From Cladosporium halotolerans (Eukaryota): DNA of 64,000 nt. A program made the translations under genes and the position numbers. Below the pieces are notes generated by a model. The model had not been told where the DNA came from and made no database searches. It saw nothing but the letters and a program-made list of their open reading frames with translations. The stretch is from NCBI RefSeq assembly GCF_011745625.1, contig NW_027191509.1, forward strand, positions 1 to 64,000, given 5' to 3'. This document shows positions 1-64,000 of this stretch, in pieces (position 1 is the stretch's first letter; the number at the start of each line of letters is the position of its first letter).

Positions 1-624
1 CAGAGCGGGCCAAAGGTCTGCATACGAACGAAGACGACGTCTGCGTGAAGTACTACACGTGGAAGATGGACAGGGCCTGGTCGGGCAAGCACACACTCCG
101 TCTCTACGGAGCGCTGTCGTCCGACGAGGCGTCCATCCTGGTGCAGGCTCGGACTGAGCACTGTGGGCTGAACGCTTGTCTTTTCAGGAAGAAGCTCGCG
201 GACAGTCCGGCGTGCGAGTGCGGACGCGGCGATGAGACAGTGCTACACGTGCTGCTGCGCTGCGACAAGCACGCTGAAGCCCGCAAAGCGTTGCGGGAAG
301 CAGCAGGCGACAGGTGGGGAGACGCTTCATACTTACTCGGAGGATGGAGCGGTCGTAAGGACGCAAGGACGGGCAAGTTCGTGGACGGCCCACGCGAAAG
401 TTGGAAGCCGGATCTGAAGGTCGTCAAAGCTTCCATCCGTTTTCTTTACCAGACTGGCAGACTGTCTCGTTCTTCGGACATGAGGGTCGGGTGAGGTGTT
501 GGCTAATCTCTCGGGTCATGAGTGCAAGGCGACTTTCGTTGTAATGTTAGGTAGCGATTAGGGACGGCTCATACGGTCTCCGTGCATAGCCTGAATGAAA
601 ATCATCATCATCATCATCATCATC
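1..624 (+). mobile_element. 3' end of a non-LTR retrotransposon (Tad1/Cgt1-like fungal LINE), truncated by the window edge
   Basis: Frame is open from base 3 to the TGA at 494. It encodes the typical LINE ORF2 C-terminus: ILVQARTEHCGLN, then a CX1CX8HX4C knuckle (CECGRGDETVLHVLLRC), then YLLGG...FLYQTGRL. A ~105-nt 3' UTR ends in a short-tandem-repeat tail (ATC)8. Confidence 0.88.
601..624 (+). repeat. (ATC)8 microsatellite, probable LINE 3' tail
   Basis: Eight perfect ATC units after tgaatgaaa, 107 nt downstream of the LINE ORF stop. Confidence 0.85.
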
Positions 625-1755
625 AAAGGATGGACGCGAGGTCCAGGGGTACTTGCATGCATGCGCACCATACCATACCTTACCTTACTACTGTACGTAC
701 TACGCGGTGCCTGCAGAACGGCGGCGAGGGCGCGTGTTTCGTGTGGGTGGCACCGCGTGGGAGGATACATGGTATGTTGATATCAATGTTGCGTGCCACT
801 TGAATTGTCTCTCCGGCCATATCACCAGATTGCCGGCTCATTCGATATTGCTCGCCCGGCAGTTCAGGTCAGTGCGGACCGATTCTTTGCGGCGCTTGGG
901 CAAGGATGCCCATTGTTATTGCGAGATGCGTGGCTCGTGGGGACGAACCGTCTGGGGAAATCTCGCATCAAAGTCCTGTGCCGGGGCCAGGGCGCCCGCG
1001 GAGAGCCGCGTCGCGGTGGAGCCCTGGGTGTGGATGTGGATGCGCGGTGGTGGTGGTGATACAGACAGGCGTGGGGCGCGTGTGTCGAGGCTTAGGGTGA
1101 TGTGTGATATGCTTCCAGAGCGCGGCCGTCCCTTGCGCAGGATTGAGCAGAGTCGGTGTGCGAGGCAGGCTGTCGTCACGGGAGATCATCTGAGCACATA
1201 CTTCTGGGTGGAAGCCACGACGACGAATGTGCTGGCGAGTGTCGCTCGTGTGAGGCACCTTAGGGTCTGCTGGCGGCCGGTGTGCGCGATCTGCGCCAGG
1301 CTGGCCCTCGCTTGACTCGCAGACAGGCCCCTGATCCGGGCGAGAAACCTTTTCTGTGCGACCCTTGTAGAGAGCAGCAGGCTAACACTGCCGTGAGGAG
1401 TGGCCTTGTTTCACCTCGCTAGCAGACGCGGCTACTGCTGCTGCGCTGTCTTGTAGGAGGGTTTCGAGCGTCCTGCGCACGCCGACCTCGACTCGTCCAC
1501 CACCCACTGCCACCGCAGCAGATTCGCCTCGCCCTGCGCGCCCGCACGCCCGCACGCCTCAAACCACCGGCCCATTGACTTCACGCCGCCGGCCCGCCAA
1601 TCCCCTAGCCCGCCCGCCTAATATCGCTGGCGTCCTATGGTTCCAGGAAGGAGTAACCTCGCATCTGGCCGCCACTAGGTACCGCCTTGCCGTACCTACT
1701 ACTCGTGCACCAGCAGCGCGCGCTTGCTGTCTGCTGTCTGCTGTCTCCCGCGCCA

Positions 1756-4700
1756 ATGTCCGCCCGCCGTCCGCCTGCAGCTCTGCAGCAGCAGCAACAC
1801 CAACAACACCAACAACAGCAGCCGCAGTCGTCGCCCGGCCCTCCCCATCCTCTGCCTCCGCGGGCCAGCTCCAGGACGCTCCGCGACACCTACCATTCCC
1901 ACTCCTCCCCGCCCTCCACGCCGCGCCGAAGCGAGCGCCGTCCGCGGAAGGGCAAGGAGCCCGCCCACTCCCAGTCCGCCCGCCGCGACGTCCACACTTC
2001 TTCCGGCCGCGCCTCAGGACACCCCTCGAAGCACTCCCATGGAGAGTCCTGGTCCAGCACGACCCGAGACAGCGTCGTGGACAACCTCCTGATGTCGCTG
2101 GACGAGCTCTCCATGCAGATGAAGGGCACCTTCGACAGCGTGCGCCTCGACAGCCTGGACCAGGAGAAGGAGCGCGAGGCCGACCGGATCCGCCAGGCGC
2201 CGCTGTTCGCCGCCATGAACCGGCCCTCGCGCTCGCGCGGCCACACCTACTCGTCGTCCATGTCGTCCGACTTCGACCGGCACGCCGCGCACGACTCCCC
2301 CTCGAACAAGCTCGCCAGCCCCATGTACAAGAGCCGGCGCAGCAACAGCAGCTCGACCTTCAACACATTTCAGACGCCGAAGCAAGGTCGAGCGCTGCCT
2401 CCGACGTCGAAGTTCAACGGGCACGGACGAGGGAGGACGAGCAGCGACGTGGACTCTACGAGGACGCAATCCACACAACGGGCGGTCACCGCAACACACT
2501 ACCGGGACGAGAGCGAACACTCGATCGCCGACCTGGGCTACGACGCCGTGCTCGAGTCCAGCAGGCTGGCGTTCAACGGCAGGTCCATCAGCATGGACCA
2601 GATGTACACGGAAGCCAACAGCGGCAGGACGTCGTCGATGATGAACAGGGGAAGGCCCGTGCCTTCGCAGTACAGCAAATACGAGAACTCGTTGGACGCA
2701 GCGCCGGAGCCCACCATTGCGGCGGGTCCGCGCAAGCAGGAGAACCCCTCGGGCACGGGACCGGTGTACGTGAACGCGGCGCAGAAGAAGCAGAGCGCGC
2801 TGCGCAACAACACAACCCAGGCGGACTTGCGGTCTGCGAGCGCTACTGCGATTCCGCAGAACATCAGAGATCAGGCGAGCCAGTTCGTGCGCACCAATGG
2901 CTTGCGTGGTGAGAGCAACGCCTCTTGCGAAGGGGTGATATCCACAAGCGGCAGCCAACGACGAAAGGACGGTTCGCCGCAGCGGGAGAGGCCTGGGTTC
3001 TTCAAGCGCGTCTTTGGAAGCTCTTCGATGCGCGCTTCGGCTGCCGACTCACCACAGGTACATGAGGCCTTCGCCGCAGCCCGGAAACAGTCGAACACAG
3101 CAAAGGAGGCGGCGCAACAGCCCAACGAATCTTCCGCCAATGTCAGTCATCCACCTATCTCGTTGAACAAGAAGCCTTCTTCATTTTTCAGGAGACGGAA
3201 GCGGTCGGTTTCGGAGAACACTCCACCTCCTGCCTTGCCGCCAAACATGGCCTTGGAAAAGAAGGAACCACAATCTACACCGTCAGTTAGCAGCTTGCGT
3301 GAAGTTATGGATTCCTACCTGAGCAAGATTGATACACCGTCCAAGCTCCGTCCGCAGGAGGAGCAGCCGGCACGCTCTTCGTCCCGTGACTCGCGGATTG
3401 ACTCGCGGAACGAAGATTCAGACGATTTGGAGCTTTTCCATTCCGGCTACACACCTCCCGCGGATGCCTCACTCGGCGCCAGAAACCCGCTGTCTCGACA
3501 CGGCACTTTGCGACTTGATCCCCAGGAAAGCGAAAGCCCAGAGGCAAAGATGAAGATCAAGAAGCGCAGGCCAGACGCTGTGCCAACCGCGCACATCGCT
3601 GACTCGATCGTCGGCCGTTTGTCGCGCGAGGGCGATCAGACTTCATCCGCTGAAGTCTCCCCGATGACGGTCACCCATCCGGGCAGCTCAACGCCCGCCA
3701 AGGGCACTCACATGTCAGAGGCGCAACGGACTGGCGAAAGCCGTCCCGTGAGTCCTGTTAGCCACACAAGTACTGGCGATCGAATTATCGCGTCTGGAGT
3801 CGGCGGTGGCCCTGTGGAGCCAAATCAGGAGACGCGGGCTTTCCCCGCGGGCAATAATAGGGATTCTGATATGCATGGCCAAAGCCAACTAGCAGCAACG
3901 CACGACACCCTGCATGCATATGATCGGCCGGGGCTTAAGACAATTGAACGGCCGCACCCGCCGCACCCCGATGCGGAGGGGGAGAGGGAAAACAAGACCG
4001 CCGATGTCCCCTCCGATCCGGACTCGCCGTCGTCATCCTCACCATCCGCCTCAATGAAGTTCCCCATCTTCGGCGCGCTGCGGGCACCGGCCCCGCCCAG
4101 CATACAGACTCCCAACGGTCTGCCGATTGTCCAGCTCGACGGCAACGATGCGCCCAGACCTTCCGTTGACACGATTGGCGGCAGAGAGACGAACGGCGTC
4201 ATGGACGGCGACGACGATAACGTGAAAGAGCGGGCTCGACGCATATTTGAGGGTAACGAGGAGGATGTCACAAGAATGGATGCGGCCGCCTGGCTCGGCG
4301 AGCTCAAGCTGCTCAACAGACAGACACTGGAGGCGTACATGCAGCTGTTCGATTTCGCCGGCATGAACATTCTGTCGACTCTGCGCGCCCTCTGCGGCAA
4401 GCTTGTCCTCAGAGGCGAGACGCAGCAATTCGATCGCATCATCACTGGCCTTTCTGCTCGCTGGTGCCAGTGCAACCCGAACCACGGCTTCAAGGCGCAG
4501 GACGTCGTTCACACTATCTTCTATTCGATCATTCTTCTCAACACCGACTTGCACATGGCGGACATCGGCGAGAAGATGTCCAAAAACGCATACGTCAAGA
4601 ATACACTGCCCACAGTGCGGAGGGTCGTGGCAGACGCAGCTCCCAACGCGTTTGAAGAAGCCACCATCAAGGCGGCTGCAGGCACACAGAAGAGACCCTC

Positions 4701-6820
4701 GATCCCATGGGTGGACTCCGGAGCTTCCACGCCTGCCTCGGAGGCACCTGCTGTCCAAGAGCCTGGAACAGAGCGCACCTCATCGGAGTTCCCCCGTCCA
4801 GTCATGTCGAAACGCATTTCCATGCGCCCGGGCATGTTCCGTTCGGAATCAGACGGTCTTGCTCCTGATTCTGTGAACTCCAGCTCTTCCAACGCCATGG
4901 TCAACACTCCATGGTCAGGCTCCATGCGCGCCTGGGAGTTCGAGATCGAGACCATCCTCAAGTCGTTCTACAGCTCTATCAAGATCGAGCCACTGCCTTT
5001 GCTCGATCTTGCCGTCTCCGACGTGCGACCCACCGATCGCAACCTGTCTGTCGCTGGAACCAATGGGTTGAAGCGGACCGGCTCTGTCATCAGCAAGGCG
5101 CCCTCGGAAGCCGCGTCGTATCGATCCAAAGCAGGTCTGCGCGGCCTGGCGCTCGGCTGGCAGGGTCGCAACCCTCGGGTCAGGCAAAAGGTGTACCCGT
5201 CCAGCACGATTGGGTCTTCACGTACGAGCTTCGACGATAACAGTAGTCTGTACTCTCCGGCTCAGAGCAGCACTTGGAGTAAAAACTCGTATGCCAGGAC
5301 GCTCACGTCGACGTCTGTGGGCAGCCTGGGCTACCACCTTTCGCCGACTGATACTGCGTACAAGCATTCGATTGGTTTCGCAAACGCTCTTTCTCAGGCC
5401 ATCATTCGCGAGGAGGGTGGTACTGGAGCGGATACGGATTCTGTCACGCTCAAGCAAGATCTCCTAGAGGACGAGTCTCTTACATTGGAGGGCGCTCCGT
5501 GGGCGAAGGAGGGCATGGTCAAGCACAAGCATCACCTGGAGGGTCCAGAGCGCAAGAGTAAGGATCGGCACTGGAGTGATGTCTTCGCTGTCATCAGCAA
5601 GGGCAAACTCACGCTCTTCAACTTCAACACTGGCACCAGCAAGACTTACTCCCTAGGCCGCGCTCGTCTCCAGAAACACGCCGGCAGCCGCGCAGCCAGC
5701 ATCGCCAGCTCCCGCGTCGGAGGCGGCGACTGGACCGAGAACGCCGAGCAGGTCGACTCCTTCGCCCTCCGCCAGACCATCGCCTCCGTCCTGCCCAAAC
5801 CCGGCTACAGCAAAGCCCGCCCGCACGTCTGGGCCCTCAGCCTGCCCTCCGGCGCCGTCCACCTCTTCCAAGTCGGCACGCCCGAGATCGCCGACGAGTG
5901 GATGAGCACCGCAAACTACTGGTCCGCGCGCCTCAGCAAAGAGCCCCTCTCTGGCGGCGTCTCGAACATCGAATACGGCTGGTCCGACGCCGTCGTCAAC
6001 ACCGCCGCCCTCGAGCGCACGCCCTCCAACACCAGCGCCGCCACCACGCAGGCCGCCGCGCCCCCTCCCTCCATCCGCAACCGCTCCCGTGGCCACACCC
6101 ACACCTCCTCCACCGGCGGCCGCCCCAGCATCCAGTCCTCCGTCCGCAGCAGCTTCGACAACATGGGCGGCTCCGGCGGCGCCAACCGCACGCGCCTGCC
6201 CGGCGACAAAATCACCATCACCGACTGGCAGCCGCCCTCCCAGAGCATGATGGCCAGCCAGCTGATGGAAGTCGACCAGCTCAAGAGCCTGCTCGCCTAC
6301 GTCGACAGCGTCACGGCCGAGCTGGAGAGGCACAACGAGCTGAAGAGCGGGATCGAACTCGCCGTAAGTGCACCCCCTCCAAATCAAGAACAGAAAAGAA
6401 TGTGAAGCTAATGTGTCCGCGTGACAACGACAGTACTCCTCCCGCGCCTCCAACTACTTCCGCGCGATGTCCAACTGGCAGCGCAAGTCCGACTACCTGC
6501 TGCGCGAGATCGTCAAGTTCCGCACCTACGCCGAGTCCCTGCAGGCCGCCGCGCTGGCGAGGGAGAAGGTGCTGGCCCGCAGGGCCGAGAGGGAGGCCGA
6601 GCTGGCGGTCATTCGCGCCAGGGCGGCGGCCGAGCAGGCGCCGGTGGTTGTGGAGGAGGTCGAGCGCCTGCCGCTCCCGGATGAGGATCTGGATGGGGAG
6701 GGAGAGGATGAGTTCGAGGACGCGATGGAGGGCAGGGAGAGGGAGAGGGATGTTACGCCGAGGGGGAGCGAGGTGCCGCCTGCTGCTGCTGTGGCTGCTG
6801 CGGCGGTGTCGGCTGCTTGA
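1756..6820 (+). CDS. Sec7-domain + PH-domain Arf guanine-nucleotide exchange factor (Syt1/Yel1/EFA6-like), ~1664 aa; exons 1756-6363, 6434-6820
   Basis: Sec7 motifs (FDFAGMNILSTLRALCGKLVLRGETQQFDRII, SIILLNTDLH) and PH domain (KEGMVKHKHHL...WSDVFAVI...EWMSTANYWSARLS). Intron 6364-6433 (GTAAGT...GCTAAT...CAG) joins in frame to the 6467-6820 ORF. Confidence 0.9.
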
Positions 6821-7791
6821 GCGCGAGCTGGAGGCTCTTTCTTTTCATGGTGCTGGTGCTCGTGTACGACTACGATGGGCGACCTTCGATTCTCACGACC
6901 TGGAGCGGAGCAGAGCACGGCTGGACGTCTTCTATCTACACTTCCTAGACTCCGCGGTGCCAGCCAGGCTTGGATCTATCTAATGGGCGGAGCTGGTGAC
7001 TGACGACTTTTTCTCCTCACTCACGCACGACGCGGCCTTCAGTAGGCTTTTCCTTGGTTATGGAGAGGGAACGGGATGGGTGGGAGATTCTTTTTTTTTT
7101 TCTTTCTTTCTTACAGACATGTGTGATTTAGATACCCGGATTCTTCATTTAGTTTGTTGGCTTATTAGAGTTGTTGGCAATGAGAGGAAATTCATTGGTA
7201 TGCCTTGATGAGACGATCTCAATCAACGCCGCGGCTGAAGACATTCCAGGCGCGAAAGATCCGCGCAGATGAGAGTAGCATTGCTTTGCAGCTTTCCTGC
7301 CCCCACCATAAGGTAGCAAGGCAGAGGACGGTCCTCGAATGCACGTTATTTTAGCCGTATAATAATATCAACCGCGCTCCCTCACCAACCCACCCACCAA
7401 AATCTCAAATACCTACCAGACCGCCACCATCTGTGGCGCAGCCCCGCGCACCGCCTCACAGCAGAACAAGCTTCGGCGAACAAGCTTCGGAGCCGCCGCG
7501 TCGATCCATTCCATCCAGCAAGGCTGGATCTGGGCCCGCAGCGGTTGGGCTGGCTGCCCGCCTTACGAACGATCAGCTGAGAGAACCGTGGCGCGGGGGC
7601 TGGCTGCTTCGGTCTGTCAAAAGAGCAGCCGGAGCCGGGTCTTCTTTGTTTTCTTTGTGTGCTCATCCATCCGGCTTTTGCGACTTCGTCTCCTCTGCCT
7701 TCGCGCATCACTGCCAGCAGGCTACGCTAGACCTCTACCCCGGCGCGAACCCTGCGACACACCACAGTCAAGCAAGACAAGACAAGACAAG

Positions 7792-8141
7792 ATGAACAAC
7801 AACAACCGCGGCAACGAGGACTACCTCGACAAAGCGCTCGACAAGGTCGAGCAGATGGCCGGGCGGAAGGTGCGTTCGCATCCCCCATCCCCGATCGCGA
7901 CGCGACTCTCGCGCAGTCCAATGGAGCTGATCTGATGCGCGAACTACAGGCCGGCAAGAACATCGACCCGCAGAAGTACCGCAAGCAGAACGAGAAGGTC
8001 ACGGACAAGATCCGGCAGATGATCGAGAAGTTTACGGGGAAGAAGGTGAGTTTTTTGCGCTCGCGCGCGAGGCAGCATTGTGAGGGGGTTCAGGGTGCTG
8101 ACGGCGTGGTTGTCTAGATGCCGTCGAAGTTCTCGAACTGA
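7792..8141 (+). CDS. Small conserved-type fungal protein, 65 aa, 3 exons (7792-7869, 7950-8045, 8118-8141)
   Basis: Spliced product MNNNNRGNEDYLDKALDKVEQMAGRKAGKNIDPQKYRKQNEKVTDKIRQMIEKFTGKKMPSKFSN. Two phase-0 GT-AG introns with branch sites. Resembles the uncharacterised fungal EDYLDK...NEKITD...KFSN microproteins. Confidence 0.82.
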
Positions 8142-8404
8142 TGCGCCCGTGGCGACTATGGAAGGTTGAGGGGATTTATGCGGGGGGATCTTAGATCGGG
8201 ATGTAATGGGACTGCTTGAGGGCCGCTTGGGATGGGAGGGAGGTGTGGCGTCTGCTTGCGCTGTGTTTTTGAGATACCATGGAACGATTGCGGCTGGACA
8301 TTTACTGATTATTACTGTTTTTCGTCGTCTGATGTTTCAGCTAAGACGATTTGTTTCCCTCCTCATCTACCCTACAAGCCAATGAGACCGCACACCACAT
8401 CCCC

Positions 8405-9107
8405 TCACATCACTCCCTCCAACCCAAGCCTCTCCTTCGTCTCCGCAGCCCTCTCCTTATCAGCAATAAACTCCTCGATCGTCCGCCACATCTCCGCGCG
8501 AATACTACGCCTCGCGCCCGCCGCCTTCTGCCACTTCGCAAGCTCAGCATTAACCCTCGCGCGCTCCTCAGCAGAAACAGGCTTGACGTTCCCAGCCCTC
8601 AGCTTCGCAAGCGGCTCGCCCAATGCCTCTTTCTCGCTCTCCAGCGCCGCAACAGCACCCTTCAGCTCCGACACCGGCGTCACCTCAGCGCACTCGCGCA
8701 GCTGCGCGCGCAACTCCTTCTCCGCCACCTTCAGCGCCGCCGTCGCGTCCTTCAAGCGCGCCGTCTCAGCGTCCATAGCCTGCAGCGCTTCGAGAGAGGA
8801 CTCGTCGGCTTCGTCCTAGACGACATCCCTCAGCACAGGCCACGCATCCGAGCTGCAAGCAACATCATACCTGAACAGCATGATAAACAATCTGCTTCCC
8901 CGACGCGCGGGCCTCGAGCTCGCCGCGCTCGTGCAGGTCTTTGAGCAACTTGGCCGCGGCGGCTTTGGTGACGCGGTTCTTGAGGTTGGCGCTGATGTCC
9001 GTCGTGCTGTAGGGGCGGTTTTGCTTGCGGAGGTAGGCGAGGAGGAGGTCGGCGGATTGCGTGGGCGTGAGCTTGGGGTCTTGGGAGGCGGGTTTGGTTG
9101 GGGCCAT
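8405..9107 (-). CDS. HOP2: Homologous-pairing protein Hop2/TBPIP (Meu13), ~215 aa; intron 8816-8870
   Basis: Winged-helix signature LAYLRKQNRPYSTTDISANL...GKQIVYHAVQ, followed by a coiled coil ending KERLGLE. GTATGA...CTAG intron restores the frame. Confidence 0.9.
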
Positions 9108-9336
9108 GGTTGTGGGTGGGAAGGGGAGTGGTAGGTTGATGGCAAGGAGGGCGACGGTTGTTCCTGAGAAGAGTGAGATGGAGAGGTGAGGTCTGGCGGG
9201 AGCTCCCGGTGTCGAGCAGGAGGAAGGCGCGAGTGTTACGACGCGCCCGCCTCGTTGGCTTTCCAATTATATCGGTGCTGTTTGTTTATTCGAAAATGCG
9301 ATCGCGCGACATATGCAAGACAAATGCTGTCGGCCC

Positions 9337-10224
9337 CTAAGGCCCCAATCTTTGCGTGCTGCCGACCGGCCCAATAGCGATTCCGTTCGCAGCCCCGAGC
9401 GTGCCCCTGCCCGGCCCAACACCTGAGTTGTTCGCGCCCGTGCTCGGGAGCACGCCGTAACGCCCGTACGTCTTCTGGTCCACGCTGACATAGTGTGGCA
9501 GCCTGCCCAGCAGGTTAAGCTTGCCCTCGACCCAGCGCAGGATCTTCTCGCTCGGCGCCAGGAACTTGATGATGCCCAGGCCCCACAGGTATCCCACCAC
9601 CGCGCCGCAGAGGTGTCCGAGCAGGCTCGTGTGCGGGATCAGGAAGTGGATGACGAAGATGACGAACAGCGGCGTGGTCCAGGTCGGGATCGCGTAGCCG
9701 CTGATATTGAGCGCCGGGTTTTGGCGGTAGGTCTTGATCGCTTCGACGCAGAGCAGCAGGAAGACCCACACGCTTGCGCCGATGGCTGCCGAGTTGCTGC
9801 GGAAGATGTAGCGCTCGAGCAGTGTGTAGAGACCTCCGGGGAGGAGGCCGAAGGGCCCGGTGAAGAGGAGGAGGGTCACGATGGTGCCGTTCTCAGCTTC
9901 GAAGCGCTCCAGCAGCGGGACGAGCGCGATGGCGTTGAGCAGGAAGTGGAAGACATTCTTGTGCAGAAGAGGGTAGGTGTTCAAGCGGTAGACTAGACCA
10001 TCGAAGTCAGTATTGCGCCAAAAGGAAAGGTTCGCACCAGACTTACGAGTGTTGATGTTGATCTCCTGAGGGATCAGCGCTCCCCATTGCTCCAAACCCG
10101 GACGGAAAGCATGTGCGACCCAGAATGCCGTCAGCAGCGCCAGTAAGACTCTTGTCGCAAGAGGAAGCTTGGTAAAGAAGCTCCTTATGCGCCGAGCATC
10201 TGGGAGCGGGAGGGAGAAGGCCAT
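9337..10224 (-). CDS. RBD2: Rhomboid protease Rbd2, ~277 aa; in-frame intron 9993-10046
   Basis: YRLNTYPLLH...HFLLN, catalytic GASVWVF and SLLGHLCG motifs, and several TM segments. 54-nt GTAAGT...CTGAC...TAG intron. Confidence 0.88.
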   Translation of the reverse strand: MAFSLPLPDARRIRSFFTKLPLATRVLLALLTAFWVAHAFRPGLEQWGALIPQEININTRKSGANLSFWRNTDFDGLVYRLNTYPLLHKNVFHFLLNAIALVPLLERFEAENGTIVTLLLFTGPFGLLPGGLYTLLERYIFRSNSAAIGASVWVFLLLCVEAIKTYRQNPALNISGYAIPTWTTPLFVIFVIHFLIPHTSLLGHLCGAVVGYLWGLGIIKFLAPSEKILRWVEGKLNLLGRLPHYVSVDQKTYGRYGVLPSTGANNSGVGPGRGTLGAANGIAIGPVGSTQRLGP

Positions 10225-10582
10225 CGGCTCGCTCTGCTGTGTGGGCGGGCAGAGGGTGGTCACGGGCAGGCGAAGCGTCGCCTTATAGAGGCTGCAAGGC
10301 ACAACAGAGACGGCGGGCGGGCAGGGGTGTCTCTCGGGTGTCGCGCGACGTGCATGGACCTGTCGGGCGCTCTCAGGAGATTCTCGAGACCGAAATGCGG
10401 GATTGACGGCGGCAGCGACAGCTCACATGCAGGGACCGCGCAGCCGGCGTGGAGACAGCAACGGCGTCGTGGGATTGCTGGCCTCAAGACGGACTTCGGC
10501 TGTTCAGAAGGCATGGCAGATGTTTTACAGTGACATACTGTAGCTACGGAACATATTCCCGCCGAGGGGCACGTTCAGAATC

Positions 10583-12571
10583 ATGGGGTTGTGTGAGTTG
10601 CACGTCTCTTGAATGCTGCCACGGATAACTGACTGACCATCTAGCCAACAGCTGCCCGCCTCCTCACTCTTCGGCGTTCTCCAGTCCTATTGAAGCTCCC
10701 GCCCTACCTTTCTGCAGCCTGCATTGTAGTAGGTGTGGTATGGCTTCTACTGCTCCCTCTCAACGAGTACTCAAGACAAACATACGTGTCTGAGAATGCG
10801 ATTCTCCCTGGACAAGTGCACACCTACTTCGGAGGAAGCGAACATAATGTATTCCGCGCATTTCGACAAGAGGCGTACGATCAGAAAGATGCTTCGGAGG
10901 GACACAGAAATGCTGTGTTGGGTAGAATCATGCGCGAAAGCGGGTTGAAGGTTGCCGAGCAGCCATACAGCTACTACGCTGCTGGGGAGGAGATCGCCGG
11001 TACAAACGTGTATGGCATCCTCCAGGGCCCAAGAGCAGACGCTACGGAGGCTATGATCATTATGGCGGGATGGAAGAACTTCGAAGGCTTGGTTAACTAC
11101 TCTGGTGTGGCTTTGGTGTTGACGTTGGCTCGCTACTTCAGTCGCTGGAGCATCTGGAGCAAGGATATCATCGTCATCATCTCGCCAGAGAGCACATACG
11201 GCCCGATAGCATGGGTGGATGCTTATCACAGCACCTCCCCAATTGTGACGGCGACTCAGAACATCAGTGCACTGCCAATCAAATCTGGCGCATTGCAGGC
11301 GGCGGTTGCAATTGACTACCCAGTGGGCCCCTGGGGTCACCGATTCGATAAGATCGATATCCAATACGATGGACTCAACGGCGCGCTACCGAACCTCGAC
11401 TTGCTCAACACGGCCGTCTCGGTAGCCTCAGGTCAGATGAACATTGGATGCAGTCTCCACGGCATCTCTGGACACAAAGACAGCTACAACGACCGCCTCC
11501 GAACAATCGCCGCTGGCCTCGCAACCCAGTCTCTAGGCCACGCAACCGGCCCTCATTCAGCCTTCATGCCTTACCACATCGACGCCATCACTTTAAAAAC
11601 AGTCGGCGACGGCTGGCACGACGAAATGAGTCTTGGCCGCGTGACGGAAAGCCTGATCCGCTCCGTCAACAACCTCCTCGAGCACCTGCACCAAAGCTTC
11701 TTCTTCTACATCCTGCTGAACGCCAACCGCTTCGTCAGCATCGGCAACTACCTCCCCGCCGCCATGCTGATCGCCGGCAGCTTCACGATTTCCGCGCTCG
11801 CGCTCTGGGTGCAAAGCGGCCGCGCGCCTCTCCCCGAAAAAACGCCCGCGCAGCCCACAGACGAGAAAGCCAGCGCCCTCCCTCCAATGGAACTCGTCAA
11901 AGCCGGCCCGGACGCCGCCCTCGTGCCCAAACCCGCCCTGCAGTCCGTCGACCGCCACCTCTTCCTCCCAGCCCTGACGCTCCTCTCCATCCACCTCGCA
12001 AGCTTCATCCCGCTATACCTCCTCACGCACCTCCCCAGATCCGTAAGTCCCCCATCGCTGCCTCCCCCATAACCAACCCCGACCAAAGCTAACAAACCCC
12101 CAGTTCCTCCCGCCAACCCTCCACGCCCTAACAGCCCTCTCCCTCCTCCTGCCCCCGACCCTCTCCCACCTCCTCCCCGCCAACACCCGCGACCTCCAAA
12201 CCCTGCAATCCCTCTCCCTCCTCCTCCTCTCCGCAACCCTCTCCACCCTCGCCACGCTCAACTTCAGCCTCGCCTTCCTCGCCGGCCTCCTGGCCTCGCC
12301 GCTCGCGTTCGTGCGCCCTTGCCGTTCCCTTCCTGCTGCGGTGCTGAGCTATGCGGTGCTCGCGGCGCTGTCGCCGATGAGCGTGACGTATGGTTTCGCG
12401 GCGTGGTATTGGGGAAGGGGGATGGGGTTGGAGGGGGTTCTGGCGGAGTTTGCGAGGGGGTGGGAAGCGCAGGGGGTTTGGACCATGGGCGTTGTGTGGT
12501 GCGTTTGGTGGCCGGCTTGGGTTGGGGGTGGGGTGGGGGTTTGGGGGGGTGTTTTTGGGAAGCGAACGTGA
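10583..12571 (+). CDS. GAA1: GPI transamidase subunit Gaa1, ~622 aa; exons 10583-10592, 10652-12042, 12104-12571
   Basis: TYVSENAILPGQV, PRADATEA, NGALPNLDLLN, RSVNNLLEHLHQSFFFY, FVSIGNYLP and LSTLATLNFSLAF motifs. Two GT-AG introns; the first exon is less certain. Confidence 0.92.
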
Positions 12572-12715
12572 GATGATGTGGTTGGAGGAGACGAGGGGGT
12601 GCTTGGAAGGAACAGGGGGCGTTGGGGGTTGAGATAGATGGCATGAGTGCATTTGCAAGACTCCAGTAGATGAGAAGACAAGAATTCCCAATTTCATTCT
12701 TCCCACTCAATCTCT

Positions 12716-14056
12716 CTAATCCGCCTTCCACCTCCTCCCCCCTCCCTTCCGCCACAGCCAAACGGCCTCGACAGCATACGTCTTCGCGCTCAAATGCCGC
12801 CCCCCATCGACGCCGTTCCCCTCGCTCTCCGCCACCAGCTGCGGAATCACGTGCTCCCTCTCCACCTCCCTCCACAACCCGCGCGCCAACTCGCCCAAGC
12901 GATCCTGCGCATCCGGCAGATTCCCGCCCTCCTCGCCCGCGTCGCCGAACTCCCCGCGTCCCAGCCGGAACAGAATGCGCCCCAGCGTCTGGAACGCCAC
13001 GCACCGCTGCGCGGCGTACGTGCTGCGGGCCAGCAGCGCGAGCTCGGCGATCGTGTAGCCGGCGGCGTCGGGCGCGGCGCCGTGGTGGTGCAGGCCTTCG
13101 GAGACGGGGATCGCGGCCGCGGTGCGGGGCGCGAGCAGGGCGCCGGTGAAGGAGAAGCGGATGGAGGCGGGGTTGAGAGCGGCGGCGGCGGGGCTGTAGG
13201 AGGAGTTCGAGGAGGGGGAGGGAGGGCGCATCCAGTCTAGTTTTGTCGGGTCGGCGGGGAGGGAGGGGAAGTATTTTTCGTGCAGGTCGGTGAGGAAGGA
13301 GGGGGAGGCGGGGTCGAGGGCTGGGGGTTGGGTGGGGGTCGGGAAGTGGATTGTGTCGGAGGGGGGGTCGAGGGGTGCGTTGGTTTCGGGGGGGAAGTCG
13401 GGTTCGTGGGCGATGGTGATGGCGGCTTCGTCGGTCTCGTCTTTGGCTGTGGGTTGGGGGGCGGGTGGGGGGTCGTCGGCGGCGAAGGCGACGGATTTGG
13501 TTTTGGCGGGCGTTTCTCTGTGGAGGATGCCGCCCTCGATGGGCTCGGGCGGCGGCTTGAGGGTGTCCGCTTCGTTGCTGCCGCTGTCTATGTTTGAGCG
13601 GCGCAGGATTTTCTGGATGAAGTCGGGGTCCAACGAGCCGAGCAGTTCTGCGCGAGCTTCCTCGATTTCGGATTCGGACATGCCGGCGAGCATGTCGCGG
13701 TTTTGCTGGTCGATTTGAGTTTTCTCCTGTTCCTGCCAGCTTCTAGGTGCCGAGTCTTCGCTTGGTTTCGTTTTAGTAGCGGGCGCCTGAGCGCCCGGAG
13801 TCACGGTGGTCCCATCACTCAGGACAGTCTTCTGGCCTTGCTGTTTCTGCTGCTTGAATCTGCTTTGGACGGGCCTTTTGCGATGCTCTGGAAAACCCGT
13901 GCGGTGCTTGGGCGTGGGAGCGCTCGGCGGCGCGGGAGCGGTCGGTTTTCTTTCCTGGATGTCGCCTACGAATGTGAATGGCGAAGGCGCGACATGCTGC
14001 GCTTGTGGAGCGTCATCGTCGTCGACGTCCAGCACGAATTTCTCTCCTCGAAACAT
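12716..14056 (-). CDS. RBA50: RNA polymerase II assembly factor Rba50 (RPAP1 N/C domains), 446 aa
   Basis: RPAP1_N-like IDQQNRDMLAGMSESEIEEARAELLGSLDP and RPAP1_C-like RFSFTG...GLHHHG...AGYTIAELALLARSTYAAQRCVAFQTLGRIL. Confidence 0.9.
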   Translation of the reverse strand: MFRGEKFVLDVDDDDAPQAQHVAPSPFTFVGDIQERKPTAPAPPSAPTPKHRTGFPEHRKRPVQSRFKQQKQQGQKTVLSDGTTVTPGAQAPATKTKPSEDSAPRSWQEQEKTQIDQQNRDMLAGMSESEIEEARAELLGSLDPDFIQKILRRSNIDSGSNEADTLKPPPEPIEGGILHRETPAKTKSVAFAADDPPPAPQPTAKDETDEAAITIAHEPDFPPETNAPLDPPSDTIHFPTPTQPPALDPASPSFLTDLHEKYFPSLPADPTKLDWMRPPSPSSNSSYSPAAAALNPASIRFSFTGALLAPRTAAAIPVSEGLHHHGAAPDAAGYTIAELALLARSTYAAQRCVAFQTLGRILFRLGRGEFGDAGEEGGNLPDAQDRLGELARGLWREVEREHVIPQLVAESEGNGVDGGRHLSAKTYAVEAVWLWRKGGGRRWKAD

Positions 14057-14700
14057 ATTTTGTGTGGTGGAGACGTTGGTCTTGATCTTTTCCGTTCACT
14101 CTCAGCACCGCCCTGCGTTTGAGGTGTGGCGTTTCAGGATTGCTCGGAAATAGATAAGGTCGCGGCTGCGGGACTAGCGCGGCGGGTCGCGCCGTCGCGG
14201 TGACGCACGTAAGGTTAGGCAGGTGCAGCGTTAGCTCGATGCATCTTTCGAGATCTGGCGTTTGAGATTATTGTGAAGACGCTATAGGGGAATGTAAGTG
14301 CAGATTTGCCCACGCGTCTATTCCGAGTGTTTGCGCGACGAATTGCTCCTTCATGGTCATCATTTGAGCATCGCCGCCATGCCGGTGTCACGAGTCTCGC
14401 GAGACAGTGGGGCGTCCCAGCACGGCGGTCCCGGCTTAGGTAACCATGTACCCTGCCTTAGCCGTCGAACATCGATGGAAGGAGTGGAGGGGAGTGAGGG
14501 CAGGGAGATGGCAGGGAGTTATTGTATGCTGGATGGATGCACTGCGTGTCTCCAAGCACATCATCTGACAGCACACTCACCCGCCATATAAGATCTACAG
14601 CACACATCACATGGCGAGCAGGAATACCGTCCCCGCCAAGGAAGGGGGTTGTGACGTTCGGCTGGCTTACCGGGCGCCGCCGCCGCCTGACAAGGCCCCA

Positions 14701-14759
14701 GGCTCAGGCTCAGGCCTCCGCTCTGGCTCTGGCTCTGGCTCTGGCTGCTGGCTCTGGCT
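14701..14759 (+). repeat. Degenerate hexanucleotide microsatellite (GGCTCA/GGCTCT)n
   Basis: ggctcaggctcaggcctccgctctggctctggctctggctctggctgctggctctggct, in the RBA50-HPC2 divergent spacer. Confidence 0.7.
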
Positions 14760-15497
14760 GCTGGCTGCTGCTCGTCGACGCGCGCTGCTGGCGGGCAAAT
14801 TGCAGCAGCGCCGAATGGATCGATCATGCCAGTCCCTCACCCTCGCCCTGCCCTGCCCTGCCATGCCTCAGCCTGTGCCCGCCCTGCCGCTCCCAGTGCC
14901 CGTGGCCGTGGCCGTCGCCGTGGCCGATGCGCGGGGCGGCGCTTGTCCTCGTCAAGTCTTATGGCCCGTCCGCATGCGCCGCTGCGTTGTTCGAGTTGTC
15001 ACCCATTCCCCAGCGTCCAGCGTCGTCGTTGCTCTACATCCCCGTCTTCTTCCACGCCCCGCCCATCCCCTTTCTCTTCTACTTTCTTCCTTTTCGCAGC
15101 CTCTGTCCTTGCTGCACGTACAGTCGCCCCATCAATTCGCCCATTTCGCCCATCGATCGCGCCCCAAAAACCCCGCAGACCGGCACATTCGACTGCGCTG
15201 AACACGATCACGGCATCCGACGACTTGTTCGACCTTGCCTTCGAGCAGTATTGCCGGGCGTCGTCCTCGTCGTCGCCCATCCAGCAAGTCGCGACGTCGG
15301 GTAACGGCCGCTGCGCTTGCTGCCAGCCAGCCAGCCGACCCGCTTCGGATTGACCACCGACCTCGAACTGCTCTACATCGTCGCTGGAGAGCGCTGCTGC
15401 TGGTCGGAGGGAGCTGTAGCAGCATCGCGTGCTCGCTCTCACCCTCGCCCATCCCGCTATACCGCCTCCTTGGCGCCCGCCCTCGTGTCGCGTTGCC

Positions 15498-17501
15498 ATG
15501 GCCATGTCGCCAGGCTTCGGCGACAGGATGCGGATCGACGACGCGGCGTCGGAGCACAGTTCCTCGTCAATTTCCTCGCCACCCACCTCCCCGCAAAACA
15601 GCGGCTTTGTATCAGACACCATCCGCGTCGCGCGCCCGCAGACTTCGAATCCTGCTGTTCCTGGTGGAGGTGTAGCTGCTGCATCCCCGGCTCATCCCGC
15701 TCAGCCCTCCAACCTCACAAACGCACCCGCGCTGCACGCAGGCGCGTCTGCCACAAACGCGCCCACACCACCTGCGAAGCCTAAAAGGCAACGCAAGAAG
15801 AAAGAAGTCGATGCTGATGGCAAGCCCATCGAAGACGCGAAACCAAAAGAAAAGAAACCGCGTAAGCCCAGAGAGCCCAAAGACAAGACGGCGACCACCG
15901 CCGCATCGCGCAAGAAGGTCAAGAGTGAAGACAAACCCACGCCCACGCCTACTCCCGCGCCCGCCTCCGCTCCCGATGCCTCACTGCAGCCCCGTCAATC
16001 CACCATCACTGAGATGGTGCATGCGTACGGGCAGCAACCGATGAACGCTCCGCCAACCAACGCCGTGCCTCCCCGCCCCTCGCATAACTACAGCGATGGC
16101 TTAGTGAGGCCTAACCTACACTCACACACGTCGAGCACACCGACCCCACGTCCTTTCTCAAGCGGACAGAACTACGACCCCGTCCGCTCCGCGACCATCG
16201 AATCCCACCCCCCTCGTCCCGTTCATCCACTAGCCGGGCCGGCTTCCACTCAAGTGTCGCCTCACGTGAACCGCGCCTCTGCCTCGCCGTCTATTGCCAG
16301 CCTTATTGACCCGCCGGTTGCCGTAAAAAGTTCCGCTCCGCTGTCCACCACACACTCCCCACAACAATCGATGCAACAACCCTTTGTGCCAACGCAACCG
16401 CACTCACCGACACCAAACGACAAGGTCAACGGTTCACTCTCGTCATCACTTAATCCCTCACATCCATCACCGACCGTTGCGAGCACGACACCTGCCGCTG
16501 TGTCGAATCTCGACGGCGCCATGGATATTGACTCGAAGCCCGTATCCAAACCTCAACAAGCATCGAAAGGAAGTAAGATGCCTGAGGCCAAGGAAGCTTC
16601 AAAATCAAACTCGTCCGCACCAACACCCAAGAACAGCCGCCCCACCCCGCCACCTGCCGCACCCAAAGCAGCAGGTACCGGCCTTCTCGCCAGCTCAGAT
16701 CTTTTCGGCGGAGCAACCAACAACGAAGCAACCGAGCGCCGCGGCGTAAACATCGACATCCAAATCAAGCTCAAGCCCGAAGGCGAAAACGTCATCAACA
16801 TCGCGCAAGAAATCTTCAAGAAATACGGCCAGGACGCCATCAACCCACGCGCCGCCGCCCACCGCGCCCACCTCCTGCAAGTCGCCGCCGCCGCCAACCG
16901 CATCGAAGGCGGCTCCGCGGACGACACCATGAGTGTCGACCTCTCCGACCTGGCAGACGACAGCAACGTCGAGATGGGCGGCATGGACGACACGGCCACG
17001 AGCGCGCAGCCCGGCGCCGACGGCGACAAGCCGCGCAAGCGCCGCAAGAAGGTCGAGGAGTACGACAAGGAGGACGACTTCATCGACGACACCGAGCTGG
17101 CCTGGCAGGAGCAGGCCGCCGTCTCCAAGGACGGCTTCTTCGTCTACTCCGGCCCGCTCATCCAGCCCGGCGAGGCCGCGCGCATCGAGTCCTCGGCTCC
17201 CACGCGCGGTCGCGGCAGAGGGCGAGGTCGCGGCCGTGGCAGTGCTGCTGCGGGCTCGACGCACGCTTCCCTCGCGGAGAAGAAGGATACGGGCGCCGCG
17301 CCCCCGACGACTGGGAGGGGCAGGGGCCGCGGCAGAGGCACTGGCACGACGAGGAAGCCGAGGATCACCAAGGCGGACCGCGAGAGGATGGAGGTCGAGA
17401 AGCAGGAGCGCGAGCGCGCGGCCGCGGCCACGTCTGCTGCTGCTGCGGCGGGGCCGGCGCAGCCGACGCTCGCGATGCAGACTATGGGCGCGACTGCTTA
17501 G
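15498..17501 (+). CDS. HPC2: HIR histone-chaperone complex subunit Hpc2/ubinuclein-like (HUN domain), ~667 aa
   Basis: HUN/HPC2 motif EEYDKEDDFIDDTELAWQEQAAVSKDGFFVYSGPL, an upstream INIAQEIFKKYG motif, AT-hook-like GRGR repeats and an otherwise disordered sequence. First ATG at 15498 (or 15504). Confidence 0.87.
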   Translation: MAMSPGFGDRMRIDDAASEHSSSSISSPPTSPQNSGFVSDTIRVARPQTSNPAVPGGGVAAASPAHPAQPSNLTNAPALHAGASATNAPTPPAKPKRQRKKKEVDADGKPIEDAKPKEKKPRKPREPKDKTATTAASRKKVKSEDKPTPTPTPAPASAPDASLQPRQSTITEMVHAYGQQPMNAPPTNAVPPRPSHNYSDGLVRPNLHSHTSSTPTPRPFSSGQNYDPVRSATIESHPPRPVHPLAGPASTQVSPHVNRASASPSIASLIDPPVAVKSSAPLSTTHSPQQSMQQPFVPTQPHSPTPNDKVNGSLSSSLNPSHPSPTVASTTPAAVSNLDGAMDIDSKPVSKPQQASKGSKMPEAKEASKSNSSAPTPKNSRPTPPPAAPKAAGTGLLASSDLFGGATNNEATERRGVNIDIQIKLKPEGENVINIAQEIFKKYGQDAINPRAAAHRAHLLQVAAAANRIEGGSADDTMSVDLSDLADDSNVEMGGMDDTATSAQPGADGDKPRKRRKKVEEYDKEDDFIDDTELAWQEQAAVSKDGFFVYSGPLIQPGEAARIESSAPTRGRGRGRGRGRGSAAAGSTHASLAEKKDTGAAPPTTGRGRGRGRGTGTTRKPRITKADRERMEVEKQERERAAAATSAAAAAGPAQPTLAMQTMGATA

Positions 17502-18104
17502 GAGCAAATGGCATGGTGCGACGGAGTTGGTCCTTTCGAGCACGACCGACCAACTCCGGCCGGCCGCGTGCTTTCGACATCCGAGACTTGACTTCCCTCC
17601 CAATTCACATTCTCACACGTGCCAAGCGAACACGATTCGCCAAACAGCACAGCACCGAACGGCGTTCACCAAGGCGCAGCGCCCGGTTTCACGGAGTTTC
17701 TTTCTTCTTGATCTGATCAGGGGGGTGATCATCACCAGGCAACGCGGTGTCGAGGACGAGACATCCACCGCGGGAATCGGCGTTGCACAGGCGTTCTCTT
17801 TCTCTTTCTCTTTCTTTCCCTTTTCCTTTTTTCCTCTCTTCAATTCTACGGCCTCCTTCAAGCAACGGGCCTGCTTACGGAATCAGGCTCGATTGCCGAC
17901 CGCCGGTATAGTTCGGACAAAGAAATCAAAACAAGCAGATATGCTGCGTTCGGGTGCGGGCGTGGGGCCTGCGGACGGAGGAGCAGAGCAGAGCAGAGGC
18001 TCTGTAGGCAGTTTTTTGGAGAAACGGAATCGAATGATGTAATCACGTTCTTTCCGCTTTGTGCTTTGTGTGGATTATCCAAATATCGTGGTTATGTCTC
18101 GTTC

Positions 18105-18269
18105 GCGGTTGTTTGTCGTAGTGAAGTCTGGTTCGACGTTGATCGCATGGATGTTTTTGACGTTTCACTCTTTTCCGTGAGGATTGTTTGGCGGTTGTTT
18201 GTCGTAGTGAAGTCTAGTTCGATGTTGATCACATAACTGTTGTTGACGTTTTTTTTCGCGAGGATTGTT
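18105..18269 (+). repeat. Two-copy tandem duplication, period ~86 bp
   Basis: gcggttgtttgtcgtagtgaagtct(g/a)gttcga(c/t)gttgatc...gaggattgtt starts at 18105 and again at 18191. Confidence 0.9.
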
Positions 18270-18666
18270 CAACGATGTTGGTCTCTCGTCGGCTATTGAT
18301 CGTTAGGTATACCTAGTTCATTTGAGTTCGAATTACACGGCTGGGTTTGATGAGGTGTAATACAGTACATGCTTTGAAAGGCGTATCTATGGATTGTTTG
18401 TACATGATGCTTTTGCAGCGATCTAGGATGCGTCTTGCATCCGAATGCTAACCTCGACGTGCGCTGCACCTTCTGCTGCGGCCTTGTGCTGGCGAGTGCA
18501 GGAGACGCTCGTAGCTGGGAGCACCTGCATGCCTCTTAGCATGCTTTTGATATCCCTCTTTCGGGGCGACAGCCATGCTTATATTCGAAGCCAGGGATCG
18601 CGGCGACAACTGCTCCCACTCGCGCAAGCCGAGAGCTCGTCCTCAACCACAGCAACGACGCTCCCT

Positions 18667-20100
18667 TTATCGCCTCTCGCCACCCTTCTCCTCGCCCTGC
18701 ACCTTTTCAAACCCCTCCGCCTCCTCCCCCCTCCTGCTCCTCTCCGAAAAGAAGTCCATGTCCGGCGAACTGTACTGCGCGGCATCCTCCTCCAAATCCG
18801 CGTCCGCATCCAACCCCTCCAGCCCCGCCAACTGCGCATCCCGCTCCGCACTCGGCGCGCTCCTCGCCAGCGCCTCGCGCTCCTCCTCCGCAGCCCGCAG
18901 CCGCTGCGCGTACGCGTCCGGCTCGCTCTCGCCCTCCAGCTCGCCCGCCTCCTCCGCGTCCAGCGCCGCCTCCTCGACCTCCTCGTGCGCGCCCATGCCG
19001 CCGCCCTCCTCCCCGCGCTTGCTCGCCTCCACCTCCTCCGCCGTCGGCCGCTCCAGCCCGTGCCGCGGCTGGTAGTCCACGAACCCTTGCTGCGCGCGCG
19101 CGAGGCGCGCGGCCTGCCCGGCTTCGCCGGCGCGGCCCAGCGCGCCCGCGATCACCTGGATGCAGCGCAGCGAGTCGTCGTTCGCGGGGATCGGGTACGT
19201 GACCCAGGTGGGGTTTGCGTCGGTGTCGACGACGCCGATGGTGGGGATGTTGTGGATGCCGCACTCGTGGAGGAGCACGTAGTTCTCGAGCGGGTTGAGG
19301 CAGACGACGAGGTCGGGTTTCACGGCGCTGTTGTGCTTGAGCTGGGGCTCGAAGCCGGCCTGCGGCCGGTCGAGCTCGTCGACGACTTTCTTCGCGCAGC
19401 GGCCGAGGATCTGCTCGCCGTTCGTGAGGGTGCCGGGCGTCCACTTGTCGAACAGGTGGCAGCCGCCCGCGAGCTCGGCGGCGCGCACGACGGCGCGGGC
19501 TTGGTTGGCGCGCGTGCCGACGAAGAGGATCACGCCGCCGCGGGCGGCGACGCCCTCGACGACTTTGCACGCGCGGCGGAGGTGCGCGGCGGTGACGTCG
19601 AGGGAGATGATGTGGATCGGGTCGTGGTCGCCGCGCACGCCGAAGATGTACTTTGCGTTGGCCGGGTTCCAGAGTGCGGTCGAGTGGCCGAGGTGGGATT
19701 GGGAGGCCATCAGGAGTTCGAGAGTGATGTCTTCGGGTTTAGGGGGGTTGTCGAGCAGTTGGTGAGGTTTGTAGTGCTCGACGGCGCCGGCGCCGAGGCC
19801 TTTGGTGACGGCTTTCTGGTGCTGGAAGAATTCCCATTTTGCGAGAACGGCGTCGCTGGATTCGGTGGCGGGTTCGGGGTTGGAGGAGGCGCTGGTGGGG
19901 AGGGAGGAGGCGTCTTCGGTGCTGAGTTGGGCGCTCGAGGGGGTTTGGGTGATGAGTGAGCGGCGCCATTGTGAGGCGAGGAAAGGAGTTGGTGCTCTGG
20001 GGAGAGCCAGGCGGCCTGTGTGTTTGTGATTAGTGGGTGGGAGTTTGAACTGGATGCGCAATGTCATACCTTGCCGCAGCATCAGTGATCTGACAATCAT
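18667..20100 (-). CDS. MRP4: Mitochondrial small-subunit ribosomal protein uS2m, ~459 aa; in-frame intron 20016-20069
   Basis: S2 signatures LLMASQSHLGH...WNPANAKYIFG, ILFVGTR, WTPGTLTN, PDLVVCLN, IPTIGVVDTDANP...YPIPANDDS. Arg-rich presequence from the ATG at 20100. Confidence 0.93.
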   Translation of the reverse strand: MIVRSLMLRQGMTLRIQFKLPPTNHKHTGRLALPRAPTPFLASQWRRSLITQTPSSAQLSTEDASSLPTSASSNPEPATESSDAVLAKWEFFQHQKAVTKGLGAGAVEHYKPHQLLDNPPKPEDITLELLMASQSHLGHSTALWNPANAKYIFGVRGDHDPIHIISLDVTAAHLRRACKVVEGVAARGGVILFVGTRANQARAVVRAAELAGGCHLFDKWTPGTLTNGEQILGRCAKKVVDELDRPQAGFEPQLKHNSAVKPDLVVCLNPLENYVLLHECGIHNIPTIGVVDTDANPTWVTYPIPANDDSLRCIQVIAGALGRAGEAGQAARLARAQQGFVDYQPRHGLERPTAEEVEASKRGEEGGGMGAHEEVEEAALDAEEAGELEGESEPDAYAQRLRAAEEEREALARSAPSAERDAQLAGLEGLDADADLEEDAAQYSSPDMDFFSERSRRGEEAEGFEKVQGEEKGGERR

Positions 20101-20321
20101 GGCGAGTAGTTGTGGTTGAGATATTCTTCTCACACCCGACGATCCATTCTCGCTGGCAGTCGCGAACTCGAAGCCTCGGAGGGCAGTCGGCGGCCAAAGT
20201 CTTGGCTTCGCCGAACGTCGCCAGCCGCGCAGCGCGAAGCGACGTCCGCGAAGCCACTGGCGTTTCCCTTTGGCTGCATTCAACTACGCCCTGCTGCCAA
20301 TGCGGCTACCAGACTCCTTGG

Positions 20322-22694
20322 ATGCCATGTCGCCCGAAGCTGTGCCAGCGATTCGCTGCGCAGCTACCACATCAGCCGTCTTCGAGGACAACAACCCCTC
20401 ATAACAGCCACATCTGGATCTCCGACGAGTTGCTCTCTGAGGCCTTCAACCGCTACGTTCGCGTGTCGCATACCAGCAGGCGCTATGGAAGCAATGTACC
20501 TGGGCCATTGGAGGCTCGAAGGAGGGCGTCGAAGAGAAGAATGGGATGCGCCGTCACTCCCGCCAACATAGGCCCGCCAGGAGGAGAGTTTGGCGCGCTC
20601 TTCGGCGCTGGAGGAACTGGGAGTGTAGAGAAGGGATGGTCCTGGAACCCTCCTGGGCTGCAACCAAATCTATCGCCGCCTGCGAAGAACCCATCGAAGG
20701 TTTGGTCCTGGGACACGAAGCCTCCCGATCCTCCCCCGGCGTGGGAAGAGGTGCTGGAGATACCTGAGTTGCGGGAGGATCCTGTGGAAGCTAGCAAAGA
20801 AGCTTTTGAGGAGTTGTTGGAGACCCTACCACCCACATGGAGCCTCGGGACCCAAGATGTTGCCTCAATCACCGAATTCCTTGCCAGTACCGCGAACGAG
20901 GTCGAAGCGCGAAACACAAGCAGGACGATCGAATGGCTTGGTGATCGCGTCACGATGCAGTCCGCTTCGAACGCTATTCTTGCTGTAATTCGTGACAAGA
21001 TAGAGCTGGCTACAATCGTCGATGACGAGCTACTGGACATCATCAAAGGGCTTCGGCACAGAGTCCTTTGGGAGGAGCGAAAAAGCACTTGTGATCGCTT
21101 GCATGCAATTTACCTTTCTCTTTGGACGAGTCTGGACAGGCGATCCTCAGACGCAACAAATTTGCGTCAGGCAATCTTTGAGGAGTTCGCCGCAACTGCC
21201 CAAACGGAACAGTCGTGCGATCGGCTCATCGACCTTCTACTTGATTTCTTAGGTGCTGCCAACTCTAACCCCAAGCTCGCGACAATCTTCTCTGCAACAT
21301 TGATCCAAACCGCCAGGTATGCATCGAAAGAGGGCGAAAACGAGGATCCGCAGCGTCTTTCAAAACTTGCTTTGGCCCTAGACCATATTCCGCCTGCAGC
21401 TCGTAAAGAAGTACTCGACGGCAGCACTCGTCTTTTGCTCAAAAATTCAGCACAGCGGAAGAGGGCTCACGCAGCCAAGGTGTGGTTGCGCTGTCTTGAG
21501 GCGAATGCTTCAATCGGGCAATGCCCTGCAACAATGCATGTGGTGTATGCACAACTACCAGCACGCTTCAGGATGTCCCAATTCGGAGAGCATTTTCGAA
21601 CACTACGTTCAATCGATACCGTGCGCATTCTGCTCAATTTATGGCTCCCCAACATGGACCCTGAGAGGTTGAGCAGTGATTGCAAAGACCGGGCAAGCTA
21701 CCGCGGTCAAAAGAAGTTACAATTTGGGTCCACAAAGTTTTCGAGTGCGAAGTTAGGAGAGGTGTCGAAGACTTTCGAGGAATTGAACTCCAAAGGCGGG
21801 AAAAACTTCAGCCCCTGGGTGGCATTGCTCAAAGCAATCATCAGGCATCGCGTACAACCTGACAGCGTGCTCAGGGACGCGCTCTACCTCTGTCAGCATA
21901 TGTATCAGCCGCAGCGTGCCGACAGGATCTTTAGGCACATGCTCGAGGGCATCAACGGGGCGATCCCGACCGAGGTCGCCGTCTCTATGATCCAATACTT
22001 CTTATCCCACAACGAACCGTTTCGAGCTCTGAGAGTTTTCAAAGAAGTCTCTTCGGTCGCGGTCCACCACGTCCCAAGGCTTCCAGTTGCTCTGGCCGAA
22101 GTCGGCTACAACCACAACGGAATCTTACTGAGGCTGCTCTTGCGGCAACCGGACCCCGTCCCAATAGAGCGACGAGTCAAGCCTACTCTCGACCTGACAC
22201 ATGAGCACATCGACGCCGTCCACCTGATCGCATATGACATCGCCAATGCGCCCGGGCTCAAGACCTCCGTCGCCTACCGCTCCGTCTGGGCCTACTACCG
22301 CTACCTGCAGGACCGCGGCGCACCCTTGCTGCCTCTCCTCTCCCGCGCCTTCGTCACAGCCGGCCTCATGCGCCCGCTGGAGGAGCGCCTGTGGATCCCC
22401 GACGAGCGCCTGGCGTACATCGTGTCGATCGTCGAGCGCATCGAGGGTCGCGCCGTCGCGGCCGAGGCCGAGAACCTGGCGCGCAGCATGCGCGCTCTGC
22501 TGCACGATCAGGTTCTCTCGAAACGCAAGGCGGCCCGCGAGAGGGGTTGGCGGCAAACTACGGCGGAGATGGCGGAGAGTACGCGCTTCCGGCTGAAGGG
22601 TTGGACGAAGCGGGCGCCTGTGCCTAGGAAGGATCGCAAGTCGTCTGTCGTTCCTGGGCGGGAAGATCCGGGTCGTGTGCAGAATATCTCATAG
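20322..22694 (+). CDS. Uncharacterised conserved Pezizomycotina-type protein, probably mitochondrial and helical-repeat, ~790 aa
   Basis: Long uninterrupted ORF. Basic presequence-like N-terminus with IWISDELLSEAF...RYGSNVPGPLEARRRASKRRM. Mostly helical, with PPR-like segments (AVSMIQYFLSHNEPFRALRVFKEV). ATG at 20322 chosen. Confidence 0.72.
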   Translation: MPCRPKLCQRFAAQLPHQPSSRTTTPHNSHIWISDELLSEAFNRYVRVSHTSRRYGSNVPGPLEARRRASKRRMGCAVTPANIGPPGGEFGALFGAGGTGSVEKGWSWNPPGLQPNLSPPAKNPSKVWSWDTKPPDPPPAWEEVLEIPELREDPVEASKEAFEELLETLPPTWSLGTQDVASITEFLASTANEVEARNTSRTIEWLGDRVTMQSASNAILAVIRDKIELATIVDDELLDIIKGLRHRVLWEERKSTCDRLHAIYLSLWTSLDRRSSDATNLRQAIFEEFAATAQTEQSCDRLIDLLLDFLGAANSNPKLATIFSATLIQTARYASKEGENEDPQRLSKLALALDHIPPAARKEVLDGSTRLLLKNSAQRKRAHAAKVWLRCLEANASIGQCPATMHVVYAQLPARFRMSQFGEHFRTLRSIDTVRILLNLWLPNMDPERLSSDCKDRASYRGQKKLQFGSTKFSSAKLGEVSKTFEELNSKGGKNFSPWVALLKAIIRHRVQPDSVLRDALYLCQHMYQPQRADRIFRHMLEGINGAIPTEVAVSMIQYFLSHNEPFRALRVFKEVSSVAVHHVPRLPVALAEVGYNHNGILLRLLLRQPDPVPIERRVKPTLDLTHEHIDAVHLIAYDIANAPGLKTSVAYRSVWAYYRYLQDRGAPLLPLLSRAFVTAGLMRPLEERLWIPDERLAYIVSIVERIEGRAVAAEAENLARSMRALLHDQVLSKRKAARERGWRQTTAEMAESTRFRLKGWTKRAPVPRKDRKSSVVPGREDPGRVQNIS

Positions 22695-23092
22695 AAGGCT
22701 CCGCTAGGCCCAGAAGCGATTGCCAGACTGCCGAGGAGAATGCAGGATGCTATTATGGAAAAATAGCAGTGATATGACTTTACGAAAGCTCGCTAGGAGA
22801 GTAGAGACAAGGGGGCTCAGCAGTTGAAGGCTGGGTTAGACTACAAGTCGCCTACGAAACAGAAAGTGCTTCTATTATTCAATACCCCAACATGAAATGT
22901 ACAAACAACCAGGTAGACTGAGCCCGAGCTCGCAACGAACAGATACCCGCCAACCAGACCCAATATTTCCAACGCAACACCCACAACCCCTCTCCCATTG
23001 CTCAGCCGTGCAACTCCCCCCAAAATATCTAGTCCGATCACATCAACACACCCACTCCCACTCTCGTCGCCTCCCCCAACCGGCCCCTCCTA

Positions 23093-23969
23093 TCACTCCT
23101 CCAAACACCTAACATCAAACCCCTCCAAACCCCCCTCGCCCCCAACCCGATCATAAAACGCCCTTTTCCCTTCATCGCTAAGCACCTCGTACGCCCTCGA
23201 GATCGCCGCCCAGCGCGCCGGCGCCGTGGGGTCGTTGGGGAAGTTGCGCGGGGAGTGTTTCAGGGCTAGGCCGGCGAGGGCTCTGTGGGCAGATATTAGA
23301 AGGTGGATAAGGGGAGCAAAAGGGGAAGGCTGGTGGATGGGGTAGAGCGTACGATTTGGCAGCTGCGGGCATGGAGGAGGCGGGCGTGGAGGGCGGGATG
23401 GAGAGGATGCGGTAGAGGAGGGGGTAGGTTTTTGGGTCTGGGTCCGGTTCGGGGGCGAAGGGAGAGTCGCAAGCATCGTCGTTTTCGTTGTCTTCGTTAC
23501 CTTCGGGATCACGGTCGTGGCTTTTCGATGTAGAAGAGAGGGTTGTTTTATGACGCTCTGTGGCGGTGGCGTCCATTGCTGGAGAAGAGGTTGATAGATC
23601 GTTCGATGGCGGATCATTATTATCCTCGCCCAAGACCTTCTTCGACGATGTGAGCAAATCTCTCAGCTCCGCGAGTCTCATCGCGAGGCTGTCACAGACA
23701 GCGAGTCGGGCGTTCAGGGCTTGCAGCAATTCTTGGTCTTGGCTTGTTGGTGTGGTGGATTCCATGTGCTCGATGCGGTGGACGAGGTCGTGGGTAATGT
23801 CTCTGTTCGAGCGATCCATGAGATCGACGGTCTTGCGTGGCGGAGGCTGGCCGGCTTCGATAGCAATGCGGAGCTGGGTGATTCGGGTAGCAAGATCGTT
23901 GGAGGCTGCGAGATCGTTTGCGATGAGGAGTTTCAGGTCGGTCGTTGTTGGTGCGGATGCCATGGACAT
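23093..23969 (-). CDS. Helical N-domain + C-terminal J-like domain protein with non-canonical HSP instead of HPD, ~268 aa; intron 23283-23352
   Basis: Spliced C-terminus LYRILSIPPSTPASSMPAAAKSALAGLALKHSPRNFPNDPTAPARWAAISRAYEVLSDEGKRAFYD matches the J-domain pattern. A phase-2 GTACGC...CTAAT...CAG intron joins ORFs 23178-23993 and 23093-23617. Confidence 0.78.
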
Positions 23970-24207
23970 AATCCTGTGCTCTGGAGGCTGCAAATGCTAT
24001 TGTCACGAAGATAGTGAACAGAGGCCAGAAAAAAGATTCCTCCGCTGAAGAAAGCCATAGTGAAGCGGAGTTTGCATTACACGGATCGATATCTGAGGTT
24101 TCATCATTAGATATCGATATGACCTTCGAAAAGTCATAGACAATGCTGTCCGTAACCAATCAAACGCCCACTGAGACCACTCGTATCACGGCAATCGACG
24201 TCTCGTA

Positions 24208-25116
24208 CTATTCCTTCATTACCAAAGCCTTCAGCCGCGCGCTCAGATCATCAATACCCTTGACATCACCAGTCTCGTCAAACTCATTTCTCGTCTCCTC
24301 CGACTCGAAGACCTGACAAGCTGCCTGCAGATTCGCAAACCTCGAAGCTGCCTCAGGATCGCCGAGATTGCGGTCGGGATGAAGCAGGACAGTGGCCTTC
24401 TTCGCAGCTCTACAATGATATCAGCACGGGCATTTGCTGGGCAATCGGGAGAGCCGTACTTCTTGACGTCGTCCAATGGAGCGTCTGGCTTGACTTTGAT
24501 GACTGCGTATAGATCTTTGGGGTCGAAAGGGACATCGCCGTCGGTTTCGTGGGGCGGTTCTAAGTAATGCTCGCAATCGGGTTGTCCAGCCGTCTCCGTC
24601 CGCTCGTATGATGCAGTCAATGAGGATGCAGCAAGATTTTGGGCCATCGGGGTCTTGATGTCTTTTGAATGCTTTTTGTCTTTGTCGCATTTCGCGCTCC
24701 TCGGTGGTCGGTGGACAACAAGCAGCCGGCGATTTGGAAAGGCCAGCAGCATGCCCAGACTTTTTATTCATATCCGTCGACTTCTTGTGAATCCCAATCT
24801 TCTCAAACAGCTCAGCCTGCAAGAGATTCCTCCTCTCAAGGATGTGATCACCAAGCGAGATCAGCTTGTTGAGCTCCTGCATGATCTCTCGTTCTTCAAC
24901 AGTAGGACTCTCAATCTCCTCGAGCAAGAGCAGCTGACGGTTGCAATCCTTGACGATCGACTTATCCCAGTTGTGTAGCAAGTTCTTGTCGGCGCTGGTG
25001 ATGTCTTCTGGAGATGATCGCTGGATCTCCATGAGTCTTTTGCTCTGGGCGTCGAAGATCTCTTGGTCGCGCTTGAGCATCTCGCGGAGAGTCTCAATGT
25101 TTGGGTTTGTGGCCAT
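24208..25116 (-). pseudogene. Tandem paralogue of the 23093-23969 gene: helical N-domain + J domain with intact HPD, split by a +1 frameshift; intron 24410-24459
   Basis: The N-part (MATNPNIETLREMLKRD...) lies in the frame of ORF 24421-25245. The J part, DLYAVIKVKPDAPLDDVKK|AAKKATVLLHPDRNLGDPEAASRFANLQAACQVFESEETRNEFD, lies in the +1 frame after splicing a phase-2 intron. No good intron links the two frames. Confidence 0.65.
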
Positions 25117-26024
25117 TGTGATGATTTTCTTCAATTGAATCGATTTGGGGAATGTTGGTGGTTGAGTGAGAGAGAAACAGGAATGCTGACATCGGAAATA
25201 ACATGCAAGAGTGGGTTTGTATTTACCATTGCTCTGTGTAGACACCGTGATGCACGAGTCTCATAGTCGTACTTGTCCACCATTGACTACTGACACAAGG
25301 CATAGTGGACACTGACGAGATATTTGCCGTCACAGAGCGATATGAATCCCACATAGTATAGATGTTGGTACGCCGCTCCGAGGTATCACGAGACAAGCCA
25401 GGTCTAGGTGTGATTTCTTACCTTATTACTTGGGTATCTGGCATTTTTCAGTCTCCCGGGGGTATCCAGGTCTAGGAAGTATCAAGTTTCATAGTATTCC
25501 TTGCAACAGAACGAAAGGCTTCTCGGCAGTGTCTTTCGGATCAGAGTTACACGAAACCTGGCGGCTACTGAGACATGCATCGGCCACGTGATTGCATGCG
25601 ACGTAAGAGCACAGCATGAGCAATCAACTTTGTACACCTTGGCGAGCGTCCTGATGCTGCAAGCACATGGAAATGTAGAAATGGTGCCGTCACTTGATTG
25701 TTTTGACATGATGTGCACAGAAAGTATATTTTCAAATGTGGAGATTGAGTTTTGATAGGGAACAAGCTAGAAGGGGGCGCTGTGGCGGTGCAGGGAAGCG
25801 CTGGCCGGCTGCCGTGATCAGCGCGGGCGCACGCTGGGCCGAGCCCTGGGGCAGCCTGAGTGACTATCGCCGAGACAGCCATCGACCACCACCTCCATCG
25901 TCTGCTCTCTTGTTTGAGCGACGGCCGCCAACACCGGACTGCTCCTACGCCCACACCACCCACCACCCTCTCGCCTCCCTTTCCTGAGTCCGCCGACCTC
26001 TTCACTACACCACGGCGACCAGCC

Positions 26025-27176
26025 ATGAGTTCCCAGCGTTACGAGCGTGTACGTCCTCGCCGCCTGCTGCCTCACATGACGCCACCCGTGTCCCTACATC
26101 CTACTGACATCGCATCCTCACAGATTGCCGCACAAGACGCCGACGATGACCACGACACCCACAATGCCATAAACAACTCTCCTACTCCTATCCCCGATTC
26201 GCCACCGCCTTCATTCCGCTCTCGCGCGAGCTCTCGCCGTCCGTCGCAGTCCGACGCCCAGAACCGTAGTGAACAGGAGCGCGACCTTCACGATGCTTTC
26301 GATGCACCCTCAGATGACGACAGCGATGATGAGCAGGGCGCAGATCAGAGGCGCCTGATACACCGCACACCCTCGCGCTCCTCCTCGAGCGGCAGTGAGG
26401 CTTCTGCATCACAACCGCAGCATCCACCCCGACGACCTGAGGAGCCACAGCGCACCGTGACACAAATACCCGTATACATCCCCACACCCGGTGGTCGCGT
26501 CTACGGCGGAGGCAATGCCAGTGACGGCGTCTGGGCAAATCTGAACGCCAAACCGCGCGCAGGAGAAGACGTCGAAGAGAAACCGCCGACCTACGAACAA
26601 GCCGCCGCAGACGCAACACCCCCCTACTGGGAAACCACCGTCCTCTCCCCATTCTCGACCACGGGTGACCCCAATGACGTCTTCGTCGACGGCCTCCTCG
26701 TCGGCTCCTTCTTCTCCTTCATCTGGAATGCCTTGATCTCCATGTCCTTCCAGCTCATCGGCTTCCTCCTCACCTACCTCCTGCACACCACGCACGCCGC
26801 GAAGCACGGCTCCCGCGCCGGCCTTGGTATCACTCTTGTCCAATACGGCTTCCAGATGCGCTACGCTGCCTCTGGCGGCGTCTCCGAGCCCGGCCCGCCC
26901 AACGTGCCCGCAGACGGCGTCCCCGACCACCCGAACTCGCACGACTTCGACCCCAACAACGTCTCGGGCTCTGGCGGCGACGGCCCCAGTACAGCCATCA
27001 CGACCGCCGACTGGCTCTCGTACGTACTCATGATCGTCGGCTGGTTCATTCTCATCCGCGCGGCGTCGGACTTCATGCGGGCAAGGAGGCAGGAAGCGCT
27101 GGTGCGCAGCTCCCCGGACCGGGGGCTGGGTGTCGCTGTTGTGGCGGAGGGCGAGAGTCCGGAGCGCAGCGTTTGA
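26025..27176 (+). CDS. BSD2: Metal homeostasis / Rsp5 adaptor Bsd2 (Ndfip family), ~358 aa; in-frame intron 26049-26123
   Basis: DGVWANLNAKP, PY motifs PPTYEQAAADATPPYWETT, VDGLLVGSFFSFIWN...FQLIGFLLTYLLHTTHAAKHGSRAGLG. Confidence 0.92.
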   Translation: MSSQRYERVRPRRLLPHMTPPVSLHPTDIASSQIAAQDADDDHDTHNAINNSPTPIPDSPPPSFRSRASSRRPSQSDAQNRSEQERDLHDAFDAPSDDDSDDEQGADQRRLIHRTPSRSSSSGSEASASQPQHPPRRPEEPQRTVTQIPVYIPTPGGRVYGGGNASDGVWANLNAKPRAGEDVEEKPPTYEQAAADATPPYWETTVLSPFSTTGDPNDVFVDGLLVGSFFSFIWNALISMSFQLIGFLLTYLLHTTHAAKHGSRAGLGITLVQYGFQMRYAASGGVSEPGPPNVPADGVPDHPNSHDFDPNNVSGSGGDGPSTAITTADWLSYVLMIVGWFILIRAASDFMRARRQEALVRSSPDRGLGVAVVAEGESPERSV

Positions 27177-28039
27177 GCGCTGAGGGCTCTCCTCCTTTGA
27201 TCGTTCTACAGCACGCACGATGACGGCACGAGCATAGTTCGCTTTTTCTGTTTGTTTGTTCCTTTAATCAATCGCAAGATATCTCAGTAACGCTTGGGTT
27301 TTCCTCTGGGAAAGATCGAGCGTGAAGGCAGCGGGCGTACATCGGCTCCGCACACTTTTTCATTTTGTCTGCAAGGGTAGTTTCGGGTTTGGGAAAAGGG
27401 AATCAGGGGATGGGAAACTCGGGCTGGGCTAGCCGCCATCTTCCCTTTTGTATAGCGTTTTGTTGGTACTTCATTGCTGGGAAATGGAAATGGATGGTTT
27501 TCTTGCCCAACCGTCCTTGGATTCGTCATTACTATCTGTTCGTGAAACGCACCTGTCGAAAGGGGTGACCTGTGGTTAGCCCGATAGTGACCAAGCTTCG
27601 TCTTTCGTCACATTGTCGTGCGGAGCCTGAATCAAGCATAACTCATCCGGTCAAGACTCGTATCTGACATGTCTGTTGCCTCTCTCATGATGCTGTATAT
27701 AATTATATACAGGATAGCTTACGAAAATAGACTCAATCTTTCGGAGAAATTCACAACGGACAAGCAACGGACGGGCGGGCGTACCGGTACTGACACAATA
27801 TTGCATTTGCTAGTAATCACACGGGTATCTTCCCAGACCCAACAGACAGTCAAGCCAACCCGATGGGAAACCAAGGGTCTCGATGACTTCGAAAGATACC
27901 GCCTTCACGAACGAGATACGCTCCTCATCACGCCACGCCATGCATATGCCAGACCCTCAACCCCCACCACCCAACACTATCCATTCTCACAAAACAACTT
28001 CCCAATTCACCATTCCTTTGTTGCCACCACCATCTCCAC

Positions 28040-31000
28040 TCAAGCATCGCCAAACAACCCCCCAACATCCTCCAACCCCACTTCCTGCCCCTCCACAACC
28101 CCCGCCCTCTCAACCTCCATATACTGCGCCTGCACCCCACTCCTGCCCCCCTTCTTCCTCCCCCCGCCCGAAACCTCCCTCTCAATCTTCCCCGCCTCGT
28201 AAATACTCACGCCCCTCACCCCCCTCAGCAAATCCAGCACCAGCGCCCTCTGCCCGCGCGAGCTGCTCGCGTCCACAATCCGCCGCACATCCCTGTCGAC
28301 CCTGCCGGTGCTCATGTCTGGCAAGCTAAGGAGGACCTCGCGCGGAGTGTCGGTCAGCGGACAGTAGAGGGACAGGATCTGCGCGATGAGGGACGCGAGG
28401 TCGCGCTGCACGTCGGCGAAGTAAGGTTCGTTGAGCGACGTGATGGCCGCTTTGAGGACGTCGGAGGCGATGTACTCGCGCACGGTGGCGCTGGAGGCGG
28501 AGGTGAAAGTGGGGATGAGGGAGGCGAAGAGCTTGGTGGCTGTCGTGCAGCAGCGGGAGTCGTGGATGCGGAGAGCGTGGGTGCAGAAGAGGATGAGGGG
28601 CTCAAGGATGGTGGGGTCGGAGAGGACGAGGGAGTGGAGGGTTGGGTTTGGCTGGGTTTGGTTCGTGGCGGAGGGGGAGGCGCCGTTGGAGGAGTGGTGG
28701 CGGGAGGTGGGGGGCTTTTCGTGCTCGAAGAGGAAGGCGACGAAGGAGACGGTGGAGTAGGTTAGTTGGCGGAGGACGCTTTCTTTGCGCATTTCTTCCG
28801 AGAGGTTGTCGTCCTCGGCGGTTTGTTGGGAGGATTGGGAGATGGTGGCCCATTCGGTGCTGATTTTGCGGTCGAGCTTGACGAAGAGGCGTGTGAGGGC
28901 AGGTGGGAGGAAGGAGGCGCGGTAGTGGGGTGGACAGCGCTGGACGAGCCCGGTGGTCAGGTTGATGAGGGCGTTGAGGTGGTTTGTGGCGAGGTGCTCG
29001 GCGTCGTCGAAGAGGGCTTGGGCGAGAGGTTCAGCGAGGTCTGTGAGGCCGTAGAATTGCTCTTCGAATCTTGTGCTTAGGTAGAGGATGTGGTAGCCTT
29101 GCTCCCTGACGTTCCTGACAGTGCCGCGGACATTCGAAGCAAAGCCTTCGTACGAGGTTTTGCTGCCGCTGATGCGCGCGTAGAACTCATCTCTTGACTC
29201 GTTCGATATGCCAGACTGCCAAAAGCGATCCTGCAACGTCCGCTTAATTACCGCTTGGATATCCCCTGGCAACTGAGCCCAATTGGCCGTGTTGTTGAAA
29301 GCTTGCGAGTGGCGGATCATCTGCAAGAGAGAAGGCAGTATGGCCGGAATTACAGGACCCCAGAGCGCACATGCGGTGTCATGCTCGTCACTGCCCTCTT
29401 TGAGCTTCTCAGTCGTAGCAGCAAGTAGCGACTTGGTCATTCTCAGGGGCAGACGATCGAGTCTGCTTTTGATCTCGGCCTGTCTTGCCTGACCCGCCTC
29501 GTCGAGCTGCTGCGAGGCCCAATCTTGGACCTCAGAAAAGCGATATTGCTTGTAGAATTGATCTAAATCATCGACGGCCAACGTCTGGCAGAAAGCTTCG
29601 AAACTGCTCACAGACGCGGCCAAATCTGGATCTTGCCAAGCTTCATACACTGGCGTGACCATCTGCTGCAGTCTCGCCTGGCGCATTTCCGCATCGACGC
29701 CTGTCGCGCGGTGGACGATCATGAAAAGGAAAGATCTGTATCCCCATACCGTTCTCTGATCGGCCGCGTGCTTCGTCACCAGGACATTGACTCTGTTCTC
29801 AAGCTCCGGAAACACCTCCAACAGCTCGTTCGCAAAGGTCAGAGCGACCTTTTGCAGCTCGATGACTCTCAGCGCTTCAAAGTTCTTGACCGCGTCCGAG
29901 AAGTTCGTATGCGATGGGTCATCATATAACCTCATTGTGAGCATGTGCTGCACAATGTGCAAGACGAACTCGGAGGCGGGCTTGACGGTGCGGAGGATCG
30001 TCGAGAGCAGCGTCAGCACCTGGGACGCTACCTCTGGGTCATCGACATGTGTGTTGACGATTGCATAGCACCACTGTTGCTGCATGTTGTATGCCGCCGA
30101 GCGGTCCGCGTCTGCGCGTCCTCGCAACGGGTCGTCCTCCGCAATGACGGACGTATCTGACTCCCACCTGGAGAAACCCTTGATGACGCTCACAACAACA
30201 TTGAACTGTGCGTCAAATTGCAGGAGCGGAAGAGAAGATTTCGAGAACTTTGCAGGGTCGAAGCCTCGACCGCCAGTGTAAGGGCCTTCGATCAGTAGTG
30301 TCTTCGTCTGCGTCAGGACGTGCTCGAGCGCTTCGAGCGGACGTTGGCGCGAGATGGTTTCGATTACATTAATGCAGTAGCGGCGGTAGTTGCCCAAGAA
30401 GGCATGACGCTCGGGCATCGTGTCGAAGTCTTCGTATAAGAATTGCAGAATCGGGTCGTCGAGGTCTTCGGGAAGAGCCTCGTAGTTGAGAAGGCGGCTG
30501 CTGCAAGTCTGCAGTAACACGCCGAGTGCTTGCATCACCAGGTCGATGATGGCGGTGTCTTGTACGGCCAGGAGCTTAGTCCAGCTGTGCAGCACGGGAA
30601 TAGACACTATCAAACTCTCGCTTTGCAGGATGCCGGTAAGCAGCCCGAAGAAGGAGTTGACGTCGAGCCCGTTCTGTACTATTTGAGGGTGAGCAGCAAC
30701 AGCATCTGCCAGTATCGAAACAACCTCGCTCATCTTCTTTTGGAGAGTGTACATTTCGTCGTCGTCTCTGAGTTCAGGCCCTGTCCGGCTGTATGCCTGC
30801 TGGAACATTGCCATTCTTTCAGGTAGGAGAGCTGATTGAATGAGGGTGAGCCAAGGCTCATGGAAGTGAGTGTTGTACGGGCGGCTAAGTAGTGCATATT
30901 GCACTTCAACCGCCGCGATCTGCAGGGCCGTATCCGATGTGTGGAATGGCAGATAAAGACAGTCGATGCAATTGATCTCGAGAACAGCCTTCAAGCTGAC

Positions 31001-31813
31001 CCACGCTGTCGTGGGTCTCAGAGCATTCAAGGCCTTTACGGCCGCTCCTTCCATGTTCTTTACCATGGCCTGGTCTCCTCCCATCCTGATGTTCTTGACG
31101 CATTGTCCAAAGAATTCACATACTCTTGCTAGCCAGCCCTCACGGCCTGATCTGACTTCCACGCTCTTCCCTCTGGTCTTGAGGTGTTCCTCGTACAAGC
31201 CCTCGGGGATCATGATCTCGTTCAACGCACTTCCCAGCACTTCCAATCTGAGGCCCGCGCTGGCGTCTTCTCGGTTGCAAATATCCTCAGAGAGCATTTC
31301 CAAAACATAGAGCACGAACACCTTGTTCGCGAAGCCCTTCTCCTCCACCGGCTTCTCCCATAGTGTTACCAATAATTGATCCATGTCCGTCCATTCATCG
31401 CCCCAGCACCGCTTTGCAACCTCCACCCATAGCTGGGCGATCTTGTTCCGAATGTAAAGCTCATCCTGCTGTCTTATGCTGCCCGCCAGACACTTGACCC
31501 AATACCGTAGCTGGTCCGTCTGCTTTGCATCGTATTTCGCCCAGCGGTACTTGACCGCGTACTCGAGTAACTGTAGGCCGTAGTATCTCACGGCGGTGTT
31601 CTGATTGAAATCTTCGGCAAGAGTGAACCCGTACTGAGGCGCATTATGCTCGGTCTTGACCTGCTCGAGAAATTGCAAGGCTTGCTGGCGAATATCGTTG
31701 GAGACGCGGGGGTCGAGAGTCGCGGACAAGGCTTGGGAGATCTGGTCCAGGTATGCGGCGGAGGCAGGGCTCTCGCCGTAGCCATCATTTGCGCCGTCCG
31801 TGCCGCCGTTCAT
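28040..31813 (-). CDS. MSN5: Karyopherin Msn5/exportin-5, ~1257 aa
   Basis: Importin-beta N-terminus (RQQALQFLEQVK...VRYYGLQLLE...IRNKIAQLWVEVAKRCW), VSIPVLHSW, ERHAFLGNYRR and DRFWQSGIS motifs. HEAT-repeat character throughout. Confidence 0.9.
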   Translation of the reverse strand: MNGGTDGANDGYGESPASAAYLDQISQALSATLDPRVSNDIRQQALQFLEQVKTEHNAPQYGFTLAEDFNQNTAVRYYGLQLLEYAVKYRWAKYDAKQTDQLRYWVKCLAGSIRQQDELYIRNKIAQLWVEVAKRCWGDEWTDMDQLLVTLWEKPVEEKGFANKVFVLYVLEMLSEDICNREDASAGLRLEVLGSALNEIMIPEGLYEEHLKTRGKSVEVRSGREGWLARVCEFFGQCVKNIRMGGDQAMVKNMEGAAVKALNALRPTTAWVSLKAVLEINCIDCLYLPFHTSDTALQIAAVEVQYALLSRPYNTHFHEPWLTLIQSALLPERMAMFQQAYSRTGPELRDDDEMYTLQKKMSEVVSILADAVAAHPQIVQNGLDVNSFFGLLTGILQSESLIVSIPVLHSWTKLLAVQDTAIIDLVMQALGVLLQTCSSRLLNYEALPEDLDDPILQFLYEDFDTMPERHAFLGNYRRYCINVIETISRQRPLEALEHVLTQTKTLLIEGPYTGGRGFDPAKFSKSSLPLLQFDAQFNVVVSVIKGFSRWESDTSVIAEDDPLRGRADADRSAAYNMQQQWCYAIVNTHVDDPEVASQVLTLLSTILRTVKPASEFVLHIVQHMLTMRLYDDPSHTNFSDAVKNFEALRVIELQKVALTFANELLEVFPELENRVNVLVTKHAADQRTVWGYRSFLFMIVHRATGVDAEMRQARLQQMVTPVYEAWQDPDLAASVSSFEAFCQTLAVDDLDQFYKQYRFSEVQDWASQQLDEAGQARQAEIKSRLDRLPLRMTKSLLAATTEKLKEGSDEHDTACALWGPVIPAILPSLLQMIRHSQAFNNTANWAQLPGDIQAVIKRTLQDRFWQSGISNESRDEFYARISGSKTSYEGFASNVRGTVRNVREQGYHILYLSTRFEEQFYGLTDLAEPLAQALFDDAEHLATNHLNALINLTTGLVQRCPPHYRASFLPPALTRLFVKLDRKISTEWATISQSSQQTAEDDNLSEEMRKESVLRQLTYSTVSFVAFLFEHEKPPTSRHHSSNGASPSATNQTQPNPTLHSLVLSDPTILEPLILFCTHALRIHDSRCCTTATKLFASLIPTFTSASSATVREYIASDVLKAAITSLNEPYFADVQRDLASLIAQILSLYCPLTDTPREVLLSLPDMSTGRVDRDVRRIVDASSSRGQRALVLDLLRGVRGVSIYEAGKIEREVSGGGRKKGGRSGVQAQYMEVERAGVVEGQEVGLEDVGGLFGDA

Positions 31814-32422
31814 GGTCGAGGTCAAGTTTGTCGGTCCCTCTCAGAAGCGAGTCGGTGTAGGCGGCGCCGTGCACATGGAGGGATCAGGAAGGAATGATTT
31901 GTAGCGGCCGTTGAGAGCTGGGGAAATAGCCATGTGATTGTGGATATCTAATTAGCCATGGGTGGGTGTTGTGCTCAAGTCGAGGAGGTTCAGTCGTGAG
32001 GAAAAGGCATGTGAATGATGCCGCCGTTTCTTATCGATTGCGGTGGGATGTGTTTGTTCCCGTCAACTTATGCCACAGCGCTGGTCATTCACAGACATTC
32101 TGGCACGCGCTTCTGTGGCTTGCCAACGCGAGCAATTTAGCGCGGACCCCCTCCAATGACATCGACCTCATCTCAACTGCCAGGGCAAGGCCATCAACTA
32201 TCTCAGGCGATCTTCACGATTACGTAGGTGGACAAGCTTGCGAGCGTCCAGGGGATGAAACAAAACACAAAGCCATGCATTGCAGAGGCTTAAATGTAAG
32301 AAAGCATGTTCTTCAAATATTATTGTTTTCACATCACAACATACTCCCCCCTTCCCTCTTTCATTAATCTCAACATTTCAGCATCCCAAAGGAATAATAC
32401 CACAGCTCGTCATCTATCAACC

Positions 32423-33226
32423 ATGCCCAAAGCAACCTCCCGCCCTAAACCCACCGCTCGCAAAGATCCCCTATCCAAACCCCCAACCAAAGAGTCCACC
32501 GCCACCAACGACAAAGACGACAAAACCAAGCCCGACGAGCCCAACCCCTCCAAAGACCCCAAAGCCTCCCATCTCTACACCGACGACAACCCTTCCACCA
32601 CCCTGCATGGCACCGGCTTCAAAGACGCTGCCACAGCCCACCACACCCTCTCGCTCATCGCCACCCGCTCCCTAACCTACCAGTTCCAAACCGTCAACAC
32701 CCTCTTCCACCGCGCCCGCAACCACCCCTCCGTCAAGCGCACGCGGTCCAAAACCGCCGAAGACAAGAGCGAATCCGAAGGCCCCGCGGGAATCCTCGCC
32801 GCGATCGACGTCTTCCAGACGTGGCTGGAAACCACGTACCCAGCGAGCAAAGGCGCGCTGCGTGCGGGAGGAGGGTTCAAGCCGTTGTTGAGCAAGAAGT
32901 GCGTGGAGAGGTTCTTGCCGGGGCTCGAGGAGCGGGGCGTGGGGAAGGAAGCGTTGGAGTTCGCGAGGTTGTACGTTTCTCTGCCGCGGAATCGGCGGTT
33001 GGGGAATGTGCTGGTTGACGAGGGGGAGCCTGGGGGGAAGGATTGGGAGGTGATGAGGTATGAGGCGTTGGATGGGCTGGTGGAGGCCGGAAAGGAGGAG
33101 GGTGGGAGTTGGGAGGAGGGGGAGCTTTGGGATGGCGAGGGGGAGTTGAGTGAGGTCCATGCGAGGTTGGTTGCGTGGGGGTGGAGTCCGGTCGGGGAAA
33201 GGAGGTTGGAGCGGGTGAAGGGTTGA
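32423..33226 (+). CDS. Conserved hypothetical protein, 267 aa
   Basis: ATG in ACCATG context. Low-complexity N-terminus, then a globular region with SHLYTDDNPSTTLHGTGFKD...YQFQTVNTLFHRA and a C-terminal HARLVAWGWSP. Confidence 0.8.
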   Translation: MPKATSRPKPTARKDPLSKPPTKESTATNDKDDKTKPDEPNPSKDPKASHLYTDDNPSTTLHGTGFKDAATAHHTLSLIATRSLTYQFQTVNTLFHRARNHPSVKRTRSKTAEDKSESEGPAGILAAIDVFQTWLETTYPASKGALRAGGGFKPLLSKKCVERFLPGLEERGVGKEALEFARLYVSLPRNRRLGNVLVDEGEPGGKDWEVMRYEALDGLVEAGKEEGGSWEEGELWDGEGELSEVHARLVAWGWSPVGERRLERVKG

Positions 33227-33426
33227 AGGAGCTAATCTGCGAAATGCGTCTAGAGCCGATTTCATTTGAGATGATCGTTTGTAAGATGGTTGATAGGACT
33301 GGCTCATTGAGCACTAATACAGGCGCTACCAAGGAGTGAAAGCAAGAAACGATTCCAAATCGTGGTATCAAAGGCAAAGCCCTTCCCCAAACGCCACATA
33401 TGCTGTATGTTCTAGTCGCAACAGCT

Positions 33427-35016
33427 CTAACCGAAAGGAAATCCACCACCAGGGAAGCCACCGCCGCCCTGAAATTTGAAGCCTCCACCTCCACCGCCAC
33501 CCTGCTGAAAGAAGAACCTCTGCCCTCCGCCGCCACCGAACGGCGAGCCCTGGAAGGGATTGCCGCCTTGGTTGGCAGTGGGATCATTGGGGTCGTCTCC
33601 ATTATCGAAGCGCTGCTTGAGCTCGGGATCGGAAAGGACCTCGTAAGCCTCGTTGATTGATGCCATCTTCTTCTGTGCCTCCTCCTCAGTGATCCCGTTT
33701 TGCCTGGCCTTGTCAGGATGGTGCTGCACGGTCAGCTTCCGGAAGGCACGCTTGATCTGTCTCTCGTCGGCATCCCGAGGCACGCCGAGCACCTTGTAGT
33801 AATCCTTTTGCTTGCTGCGCTTGAGGAGAGTGTGCGCTTTCTGGAGCAGTTCTTGCAACTTCTGAGAGTTGCCGTGAGCCTCCTTGGCTTCGTTCAGAGT
33901 TGAAATTGCAGGCTCGAACTCATCAGCATCAATTTGACGCTGGGCCTTGCTCAGCAGTGCAGGGAGACATTGCGGATTGTAGGTCAAGGCTTCGTCACAG
34001 TAGGCTTGAGCTTTCTTGAGGTTGTTCATTTCGGTGTAGGCTTCACATGTGCGCTCGACGAGGTTGCCGTAGAGACCGTCAGGCGCTGTCTTGTGAATGT
34101 AACCAGCCTCACGCCAGGTAGCAATGTCATCTTTGACTTCTTGTAGTAGGCCAGCTTCGTCAGACTGCGGGACCAGCAGTTTGACGGCGGAAGCGAATTG
34201 ACGCTTCTCCACGAATTGATTGAACTTCTTGAGTGTGCGATCGATGGCCTTTTCGGATTTACGCAGCTTCGCGCAGGCTTTGTTGTCGGGATCGTTGTGC
34301 AGGCATTTCGAGATGGCGGTGATACCCTTGTCGGTTTCGCCGAGGGAGTAAAAAGTCATTGCCGAGATCTGAAGGGACGGTTCTGTGTTACCTGTGTTGA
34401 TCTGAAGAACGTGGTTCAGGTCTGCCACACCCTCCATGATCTCTCCCCTCTCAAAGCGACACCTCGCTCTTCGCTGCCGCAGCTCTAAGGCACCAGCGGC
34501 CACTGAGATAGCCGTTCCAGATTGTGACACACACGCCTCCCAATCTTGCGCCTTCTCAGCGTCGCCGGCCAACTTGGCGGCGCCTTCAGCCTCATCCAAA
34601 TCCGCGAGCTCCTGGCCGCCCTGCTTCTGTGCAGCGATATAATCCTTCCTCGCGGCGTCCCACTCGGCAGCTCTTGCCCTCAGCTTAGCGCGCTGCATCA
34701 ATGCGCCCTCGAAGCCGGGCTTGAGGACCAGCACCTGGTCGAAGTCGCGAGTCGCTTGTGCATTGCGGCCAATGGACAAGTATGCGGCGCCACGTTGAAA
34801 GATGGTGAGGTAGTTGCTGGGATCTTTGTGGATGGCTGCGTCGAAGTAGGTCAAGGCATCTTGGGGGTTGCCTTGTGCGAGGTTCACTTTGGCGCTAGAG
34901 ATGAGCTGGGAGACTGGCGTGTCGGTAGGAATGTCGGAGGCAGAGAGAGCGACGGCGAGTTGTGGTCCGGTCAGACATATGGCGCCCAGGGCCAGCAGCG
35001 AAGACCGGAGGACCAT
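33427..35016 (-). CDS. ER-luminal TPR + J-domain co-chaperone (DNAJC3/P58IPK/Jem1-type), 529 aa
   Basis: N-terminal signal peptide, multiple TPRs (ALTYFDAAIHKDPSNYLTIFQRGAAYL), J domain KDYYKVLGV...HHPDK...INEAYEVLSDPE, and a G/F-rich tail. Confidence 0.92.
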   Translation of the reverse strand: MVLRSSLLALGAICLTGPQLAVALSASDIPTDTPVSQLISSAKVNLAQGNPQDALTYFDAAIHKDPSNYLTIFQRGAAYLSIGRNAQATRDFDQVLVLKPGFEGALMQRAKLRARAAEWDAARKDYIAAQKQGGQELADLDEAEGAAKLAGDAEKAQDWEACVSQSGTAISVAAGALELRQRRARCRFERGEIMEGVADLNHVLQINTGNTEPSLQISAMTFYSLGETDKGITAISKCLHNDPDNKACAKLRKSEKAIDRTLKKFNQFVEKRQFASAVKLLVPQSDEAGLLQEVKDDIATWREAGYIHKTAPDGLYGNLVERTCEAYTEMNNLKKAQAYCDEALTYNPQCLPALLSKAQRQIDADEFEPAISTLNEAKEAHGNSQKLQELLQKAHTLLKRSKQKDYYKVLGVPRDADERQIKRAFRKLTVQHHPDKARQNGITEEEAQKKMASINEAYEVLSDPELKQRFDNGDDPNDPTANQGGNPFQGSPFGGGGGQRFFFQQGGGGGGGFKFQGGGGFPGGGFPFG

Positions 35017-35583
35017 GGTGCACGCTATTGCGCAGGCGCAATGGGAGGCGTGGAAGAGTAGGCGGGGTACGTGTGGAGAGGGTTGGGATATAAAGAATGG
35101 TTGTCTCGAAGACTCAAGGACATCTGGCCGAGTCGATGCGGCTGCGGCTTACCCCAGACTTTCGGCAGGGACCACCGCGAACGGCCGAGACTGATGGAGA
35201 AGGCAGATGCAGAGGTGCAGGTGAGCCGAGGCTGCCATGCTGCGCCGCCAGCATGACGTCTCGCGGTGCGCGGACCATGATCAACCACCAAGGCACGCCT
35301 CAACCAGCGAACCTTCGTGTATGTGGAACAATTGCTGAATTTTGCGCTGCGTACACTCACGAAGAAGCATTGCATTTCATTCTACTCATTTTCCTTAACT
35401 CTGGAAGCGGACTGAGACTGGAACACGTTCGCCTATCGTACGGGCTCGACTTCGGTGTCACATGCACCTGCGATAACACCAGATATACGAGCCAACCCGG
35501 GGTCCCCACTAGTACATCTGAATTAACCCAACGCTGGCTCAGATTATTGCCTTCTTCTTCTGATCTTGCACATCTCAGCTGCC

Positions 35584-37881
35584 ATGGCTCCCGTACGCAT
35601 CCGTGTCGACGGCACCACCTTCCGCGATACCCAGAACCGCGAGATCAACCTGCACGGCATCAACGTCGCAGGCGACACGAAGCTTCCTGCGCATCCGGAC
35701 ATCCCTTCACATCGCAAAGACGGCTTCTTTGAGGGCGACACCGTTTCTTTTGTCGACAGACCATTCAGTATCGAGGAAGCACACACCCACTTCTCACGAT
35801 TAAAACGCTGGGGATACAACACAATCCGCTACCTTTTCACCTGGGAAGCTCTGGAGCATGCTGGACCTGGGAAGTATGATGAGGAATACATTGAGCACAC
35901 GATCAAGCTGTTGCGGATAGCGAAGGGGTATGGATTCTACGTCTTCATGGATCCTCACCAAGATGTCTGGTCACGATTTACTGGAGGTTCGGGCGCCCCG
36001 ATGTGGACTGTTTACGCCTGTGGGTTAGATCCGAAGAAGCTTCATGCAACGCAAGCCTCGCTCGTACAAAACAATTGGGATGATCCCGCCAACTTCCCAA
36101 AGATGATATGGGCGACCAACTATACACGGCTGGCCTGCCAGGCGATCTTTACCATGTTCTTCGCTGGCAAGGATTTCGCTCCCAAATGTGTGATTGACGG
36201 CGTGAACATCCAAGATTACCTTCAAGACCACTTTGTCGCTGCTTGCAAGCACTTGGCTCAACGCATCCATGAAGCGGGAGACCTGGAAGGAGAAGTTGTT
36301 ATCGGATACGAGACTATAAATGAGCCCAACAAAGGCATGATCGGCCACCCCAATCTCGATGAGGTCCCTGAAGAGCAGAGGTTGAAGAAGGGTACAACAC
36401 CAACAGCATTCCAGTCTATGCTTGCCGGTTCCGGTAAACCTGTGGAAGTACCGACCTGGGATTTTGGCGGCCTTGGGCCGTACAAAAGCGGCACTGAGCT
36501 CATTGACCCTCAGGGTACTACCGCATGGCTAGATCCACAGACTTGGGACGACTCGAAATACGGCTGGAAGCGCGCAGAGAGCTGGAAGCTCGGCGAGGAT
36601 ATTTGGGCACAGCATGGTGTCTGGAATCCAGACAACGATGAGCTGAAGCAGCCACAGTACTTCCTCAAACACCCTTCATCAGGCGAAACAATCGACGAGC
36701 AGTTCTACATTAATCACTACTTTATGGATCATTATCGCAGATACAAGAAGGCTATCCGTGACGTCTGGTCTGATGCGATCATGTTCATGCAGCCTTGCCC
36801 GTTTGAGATTCCTCCGAAAATCAAGGGCACCAAAGACGACGATCCCAATCTCGTCTTCGCCTCACACTTTTACGATGGAATCACACTGATCACGAAGAAA
36901 TGGAACCGATACTGGAATGTTGATGTTTTGGGTGTTCTCAGAGGCCGCTACTCGTCTCCGGCTTTTGCCTTGAAGATCGGTGAGAATGCTGTCCGTAACT
37001 GCTTCCGAGACCAGCTCTCAGCCATTCGACAAGAGGGTCTGGACTACATGGGCGACCACCCTTGCATTTTCACCGAGATCGGTATCCCCTACGACATGGA
37101 CGACAAAAAAGCCTACGAAACCGGCAACTACTTCTCTCAATCCCTCGCAGTCGACGCCAACCACTACGCCGTCGAGGCAAGCAAAGCCAACGGCATGACA
37201 TGGTGGCTCTACACCGTGGGCAACAACCACTACTGGGGCGACAACTGGAACGGCGAAGACCTCAGCATCTACTGCCCCGAAGACAAGCAAGTCCCCACCT
37301 CACCCCAAGCCGCATCAACAAGCGACCTCGCGGACCAACAATCCCTCGAAAACGAACCCCGCCGCTCATCCCGCGTCGGCCCCAACAACCTCCAAAAGAC
37401 CCTCTCCGTCGACTCCATGAGCCCGCCCTCCTCCGCCGCGGCCGCCTCCGCCCGCGACTCCGCCGGCTACCGCGCCGCAGAAGCCTTCATCCGGCCCTAC
37501 CCCATCGCCACGCACGGCAAAGTGACCTCCAACAACTTCGACCTCAAAAACTCGATCTTCAAATTCACCCTCACGGCCTCCTCGCCTACGCCGCAAGATT
37601 TCCCCACCGAGGTCTTCCTGCCCAACTTCCACTTCCCGACCCAGCAGACGCAGGTCGAGGTCAGTGGCGGGAAGTGGACGATTGGGCTCCGCGAGACGGG
37701 CGGAATTGATGGCGCGGAGCAGCAGGTTCTGCGCTGGTGGCATGGCGAGGGCGAGCAGGAGATTACGGTCAAGGGTGTTAAGAGACAGAGGGGCGCGGGC
37801 GAGTTGGGCGCCGAGCAGGAGGAGGATGATGGGTATTTGAAGCAGTATTTGGAGATGGGGAAGCAATGTGCTGTTATGTGA
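35584..37881 (+). CDS. GH5 (subfamily 12-like) endoglycoceramidase-related / steryl-beta-glucosidase (Egh1/EGCrP-type), 765 aa
   Basis: TWEALEHAGPGKYD, MDPHQDVWSRFTGGSGAP, acid/base ETINEP, nucleophile TEIGIPYDM, WGDNWNGEDLSI. C-terminal beta-sandwich; ends in CAVM. Confidence 0.88.
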   Translation: MAPVRIRVDGTTFRDTQNREINLHGINVAGDTKLPAHPDIPSHRKDGFFEGDTVSFVDRPFSIEEAHTHFSRLKRWGYNTIRYLFTWEALEHAGPGKYDEEYIEHTIKLLRIAKGYGFYVFMDPHQDVWSRFTGGSGAPMWTVYACGLDPKKLHATQASLVQNNWDDPANFPKMIWATNYTRLACQAIFTMFFAGKDFAPKCVIDGVNIQDYLQDHFVAACKHLAQRIHEAGDLEGEVVIGYETINEPNKGMIGHPNLDEVPEEQRLKKGTTPTAFQSMLAGSGKPVEVPTWDFGGLGPYKSGTELIDPQGTTAWLDPQTWDDSKYGWKRAESWKLGEDIWAQHGVWNPDNDELKQPQYFLKHPSSGETIDEQFYINHYFMDHYRRYKKAIRDVWSDAIMFMQPCPFEIPPKIKGTKDDDPNLVFASHFYDGITLITKKWNRYWNVDVLGVLRGRYSSPAFALKIGENAVRNCFRDQLSAIRQEGLDYMGDHPCIFTEIGIPYDMDDKKAYETGNYFSQSLAVDANHYAVEASKANGMTWWLYTVGNNHYWGDNWNGEDLSIYCPEDKQVPTSPQAASTSDLADQQSLENEPRRSSRVGPNNLQKTLSVDSMSPPSSAAAASARDSAGYRAAEAFIRPYPIATHGKVTSNNFDLKNSIFKFTLTASSPTPQDFPTEVFLPNFHFPTQQTQVEVSGGKWTIGLRETGGIDGAEQQVLRWWHGEGEQEITVKGVKRQRGAGELGAEQEEDDGYLKQYLEMGKQCAVM

Positions 37882-38221
37882 AGGCCTGGTGGGTGAGATC
37901 GCGGACATTGAATGGATTTGCGCGCGTGCGTCTGCCCTTTTTCTCCTTCGTGCATGGTATTGATCAGCGGTGCATGCATACGAGTGTCATTCCATGAAAA
38001 GTTCCAAATTCATCCGGTCTCAATGTTTCAGTCTCCCCATTTCTCACTTTTCTCAAGGCCACATTTCGTATGCTGACGTCTCTGGTGACAAGATAATACA
38101 CCAAATATTGCAGCATCAGAAAATGCATTCATCTCTATCGTCAACGTATATATTTCGCTTCATCTATGCACATGACCCATACATGCTGCTCCGCTCAAAC
38201 ACCAAAATGTCGACCGCCACA

Positions 38222-39271
38222 TCAACCCTCGCCAAAATCTCCATGACCCGTTCCACGCGCATGCTGCACAGCCCACTGCTGCCCCGTCCCGCTCTGCCCA
38301 CACTGGTTACACTTAATCGTAAACCCATGCGTGTCAGTATAATAGTGCCTACCCTGCAGCACCTTGCACAGCTCCCTCGCCGCCTCCAGCGCCCCACCAT
38401 CCATCTCCTCCTCGCCCGTCCGCACAACATCGAACACTTTGCGGTCGAACTCCGGCTCCGCACCACTATACGGCGTCACCGCGCACACATCGTAGTGAAT
38501 CCCCGAGTAAACCAGCACACACCTCGTCGGCCGGCCCTCGTTGAACCGGTCGACGCGCAAATCCTGCACGTTGATCGACGCGATCTCGATGTCGAAGTGC
38601 TGGCTCAGGATCGCGAGCTCGATCCCGCCGCCCCAGGAGTCCTCGCGCGTGATCCACGCGCAGTAATCTGAGGGGTCTTTCTCCAGTACGGCGGCGGAGT
38701 AGAGATCCGGGTTGGCCTGGATGGTCTGCGCGACGACGCTGCGCAGCTCGGTCATGCCGTCGAGCGCGGAGCCGAGGACGGCGGAGGAGAGCGCGCGGAA
38801 CAGGCAGCTGTTGTCGTCGGGCATGACGCGTAGGACCATGGCGCCGTCGAGGAGGGGGACGGGGATCTCGGGCGTGTCGGATTCGAGGGAGGGGGTTTGC
38901 TTGCGGGTGAGGTTGAGGGGTTGGGAGGGGAAGTCGCCGGGTTGGTGGGCCGGGGGGTTGAGTTGGTTGCGGGTGGGGAGGGAGGCGGGGGGTTGGTGTT
39001 GGGTGCTGGGGACGGGGTTGGATAGCGAAGCTTGGATGTTGTGAGGGACGACGGTTAGCTGCTCGCCGTTAAGGTTGACTTCTAGGGAGGAGAGGGTGGT
39101 GGCGGCATCGATGCTTTCGGTGTTGAGCGGTTTAGGCGGGTAGCCGTATTTGATGTCGAACTCTGGGACGGACGTCGATTCCGCGATTTTGGATTTAAGC
39201 TCGCCCCAAGTTGCTGTGTCTTCTAGAGAAATAGTTGCGACGCCTTGAGGGCCTCTCACTCGGACGCGCAT
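38222..39271 (-). CDS. OTU1: OTU-domain deubiquitinase Otu1/YOD1, 349 aa
   Basis: N-terminal UBX/UBL-like region (DIKYGYPPKPL), catalytic MPDDNSCLFRA, WGGGIE and YSGIHYD, and a C-terminal C2H2 finger (CNQC...HARGTGH). Confidence 0.94.
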   Translation of the reverse strand: MRVRVRGPQGVATISLEDTATWGELKSKIAESTSVPEFDIKYGYPPKPLNTESIDAATTLSSLEVNLNGEQLTVVPHNIQASLSNPVPSTQHQPPASLPTRNQLNPPAHQPGDFPSQPLNLTRKQTPSLESDTPEIPVPLLDGAMVLRVMPDDNSCLFRALSSAVLGSALDGMTELRSVVAQTIQANPDLYSAAVLEKDPSDYCAWITREDSWGGGIELAILSQHFDIEIASINVQDLRVDRFNEGRPTRCVLVYSGIHYDVCAVTPYSGAEPEFDRKVFDVVRTGEEEMDGGALEAARELCKVLQGRHYYTDTHGFTIKCNQCGQSGTGQQWAVQHARGTGHGDFGEG

Positions 39272-39859
39272 CTTGCTAGTCTGTTGAGTTGTAATCGATT
39301 GTTGATCGTCTGTTATGATCCCGGAGATAATTCCTGCTCAATATCGTATCCAGATTTATGTTCTTATATTGGTCGTTTGCTGCAGAAGAATGGCAATTCC
39401 AGCGCCGTCGCTGTTTTCGCTTGCGTCGTACAGATCACGTGCTGATATCAGATGGCAGAGTGTGAGTTTGTCCAATTTTCTGCGGATCGTCAGAACCTTT
39501 GCTATGCTCGTGAGCTAACCAATGGTCCAGATGTGGTGAAATTTGGTCCTGAAAGGTCGGGTATGCTTCTTTGACGGCCAACACAAGTGTCGTCTCGCAA
39601 GTGAGGGTAGATATGACCGCATTGAGCGACCCGCCACAGCAGCGCGCCCCACACCTCGGCCAGCAACCGCAGAGCCTCACTCCCGTCGCTCCCGCAAGCT
39701 TGGCAAGGCGCAAGCTCGCTTCAAGGCAAGGGTTCAGCGCCAGCAGCTTGAGGCGCGTCGCAACGTCGAAACGTCCAGCATTCGTCTAGCCCCAGAACAC
39801 CACGAGACGCTTCATCACGTCGCATTGCGCGCGCACTCACCCCACGCCGCGTCGCAAAC

Positions 39860-42485
39860 ATGGTGTCTACCAAGAAACGCGACAAGAGCCCCAGCGCTAC
39901 GCCCGTGCCTTCGACTGAGGCGGCGCAAAACGATGGATCTTCGGTGCCGGACGCGCAATGGGAGGGCATGCAGAAGGTGTTGAATGCGATCTATGACTAC
40001 AGAACGGATGAGTGCGTCTTTGACAGTGCACGTTGTGAGTGTAGGACTTCTATACTGACACCGTGATAGTGACTTCGATCCTTCACAATTGTTCCACCGT
40101 CTAGTCAACAAGCGCGTCATTCCCGAATACTACGAAACGATCAAAGAGCCTGTCGCATTGTCTACGATCAAGAAGAAGATCAGTCAGCGTGCTTACAGCA
40201 ACATCCGCGAGTTCGTGCGCGACTTTGCACTCATTCCATACAATGCTCAGGTCTTCAACCGGCCAGACAGCGGCGCGTTTCAGGATGCCTTGGTTGTGAA
40301 AGCGCAGCTGGAGAAACAACTCCAAGGTCTGGTGGATGAGGGGATCATGACCAAGGAGGATGCAGTGCTGCCGGACTTGGGCGAAATTCCAACCTACGAG
40401 GACCCTCCTGCGGAGGAAGCGGATGAGGAAGAAGATGAGTCTGACGACGAAGGAGAGGAAGACGAAGATGATGAGGACGAGGAAGGTGGAAAGAAGAAGC
40501 GTAGAGGTCCACGGGGCTCATCAAGCGCAAAACGCGATGGAGGCGACGACGACGGCAAGAAGGCGAGAGGCAGGCCACCTAAGCTTCTGACGCCGATGGA
40601 GGCGCGCATACTGTCCATCCTGAAGGGCATTCGCAAACCGAAAAACAAGGAGGGTCAGCTCATGATTAGAGATTTTGACCGCCTTCCTGACAAGGCCACT
40701 ATGCCGGAATACTATCTGGAGATCAAGAACCCAATGGCCTACGATGTGCTGAAGCGCAAGGTCAAGCGCAAAAAGTACAAATCGCTGGAAGAATTCATGA
40801 CGGACGTCAATGTCATGTTCAACAATGCAAAGGAGTACAACACCGACGATTCGGAAATCTTCCAGCACGCGATGGCATTACAAGTCGAGGCAGGCCGTTT
40901 GTACGACATCGAGAAGGCGAAATCCGATACCGACTTTGCGGACGAAGAAGGCAAGATCCCGATTCCCGACGGCATTCTTCACAATGGAGAGCTATACAAG
41001 GTTGGCGACTGGGTGCACATTCAAAACCCGAATGACCTCACAAAACCTATTCCGGCACAAATATACCGGACGTACCGCAGCCAGGAAGGACAGTCGATGG
41101 TGAATGTTTGCTGGTACTATCGACCCGAACAAACTGTCCACAGATTCGATAAGCATTTCCTTGCCAACGAAGTTGTGAAAACTGGACGTTACAGAGATCA
41201 CTCGATCGAGGAAGTTGAGGGAAGATGCTTTGTGATGTTCACAACACGATACTTCAAGGGGCGACCGCGTGGCTTATCTCCGGACATAGAAATCTACGTC
41301 TGCGAGGCCAGGTACAACGAGGAACGACACCAATTCAACAAGATCAAGACTTGGGCGAGCTGCTTGCCCGACGAGGTTCGCGACAAGGATTACGAGATGG
41401 ACTTGTTCGACCACCCCAAGAAGATGAAGAAGTTTCCGTCGCCCATCGCGTACTTGCTTAAGGACGAGCAGACCGAGGATGAGGAGCTCCCGAAGCCCAC
41501 ATGGGGCGCAGAAAGCGCGCCGCCCAAGATCGGTGCAGTTCACAAGCGGCCACGAGGTGAGAAAGACTCTCCACCACCAGAGCCAACACCTCCTCCGCCT
41601 CCAAAGATGCCCACGCCTCCGCCCAGGCAGCCCTCACAGCCTGCACCGACTTACCAGCAATCACCCGCCGCCCAACCTCAGCCCACCCCGAGGCAGCCTT
41701 CCATTGGCGCAAGACCCTCGTACGGCGCATCTCACCCTCAGTCATACACCCAACCTGCATCAGCGTCACCGGCACCAGTCCGCCCCCCTTCAGTCCAACC
41801 CAGTCTCCCACCCTCAACGCCGCAGCAAGTCCCGGCGAGACCCCAGCTGCAACAAGGCCATTCATCATACACCTCCCAGCCCGGCCAAGCCGGCATGCAA
41901 CCCACCCCCTCAGCCTACGCGCCCCGGCCCCCAACCGCCACAGGCTCCTACCGCGACCCCCCAGCCATCGAAACCTACATCCTGCCCGACCAAGCCAACC
42001 TCTCGATCCCCTACGAGATCCGCGAGCGCTTCCAGCGCGACGAGCTCGGCCGCGTGCTCTTCTTCACCGCCCCGCCCACCGTCCCCGACGAGCCCACGGG
42101 CAGCGCAAAGGCGCACAGCGTGCGCTACTTGGCGGCCAAAGCCCGCAAGGAGGACTCGCTGCGGCAGAAGCGCAAAGCGCTCGAGCTGGAGAAGCAGGCT
42201 GATGAGCGCGCGGCGAAGAAGGCGAGGGTCGAGCAGGCAGAGCAGGCGAGCCGCGATGTTGAGGCGATGAGAAGGCGGGCGCTGAGGGAGCTTGAGGCGC
42301 AGCTTGCGACTTCGGTGGAGCGGGAGCTGGATGATGGGGATCTGGCGCGGTTGGGTGAGGCGCAGAGGGCTGCGGAGAGGCAGCAATTAACTATGCTCGA
42401 GCATGAGAAACAGAGGGTTGAGAGCCGTAAGGTGCAAGTCGATAGCTCGGTTTTCGCGGACGATTGGGATGTCCGTATGTCTTGA
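39860..42485 (+). CDS. RSC1: RSC chromatin-remodelling subunit Rsc1/Rsc2 (2 bromodomains + BAH), ~855 aa; intron 40012-40069
   Basis: Bromodomains (PEYYETIKEPVAL...NAQVFN; PEYYLEIKNPM...NAKEYN), AT-hook RGRPPK, and BAH domain (YKVGDWVHI...CWYYRPEQTVH...YVCEARY). Confidence 0.92.
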
Positions 42486-43739
42486 GACGGGACATGTGCG
42501 GGCGTCTTGCCGGTGCTTGCCTTTCAGGATGCCACTAGCATCTAAGCGATCTCCGCTGTAGTTTTACTTATACCCATACCAATTGAACGAACCAACCACA
42601 ACGAGCCTTCTTAAGCGTGCGAATGCATTTCACATTATTGATATTCGTCGATCTACATGCGATGTCCGTTCAACCCAAGGCAGCACCATATCACTCGAAT
42701 CTTACACCATTGCGTCTGTTGTGCGCATACCGTATCTCAGATTGTCCTCACGACTTGGCCTCCCACCACCGCCATCACCGCCAGTGGAACCTCCTTGCCT
42801 TGACAATCCCCGCCCCTCTGCTCAAACGACCACCGGCGGGACCTCACATCTCAACCTCCCCCCTCCCAAGCCCCACCATCCACCATCCAAACCCGAGTCA
42901 TCACCCCTCCCCTCCACCCACCCCTGCAACCCAAACCGCCGCCGCAGCCCCAAGCGAGCGCCCCGCGGCCCGGGAAACCCACCCACCACTTTCACAGCCG
43001 CAGACGCAGCGCGCTCACCATCCAAGGATCAGGAACTCGCTACTCTAACCGGGGCAAGCGAGCGAGAAAATGCGGCGCCGCGTATCCGCGCTGGTGTTCG
43101 CGACGAGCGCTCGCCTGCGCTTGGCGGCCTGCGTCTCGCTACCGCTGCGGCTGCGGCTGCATACCCTTGCGGACATCAGCGTTCGCGTCGAAGCGCTGTG
43201 CAGTACAGAAATTGGAATGGTTGTGGGTAGGCGAGGGCTGGCGGGAGTGGCGTTCGACGTTTGCGGGAAGTGGAGTTCGTTGTCGGGGGAGGGTTCCGAT
43301 GGGGATGGGGAGGGTTATTTTGGGGGCTGATTGTTTTTGGATGTATTTATTATTAGGTTGTTGATTTGGAAGGGCTGTGGGTTGGGGGTTGTGGGTGGAG
43401 ATGAGATTGAGATTGTTCGTGCTACGTGCGTATGGTGGTGTTCGCGAGGTGATGCGCCCTATGTGCGGTTGCGATTTGGGATGGGGTGGAGAGGTAAGGG
43501 CTGTCAGCTTGGGGAGGTGAGGGTTGCGAGGGTTGAGGCCTGGGAGGCGAGATGTCAGATTAGAAAGATAGAGCGCGATACATGTAGTTGAAGGGACCGT
43601 TGGCGAAGTCAATCTGATAGCATGATGTATTGTTTTATTAGAGAAAAGTAGTGCTAGGAATTGGTAGTCTGATCAGGTATCGTGGTACCAGACGTCGACC
43701 CCAAGATGCGAATGCCTCGAGATCAGGTTCGTAGGTAAA

Positions 43740-46397
43740 TCACCTGTGAACATCAACGATCCTACCAACAAACCCATCAAGGGCCGCAACACCCTTCTGT
43801 CCCCTCTCTTGCCCACCCAACAGACCCGGTCCGCCACCGGGCATAATCAAGACCTGATCACCAACAAGCACGAACTCTCTAGACGAGTCGAAACTGAAAG
43901 TGACCAGCAAGCTCTTAGTCGTCACAGCGCCTGCCACAGAGGGCTTCTCATTCGCTCCATCAGCCGATTCCAAATGGCCGCCGTCAAAAGCGAAAGTATC
44001 CTCGTGCTCAACACCCCTGCGAGCAGAATCGGACCCCGCTTCCGCGCCATCTGAGCCATCGCCGTCGGGAGCGCGAGCCGATACGACCTTTGCAGACGCG
44101 CGGACGCTAGCGATGTAGGCGACGACGTGGTTTCCAACGGCCAGAGACGCCAGATCTTCCCTCTTGAACTCCGCCACGAACGAGCGCGCCGAGAAGGGCT
44201 GGACGGCGGCTAGGACCATGCCTTTCCTGATGCGGGTAGAAGCGGCGGCGATGGAAGCGGATATGTCCGGTTTCGCGTGGTCCTCGAAGACGATCGCGAG
44301 CGTGCCGACCTGGTCGGGGTGCAGGGCAGCCACTGGCAAGCGAAGATTGCGGATGCTTGTGACTTTCACCCGCTTCCACTCTTGGCCGGGAAGCTGAAAG
44401 CGCGAGGATCGGAGATTCAGGTCGCGTAAGGCGCCAGGGAAAGAGCGGGACGCTGGCAGGTGGTTCGATGACCTCCTCATTGGGCGCTCGTCTGAGTCTT
44501 CTGAATCCTCATACTCGTGATGGGTGGAGAACGGACCCAAGACTAGAGTGTCGCCGACGGCGATTTGACCACGTCGTAAGCGACCTGAAACTATCACGCC
44601 TTCGATATCGGCAGGCTTTGTGTATGTGTCCTCTATGTGAAAGATGCTGGATGACGATGCGTTGCTTGCGGGGGCGGAAGCTGGAATGGGAAGCTCGTGG
44701 AGAAGAGCATGCAGATTGCTGATACCTGAGCCTTGCAGGGCGCTCGTGAGCACGATAGGGACAGTCGCAGTTGGGTCATTCAATAGTGGAACGGCTGTGT
44801 TGTAGGCCTTATCGAGTATCTCGTTCGTAATCGTGCCAAGCTCCTCTTCTGCAACGAAGCCTGGGGCATTCGGTAGGATCGCAGGCTTCCGCCCAGCGGC
44901 TTTTAATGCGTCAAGAATCTTACTCAAGGTTCCTTTGAGTCCATTGCGGGACGCCAGATCCAGTTTCGTGATAACCACGACCAAAGGTAAGCCAAGCCTC
45001 AGGCATAGATCGAGTTGAGCGCCAGAGAGGTCCAATTCGGGCACTGATGTCGGGACTGTTTGCTGGGGTGAGGTACCGGTGACGGTCTTCGAGGCCGCAT
45101 CTTCTGTATCATCCGCCGAGACGCAGATCAGCGTCCAATGCGGCGCCCATCCCACAAGACCTCGAACAGTTGTTCTCCGATACCGAGGGTGCCCTGCGGA
45201 GTCTGAAACGAACACCAATCGACTACCAGCGGCCGCAGCGTGGACGTCTATCCAAGATGCGATGTTGTCTGTTGCGTAATTCACGACTTCAACATCACTG
45301 CCAGAATCTTGATAACCGAATAGTTCCTGCGTCACAGAGCTAGTGACTCCGGAGGTGATTTCATGCCGGTGCTTAAGCATGCTCAACCTGCTACTTCCTC
45401 GACCATTATCAAGCGTGGATGTTGTGAGGGTTCCCAACAGAGTCGACTTGCCAGACATGGTGGGGCCCGTCAGCGTGATGCGCAGCTGCTCTGTGCCTGT
45501 CGAAGGAACGCTGAGTTCTTCCGAACCTTTTGCTGGTGTATGTTTCGTCTGGGGAGATTCGTCTGGTATCGGAGAAGTTTTGCCTTGCAGGCAAGGCGTC
45601 ACTTGAGCTTCGGCGACATAAAGCTTCCCAGACCTGACAGAACCATTCCCGTTCTCCTCGACCCATTCACACTCTCCCACAACTTCGGAGCGCAGCACGT
45701 CCACCTTACAGCCCAAGCAAGCAGCCATGGCTCGCAGGTTGTTCAAGCTTTCTTGCATCTCATCTTCAGCCAACCCCACAAGCGTTCCATCGTCCGAGAC
45801 TCCAATCTCATAAAGCGCCCCTTGACTTTCCTCCAGCCCATGTAGAAGTCTGGCGGGTTGTTGCGGTGCTCGTAGTTCCGGAAGGGCCTCTGGTAATGAC
45901 GGGAGAATGATATTCGTAGCCGACGAAGTGTGGTGCGGCGAAGACTGTTGTAATCGCCATAGCAGTTGCGTGGTCAACTGTTCAAGACGAAGCTGTCGTG
46001 TCTGGTTCGTCAACTGGGCTGTCGCCGACGGACTTCCAGCTTCCGCCGCCGCCGGCTCGGAAGTCATTCGAGCGTGCGAAGGGGCGGTTCGTTTGGGACG
46101 TTTTGAGCCCCCAACAAAAGCAGAAGTGCTCGTTGCTTTGAATTTCCGGCGTGGTCTCAGAAGCAGATGGAGCTTGTACTCTACTGGGCCTTCCTGCGGT
46201 TCTGCCTCTAAGCGCATGACCTGCCCTGGCGTGCTACTGCCACTCGCACTGCCAGATGTATCTAGAGAACCGGAGGCCTTCCCATTCTGCGGGGTCTGAG
46301 GTGCTGTGGAAGGCGAGCCAGACTGGCCTACCTGAACGCCCTGCCAGGGCGAGGCAACCCTGGGAGGGTCAGGCTCGAACGTAAAGATCGAGGCCAT
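43740..46397 (-). CDS. GTPBP1/GTPBP2-like translational GTPase (fungal divergent type), ~885 aa
   Basis: EPQEGPVEYKL, QLLWRL...GALYEIGVSDDG, P-loop GPTMSGKSTLLG, HRHEITSGVTSS, DSAGHPRYRRTT, VITKLD, TSA, followed by EF-Tu-like beta-barrels. Confidence 0.87.
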   Translation of the reverse strand: MASIFTFEPDPPRVASPWQGVQVGQSGSPSTAPQTPQNGKASGSLDTSGSASGSSTPGQVMRLEAEPQEGPVEYKLHLLLRPRRKFKATSTSAFVGGSKRPKRTAPSHARMTSEPAAAEAGSPSATAQLTNQTRQLRLEQLTTQLLWRLQQSSPHHTSSATNIILPSLPEALPELRAPQQPARLLHGLEESQGALYEIGVSDDGTLVGLAEDEMQESLNNLRAMAACLGCKVDVLRSEVVGECEWVEENGNGSVRSGKLYVAEAQVTPCLQGKTSPIPDESPQTKHTPAKGSEELSVPSTGTEQLRITLTGPTMSGKSTLLGTLTTSTLDNGRGSSRLSMLKHRHEITSGVTSSVTQELFGYQDSGSDVEVVNYATDNIASWIDVHAAAAGSRLVFVSDSAGHPRYRRTTVRGLVGWAPHWTLICVSADDTEDAASKTVTGTSPQQTVPTSVPELDLSGAQLDLCLRLGLPLVVVITKLDLASRNGLKGTLSKILDALKAAGRKPAILPNAPGFVAEEELGTITNEILDKAYNTAVPLLNDPTATVPIVLTSALQGSGISNLHALLHELPIPASAPASNASSSSIFHIEDTYTKPADIEGVIVSGRLRRGQIAVGDTLVLGPFSTHHEYEDSEDSDERPMRRSSNHLPASRSFPGALRDLNLRSSRFQLPGQEWKRVKVTSIRNLRLPVAALHPDQVGTLAIVFEDHAKPDISASIAAASTRIRKGMVLAAVQPFSARSFVAEFKREDLASLAVGNHVVAYIASVRASAKVVSARAPDGDGSDGAEAGSDSARRGVEHEDTFAFDGGHLESADGANEKPSVAGAVTTKSLLVTFSFDSSREFVLVGDQVLIMPGGGPGLLGGQERGQKGVAALDGFVGRIVDVHR

Positions 46398-49300
46398 ACT
46401 TTGCGGAGGTAACAAGCAGTCGAGGAGGCTGCGCGATGTCTGAATCCTCCTCAAACGGAATCTATCAATGACTGGGATGACTCTTGAACCACATTCACCG
46501 GAGGCCTGAGCTCCAAAGTCTCGACTTGTACAATAGCAAACTTTCCGCCAACACTTCAGTTCATCTCTTTACTCGTAGCACTCTCTCTTGTATGGTATTT
46601 GGAGGAATCGAAGTGGTATGGGAATGGGAATGGTAGGTGCTAAAGCGTCGAGTCGATGACCGGAACATTGTGGCTAAGGGTGCGTTCGGTTGTGTAGGTG
46701 TGTGTATACAGGGTCGAAGCGTTTGCTATCCACAGCATATAGCTGCTGAGATCAGACAGAGGCCTTCATCGTGCGGGAGTCTTGGAGGGACACAAAAAAC
46801 GATCGCTGGTGTACACAGTATGACGCACGTCGTTGGCCGTCTGGCGTCAGGCTTCGGGTGAAGTCACGAAGCCAGCTTCGTCACGTGACCGGTGAGTCCT
46901 GCTGCTTCGCGAACGCCCGAGCCGCTCCACAAATCTCCATCGGCCGCTGGCAAGTGGGCCCGGCCGCTTTGGGGGCGCGCAACGCGCTGACACGACCCGC
47001 CTGCTGGCGTATCTGCGGGTGCGTAGATTCCAAGCAACGGTCTCGTCGCCGTCAGCGCCACAAGCGAGCAGTTGAATGGGCGAAGTTGCAGCGGCGGGCG
47101 CTAATGCCATTCATCACAACTGGCTCTTGTGCACGAGCGCGATCTCGAGATGGACAGGGCGATACGGATTGAAAGCAGTTAGAGCCGAGCGATGTCGACA
47201 GCGTCCACGAGGGCGTCCGCCGTCGTCACTAGCAAGCCACGCCAGAGCCGCCTCCAAAGCCAGCCTCACACTGAAATAATCCTTCAACAGGAAGGATGCC
47301 GCCTAGCGCCGGCACGCGACGGCTGAGGGATTCACGGGGATTCAGCAGGATGAAGAAGGCCTGGGAGGGAGGAAGACGAGCCGCCGACCGCACGCGCCCT
47401 GCCGCCGCTCCATCCGAACATCCTCATCGACGACATGCTGGCCTTGCAGATCTTCCACCGGGCATCCCAAACTTCGCACCCACCGCCGTCCCACGCGATT
47501 AGGGCAAGGCAGGGCACACGGCAGAGCAGACGGAGAACGCCGAGCGTGCGGCATGGGGACCAACCTTGCATCTTGCATACGGCACGCGCTTGGCGCTGGC
47601 AGGCGGATCACCGCCTTGTCATGTTTCGCTCGCTCGCCAAACGGCGGCAGGGAGCGAGGAGAGGCCAGAAATTCTCCGCTCGGGCACCAATCGCGTCGCT
47701 GGGCGAGTCTCACCTAATACCTTCATTCGCCCACGGGCACACCGTCCACGCTCGTGACCCAGCGCTCGCCTAAATCGTGCAGCGACGTGGCACAGTCGCT
47801 CGCGCTGCTGGCAGCTCCGAGCCTCACGTGCGAAAGAGCAACCGATCAAATGACGCCTGCGCATCGAAGCACTGCCATCAACAATGTTACATCGCGGTAG
47901 TCCAGGGCTCCAATCAGATCGATCGAAGATGACCAAAAACCACCATTTCTTAATCATCCACACCTCGAATCCTCCCAAGGAACGATCGTCGCCGCACGCA
48001 GCCCGCCGCGTTACTTTCCGCCCTGAAGGCTGAAGGAGCAGCAAACAGCAGCCAACCTTGATGATCCACCAAGCAGCCGCCATCCTTCATCCGGAGAAAG
48101 TCGCGAAGGGAAACACCAACGCCCAAATGAGAGCAAAAACGCACAAGCTCAGCACTTGCCCAAAGCAACCTAACTCGCCGCCCGCCCCACCACGCCGCAA
48201 AGCAAAAAAGCGCTGACCACAGAACCGCAAAAAAAGCAAAACGCCAAAGCCCGCCGTTCCAAAACGCTGCCGCAGGCCCGCAGCCGCTAGCTCCAACGGC
48301 GGACTCGCCGCCCTGCGTCCAATCACACGCCCGCCATCCCGAGCTGCCTGTCAGCCGCGCGCGACGGCAGGCAAAAGGCACCCCGTCATCTCACCGGACA
48401 GACCCCAAGCGCAGCAGCAGCAGCAGCAGCCAAAGCCCGGAGCCGGCGCAATTCCCCTCCGATCTTACGGACCGGGGGTGGCAGAGGGGGCGTCGGAGGG
48501 GCTCCTGGTTCCTGGGCGAGCTAATGTACGCTCTGCGTGCGCGGGCTTGACGCCCTGCCTGCCTGCCTGCCTGCCTGCGGCGCGGATCCTTGCAAAGCGA
48601 GCTTGCGTCAGTTCAGGGTGTTCGGAGCCGCTGGCTGAGGGAGGGCGCTGGCGTTGTGAAGACGGGAGGATTGGACGGGCGGAGGGGGAGGGATTTGTTG
48701 GTGGCTGATCTTGCGCGGGCGTGTCGGTGGTTCCCCGAATTAGGGGCTTTGTGCAGAGTCGCAGACTGTGCTGTATTGAGATGTTGGACGGTTCGCGCGC
48801 GGATCTATTGGCAGGGCCAAATGACGATGCGCGCAGACGCGCGCAAAGCAAAGCACAGTAGTAACAGCGCGCTCGTACGGCGATTGCCGCAACGCGAGCG
48901 CGACCGACGTCGAGCGTCGAGCGACGTCGACACAACCTTCGAAGCCAGCGACCGTTTCGCCGCCGCTAATAACTCTCTGGAAGTCATCACGGCACTCGCG
49001 GTAGAAAGAGCACCAGCCAGAGCCGTTGGAGATTTTTAGATTTTTGCTAAAAAAGCTGCTACAGTACACTACTACACAGGTACACTAACCGCCCCCCGGA
49101 TTCCCCTTCCTGGGCGCCAAATCTGCACACCACACGTCCGCCGATCGCGGGAGGACCGCCCACCCTTAGACTTCCGCCCTAGTGCCGCTGGCGCGCTTCG
49201 GAGTGCCCGAGACTACTGGGTAGCTGTACCTTACTCACTACTCGCAGGCGCAGAAGCACCGCGACTCTAGCCTCCGGCCGACGAGACCGCAGGCGAGTTG

Positions 49301-50047
49301 CGGGTGGGTGAGGGGAAGGGCGAGAGAGGGGAGAGGCATGATTCGCAGAGCAGAGCCGTGGGGTCTTTCTGGGACCGCGAGGAATAATAATAATGGCGAA
49401 TTGTGATAACAATTTCCTCGCTCGGGGGCAGCCGCGCCGGGCCAGCGCAGCGCCGCGCAGGAATCGAAGGATTTTGCGCGCGCGCGCGGGTATCGCGCCA
49501 ATAATCCGTCGTGCACCAGCAAGTAGCACCGAGCGTCTTTCGTGCGTGGACGTCGGTCGGTCAGTCACGTCGGCCCTTCGAATCTTGCCATCTGGTCGGG
49601 TTTTCGGGCGCACACAGCTGCTCGCAGCAAGCAAGCGAGCGAGCGTGCTCGGCTTTTTTTGCGACGCGCCGGCGGTTCAGCGCGAGTAGTAGTGGTGTGC
49701 AGTTGCCTCTCTTAGGCGAGGGCTTTGGGTTGCTCGTGGGTCCGTTTCTTGGCCGCGTAGCTGCCCTCGGCTGGGGCCACGTGAGGGGGAGAGGAGCTGG
49801 CGCCGAAGTGTCAATTTCTTTTTGTGTTCCGAGGGTAACTGACTGACTGGCTGGAGCCGTCGTCGAGTGCCGAGTTGCGGGCTTGTTCCGCGGAATGAAG
49901 CTGCCTCGTAGCGATCAATCAATCACTAGTGATACTGCTGCTGCTGCTCGCGCGCGCAGTTGTTGCCGGCCTCGTGAGAATGGTAAATTGTAAAATGGTC
50001 GTAAAATCATCGAAGTGGAGAATCCCAGCAGGCGAGGCGTGGCTCTC

Positions 50048-51427
50048 TCACGCCTGTTCCTCCGAGTCGCGGCGCGTCTTGGTGCACTTGTCGTGCAGCA
50101 CGTGGCCGTTGCGTGCTGTCGTGCGCGTGAACTCGGCATTGCACTTCGGGCAGTAGGACTTCGACGCCGTGCCTGATTTCTCACGCTGGTGTCGCAGGAG
50201 GTTGCTGAAGGTCGAGAATTGGCGGCCGTTGCACCCGTGCTCCCAGCATTGGGGCTTCGGGCGTTGGTTGAGCACGCGCATGGAGGCGGAGTCCGATTTG
50301 GGCATGTCGCTGGGCATGGAGCCCGGGTAGCTGCTATGGCTGGGAGGGTAGAGCGGTGCGCTGGTTGGAGGCTGAGGGTAGAGGGGATTCTCGTATGGGT
50401 TTTGGGATCTGATGATGGTGTCAGGCGTTGTTTCGAGGGGTTCGAACGAACTGGGAGGTACGAACCTGGGGATGCTCTGGCTGTAACCGCCCATCATGCC
50501 GGACGGGCTATGGCCGATGGGAGGAGACGAAAGGGCGCCCTGTGTGAGGCCGCTGATCGGAGGGATCGTTTGGCCGGAACCCATCGAATACTCGGACCCA
50601 GGAACCGAGCCGTATGGGCTGCTAATGCGGCGGTAGCTCGAACTGTACGAGGAGTCGGCGCTGCTGGTCGAAGGCGCGTCAGGGCGTCTGCTGGCGAGCG
50701 GTGCGGGCGCTGGCCGGCTCTGGTAGAGAGCCGGGCTCGAGGAGATCGTCTGATTGAAGGCAGGGGGTCCGCTCGCTGGTGCTGAGCGCATGGGCGGGAA
50801 GCTCTGGTCGACATCTGTGACGCGTTAGCGATCGATTGCATCGTTTTGGTTCGACGGAGGGGTCAACTTACGGTTCGATTCCGACTCGTAGAGGCTGCCG
50901 CCATACTGCGAGGGCAGAAGAAAGCCGAGGGAACTGTTTCCGCGTTAGTAAACGTGCTCAGAACGTGGTCGACAGGTGCAGTCAGCGTACCTCATCTCGT
51001 TGCTGGCCGTCGAGGGTTGTCCGAATCCGTAGTTTTGCGTCGAGCCGGCACCAGAAGTCGAAGGTTCTTGTTTGGCGTCGATCGAGACGGGTGGTACACC
51101 AGAGTCGGACCTGGGAGGAGTCGGCACGACCCACTGAGGAAACGGTTCGGTCGTCGAGGTCGAATTTGGGAACAAATGCGGTTGCGGAGACTGCTGGGGA
51201 GTGATCCACTGGAGTCCAGACGAGGTGAGGGAGGATGGATTGAAGTCCGGGGTCGAGTAGGGGCCGAGGGCGTGCTGGATTCGATCGGTCTGGGCAGCGG
51301 AGAAGTGCGAGGGCGACGAGCTCTTCTTACGGATGCCTGAGTAGATCGTCTGCGAGTGGACGGACAGGCTGCTGTCGGTGCGAGAGCGGAAGTGGGTAGG
51401 CGAGGCCTGGCGGATGGGTGAGTCCAT
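50048..51427 (-). CDS. C2H2/C2HC zinc-finger transcription factor, ~402 aa; exons 51427-50991, 50933-50872, 50814-50466, 50408-50048
   Basis: C-terminal [26 protein letters not shown]...[23 protein letters not shown] and an S/P/Q-rich N-terminus. Introns 1 and 2 (GT...CTAAC...CAG) are required to keep the frame; intron 3 is in frame and less certain. Confidence 0.85.
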
Positions 51428-54400
51428 AGTTCATGCAAGCAAGGCAAGCGACGTGCGGCGTAGTGACCGAGGCGAGGGTGTGTTGGTGGAGAGGAGGATG
51501 ATGGAGGAGCGGGATGGGCTGAGAGCAGGCGGTGGTGTCTTACAAGAAGTGACAAGAGCGGAGCGGACTCGAGCGAGAGGGCCGGTGGTAAGTATGATAT
51601 AGCGGATGGTGGAGGAGTCGCGGCAACGTCAAAGCATGGAGAGCAGGGACCCGGCGTTAGAGTGTCTGGTCGCTTTTAGCAGCGTCGCCTGCGCCCCGGG
51701 CTGCCAGAGGTGTGTTATAAGGTACGCCCACATACCAACACCATGCTACGCGCGAGGGGGCTAGCGGATTGGTGCTAGGCGGGCGGAGGATGCAGACCCC
51801 TGCCCTCATCTCGACAGCGTGCGGGCCAGGATGCCGAAGCGTGGTGCGTCTAGTGCCTCACGAGTGCCCAGCGTGCCAGCGCCGCTCGGGGGAGGCGCGC
51901 CAGAGTCAGGCAGGCATCGCCGCGCCTGAGGCCTGAGCGTGCTCACTGCTGCTGAGTCCTCCCGCCAGATGGTGCGCGCCGGCTCATGCCTGCCCTCTGC
52001 CGTCCCTGCCCTGCCGTCCGAGCGCGCGCGACACCACACCCGCCCTCGCGTCCACCCTGCCGCTGTACGCTGTACTGTATCGCTGTGTGCGGCGGTGGAG
52101 AGCGCGCAGGTAGGTACCGTGCGGGACACCTTTCATAATTCCCCCGAACCCACCGGCCTACGAGCCTGCGACCCGCGCGCGCCCCGGTAATGAGCATCGC
52201 CCTCCGCAGCAATCATGACAATCGTCTTCACTTCACGCCTCCTCACGCCCTACCGCACCCTGCTACGCCCGGCCGTGCCACGCCGTCCGGCGATCGTCTT
52301 CAGCTGCCTCAGCCCCGCCGGCCAGCCCATACCGCAGACAGCACGGTGGCGCGCTCGCGCAACGCACGCTGGCTGCTGGCCTTACCCCCGGGCATCGCCC
52401 GCCCGCTCGCGTGTCGCCGCGGACATGTCACGTTACATGGCACAGCCAGCAGCTGGACGATCGCGTCTGACATGGCCGCGGACATCATCAGGTACACGCC
52501 TCGCTGCGGTAGCGGCGATCGCAGCGCTGGCGCGGTACGTCATGCGGCCGTTTGGCTGGTGGCAGCGGCGGAAGAATAAGGTGTCGCAGGCATGCAGCTG
52601 AACCAGGCGCTGCAGACTGCGGCGGGCGATCAGGCCGCGGGCAGGCTATTCATAGCGCGTGCGCGCCGCGTGACAGGCGGGCCGCCAAGGGCCTCCTCCT
52701 CGTGTCTGTGAGCAATTGAAGAGGCCGGCGGGCGGACGTTCGCCGGGCGCGTCTGCGACTCCACCTTGCCGCGGCGTGGGCACGGTAGGCTCGACGTCGA
52801 CGCGCTGCCGGGGCGGGCCCAGCGACCATCGTCGCTTGCGCAAAGGCTAATCAGCACTAGCCTTCGGCACCTGCCATGGGCCTGCGCCGGCGAGGGCAAG
52901 GGCTGCCGCCCCTGGGCCGGAGGAGTGACACCGCGCGCGCGCAGGATGATCAAGGACAACGCCTCCCGCCCGCCGGCCCTCCGCCATAACGGCTTTGGCT
53001 GCCGCGGCGGTTTGCGTGCGACGGCGTGGCGAGCGCCCACGGCCACTCGCAGGCGTATGGAGCGCTACGAGGCACGACGCCGACACACACGACACACGCC
53101 CGCACGCACGGCGGCGCACGCGCTGCCGGCCAAGCACGCCCTCGTGGAGCCATGCGCTTCAGCCTCAGCCCTGCGTGCCGGCGCCGCGACAGACGGCAGC
53201 AGGGCAGCAGTCCGAATGCGACCTGCGCCTGAGGCCTGCCACCAGGCTGGCTGGCTGCCACCCGCCGGCCGGCCTGGCGCAGATCATTGCCCGGGCTCGC
53301 GTGCTGAAGCGAGCGCAGCACCGCTCGTGTGCATCGCTGCATCGCTGCATCGCACAGCGTCGGCGAGCGCCCGCAGCGCCCGCCATTGGCGAGCCATTAT
53401 CGAGGACGGCGGACGGCGGCCTAGCGACGACGCTGCTGCTCGCCGGCGGCCTCCGCCCCCTCGAGCCCCTCTCGCGCACGCCGCTGCGAGACACACACCG
53501 GTCTGTGGGTTCCACGCGCGCGCTGCTAGTGGGTGCTAGCACACGCATCCGTCTGCACTGCGCTGTAGTCTGCACATAGTCTGGTCTGGAGGGGCGCGCC
53601 GCACACCACTCGCCTGCATCGCCCGGCGGCCGCCACACCGGTGACCGGCCGCACCCCACAGCGCGATCCCTGAAATCCTTCCGCGATCCCAGGAGGATGA
53701 GGCTGACGATGGGGCGCCGCCTGACTCGCCGCGCCGTTAGTCATCCTGGCGCGCGAATTGGCGGCGGATGGCGACACGCCCCGCCTGCCTCAGGCGCAAG
53801 CCACAACGCCTTGGCGCGCCCGTGCCGTCCGCGCGCGCAAGGCCAAGGTGGCCCCCTGGCGCGCTCATCGTCGTTGCAGCAGCCGGGCGAGTGCGACGTG
53901 GGCTGCCACTAGGTGAGGACTGCCGCTCACTGCTGCCTCTGCGATCTGCCCGGCGCTGTGGGCGTTCAGCTGCTGTGCATGTGCCTGCTCAGCGCTGGAC
54001 AGCCTGGAGGCACCTCACATACTTACTGTACACGCCTTGCGGCTCCGGCTCGCCAGCATGCACGCCGTCGGAGTCGGACGGTCGGCCTGCAGTCTTACCT
54101 CACCGCCGCCGACCTGTCATCGCCAGCTCTGCCCGCCGCCGCTGGCCTGTCATCGCCGCGCTTGCGGCGGTGTCTCTTCGCCCATGCATTAATCGTTTCA
54201 GTTGCGTGCACAACCCCAACCTGGCAATCCCCCGACGCCCACGACTAGCACTTCTAGCATGCGCGCGTGGGCGCTGCCGCAGGCGAGTCCGACGGCCCTG
54301 CTCTGCCCGCGCCGGCGTAGCGTCGCGCTGAATGCCTTTCCAGGCATCTGTCCTGTCGCCTGGAGTCGTGCGGTGGCGCCCTTCGTCTCCGGCCTGTCGA

Positions 54401-55947
54401 AGGATCGACAAGCGTGAACGGTCGTTTACGAGCAGATACGGCAGTGATCAGCGCCCTTCCCCGACGCGGCCTTCACGGCCAAATGTCGCCGGCTCCAAAT
54501 CGTGTCGGAGAACACCGCTGGCCCTTCCCCACCCGCGCCTGGAACAAACCCACTCTTTCCGACTTCCGGTCAACAACTTCGGCGCATCTCTATCGCGCTC
54601 GCAGAATTGACAGCTCGCAAATGGCTGCGACAGGCTACGCCGGTAGTGCGCGGTGGCATCACCGACCGCACGACTCACCTACCTCTGCAAACTTGGTAAG
54701 CTACGCAGGCCGGCGTTTGTGAGTTCTGCTTACATCCTGAAAACCGGGCGAGGCAATATTCGAGCATCCACATCGAGCGTCAATCTTGGCTCCCAATCTA
54801 AACGACGGTAATCACCAGGCGCCATGATCTCGTCAACCACGATCTCCAGGCGTGTCTGAATCAGCACTGCGGGCCTCGACTCAGCCGCACGAGTAGCACC
54901 GCCCTGCCCTGCCCTGCCCATTATCGTTCTCCCCATCGAACCGCCTCCACCTCGCGGCGCTTTGATAACGGGGCCGACCTTGCTCATTCGCTTCGTGATG
55001 CCTACCTAGGCAATGCTCAGAAGTCCAGCCCGGCGACCAGCTCCGTGCAAGGCGCCAGCTTGCAATCCTCCCCAATCCTCCCAGGGGGCGAAAGGCGCGA
55101 AGGCGCCAATCCTCACGGATCCATCCCTCGATCCCTTCATTCCCTCCGGCGCGCGTCATGCCAGCAAGGAAGGAAGGAAGGAAGGAAGACTCGAAACGCA
55201 GGAACCGGCTTCGCCGTCGTCATTTCCTCGTTCCCTCTCCGCGCCGCGTGCCGGCTTGGGCAGGCTGGACCTTCATTTCGTATGACGGGACGTCGAAGGC
55301 GTTCACTTTTAGGTCTATCGAGCCACACCGTACGGCTCGCAGCGTCGTTGCATCAGCTCAGCCGCTTCGTTTCCTTTCGTTCCGCTTCGTACACATTGCT
55401 TACACACTGTGCATCTCCTCGTGTTTGCTGTCAACATCGTAAGACGTTAGATGCACCTCTATTTGGAATCCCGACCACATCACATCAGGCTTAAAAGGTA
55501 ATGTCGCTTGATACACACGGGCGAAGCGAACACGCGCAGCACGTGCCGTCCGCTCGCGTGCGCTTCGTTCAGCTCGTTCAAGGAACGTTGTGAAGAAACG
55601 AGCAACAGGCGCTTTGCCTGCCGGCCGCGTAGCCGCGTAGGCAGTTGATAGTCGGGGCGCGAACGCCACGGATTCTTCCTTGCCACTTGCGGCACGGTTA
55701 ATCTAGAATGTGCGCGGGCGGGACGTGAGGATGCCGGCTCCAGATGGCGCTGGAGCCATGACGATGCTGTGGGATGGGAGGGAGGGAGGGGAGACGTCAG
55801 GTGCCGGGTTCGCATACTACCGGGTTTGAGCGGTTGGTGGTTTTGTGGGCTTGGGTGAGGGTGATTATTGGCCTTTGACGACGTGCGCGTGAGGGTTGTC
55901 GATACTGAGGACGCACTCTGGTTCCGTTGGACGTATCGTCGCAGCAA

Positions 55948-56159
55948 GTGAGCATGCAGGCCGCCCGCAGCGCTTGAGAGTAAGATGGCGCGCAGAATGG
56001 TCGACTCGCAGTAGGTACTGAAATTGGAAGTATGCTCGAGATGAGACTACGCCGCCCATAGCGAAACAACACTGGACATGCCGAGGGACGTGAGCAACGA
56101 CGCCTGCAGCGCGCCTGAGAGTAAGATGCCACGCCACAATGGCCAACTCGCAGTAGGTA
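55948..56159 (+). repeat. Degenerate ~70-bp direct repeat, copies ~142 bp apart
   Basis: gtgagca...gcagcgc..tgagagtaagatg....aatgg.c.actcgcagtaggta at 55948-56017 and 56090-56159. Confidence 0.8.
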
Positions 56160-57664
56160 ATTAGCCACCCGTCTTCCGAGTAACCAACGGCGGAGGCGTT
56201 CTTGTGAGACCACACCGCAGAACCAAAACCCAACACGACACACAATAATACGACGACCCCACGACAGAACAGCATGGACAGAACACATCCATCCCACATC
56301 ACGCCAACACCAGCGCCGCGCGTCCTCATCACCAACCACATTCCCCCCCCCAAAACAAAGCGCCACGCAGAAGACGCAGGAAAAACACCAACGCTCCAGC
56401 ACAAGTCCCCCACACATCTCAGAACAACCTCATTGGACTCGCCCCGATTCCAAATCCCAAACGCCCTCGCGCGACCAACCAAAAACACCCAAAGGCCGTA
56501 GGTAAGCACACGCACGCCGCGTGACAGGCCAGCTACCGCACCGCACCGCGCGTAAGGAAATCGCGAACACGAACGGCACAGCATAAAAAGGTCGAGGTAC
56601 ACGAACCCAACAGAAAAGCCACAATATATTCGCGACAACTCAGCTCGTCATCTGCTGACTGCTGCCGGGCCAGGGCCAGTGAGAGGCGGCCACGGATCTT
56701 GCCTTTTGCGCGGGACCATATGCAGGGTTTCGGCGAGGGATGTTGTCGAGCGACCAACCATTGGTTTCTACCTCGACTTGAGTGTAGGGCTACTGTAGGC
56801 GTGCTCTCCCATCCCGCGCGTGGTGAGGTGGGATGTCTAGCTCTGCGCTCGCGTTTGCGCAGCTTGCGGATGCTTGTTGCTGCAGGGCTTGAGAGGCGCG
56901 GCGGCGGTGCGGTGAGGTGAAGTCGGAAGGTAGGGCGCATCCTGCCGGGTGACTGGTTTGATTGACGGCCGGACATGTAGCTACGACGCTGAAGGTGTGG
57001 GACGGGGCTCGCAGTGTTTACGCGCGTTCGAGGCGTCGTCGATCTGTGTTCGTATGCTGAGGGCTGGCAGGTATAAGTCTTAGCCGGAGGGCGGGTCGAC
57101 GTTGCGGATGTTTTTTCTTCTATCTCACTACTAGAGATTCGTGGGAGCGCCGACAAGGCAGTACACTCAGTGAGCAGGGATCGGCAGTTGGGCTCGGCGT
57201 ACTGGGGGACTTGCTCGTTGCCAGCGCTCGGTGTCGAGGTCTGGCGGGACGGTTGACAGGGTGGGTGGAGTGTTGTGGCCTGATCTCAGTGAGAGTGGGC
57301 GATAGGAGACCTGAGTGCCGTGACTAGCTCTGAGCATCAGAGAAGTGTCGGGATGTTGCGAACGGAATGTTGCGTGGGACTCGAGGACATTAAGCGTCGG
57401 ATTTGAAGACGTCCAGAACCGAGATCGTTCGCTACATGTTGCGAGCCTTCGGCGATTTCATGGAGACAAACGAGTCCTCATGTGATCTGCTTCAGAGGCA
57501 ACTCCTAGGGCCCGTCAAGTGAGAAGCGAACGAAGTTTGTCCCAGTGGTTTGACGTTCGAAAGCGTTCCTTGGATATCTCGTAGTATTTCCGTGACACCG
57601 ACATACCGTATTGAAGCTGTAAATCGGTTGATCTTCCAACAATCCCATCAATCACACTCCCTTC

Positions 57665-60382
57665 TCACTCCTCAAACCCATCATCAACAGCACCACCACC
57701 ACCTCCCTCCCCCTCCCTCGGCGCCCTCGCCTCCTGCTTCCTCCACAACCCCGCCAGAAACTCATTCGAACTCGCCTCCTCCAACCCCTTATCCTCCCTA
57801 ACCCTCAAAAACCTCGGAAACCTCAGACTCAACCCCCTCTCCTCACTCACCAACCCAATAGCAGCCGTATACGTCGGGCTCAGCGTGACATCCGCAAACG
57901 CCATCTCCCACACCTCCTGCGGCTCAAACCACACGGCCGGCTGCGCGCCGCGGTACTCGACGTACGCCGGCTGCCCGCCGCCAAGCGTGTTGTCGCCCTC
58001 CTCGCTGTACCGCTCTTTGTTCGCCTTGTAGAAGGCGTCCGTGAAGCCGCTCATGCACTTCGTGACGACCTCGAGCCCGCCCGTCTCCGCGCTGCGGCAC
58101 GCGAGCAGGATCGGCGACCACCAGGCGTTCTTGCGCCCGCTGCCGTGCCAGCCGCCGACGGGGATCAGGTCGATGGTGTCGGCGTGCGAGGCGTAGTCTT
58201 TTTTCACTTTGAGCCAGGAGTCGAGGCGTTTGTCGGGTTCGTAGGTGGCGAGGAGGGCTTTGCGGCGGGTTGAGGGAGGTTTGGGGGTGGTGGAGTCGGG
58301 GTCGTCTGGGGGGTCGGTGGGGGTTGGGTTGGTTTTGTTCTTGGGTTTGGGTTTCTTTTTGGGTTTGGAGGGGGTGGGAGGGGGTAGTTTAGGTTGTTGG
58401 TCGGCTGGGATGTCGATGTCCATTTCGGCTTGTAAGTCCGGGTTTGGAAGGTTGTCGAGGACTTTCACCATAATGCCTTCACATTTGATGTCGGTTGCTT
58501 GCTTGAAGAAGTCGGAGACGAGCTCTTGGTCTGCAGAGGTGGCGTCAAGGCTCTTGACCCAGCTGAAGTGGTTGGGGATCTCGATGAAGAGTGATCGTAG
58601 CAGATTTCTGCGCTCGCGGAAGGGTCTGTCCAGGAGCTCTTCGCCGTTCAAGTACATTAGATCGAACGCGAAGAGGCAGACGTCTACCTTAACCGATCCG
58701 ATGACTACATCTTTCCTTGCTCGATTTGCTAGTACTTGAAAGGGCTTCAGGTCGCCGGTCTCGCGGTCGACGGCCACGACTTCGCCCTCCATAATGAAGC
58801 TGCTAATGCCTTCGCCGCGAATCTTAGGTATCAGCGCGACGAGATCAGGGTACTTCTCCGTCATGACTTCGAGATGTCGGCTGAAAATCGTGACCTTCCC
58901 CTTCTCGTCGCAGTGAACCTGCGCGCGCTGGCCGTCATACTTGAACTCACAGCTGAAGTCTCGTCCTTGCAACCTGGTGAGCATCTCTCCCAGATCTCGA
59001 GTAATCCCACCCAGCATAGGTCGTAGGGGAATGTGCATCGCAAGACCACAACGGAGCAACAGCTCATCGTCAATCCCGATTTCAAGCAGTGTGGGAACGA
59101 GATCATTATAGTTAGGTCTCCTCGCAAAGCAAGCTTTCACCAGCTCTTCTGCTGGGGCATAGACCTCCGCCAACTCCTGCTTGCTCAATTTTGCCAGCTC
59201 TGATTGCTGTTTGATGGCATATTCTGCGCCAGGCGGTCTGGAAATGAGGAATGCGCGCGAAAGTGCAATCAACATGGTGGTCTTCACCGCGCCTATCCGC
59301 AGATGCTGCACGAGTGTACGCACAACGTATCTGCTCTCTTCGGCCCCCCGCGCGTCTTGGATGAGCCTGTCGACTATCCGCTGCTTGTTGTCCACACTAC
59401 CCTGACCTTTAGTGTTTGCGATCTTGACCAGGCCGTCGAACACCCCTTGGATAGTCAACGGTTTGGGCTTCCGCAGGGTCATGCTCTGCCGCTTCTTCGC
59501 CTCGAACGCCACGTCGCCGGCATCGCCGTGTTTGTCAGACAGCTTCTTCAAGCCCTGGTTGTCCAGGCCGCAGACCTTTTTCAGCGCCTTACTGATCGCG
59601 CTACCGCCCAGACCGAGTTCGAGGTCGATGTATGGCGGTGCGATGGAATTGGTCGCGAGCCAGACGGCAGGAAGTAAGGAGTCCGGGTCGCCTTCGATTA
59701 TTGTCCGGAGTAGATTCACTAGTGTGTCGACAATCTTGATCCTAGACTGGGTGCTGTTGATGAGTATAAAGCCTTGTGTCAGGAGAGCATATGTGATCCT
59801 GCCGCCTTCTGGTTCCCACTGCTTCTGCAAATCAGGCAAGTACTTCTGTGGGTTGAAAGTCATGGGTGACTCGTCGAATGGCACAGTATAGCTTGTCGTG
59901 TCTTCTTCCGCTGTTGCTGATTGCAGAGAAAGTGTGTCTTTCCTGCCAAATGATGCGAATGGATTGACGGTAGGTTTCTTTTCGGGCACTGTGTTTGCTT
60001 CATCGTCTGCAATCGGTGGGGCAGAACCCTCTGATTCTTCTTTCATTCCCTGGTCCTCTGTAACATCAGGCGGTTTCTCCTCTTCCTCGCCATGTCCCTG
60101 ACCATTGACCTCACTATTCCCGTTCACCTCTCGCAACCGATCTTGCTCATCATATTCCGCCTGCAGCTTACGCGCCAACTCTTCGTCCGTCAATGCCGGC
60201 TCCTGCCCAATGCCTCCCACAGCATCTGCTCCTCCTGAGTACAAGTCTTCATCCTCTGGGATTCCTTCAGTTTGCTCTTTTCTTGAGGCTTGCTGTTTGC
60301 CAAAGAAGAAGTCCAAGCTGCGGACTGGCTGGTTGGAGGCTTGATGGTCGTTCTTCTTACGGCGTTTGCTGGGTGTACTCAT
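57665..60382 (-). CDS. ATP-dependent DNA ligase I family paralogue (S. pombe Adl1-like rather than Cdc9, by inference), 905 aa
   Basis: Motif I CEFKYDGQRAQVH, EGEVV, FDLMYLNG, CEGIMVK, YEPDKRLDSWLKVKKDY, GLSLRFPRFLRVREDK, plus an N-terminal DNA-binding domain. Confidence 0.92.
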   Translation of the reverse strand: MSTPSKRRKKNDHQASNQPVRSLDFFFGKQQASRKEQTEGIPEDEDLYSGGADAVGGIGQEPALTDEELARKLQAEYDEQDRLREVNGNSEVNGQGHGEEEEKPPDVTEDQGMKEESEGSAPPIADDEANTVPEKKPTVNPFASFGRKDTLSLQSATAEEDTTSYTVPFDESPMTFNPQKYLPDLQKQWEPEGGRITYALLTQGFILINSTQSRIKIVDTLVNLLRTIIEGDPDSLLPAVWLATNSIAPPYIDLELGLGGSAISKALKKVCGLDNQGLKKLSDKHGDAGDVAFEAKKRQSMTLRKPKPLTIQGVFDGLVKIANTKGQGSVDNKQRIVDRLIQDARGAEESRYVVRTLVQHLRIGAVKTTMLIALSRAFLISRPPGAEYAIKQQSELAKLSKQELAEVYAPAEELVKACFARRPNYNDLVPTLLEIGIDDELLLRCGLAMHIPLRPMLGGITRDLGEMLTRLQGRDFSCEFKYDGQRAQVHCDEKGKVTIFSRHLEVMTEKYPDLVALIPKIRGEGISSFIMEGEVVAVDRETGDLKPFQVLANRARKDVVIGSVKVDVCLFAFDLMYLNGEELLDRPFRERRNLLRSLFIEIPNHFSWVKSLDATSADQELVSDFFKQATDIKCEGIMVKVLDNLPNPDLQAEMDIDIPADQQPKLPPPTPSKPKKKPKPKNKTNPTPTDPPDDPDSTTPKPPSTRRKALLATYEPDKRLDSWLKVKKDYASHADTIDLIPVGGWHGSGRKNAWWSPILLACRSAETGGLEVVTKCMSGFTDAFYKANKERYSEEGDNTLGGGQPAYVEYRGAQPAVWFEPQEVWEMAFADVTLSPTYTAAIGLVSEERGLSLRFPRFLRVREDKGLEEASSNEFLAGLWRKQEARAPREGEGGGGGAVDDGFEE

Positions 60383-60480
60383 TCTGACCCTACGAGATGT
60401 GTCCGTACCGTGCGCTCATTAGAATGCTGGTTGATGCACTCACTGTAAACCGCATGGTGCGGCATGCATTCAATCAATTT

Positions 60481-60522
60481 ACGCGTGTTGGTGAGACGCG
60501 GCGCGCGATGGTGGTGACGTCA
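60481..60522. promoter_or_regulatory. MCB box (ACGCGT, 60481-60486), further CGCG cores and an ATF/CRE palindrome (TGACGTCA, 60515-60522) upstream of the DNA ligase
   Basis: Motifs lie 100-140 bp upstream of the ligase ATG. MCB boxes are typical of MBF-regulated replication and repair genes. Short motifs can also occur by chance in GC-rich DNA. Confidence 0.5.
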
Positions 60523-60837
60523 CGCAAAGCTGGATTGATCCAGCTCTCAAGGAACATTGGAAGTTTCCGTTTGCTATGTCTGGCCAGTGTGCCGGTATGT
60601 ATTGGTCCCATTTATCTAAAGCACAAGCTCTGAGTCCTTATTATCCCCCTTCTGTCAATACAAGTACAGATAGTATTTATGCTTCATATGAAATGCCACT
60701 CTCTAAGGAGACATTTCGGTCAATCAGCAGAAAGATTAATGAGACCTACATCCAATTCCAGTGATGATTCTATTTCACAGTTGCTGCGTCTACTGGTCGA
60801 TCGGAACTGTTACGACGGATCAGTTCTCGTCGAAGCA

Positions 60838-61860
60838 TCATTCATGTTGTCCACTCATCGAGCCCTGATCATGCAGGAGAAATTGGCCGACTATTTTCAC
60901 GACCTCCTCGGGGTCGTCCAGCATGGACATATGACCACTCAGCGGTAAGCGAACCCATTTCTTCCGAACAGTAGGTAAGTCGAAGTACGGGCGAACGACC
61001 TCGTCCGCTGCCTGATCGAATTCTCCATTCAATATCAGCATGCCTCCAGGAACGGCATCAGCAGTGATTTTGGCCAAGTCCGGCCGGAGATCGAATTCTT
61101 TCAAATAGTCGGAAAGCGTGGAAGATACAGTGTCGTCTTCTGTCATCGCGGCTACACACTCGAGCATTTCTTGCGGCCATGGGTCCAGCCGGCACATATA
61201 ATGGCGACTCCACTCTTCCAGTGCAGCTTTGTAGCCGTCTGTGTTCGTGTCCCCGTCCTGCTCAGCTTTCCTTGCAGCGTCGCCGAATGTCGATGGTAGA
61301 CTAGCCAGTTGGCTCTTGAAGATGCTTTCGCGATGCGCAATGACAGCAGTGGAGTTTGCCACTATCAATCTTCGTATTCCTCCAGGCTGCTGTGCTGCAA
61401 ATCTGGCGGCAAGTTGGCCTCCTCAGCTGTGGCCGAGCAAATCGAATCGATCGATTTTGAGGGCGTCGATGAGATTGCGCAATTCGGCAATGAATAGGTC
61501 GATTCCCCAGCAGTCGAAATCGCCCCTTTTCTCGCGAAGTCGAGTGCTCTGGCCGCAGCCTATCTGGTCGTAAGTGATGACTGGTATGCCGAAGTCAACC
61601 GTCAAGAGGCTGAGTGGTTTCATGTAGGCACAGGTAGCGCCGGGTCCTCCGTGTATGCAGATCAACGGTACACGTTTGCCATCAAGGCTCCCCCATAGCG
61701 AGTAGGACGTCTGGCACTTCAAGTCTGATCTCGGTGGAATGAAAGTGATAGTCCCCGTCTGGCTCGGTGGAGGGTATTTCCGCATCTGGCCAATTGGTCT
61801 CATGAAGCTCGAACGATCGGAAGATGTTGATTTGCCGCCATCACTGTATTCTTCGCGCAT
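60838..61860 (-). pseudogene. Proline iminopeptidase / L-amino-acid amidase-like alpha/beta hydrolase (peptidase S33) with a single in-frame TGA at 61423-61425
   Basis: IHGGPG, YDQIGCGQS, LLGHS*GGQLA, GEFDQ and SGHMSML motifs. ORFs 61423-61860 and 60838-61368 are in the same frame, giving 340 codons with one internal stop. Confidence 0.85.
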
Positions 61861-62272
61861 TTTAGACCTAGCACGAGTTCACTGAATTGTTGTGGGCATT
61901 GAAACTGGGAAGGATACTGAGAATATATCTAAGAGGCCAGATGACGCGAGCCCCCACTTTGCAGCGATCATCCCACGGCCGCCTTCCCTCCTGCAATTCA
62001 AATACCACGCGACAGTCAGGTGTTGTCTTCAAGGTTGTCTCGCTGGCAGAAATTGTCGTCAATGGCTGTTGCAGAAGTATTTCGTGAATCAGGCCAGAGA
62101 CAGATCGCTCTAAAAAAGCGGGCCTGAGATTTACCACTCCCTTCAGAACACACGCAATGCAGGCATCAAATAAGCATTGAAGACTCGACAAAATCAAGAC
62201 TGAGGCCAAGATGTGTAGTATTACCCGCAACTAAACGCCAAAGCCCAGCCCATGACCCACCCAAAACTATCC

Positions 62273-63358
62273 TCAAGGACACTCCTCCCCATCCGCATGC
62301 TCATGATACCTCGCACACAGGCCCCTTCCCGTCCACGGCTTACACCCGCCCGTATCCTCCCCTAGAACGACTCTCTCACCCTCACTCCTCCTTACGCAAC
62401 CCGCGCAAAAAGCCCGATCGCAAGCGACGCACTTGTCGTGGCTCACGCCCGGCTTCAGCACCTCCCTGCATCCCTCGCAGGCCTTGGTACTGCTGTAGCT
62501 GCTCGGCCGCCAGGCGACGAGAGAATGCCGCGCGATGCCTTCCGGTCCGGGCCGCTTGAGCTTGACGACGAGCTCGCGCAGGAACCGGGCGTGCCACTCG
62601 TCCTTGTGCGTCTCGAGCAGCTTGTCGGTCTTCTTGTACGCGAAGAGGTCGAGGATCAGAGACCGCAGGGGCGCGGAAGACCGGATGTGCTCGTACAGGA
62701 TGCGCGTGTCGGATGGCGTGGGGACCGAATTTGTCGCCTCGCTAAGCCGTGCGATGCTGCTCAGGATGTGGTTGCTGAGGGGCGTCGTGAGCAGGCGGTC
62801 GCTGAGTCCGTACAGGTCGATGAGCAGGAAGTATTTGGGGCTGCCAACGTGGTTGCGCAGGTCGCCGTCAGCGGCGGCGTCGGCTTGTACCAGCTGCGAC
62901 CACGGCGTGGGAGCGTGAACCATGTGATGAGGGAGGTGAGGAGCTTGGTACGCAGGCCCTGGGACAGTGAGGGATCCTGTGTAGAGCCATTGGAGGAACC
63001 ACTCGAATATCTCGGGTTTCTCCTCAGGGAGGCGCACGGTTTGGTCGAGGCCCTCTGCAAAGGTGGAGTTGAGTGCTGCGGCGAAGAATGGGCTTGCGCT
63101 TGTAAGGAGCTCTTTGTGTATAATGTAGCTGACTGGTGGTCTAGAAGTATTCTTCTCGTCGCCGACGACTACGGTAGCCATGGAAGTGAATGTGCGAAAC
63201 GCCGTACGTAGGGAGACTTTAGCAGGAGTCCGACCTGGGCGGGGCCGCGAAATGGGCGGCGGGGGCGAGGGTGCACTTCGATGCGATGAGTCCGATATAG
63301 ACGAAGCCGTAGGGGATGGTTGTTCATTCGCCGGTATTCCTTGTATAGTCATTGCCAT
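62273..63358 (-). CDS. BTB/POZ-domain protein with a Cys/His-rich C-terminus, ~361 aa
   Basis: VVVGDE...YIIHKELLTSASPFFAAALNSTFAEG...VRLPEEKPEIFEWFLQWLYTG. C-terminal CEGC...CVACDRAFCAGC...CARYHEH. ATG at 63358 chosen. Confidence 0.88.
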   Translation of the reverse strand: MAMTIQGIPANEQPSPTASSISDSSHRSAPSPPPPISRPRPGRTPAKVSLRTAFRTFTSMATVVVGDEKNTSRPPVSYIIHKELLTSASPFFAAALNSTFAEGLDQTVRLPEEKPEIFEWFLQWLYTGSLTVPGPAYQAPHLPHHMVHAPTPWSQLVQADAAADGDLRNHVGSPKYFLLIDLYGLSDRLLTTPLSNHILSSIARLSEATNSVPTPSDTRILYEHIRSSAPLRSLILDLFAYKKTDKLLETHKDEWHARFLRELVVKLKRPGPEGIARHSLVAWRPSSYSSTKACEGCREVLKPGVSHDKCVACDRAFCAGCVRRSEGERVVLGEDTGGCKPWTGRGLCARYHEHADGEECP

Positions 63359-64000
63359 AGCCGGTGTCACAGCGGGCGACCAAACGCCAGCGAAGGCGCG
63401 GACAGGCTGGTCTTGTGATGTTGCTGGGCTTGGAGGGAGGTTACGAAACCAGACAGGCTCCTCTGGCGGATCCAGTTTGGCAACCAAGACTGCGGCGTTA
63501 GATGATGCTGTGATGGGCGATAGCTCTGCTGAAGTTGACAGAGAAGAATATAGAGCAAGATATCCCTGGAGCACAGCGCATCGAACGACGAGGACAGACC
63601 GTGAGCGAACTTACAGACAGGAGGACGGGTTCACAGACCGCGTCCGGCCTTTAGTTTGCCATGCTTCAGAGCATCGCGCGAGGATATGTGTGTCTTTGTC
63701 GCAAGCGGCCAAACATGTGCGAGTGAGCCGGAAGCGGAAAGCCACTGCACTCCGGACACACGACTGTACCTGAACACCAGACAATGACATGATTATATTC
63801 AATTCATGGCCTCGATGGCCTCGTTGCAGAGAATTGCAGGCATTTCCATTGTTGCTTAGAGATTGAGAGATGCTGTGGATTCCGTTTGCTTCGCTAGCCA
63901 GGGTGTCACCTACCTACTCCGCTGCGGATTGTGTTTGTTCGCCAAGACTCACTGGAATGTACACGTTCCTACCAATGTGATGACCCAAATCCCCACTTGT

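Follow-up and report, generated by a model that had tools for sequence, protein, structure and literature searches.

The genes of the Cladosporium halotolerans DNA analyzed here carry a compositional dipole anchored at their 3′ ends: on the sense strand, a C/A-rich arm extending from about −1000 to −350 nt relative to the stop codon is followed by a G/T-rich arm that begins near −300 nt and ends near +100 nt. The analyzed stretch, hereafter called the window, covers 64,000 nt (forward strand 1..64,000 of contig NW_027191509.1, assembly GCF_011745625.1), and it is collinear across 20 kb with DNA contigs from two further runs, indicating that it is not an assembly artefact. Frames and strands were assigned from Pfam, and the introns of Sec7 and GAA1 were located by spliced RNA contigs. 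In all 19 framed genes, a local C-to-G maximum is found 126-602 nt 5′ of the stop codon (median 296), with the same behavior on both strands when read in the sense direction, as the first-pass annotation had claimed. Of the 15 centers it had placed by eye, 13 lie no more than 80 nt from the computed maximum; those of Sec7 and HPC2 are off by about 100 and 250 nt, respectively. The dipoles are listed below.

5600..6858, plus strand: Sec7; flip at ~6552, stop 6820, G arm end 6858; the outer C-arm limit is approximate; an intron (6364-6433, spliced joint 6363/6434 in RNA contigs) lies near the center
8335..9235, minus strand: HOP2, the dipole spanning the entire short gene; flip at 8926, stop 8405, G arm end 8335
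9235..10600, minus strand: rhomboid gene, weaker; flip at 9606, delta 0.28, stop 9337; its downstream neighbor is co-oriented
11300..12682, plus strand: GAA1, the strongest; flip at 12333, delta 0.83, stop 12571, G arm end 12682
12682..13600, minus strand: RBA50/RPAP1, convergent with GAA1; flip at 13012, stop 12716
15600..17531, plus strand: HPC2, weak and broad; flip at 16899-17150, delta 0.19, stop 17501
18605..20100, minus strand: MRP4 (mitochondrial ribosomal S2); flip at 19085, stop 18667, center GC 0.77
21900..22840, plus strand: unnamed 866-codon ORF; flip at 22378, delta 0.28, stop 22694
22840..23600, minus strand: J-domain gene; flip at 23219, delta 0.69, stop 23093
26000..27672, plus strand: BSD2, displaced 3′-ward; flip at 27035, 141 nt from stop 27176, with a G-rich stretch extending ~500 nt beyond the stop
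27917..29100, minus strand: MSN5/exportin-5, a 3.8-kb gene; flip at 28323, delta 0.69, stop 28040
32300..33231, plus strand: unnamed 308-codon ORF; flip at 32844, delta 0.66, stop 33226
33231..34400, minus strand: DnaJ-TPR gene, weak; 3′ flip at 33710, stop 33427, delta 0.14; near the 5′ end, a second, stronger flip at 34716
37000..38001, plus strand: GH5; flip at 37642, stop 37881
38001..39143, minus strand: OTU1; flip at 38689, stop 38222
41500..42519, plus strand: RSC1; flip at 42086, stop 42485
43667..44800, minus strand: GTPase gene, weaker; flip at 44060, delta 0.27, stop 43740
57557..58700, minus strand: DNA ligase I; flip at 58092, stop 57665
62183..63400, minus strand: BTB gene; flip at 62543, stop 62273; its downstream neighbor is co-oriented

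Flips were scored as delta with 300-nt arms, and those with delta of at least 0.35 were regarded as strong. The window contains 15 strong C-to-G flips, with a maximum of 0.83. In 100 mononucleotide shuffles |delta| never exceeded 0.32, a value surpassed in 13 of the 19 genes; when 50-nt blocks were shuffled 100 times, it reached 0.45, and 74 of these shuffles yielded one or more values of at least 0.35. Delta ranges widely among genes (0.14-0.83), the weak flips being those of the rhomboid gene, HPC2, the 20-kb gene, BSD2, DnaJ-TPR and GTPase. Of the 15 strong flips, 12 sit in the zone 100-550 nt 5′ of stop codons, which makes up 13.4% of the window (binomial p = 1e-8), bearing out the earlier view of a process fixed at gene 3′ ends, and none of the 16 strong G-to-C flips, which are equally sharp (delta down to −0.74), falls into this zone. 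The sense-strand metagene GC skew is near 0 at −1500, reaches −0.38 at −700 and rises to +0.49 over the final 100 nt, where it is positive in 18/18 genes, as opposed to +0.19 just 3′ of the stop; the median end of the G arm lies 102 nt past the stop, and single genes attain skews of −0.7 and +0.75. The long genes (MSN5, ligase, GH5 and RSC1) are unskewed in the middle, indicating that the C arm is a feature of the 3′ end. At 5′ ends, between −200 and +300 relative to the first ATG, skew averages −0.14 to −0.18. The J-domain gene, with its strong dipole, has no RNA contig cover in two runs, a blank that proves little. No dipole is seen in two broken genes (24.3-25.7 kb and 60.4-62.1 kb), as had been noticed at the outset; their GC is lower (0.41-0.59) and their skew mostly close to 0 (n = 2).

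The sign change is present at synonymous sites. At fourfold sites of 17 genes, GC skew moves from −0.64 to +0.45 across the flip and AT skew from +0.27 to −0.67, that is, A/T flips along with G/C. In the same genes, fourfold C is 0.68 at −600..−450, silent-site GC (GC4) spikes to 0.90 at the center (−450..−300) versus 0.59 far upstream, and the final 300 nt have G at 0.46-0.53, T at 0.12-0.30 and A at 0.04-0.07. Along the dipole, the C share of NNY codons changes from 0.65 to 0.92 to 0.27, and the G share of NNR codons from 0.60 to 0.45 to 0.91. Two opposite strand-specific pressures thus converge near −375 nt: 5′ of this point pyrimidine silent sites shift to C, and 3′ of it purine silent sites shift to G, with pyrimidine sites shifting to T nearing the stop; the GC spike arises because the two pressures overlap. 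Synonymous shuffling in 14 genes removed about half of the effect (mean delta 0.63 observed versus 0.29 shuffled), and in 11 of them none of 500 shuffles matched the observed delta, so that the flip is not a protein effect. Fourfold sites, twofold codons and shuffles agree with the earlier remark that codon choice is overridden, and amino acid usage is shifted as well, with Gly, Glu, Arg and Val up at C-termini and Pro, Thr and Ser up further upstream. Introns follow the arm in which they lie: the GAA1 intron in the C arm (12043-12103) is C/A-rich (C29 A18 G7 T7), and the HOP2 intron in the G arm (8816-8870) is G/T-rich (G21 T17 C10 A7). In the 80 nt 3′ of the stop, skew is +0.28, with G exceeding C in 15/19 genes. 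The presence of the dipole in silent sites, introns, 3′ flanks and amino acid choice indicates that it acts on DNA or RNA, and not on protein.

A flip of the same sign, although weaker, was found in 58 distinct related fungal contigs, in which fourfold skew goes from −0.39 to +0.22 (140 ORFs), or from −0.25 to +0.10 in the 80 non-ligase ORFs. In these contigs skew rises in 55/78 ORFs, the mean delta is positive in 23 of the 24 sources with at least three ORFs, the two-axis flip is likewise present, and DNA ligase I orthologs share the flip.

As the cause of the dipole, we give about an even chance to a bias in substitution that is strand-asymmetric and linked to the transcription unit. The mechanism that we infer from composition would resemble A-to-G plus C-to-T change on the strand that becomes G/T-rich, presumably the sense strand over the final ~400 nt and, over the preceding ~600 nt, the antisense strand. 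GC and AT skews are anticorrelated (r = −0.36; 200-nt windows, n = 320), which is a prediction of deamination-type change; CpG decay as a cause is not supported. Speculatively, pausing of sense polymerases or their formation of RNA-DNA hybrids close to the end of the transcript could alter the exposed strand, and antisense transcription, assumed to start from the 3′ nucleosome-free region, could act likewise further in; G-richness would then strengthen hybrid formation. Equilibrium composition fits mutation bias, selection or biased fixation alike, and cannot separate them. In addition, transcription in fungi may leave a signature opposite to the mammal-like one assumed for the G arm, since the fungal sense strand is C-rich at start sites, both in Fujimori et al. 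2005 (PMC555766) and at 5′ ends in the window, which makes the sign ambiguous. In McLean and Tirosh 2011 (BMC Genomics 12:638; PMC3315797), the G bias is maximal at the stop codon and not in the termination region; this also holds in the window and is awkward for a purely termination-linked cause.

The G/T-rich terminal arm could alternatively have been selected as a termination or insulation device, which we consider unlikely. G-rich nascent RNA would form R-loops or G-quadruplexes and cause RNA polymerase II to pause near the poly(A) site, and the mirror C arm would do likewise for antisense or a neighbor's read-through polymerases; such a device would be useful in a window so compact that convergent stops, those of GAA1 and RBA50, are only ~145 nt apart. 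Ginno et al. 2013 (PMC3787257) connect 3′ GC skew with terminal R-loops in ~2000 closely arranged human genes. Moreover, polymerases meet C-rich and then G-rich DNA whichever their direction of travel, G-quadruplex motifs cluster on the G-rich strand of several G arms (e.g., at 12411, 12519 and 13248-13451), and the two broken genes lack the pattern. However, mammalian pause elements lie downstream of the poly(A) site, and the G arm is 5′ of its likely position; the effect is graded, ~1 kb wide and without a motif; its amplitude varies greatly among genes; and in relatives the dipole delta is 0.25 for convergent and 0.26 for tandem neighbors (n = 45 and 44, from noisy ORF calls). A recombination footprint, i.e. 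a GC-biased conversion hotspot ~375 nt 5′ of the stop codon or else deamination of single strands resected at double-strand breaks, is more doubtful still. It would account for the sharp silent-site GC peak; the arms, at 400-1000 nt, are similar in length to yeast meiotic resection tracts, and breaks resected in intergenic nucleosome-free regions would have G/T-rich DNA on their left and C/A-rich DNA on their right, which is the arrangement of the G-to-C flips where genes end. The opposite sign, however, is expected from a break at the C-to-G center, and intergenic breaks leave unexplained the C arm far from the promoter in long genes. Furthermore, the two codon classes move in opposite GC directions within the arms: at an NNY-C share of 0.84-0.92 that of NNR-G drops to 0.45, and at an NNR-G share of ~0.9 that of NNY-C is down to 0.27. 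This is not what a symmetric AT-to-GC fixation bias produces, and it speaks against the recombination option put forward in the first-pass annotation.

McLean and Tirosh proposed that C placement tunes polymerase flow under limiting CTP, so that genes avoid C close to their 3′ ends and use it upstream. This accounts for the G/C part of the dipole, but predicts neither the joint A/T flip at silent sites, nor the restriction of the C arm to ~600 nt before the flip in long genes, nor the mirror symmetry, and we find it very improbable as an explanation. Even less weight can be given to selection for a long mRNA fold-back between the C/A and G/U arms, another of the initial suggestions. The arms are complementary in composition, 51-143 of the 145-168 pairs in predicted folds link both arms, and native energy has a mean z of −1.56 against within-arm dinucleotide shuffles (10 dipoles) and −1.42 against within-arm codon shuffles (8 genes). 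Nevertheless, arm-to-arm pairs are not above those in the codon shuffles (e.g., 130 versus 118, 73 versus 91, 51 versus 78), z is below −2 against codon shuffles in only one gene out of eight, the longest non-self match in self-BLAST of the window in both orientations is 87 nt, and translating ribosomes would unwind most of the helix. The probability that each center is a replication origin, with a G/T-rich leading strand, is close to nil, even though bacterial and human origins display a skew jump of matching sign. The 19 centers in 64 kb, roughly one per gene, are all tied to stops in the sense orientation on both strands, whereas neighboring origins in eukaryotes are separated by tens of kb; the G-to-C returns are as sharp as the flips, the broken genes have none, and distant relatives keep the flip at the same place in the orthologous gene.

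Comparison with known systems shows that the best match is in fungi themselves. GRINS, described in bacteria (2021, PMC8256042), resemble the window dipoles in their coupled intense GC and TA skews, which switch abruptly within ~1 kb and are strongest at third codon positions, and in the enrichment of Gly, Val and Trp in G/T-rich and of Pro, Thr and His in C/A-rich parts. They are, however, duplicated regions of >500 bp with >80% identity, linked to gene conversion, and are presented there without a tie to stop codons; an identity with GRINS is not supported, as the dipole arms are not repeats. The C-over-G skew that Fujimori et al. report for plants and some fungi at transcription start sites has its counterpart in the C-rich sense strand near gene starts in the window, but is 5′-located, whereas the dipole is 3′-anchored and stronger. 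The human genes of Ginno et al. share with ours a positive coding-strand GC skew at 3′ ends and gene-dense surroundings, and supply a mechanism joining skew to termination; they constitute a subset of human genes, as opposed to nearly all genes in the window, and no preceding C arm is described in the part of the paper available. Human promoters, moreover, are G-skewed, in contrast to the C-skewed 5′ ends in the window. The first-pass annotation knew of no standard feature class for the pattern, but it had been published in 2011 for >60 fungi: it is the fungal intragenic GC-skew polarity of McLean and Tirosh (“group four”), with a high amplitude in this ascomycete. In their description, fungal genes are C-biased along the bulk of their length and G-biased in a small part at the 3′ end, in many fungi including filamentous ascomycetes; the bias extends into UTRs and fourfold sites and alters amino acids, the latter two being true of the window as well, and correlates only very weakly with expression in Candida albicans. 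Their AT skew is flat, positive and positively correlated with GC skew, which they used as an argument against deamination; in the window, A/T flips with G/C at silent sites and the two skews are anticorrelated. Likewise, the C bias here is not gene-wide, but concentrated in the ~600 nt before the flip. The joint A/T flip, the silent-site GC spike to 0.90 at the center and the 3′-end C arm in long genes are details that go beyond the published pattern.

The flip from C/A-rich to G/T-rich sequence upstream of stop codons, reported by the first-pass annotation as recurrent, was borne out by a metagene, by shuffle controls and by a position test. Scoring the change in GC skew between adjoining 300-nt arms, with a change (delta) of at least 0.35 counted as strong, we found 15 C-to-G flips in the window (delta up to 0.83), along with 16 in the opposite, G-to-C direction. 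The largest delta in the controls was 0.32 in 100 base shuffles and 0.45 in 100 shuffles of 50-nt blocks. The 15 centres originally placed by eye agree well with the computed maxima, 13 of them lying within 80 nt. In each of the 19 framed genes the best local flip is located 126-602 nt (median 296) 5′ of the stop codon, and its delta exceeds 0.32 in 13 of them. The zone 100-550 nt upstream of stops, which occupies 13.4% of the window, contains 12 of the 15 strong C-to-G flips (enrichment p = 1e-8) and none of the 16 G-to-C flips; the remaining strong C-to-G flips are found at 34716, in the 5′ part of a DnaJ-TPR gene, and, unassigned, at 43143 and 48468. Sense-strand GC skew averaged over 18 genes is about 0 at -1500 relative to the stop codon, falls to -0.38 at -700 and rises to +0.49 in the last 100 nt, where it is positive in 18/18 genes, and declines beyond +100. 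The G-rich arm ends a median of 102 nt past the stop, and over the 80 nt past stops GC skew is still +0.28, with G exceeding C in 15 of 19 genes. The RNA contigs carry no information on strand, ends or levels. One of them stops at 22873, close to the G-to-C flip at 22840, a weak hint at best.

The window is compact fungal nuclear DNA with a GC content of 58.8%, and its ligase falls within an Ascomycota-dominated cluster. Gene strands given by the first-pass annotation are the same as those obtained from Pfam placement, and strand alternation in most genes produces convergent pairs. GT..AG joints at 6363/6434, 7867/7948, 8043/8116 and 12042/12104 are present in contigs of two runs and absent from DNA runs, indicating that the contigs of these two runs represent spliced RNA, from which the Sec7 stop is placed at 6820 and the GAA1 intron at 12043-12103. 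Across 20 kb the window is matched collinearly by DNA contigs from two additional runs, at about 97-98% identity, so that its sequence is not an assembly artefact. The features are as follows.

Pfam matches in the window: Sec7, HOP2, a rhomboid, GAA1, RPAP1/RBA50, HPC2, mitochondrial ribosomal S2, BSD2, exportin-5/MSN5, a DnaJ-TPR protein, a GH5 hydrolase, OTU1, RSC1, a GTPase, DNA ligase I and a BTB protein
7366-8300, forward strand: gene with no Pfam match, its introns at about 7868-7947 and 8044-8115 confirmed by spliced contigs from two RNA runs
12571-12716, opposite strands: GAA1 and RBA50 stops, about 145 nt apart, which leaves room only for 3′ UTRs that overlap or are very short
18102-18269: tandem-like repeat pair (87 nt, 83% identity) in the low-GC HPC2-MRP4 spacer, where two other strains have 26-29 different letters replacing about 90-100 bases
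23009-24999: region covered by contigs in neither of two RNA runs
23093: end of a J-domain ORF, by Pfam
23287-23926: 640 bases in the J-domain gene region skipped by another strain's DNA contig (run X2), which looks like a structural difference between strains
46600-57600: GC-rich region (0.49-0.74) of about 11 kb, whose 93 ORFs of 70 codons or more all fall short of the Pfam cut-off
55948-56159: tandem-like repeat pair (73 nt, 79% identity)
60841-61878, reverse strand: alpha/beta-hydrolase frame interrupted by one in-frame stop (61423-61425), with reduced GC and without a skew flip; either a pseudogene or a frame whose stop lies inside an unrecognised intron

The 11-kb GC-rich region displays gene-like skew patterns near 48468, 55550 and 56650, and near 51800 it turns from G to C. 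Low-complexity or lineage-specific proteins are probably encoded there, and the skew patterns could mark the 3′ ends of their genes. In the two disrupted genes (24.3-25.7 kb and 60.4-62.1 kb), the pattern is absent, as had been claimed, and GC is lower as well (n = 2). The broken J-domain gene does not appear to be a decayed copy of the intact one, since tblastn yielded no match at E <= 1e-3.

The skew pattern exceeds what protein composition alone would produce. At fourfold-degenerate sites, which the first-pass annotation had singled out for a check, the sign change near 3′ ends is present: GC skew in 17 genes goes from -0.07 far upstream to -0.64 at -900 to -600, and then to +0.45 in the last 100 nt. 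At the same sites AT skew moves from +0.27 to -0.67, as compared with +0.28 to -0.09 at all sites along genes, and the two skews show a negative correlation over the window (r = -0.36, n = 320). Fourfold-site GC rises from 0.59 far upstream to 0.90 at -450 to -300, and returns to 0.64. Controlling for amino-acid composition did not abolish the effect: the mean difference between arms was 0.63 as observed versus 0.29 after within-gene shuffling of synonymous codons, and the observed value was reached in 0/500 shuffles in 11 of 14 genes and in 28/500 in the worst gene. As 0.29 of the 0.63 persists after shuffling, roughly half of the effect resides in codon placement and half in the choice of amino acids. 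In 15 genes, Gly makes up 14.8% of the last 80 residues, encoded by the G-rich arm, versus 5.0% in the C-rich arm, and Pro 3.7% versus 9.6%; Glu, Arg and Val are also raised in the last 80 residues, as are Thr, Ser, Ile and Asn, together with Pro, in the C-rich arm. The non-coding sequences show the same composition as the arms in which they lie, the GAA1 intron in the C-rich arm consisting of C29 A18 G7 T7 and the HOP2 intron in the G-rich arm of G21 T17 C10 A7. Clusters of canonical G-quadruplex motifs, each with four runs of three or more G, occur on the G-rich strand of several arms (12411, 12519, 13248-13451, 58298-58361 and elsewhere), probably as a by-product of composition.

Twofold-degenerate codons permit the two arms to be dissected, with slight added noise from the second HOP2 exon, which was tabulated one base out of frame. 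Among NNY codons the share of C rises from 0.65 to 0.84-0.92 between -900 and -300 and drops to 0.27 at the stop, while among NNR codons the share of G goes from 0.60 to 0.45 at -900 to -600 and then to about 0.9 in the last 300 nt. The upstream pressure therefore drives pyrimidine sites to C and, mildly, purine sites to A, and the downstream pressure drives purine sites to G and, increasingly, pyrimidine sites to T. The two are mirror images, representing the same transition-type shifts on opposite strands, and the spike in silent-site GC arises because they overlap at about -450 to -300. The long genes MSN5, ligase, GH5 and RSC1 are unskewed in the middle, indicating that the C-rich arm is a feature of the 3′ end, not of the promoter; gene starts show a mild C bias only. 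In some long genes there is another C-to-G flip, of smaller size, 100-500 nt after the start codon (34716; about 31550 in MSN5; about 60300 in the ligase gene), so that a long gene reads C-G, neutral, C-G.

Recurrence in related species, also suggested by the first-pass annotation as a check, was found in a weaker form. Among 80 fungal metagenome loci (58 of them distinct) recovered by ligase protein at 56-87% identity, most of the 74 ligase orthologues with a placeable stop have C followed by G at the same place. Fourfold skew in 140 long ORFs of the relatives goes from -0.39 to +0.22, or from -0.25 to +0.10 with the ligase excluded; skew rises in 55 of 78 non-ligase ORFs, and the two-axis NNY/NNR flip is present as well, if weaker. 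Mean delta is positive in 23 of the 24 sources with at least three ORFs, and the window ranks fifth of the 24, its own amplitude figures being diluted by automated ORF picking. This rank rules out an amplitude unique to the window, and the shared sign points to a lineage-wide trait that is strong here. Neighbour orientation in the relatives had no effect on delta (convergent, n = 45, 0.25; tandem, n = 44, 0.26; p = 0.93), with the caveat that the automated ORF calls are noisy and count seven tandem genes in the window versus 3 of 19 on the manual map. The three tandem genes of the window carry flips as well (Sec7 0.33, rhomboid 0.28, BTB 0.39).

The sign of the jump matches that of a replication origin, as the first-pass annotation pointed out. 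Origin jumps, however, are positioned by replication and not by gene ends, are spaced tens of kb apart, and are followed by a gradual return, while here 19 centres in 64 kb are tied to stops in sense orientation at 126-602 nt, and the skew returns from G to C just as sharply as it jumps, which rules origins out. Recombination, in the form of a hotspot of plain GC-biased conversion, would fit the silent GC peak (0.90 versus 0.59), but purine and pyrimidine silent sites in the arms move in opposite GC directions, and this alternative is rejected. Selection for mRNA fold-back fared no better: the predicted fold does pair the arms, yet codon-shuffled arms pair just as well, and comparison of predicted folds with shuffles revealed no complementarity beyond composition. 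Decay of methylated cytosines is argued against by a CpG observed/expected ratio of 1.04-1.16 in the arms and 1.03 overall, with no depletion.

The skew dipole, with its C-rich arm, flip centre and G-rich arm, is a DNA/RNA-level, strand-asymmetric, 3′-anchored pattern made by two opposed transition-type pressures. We infer that it is caused by a substitution bias linked to transcription units; a termination or insulation function under selection is a live rival. Speculatively, pausing at the transcript end or R-loop formation could expose a strand, by way of sense transcripts in the G-rich arm and of antisense transcripts in the C-rich arm. In the fullest form of this reading, which we regard as rather unlikely, every gene end would bear the imprint of two opposed deamination-type pressures (A-to-G and C-to-T), each specific to one strand: the sense strand along the last ~400 nt of the transcript, and the antisense strand along the ~600 nt before. 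Essentially all genes would then have terminal R-loops, or paused polymerases, in sense and antisense pairs, and the skew would be self-reinforcing, because G-richness favours hybrids. Whatever its cause, the dipole biases the ~80 C-terminal residues of proteins to Gly, Glu, Arg and Val and gives rise to long antisense shadow ORFs in GC-rich fungi, and it could help gene finders to place 3′ ends.

The first-pass annotation knew of no standard feature class for this pattern; the pattern has, however, been in print since 2011. In McLean and Tirosh (2011; PMC3315797) the same intragenic GC-skew polarity is described in more than 60 fungi, with effects on fourfold sites and amino acids and with the cause left unsettled between a mutational model and a CTP-supply model. 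Our literature search found no mechanistic work specific to fungal 3′ skew beyond that paper, and none of the three citing papers it turned up deals with mechanism. The dipole is a case of this published polarity; the pattern itself is not a discovery, and the value of the window lies in the extra anatomy supplied by a high-amplitude genome, in which skew is strong enough to be read in single genes, exposing features hidden by genome averages.

The polarity reported by McLean and Tirosh is C-biased upstream and G-biased at the 3′ coding end, as in the window (-0.38 and +0.49), extends into the 3′ UTR (+0.28 over 80 nt past the stop here), affects fourfold sites and amino-acid usage, and is common to related fungi, as it is among our 58 distinct related contigs. 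AT skew, which accompanies the published pattern without defining it, is described there as flat and positive, from which deamination was argued against, whereas in the window it flips. The coupled movement of A/T with G/C at silent sites, the 3′-anchored C-rich arm, and the overlap of opposed pressures producing the GC spike constitute three differences from the published description; they reduce the range of mechanisms to be considered and lead to clear predictions for mutation spectra and hybrid maps resolved by strand. Were the two-pressure reading true, the A/T-G/C coupling would revive the deamination explanation set aside in PMC3315797, and the natural place to settle the cause would be a fungus of high amplitude such as this one. 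Among other systems, human genes show terminal GC skew with R-loops, according to Ginno et al. (2013; PMC3787257). Bacterial GRINS, as described by Nivina et al. (2021; PMC8256042), resemble the window in their correlated GC and TA skews, which are intense and peak at third codon positions; they are, however, duplicated over more than 500 bp at more than 80% identity, whereas self-BLAST of the window returns only the 87- and 73-nt pairs, indicating that the arms are not repeats and ruling out GRINS.
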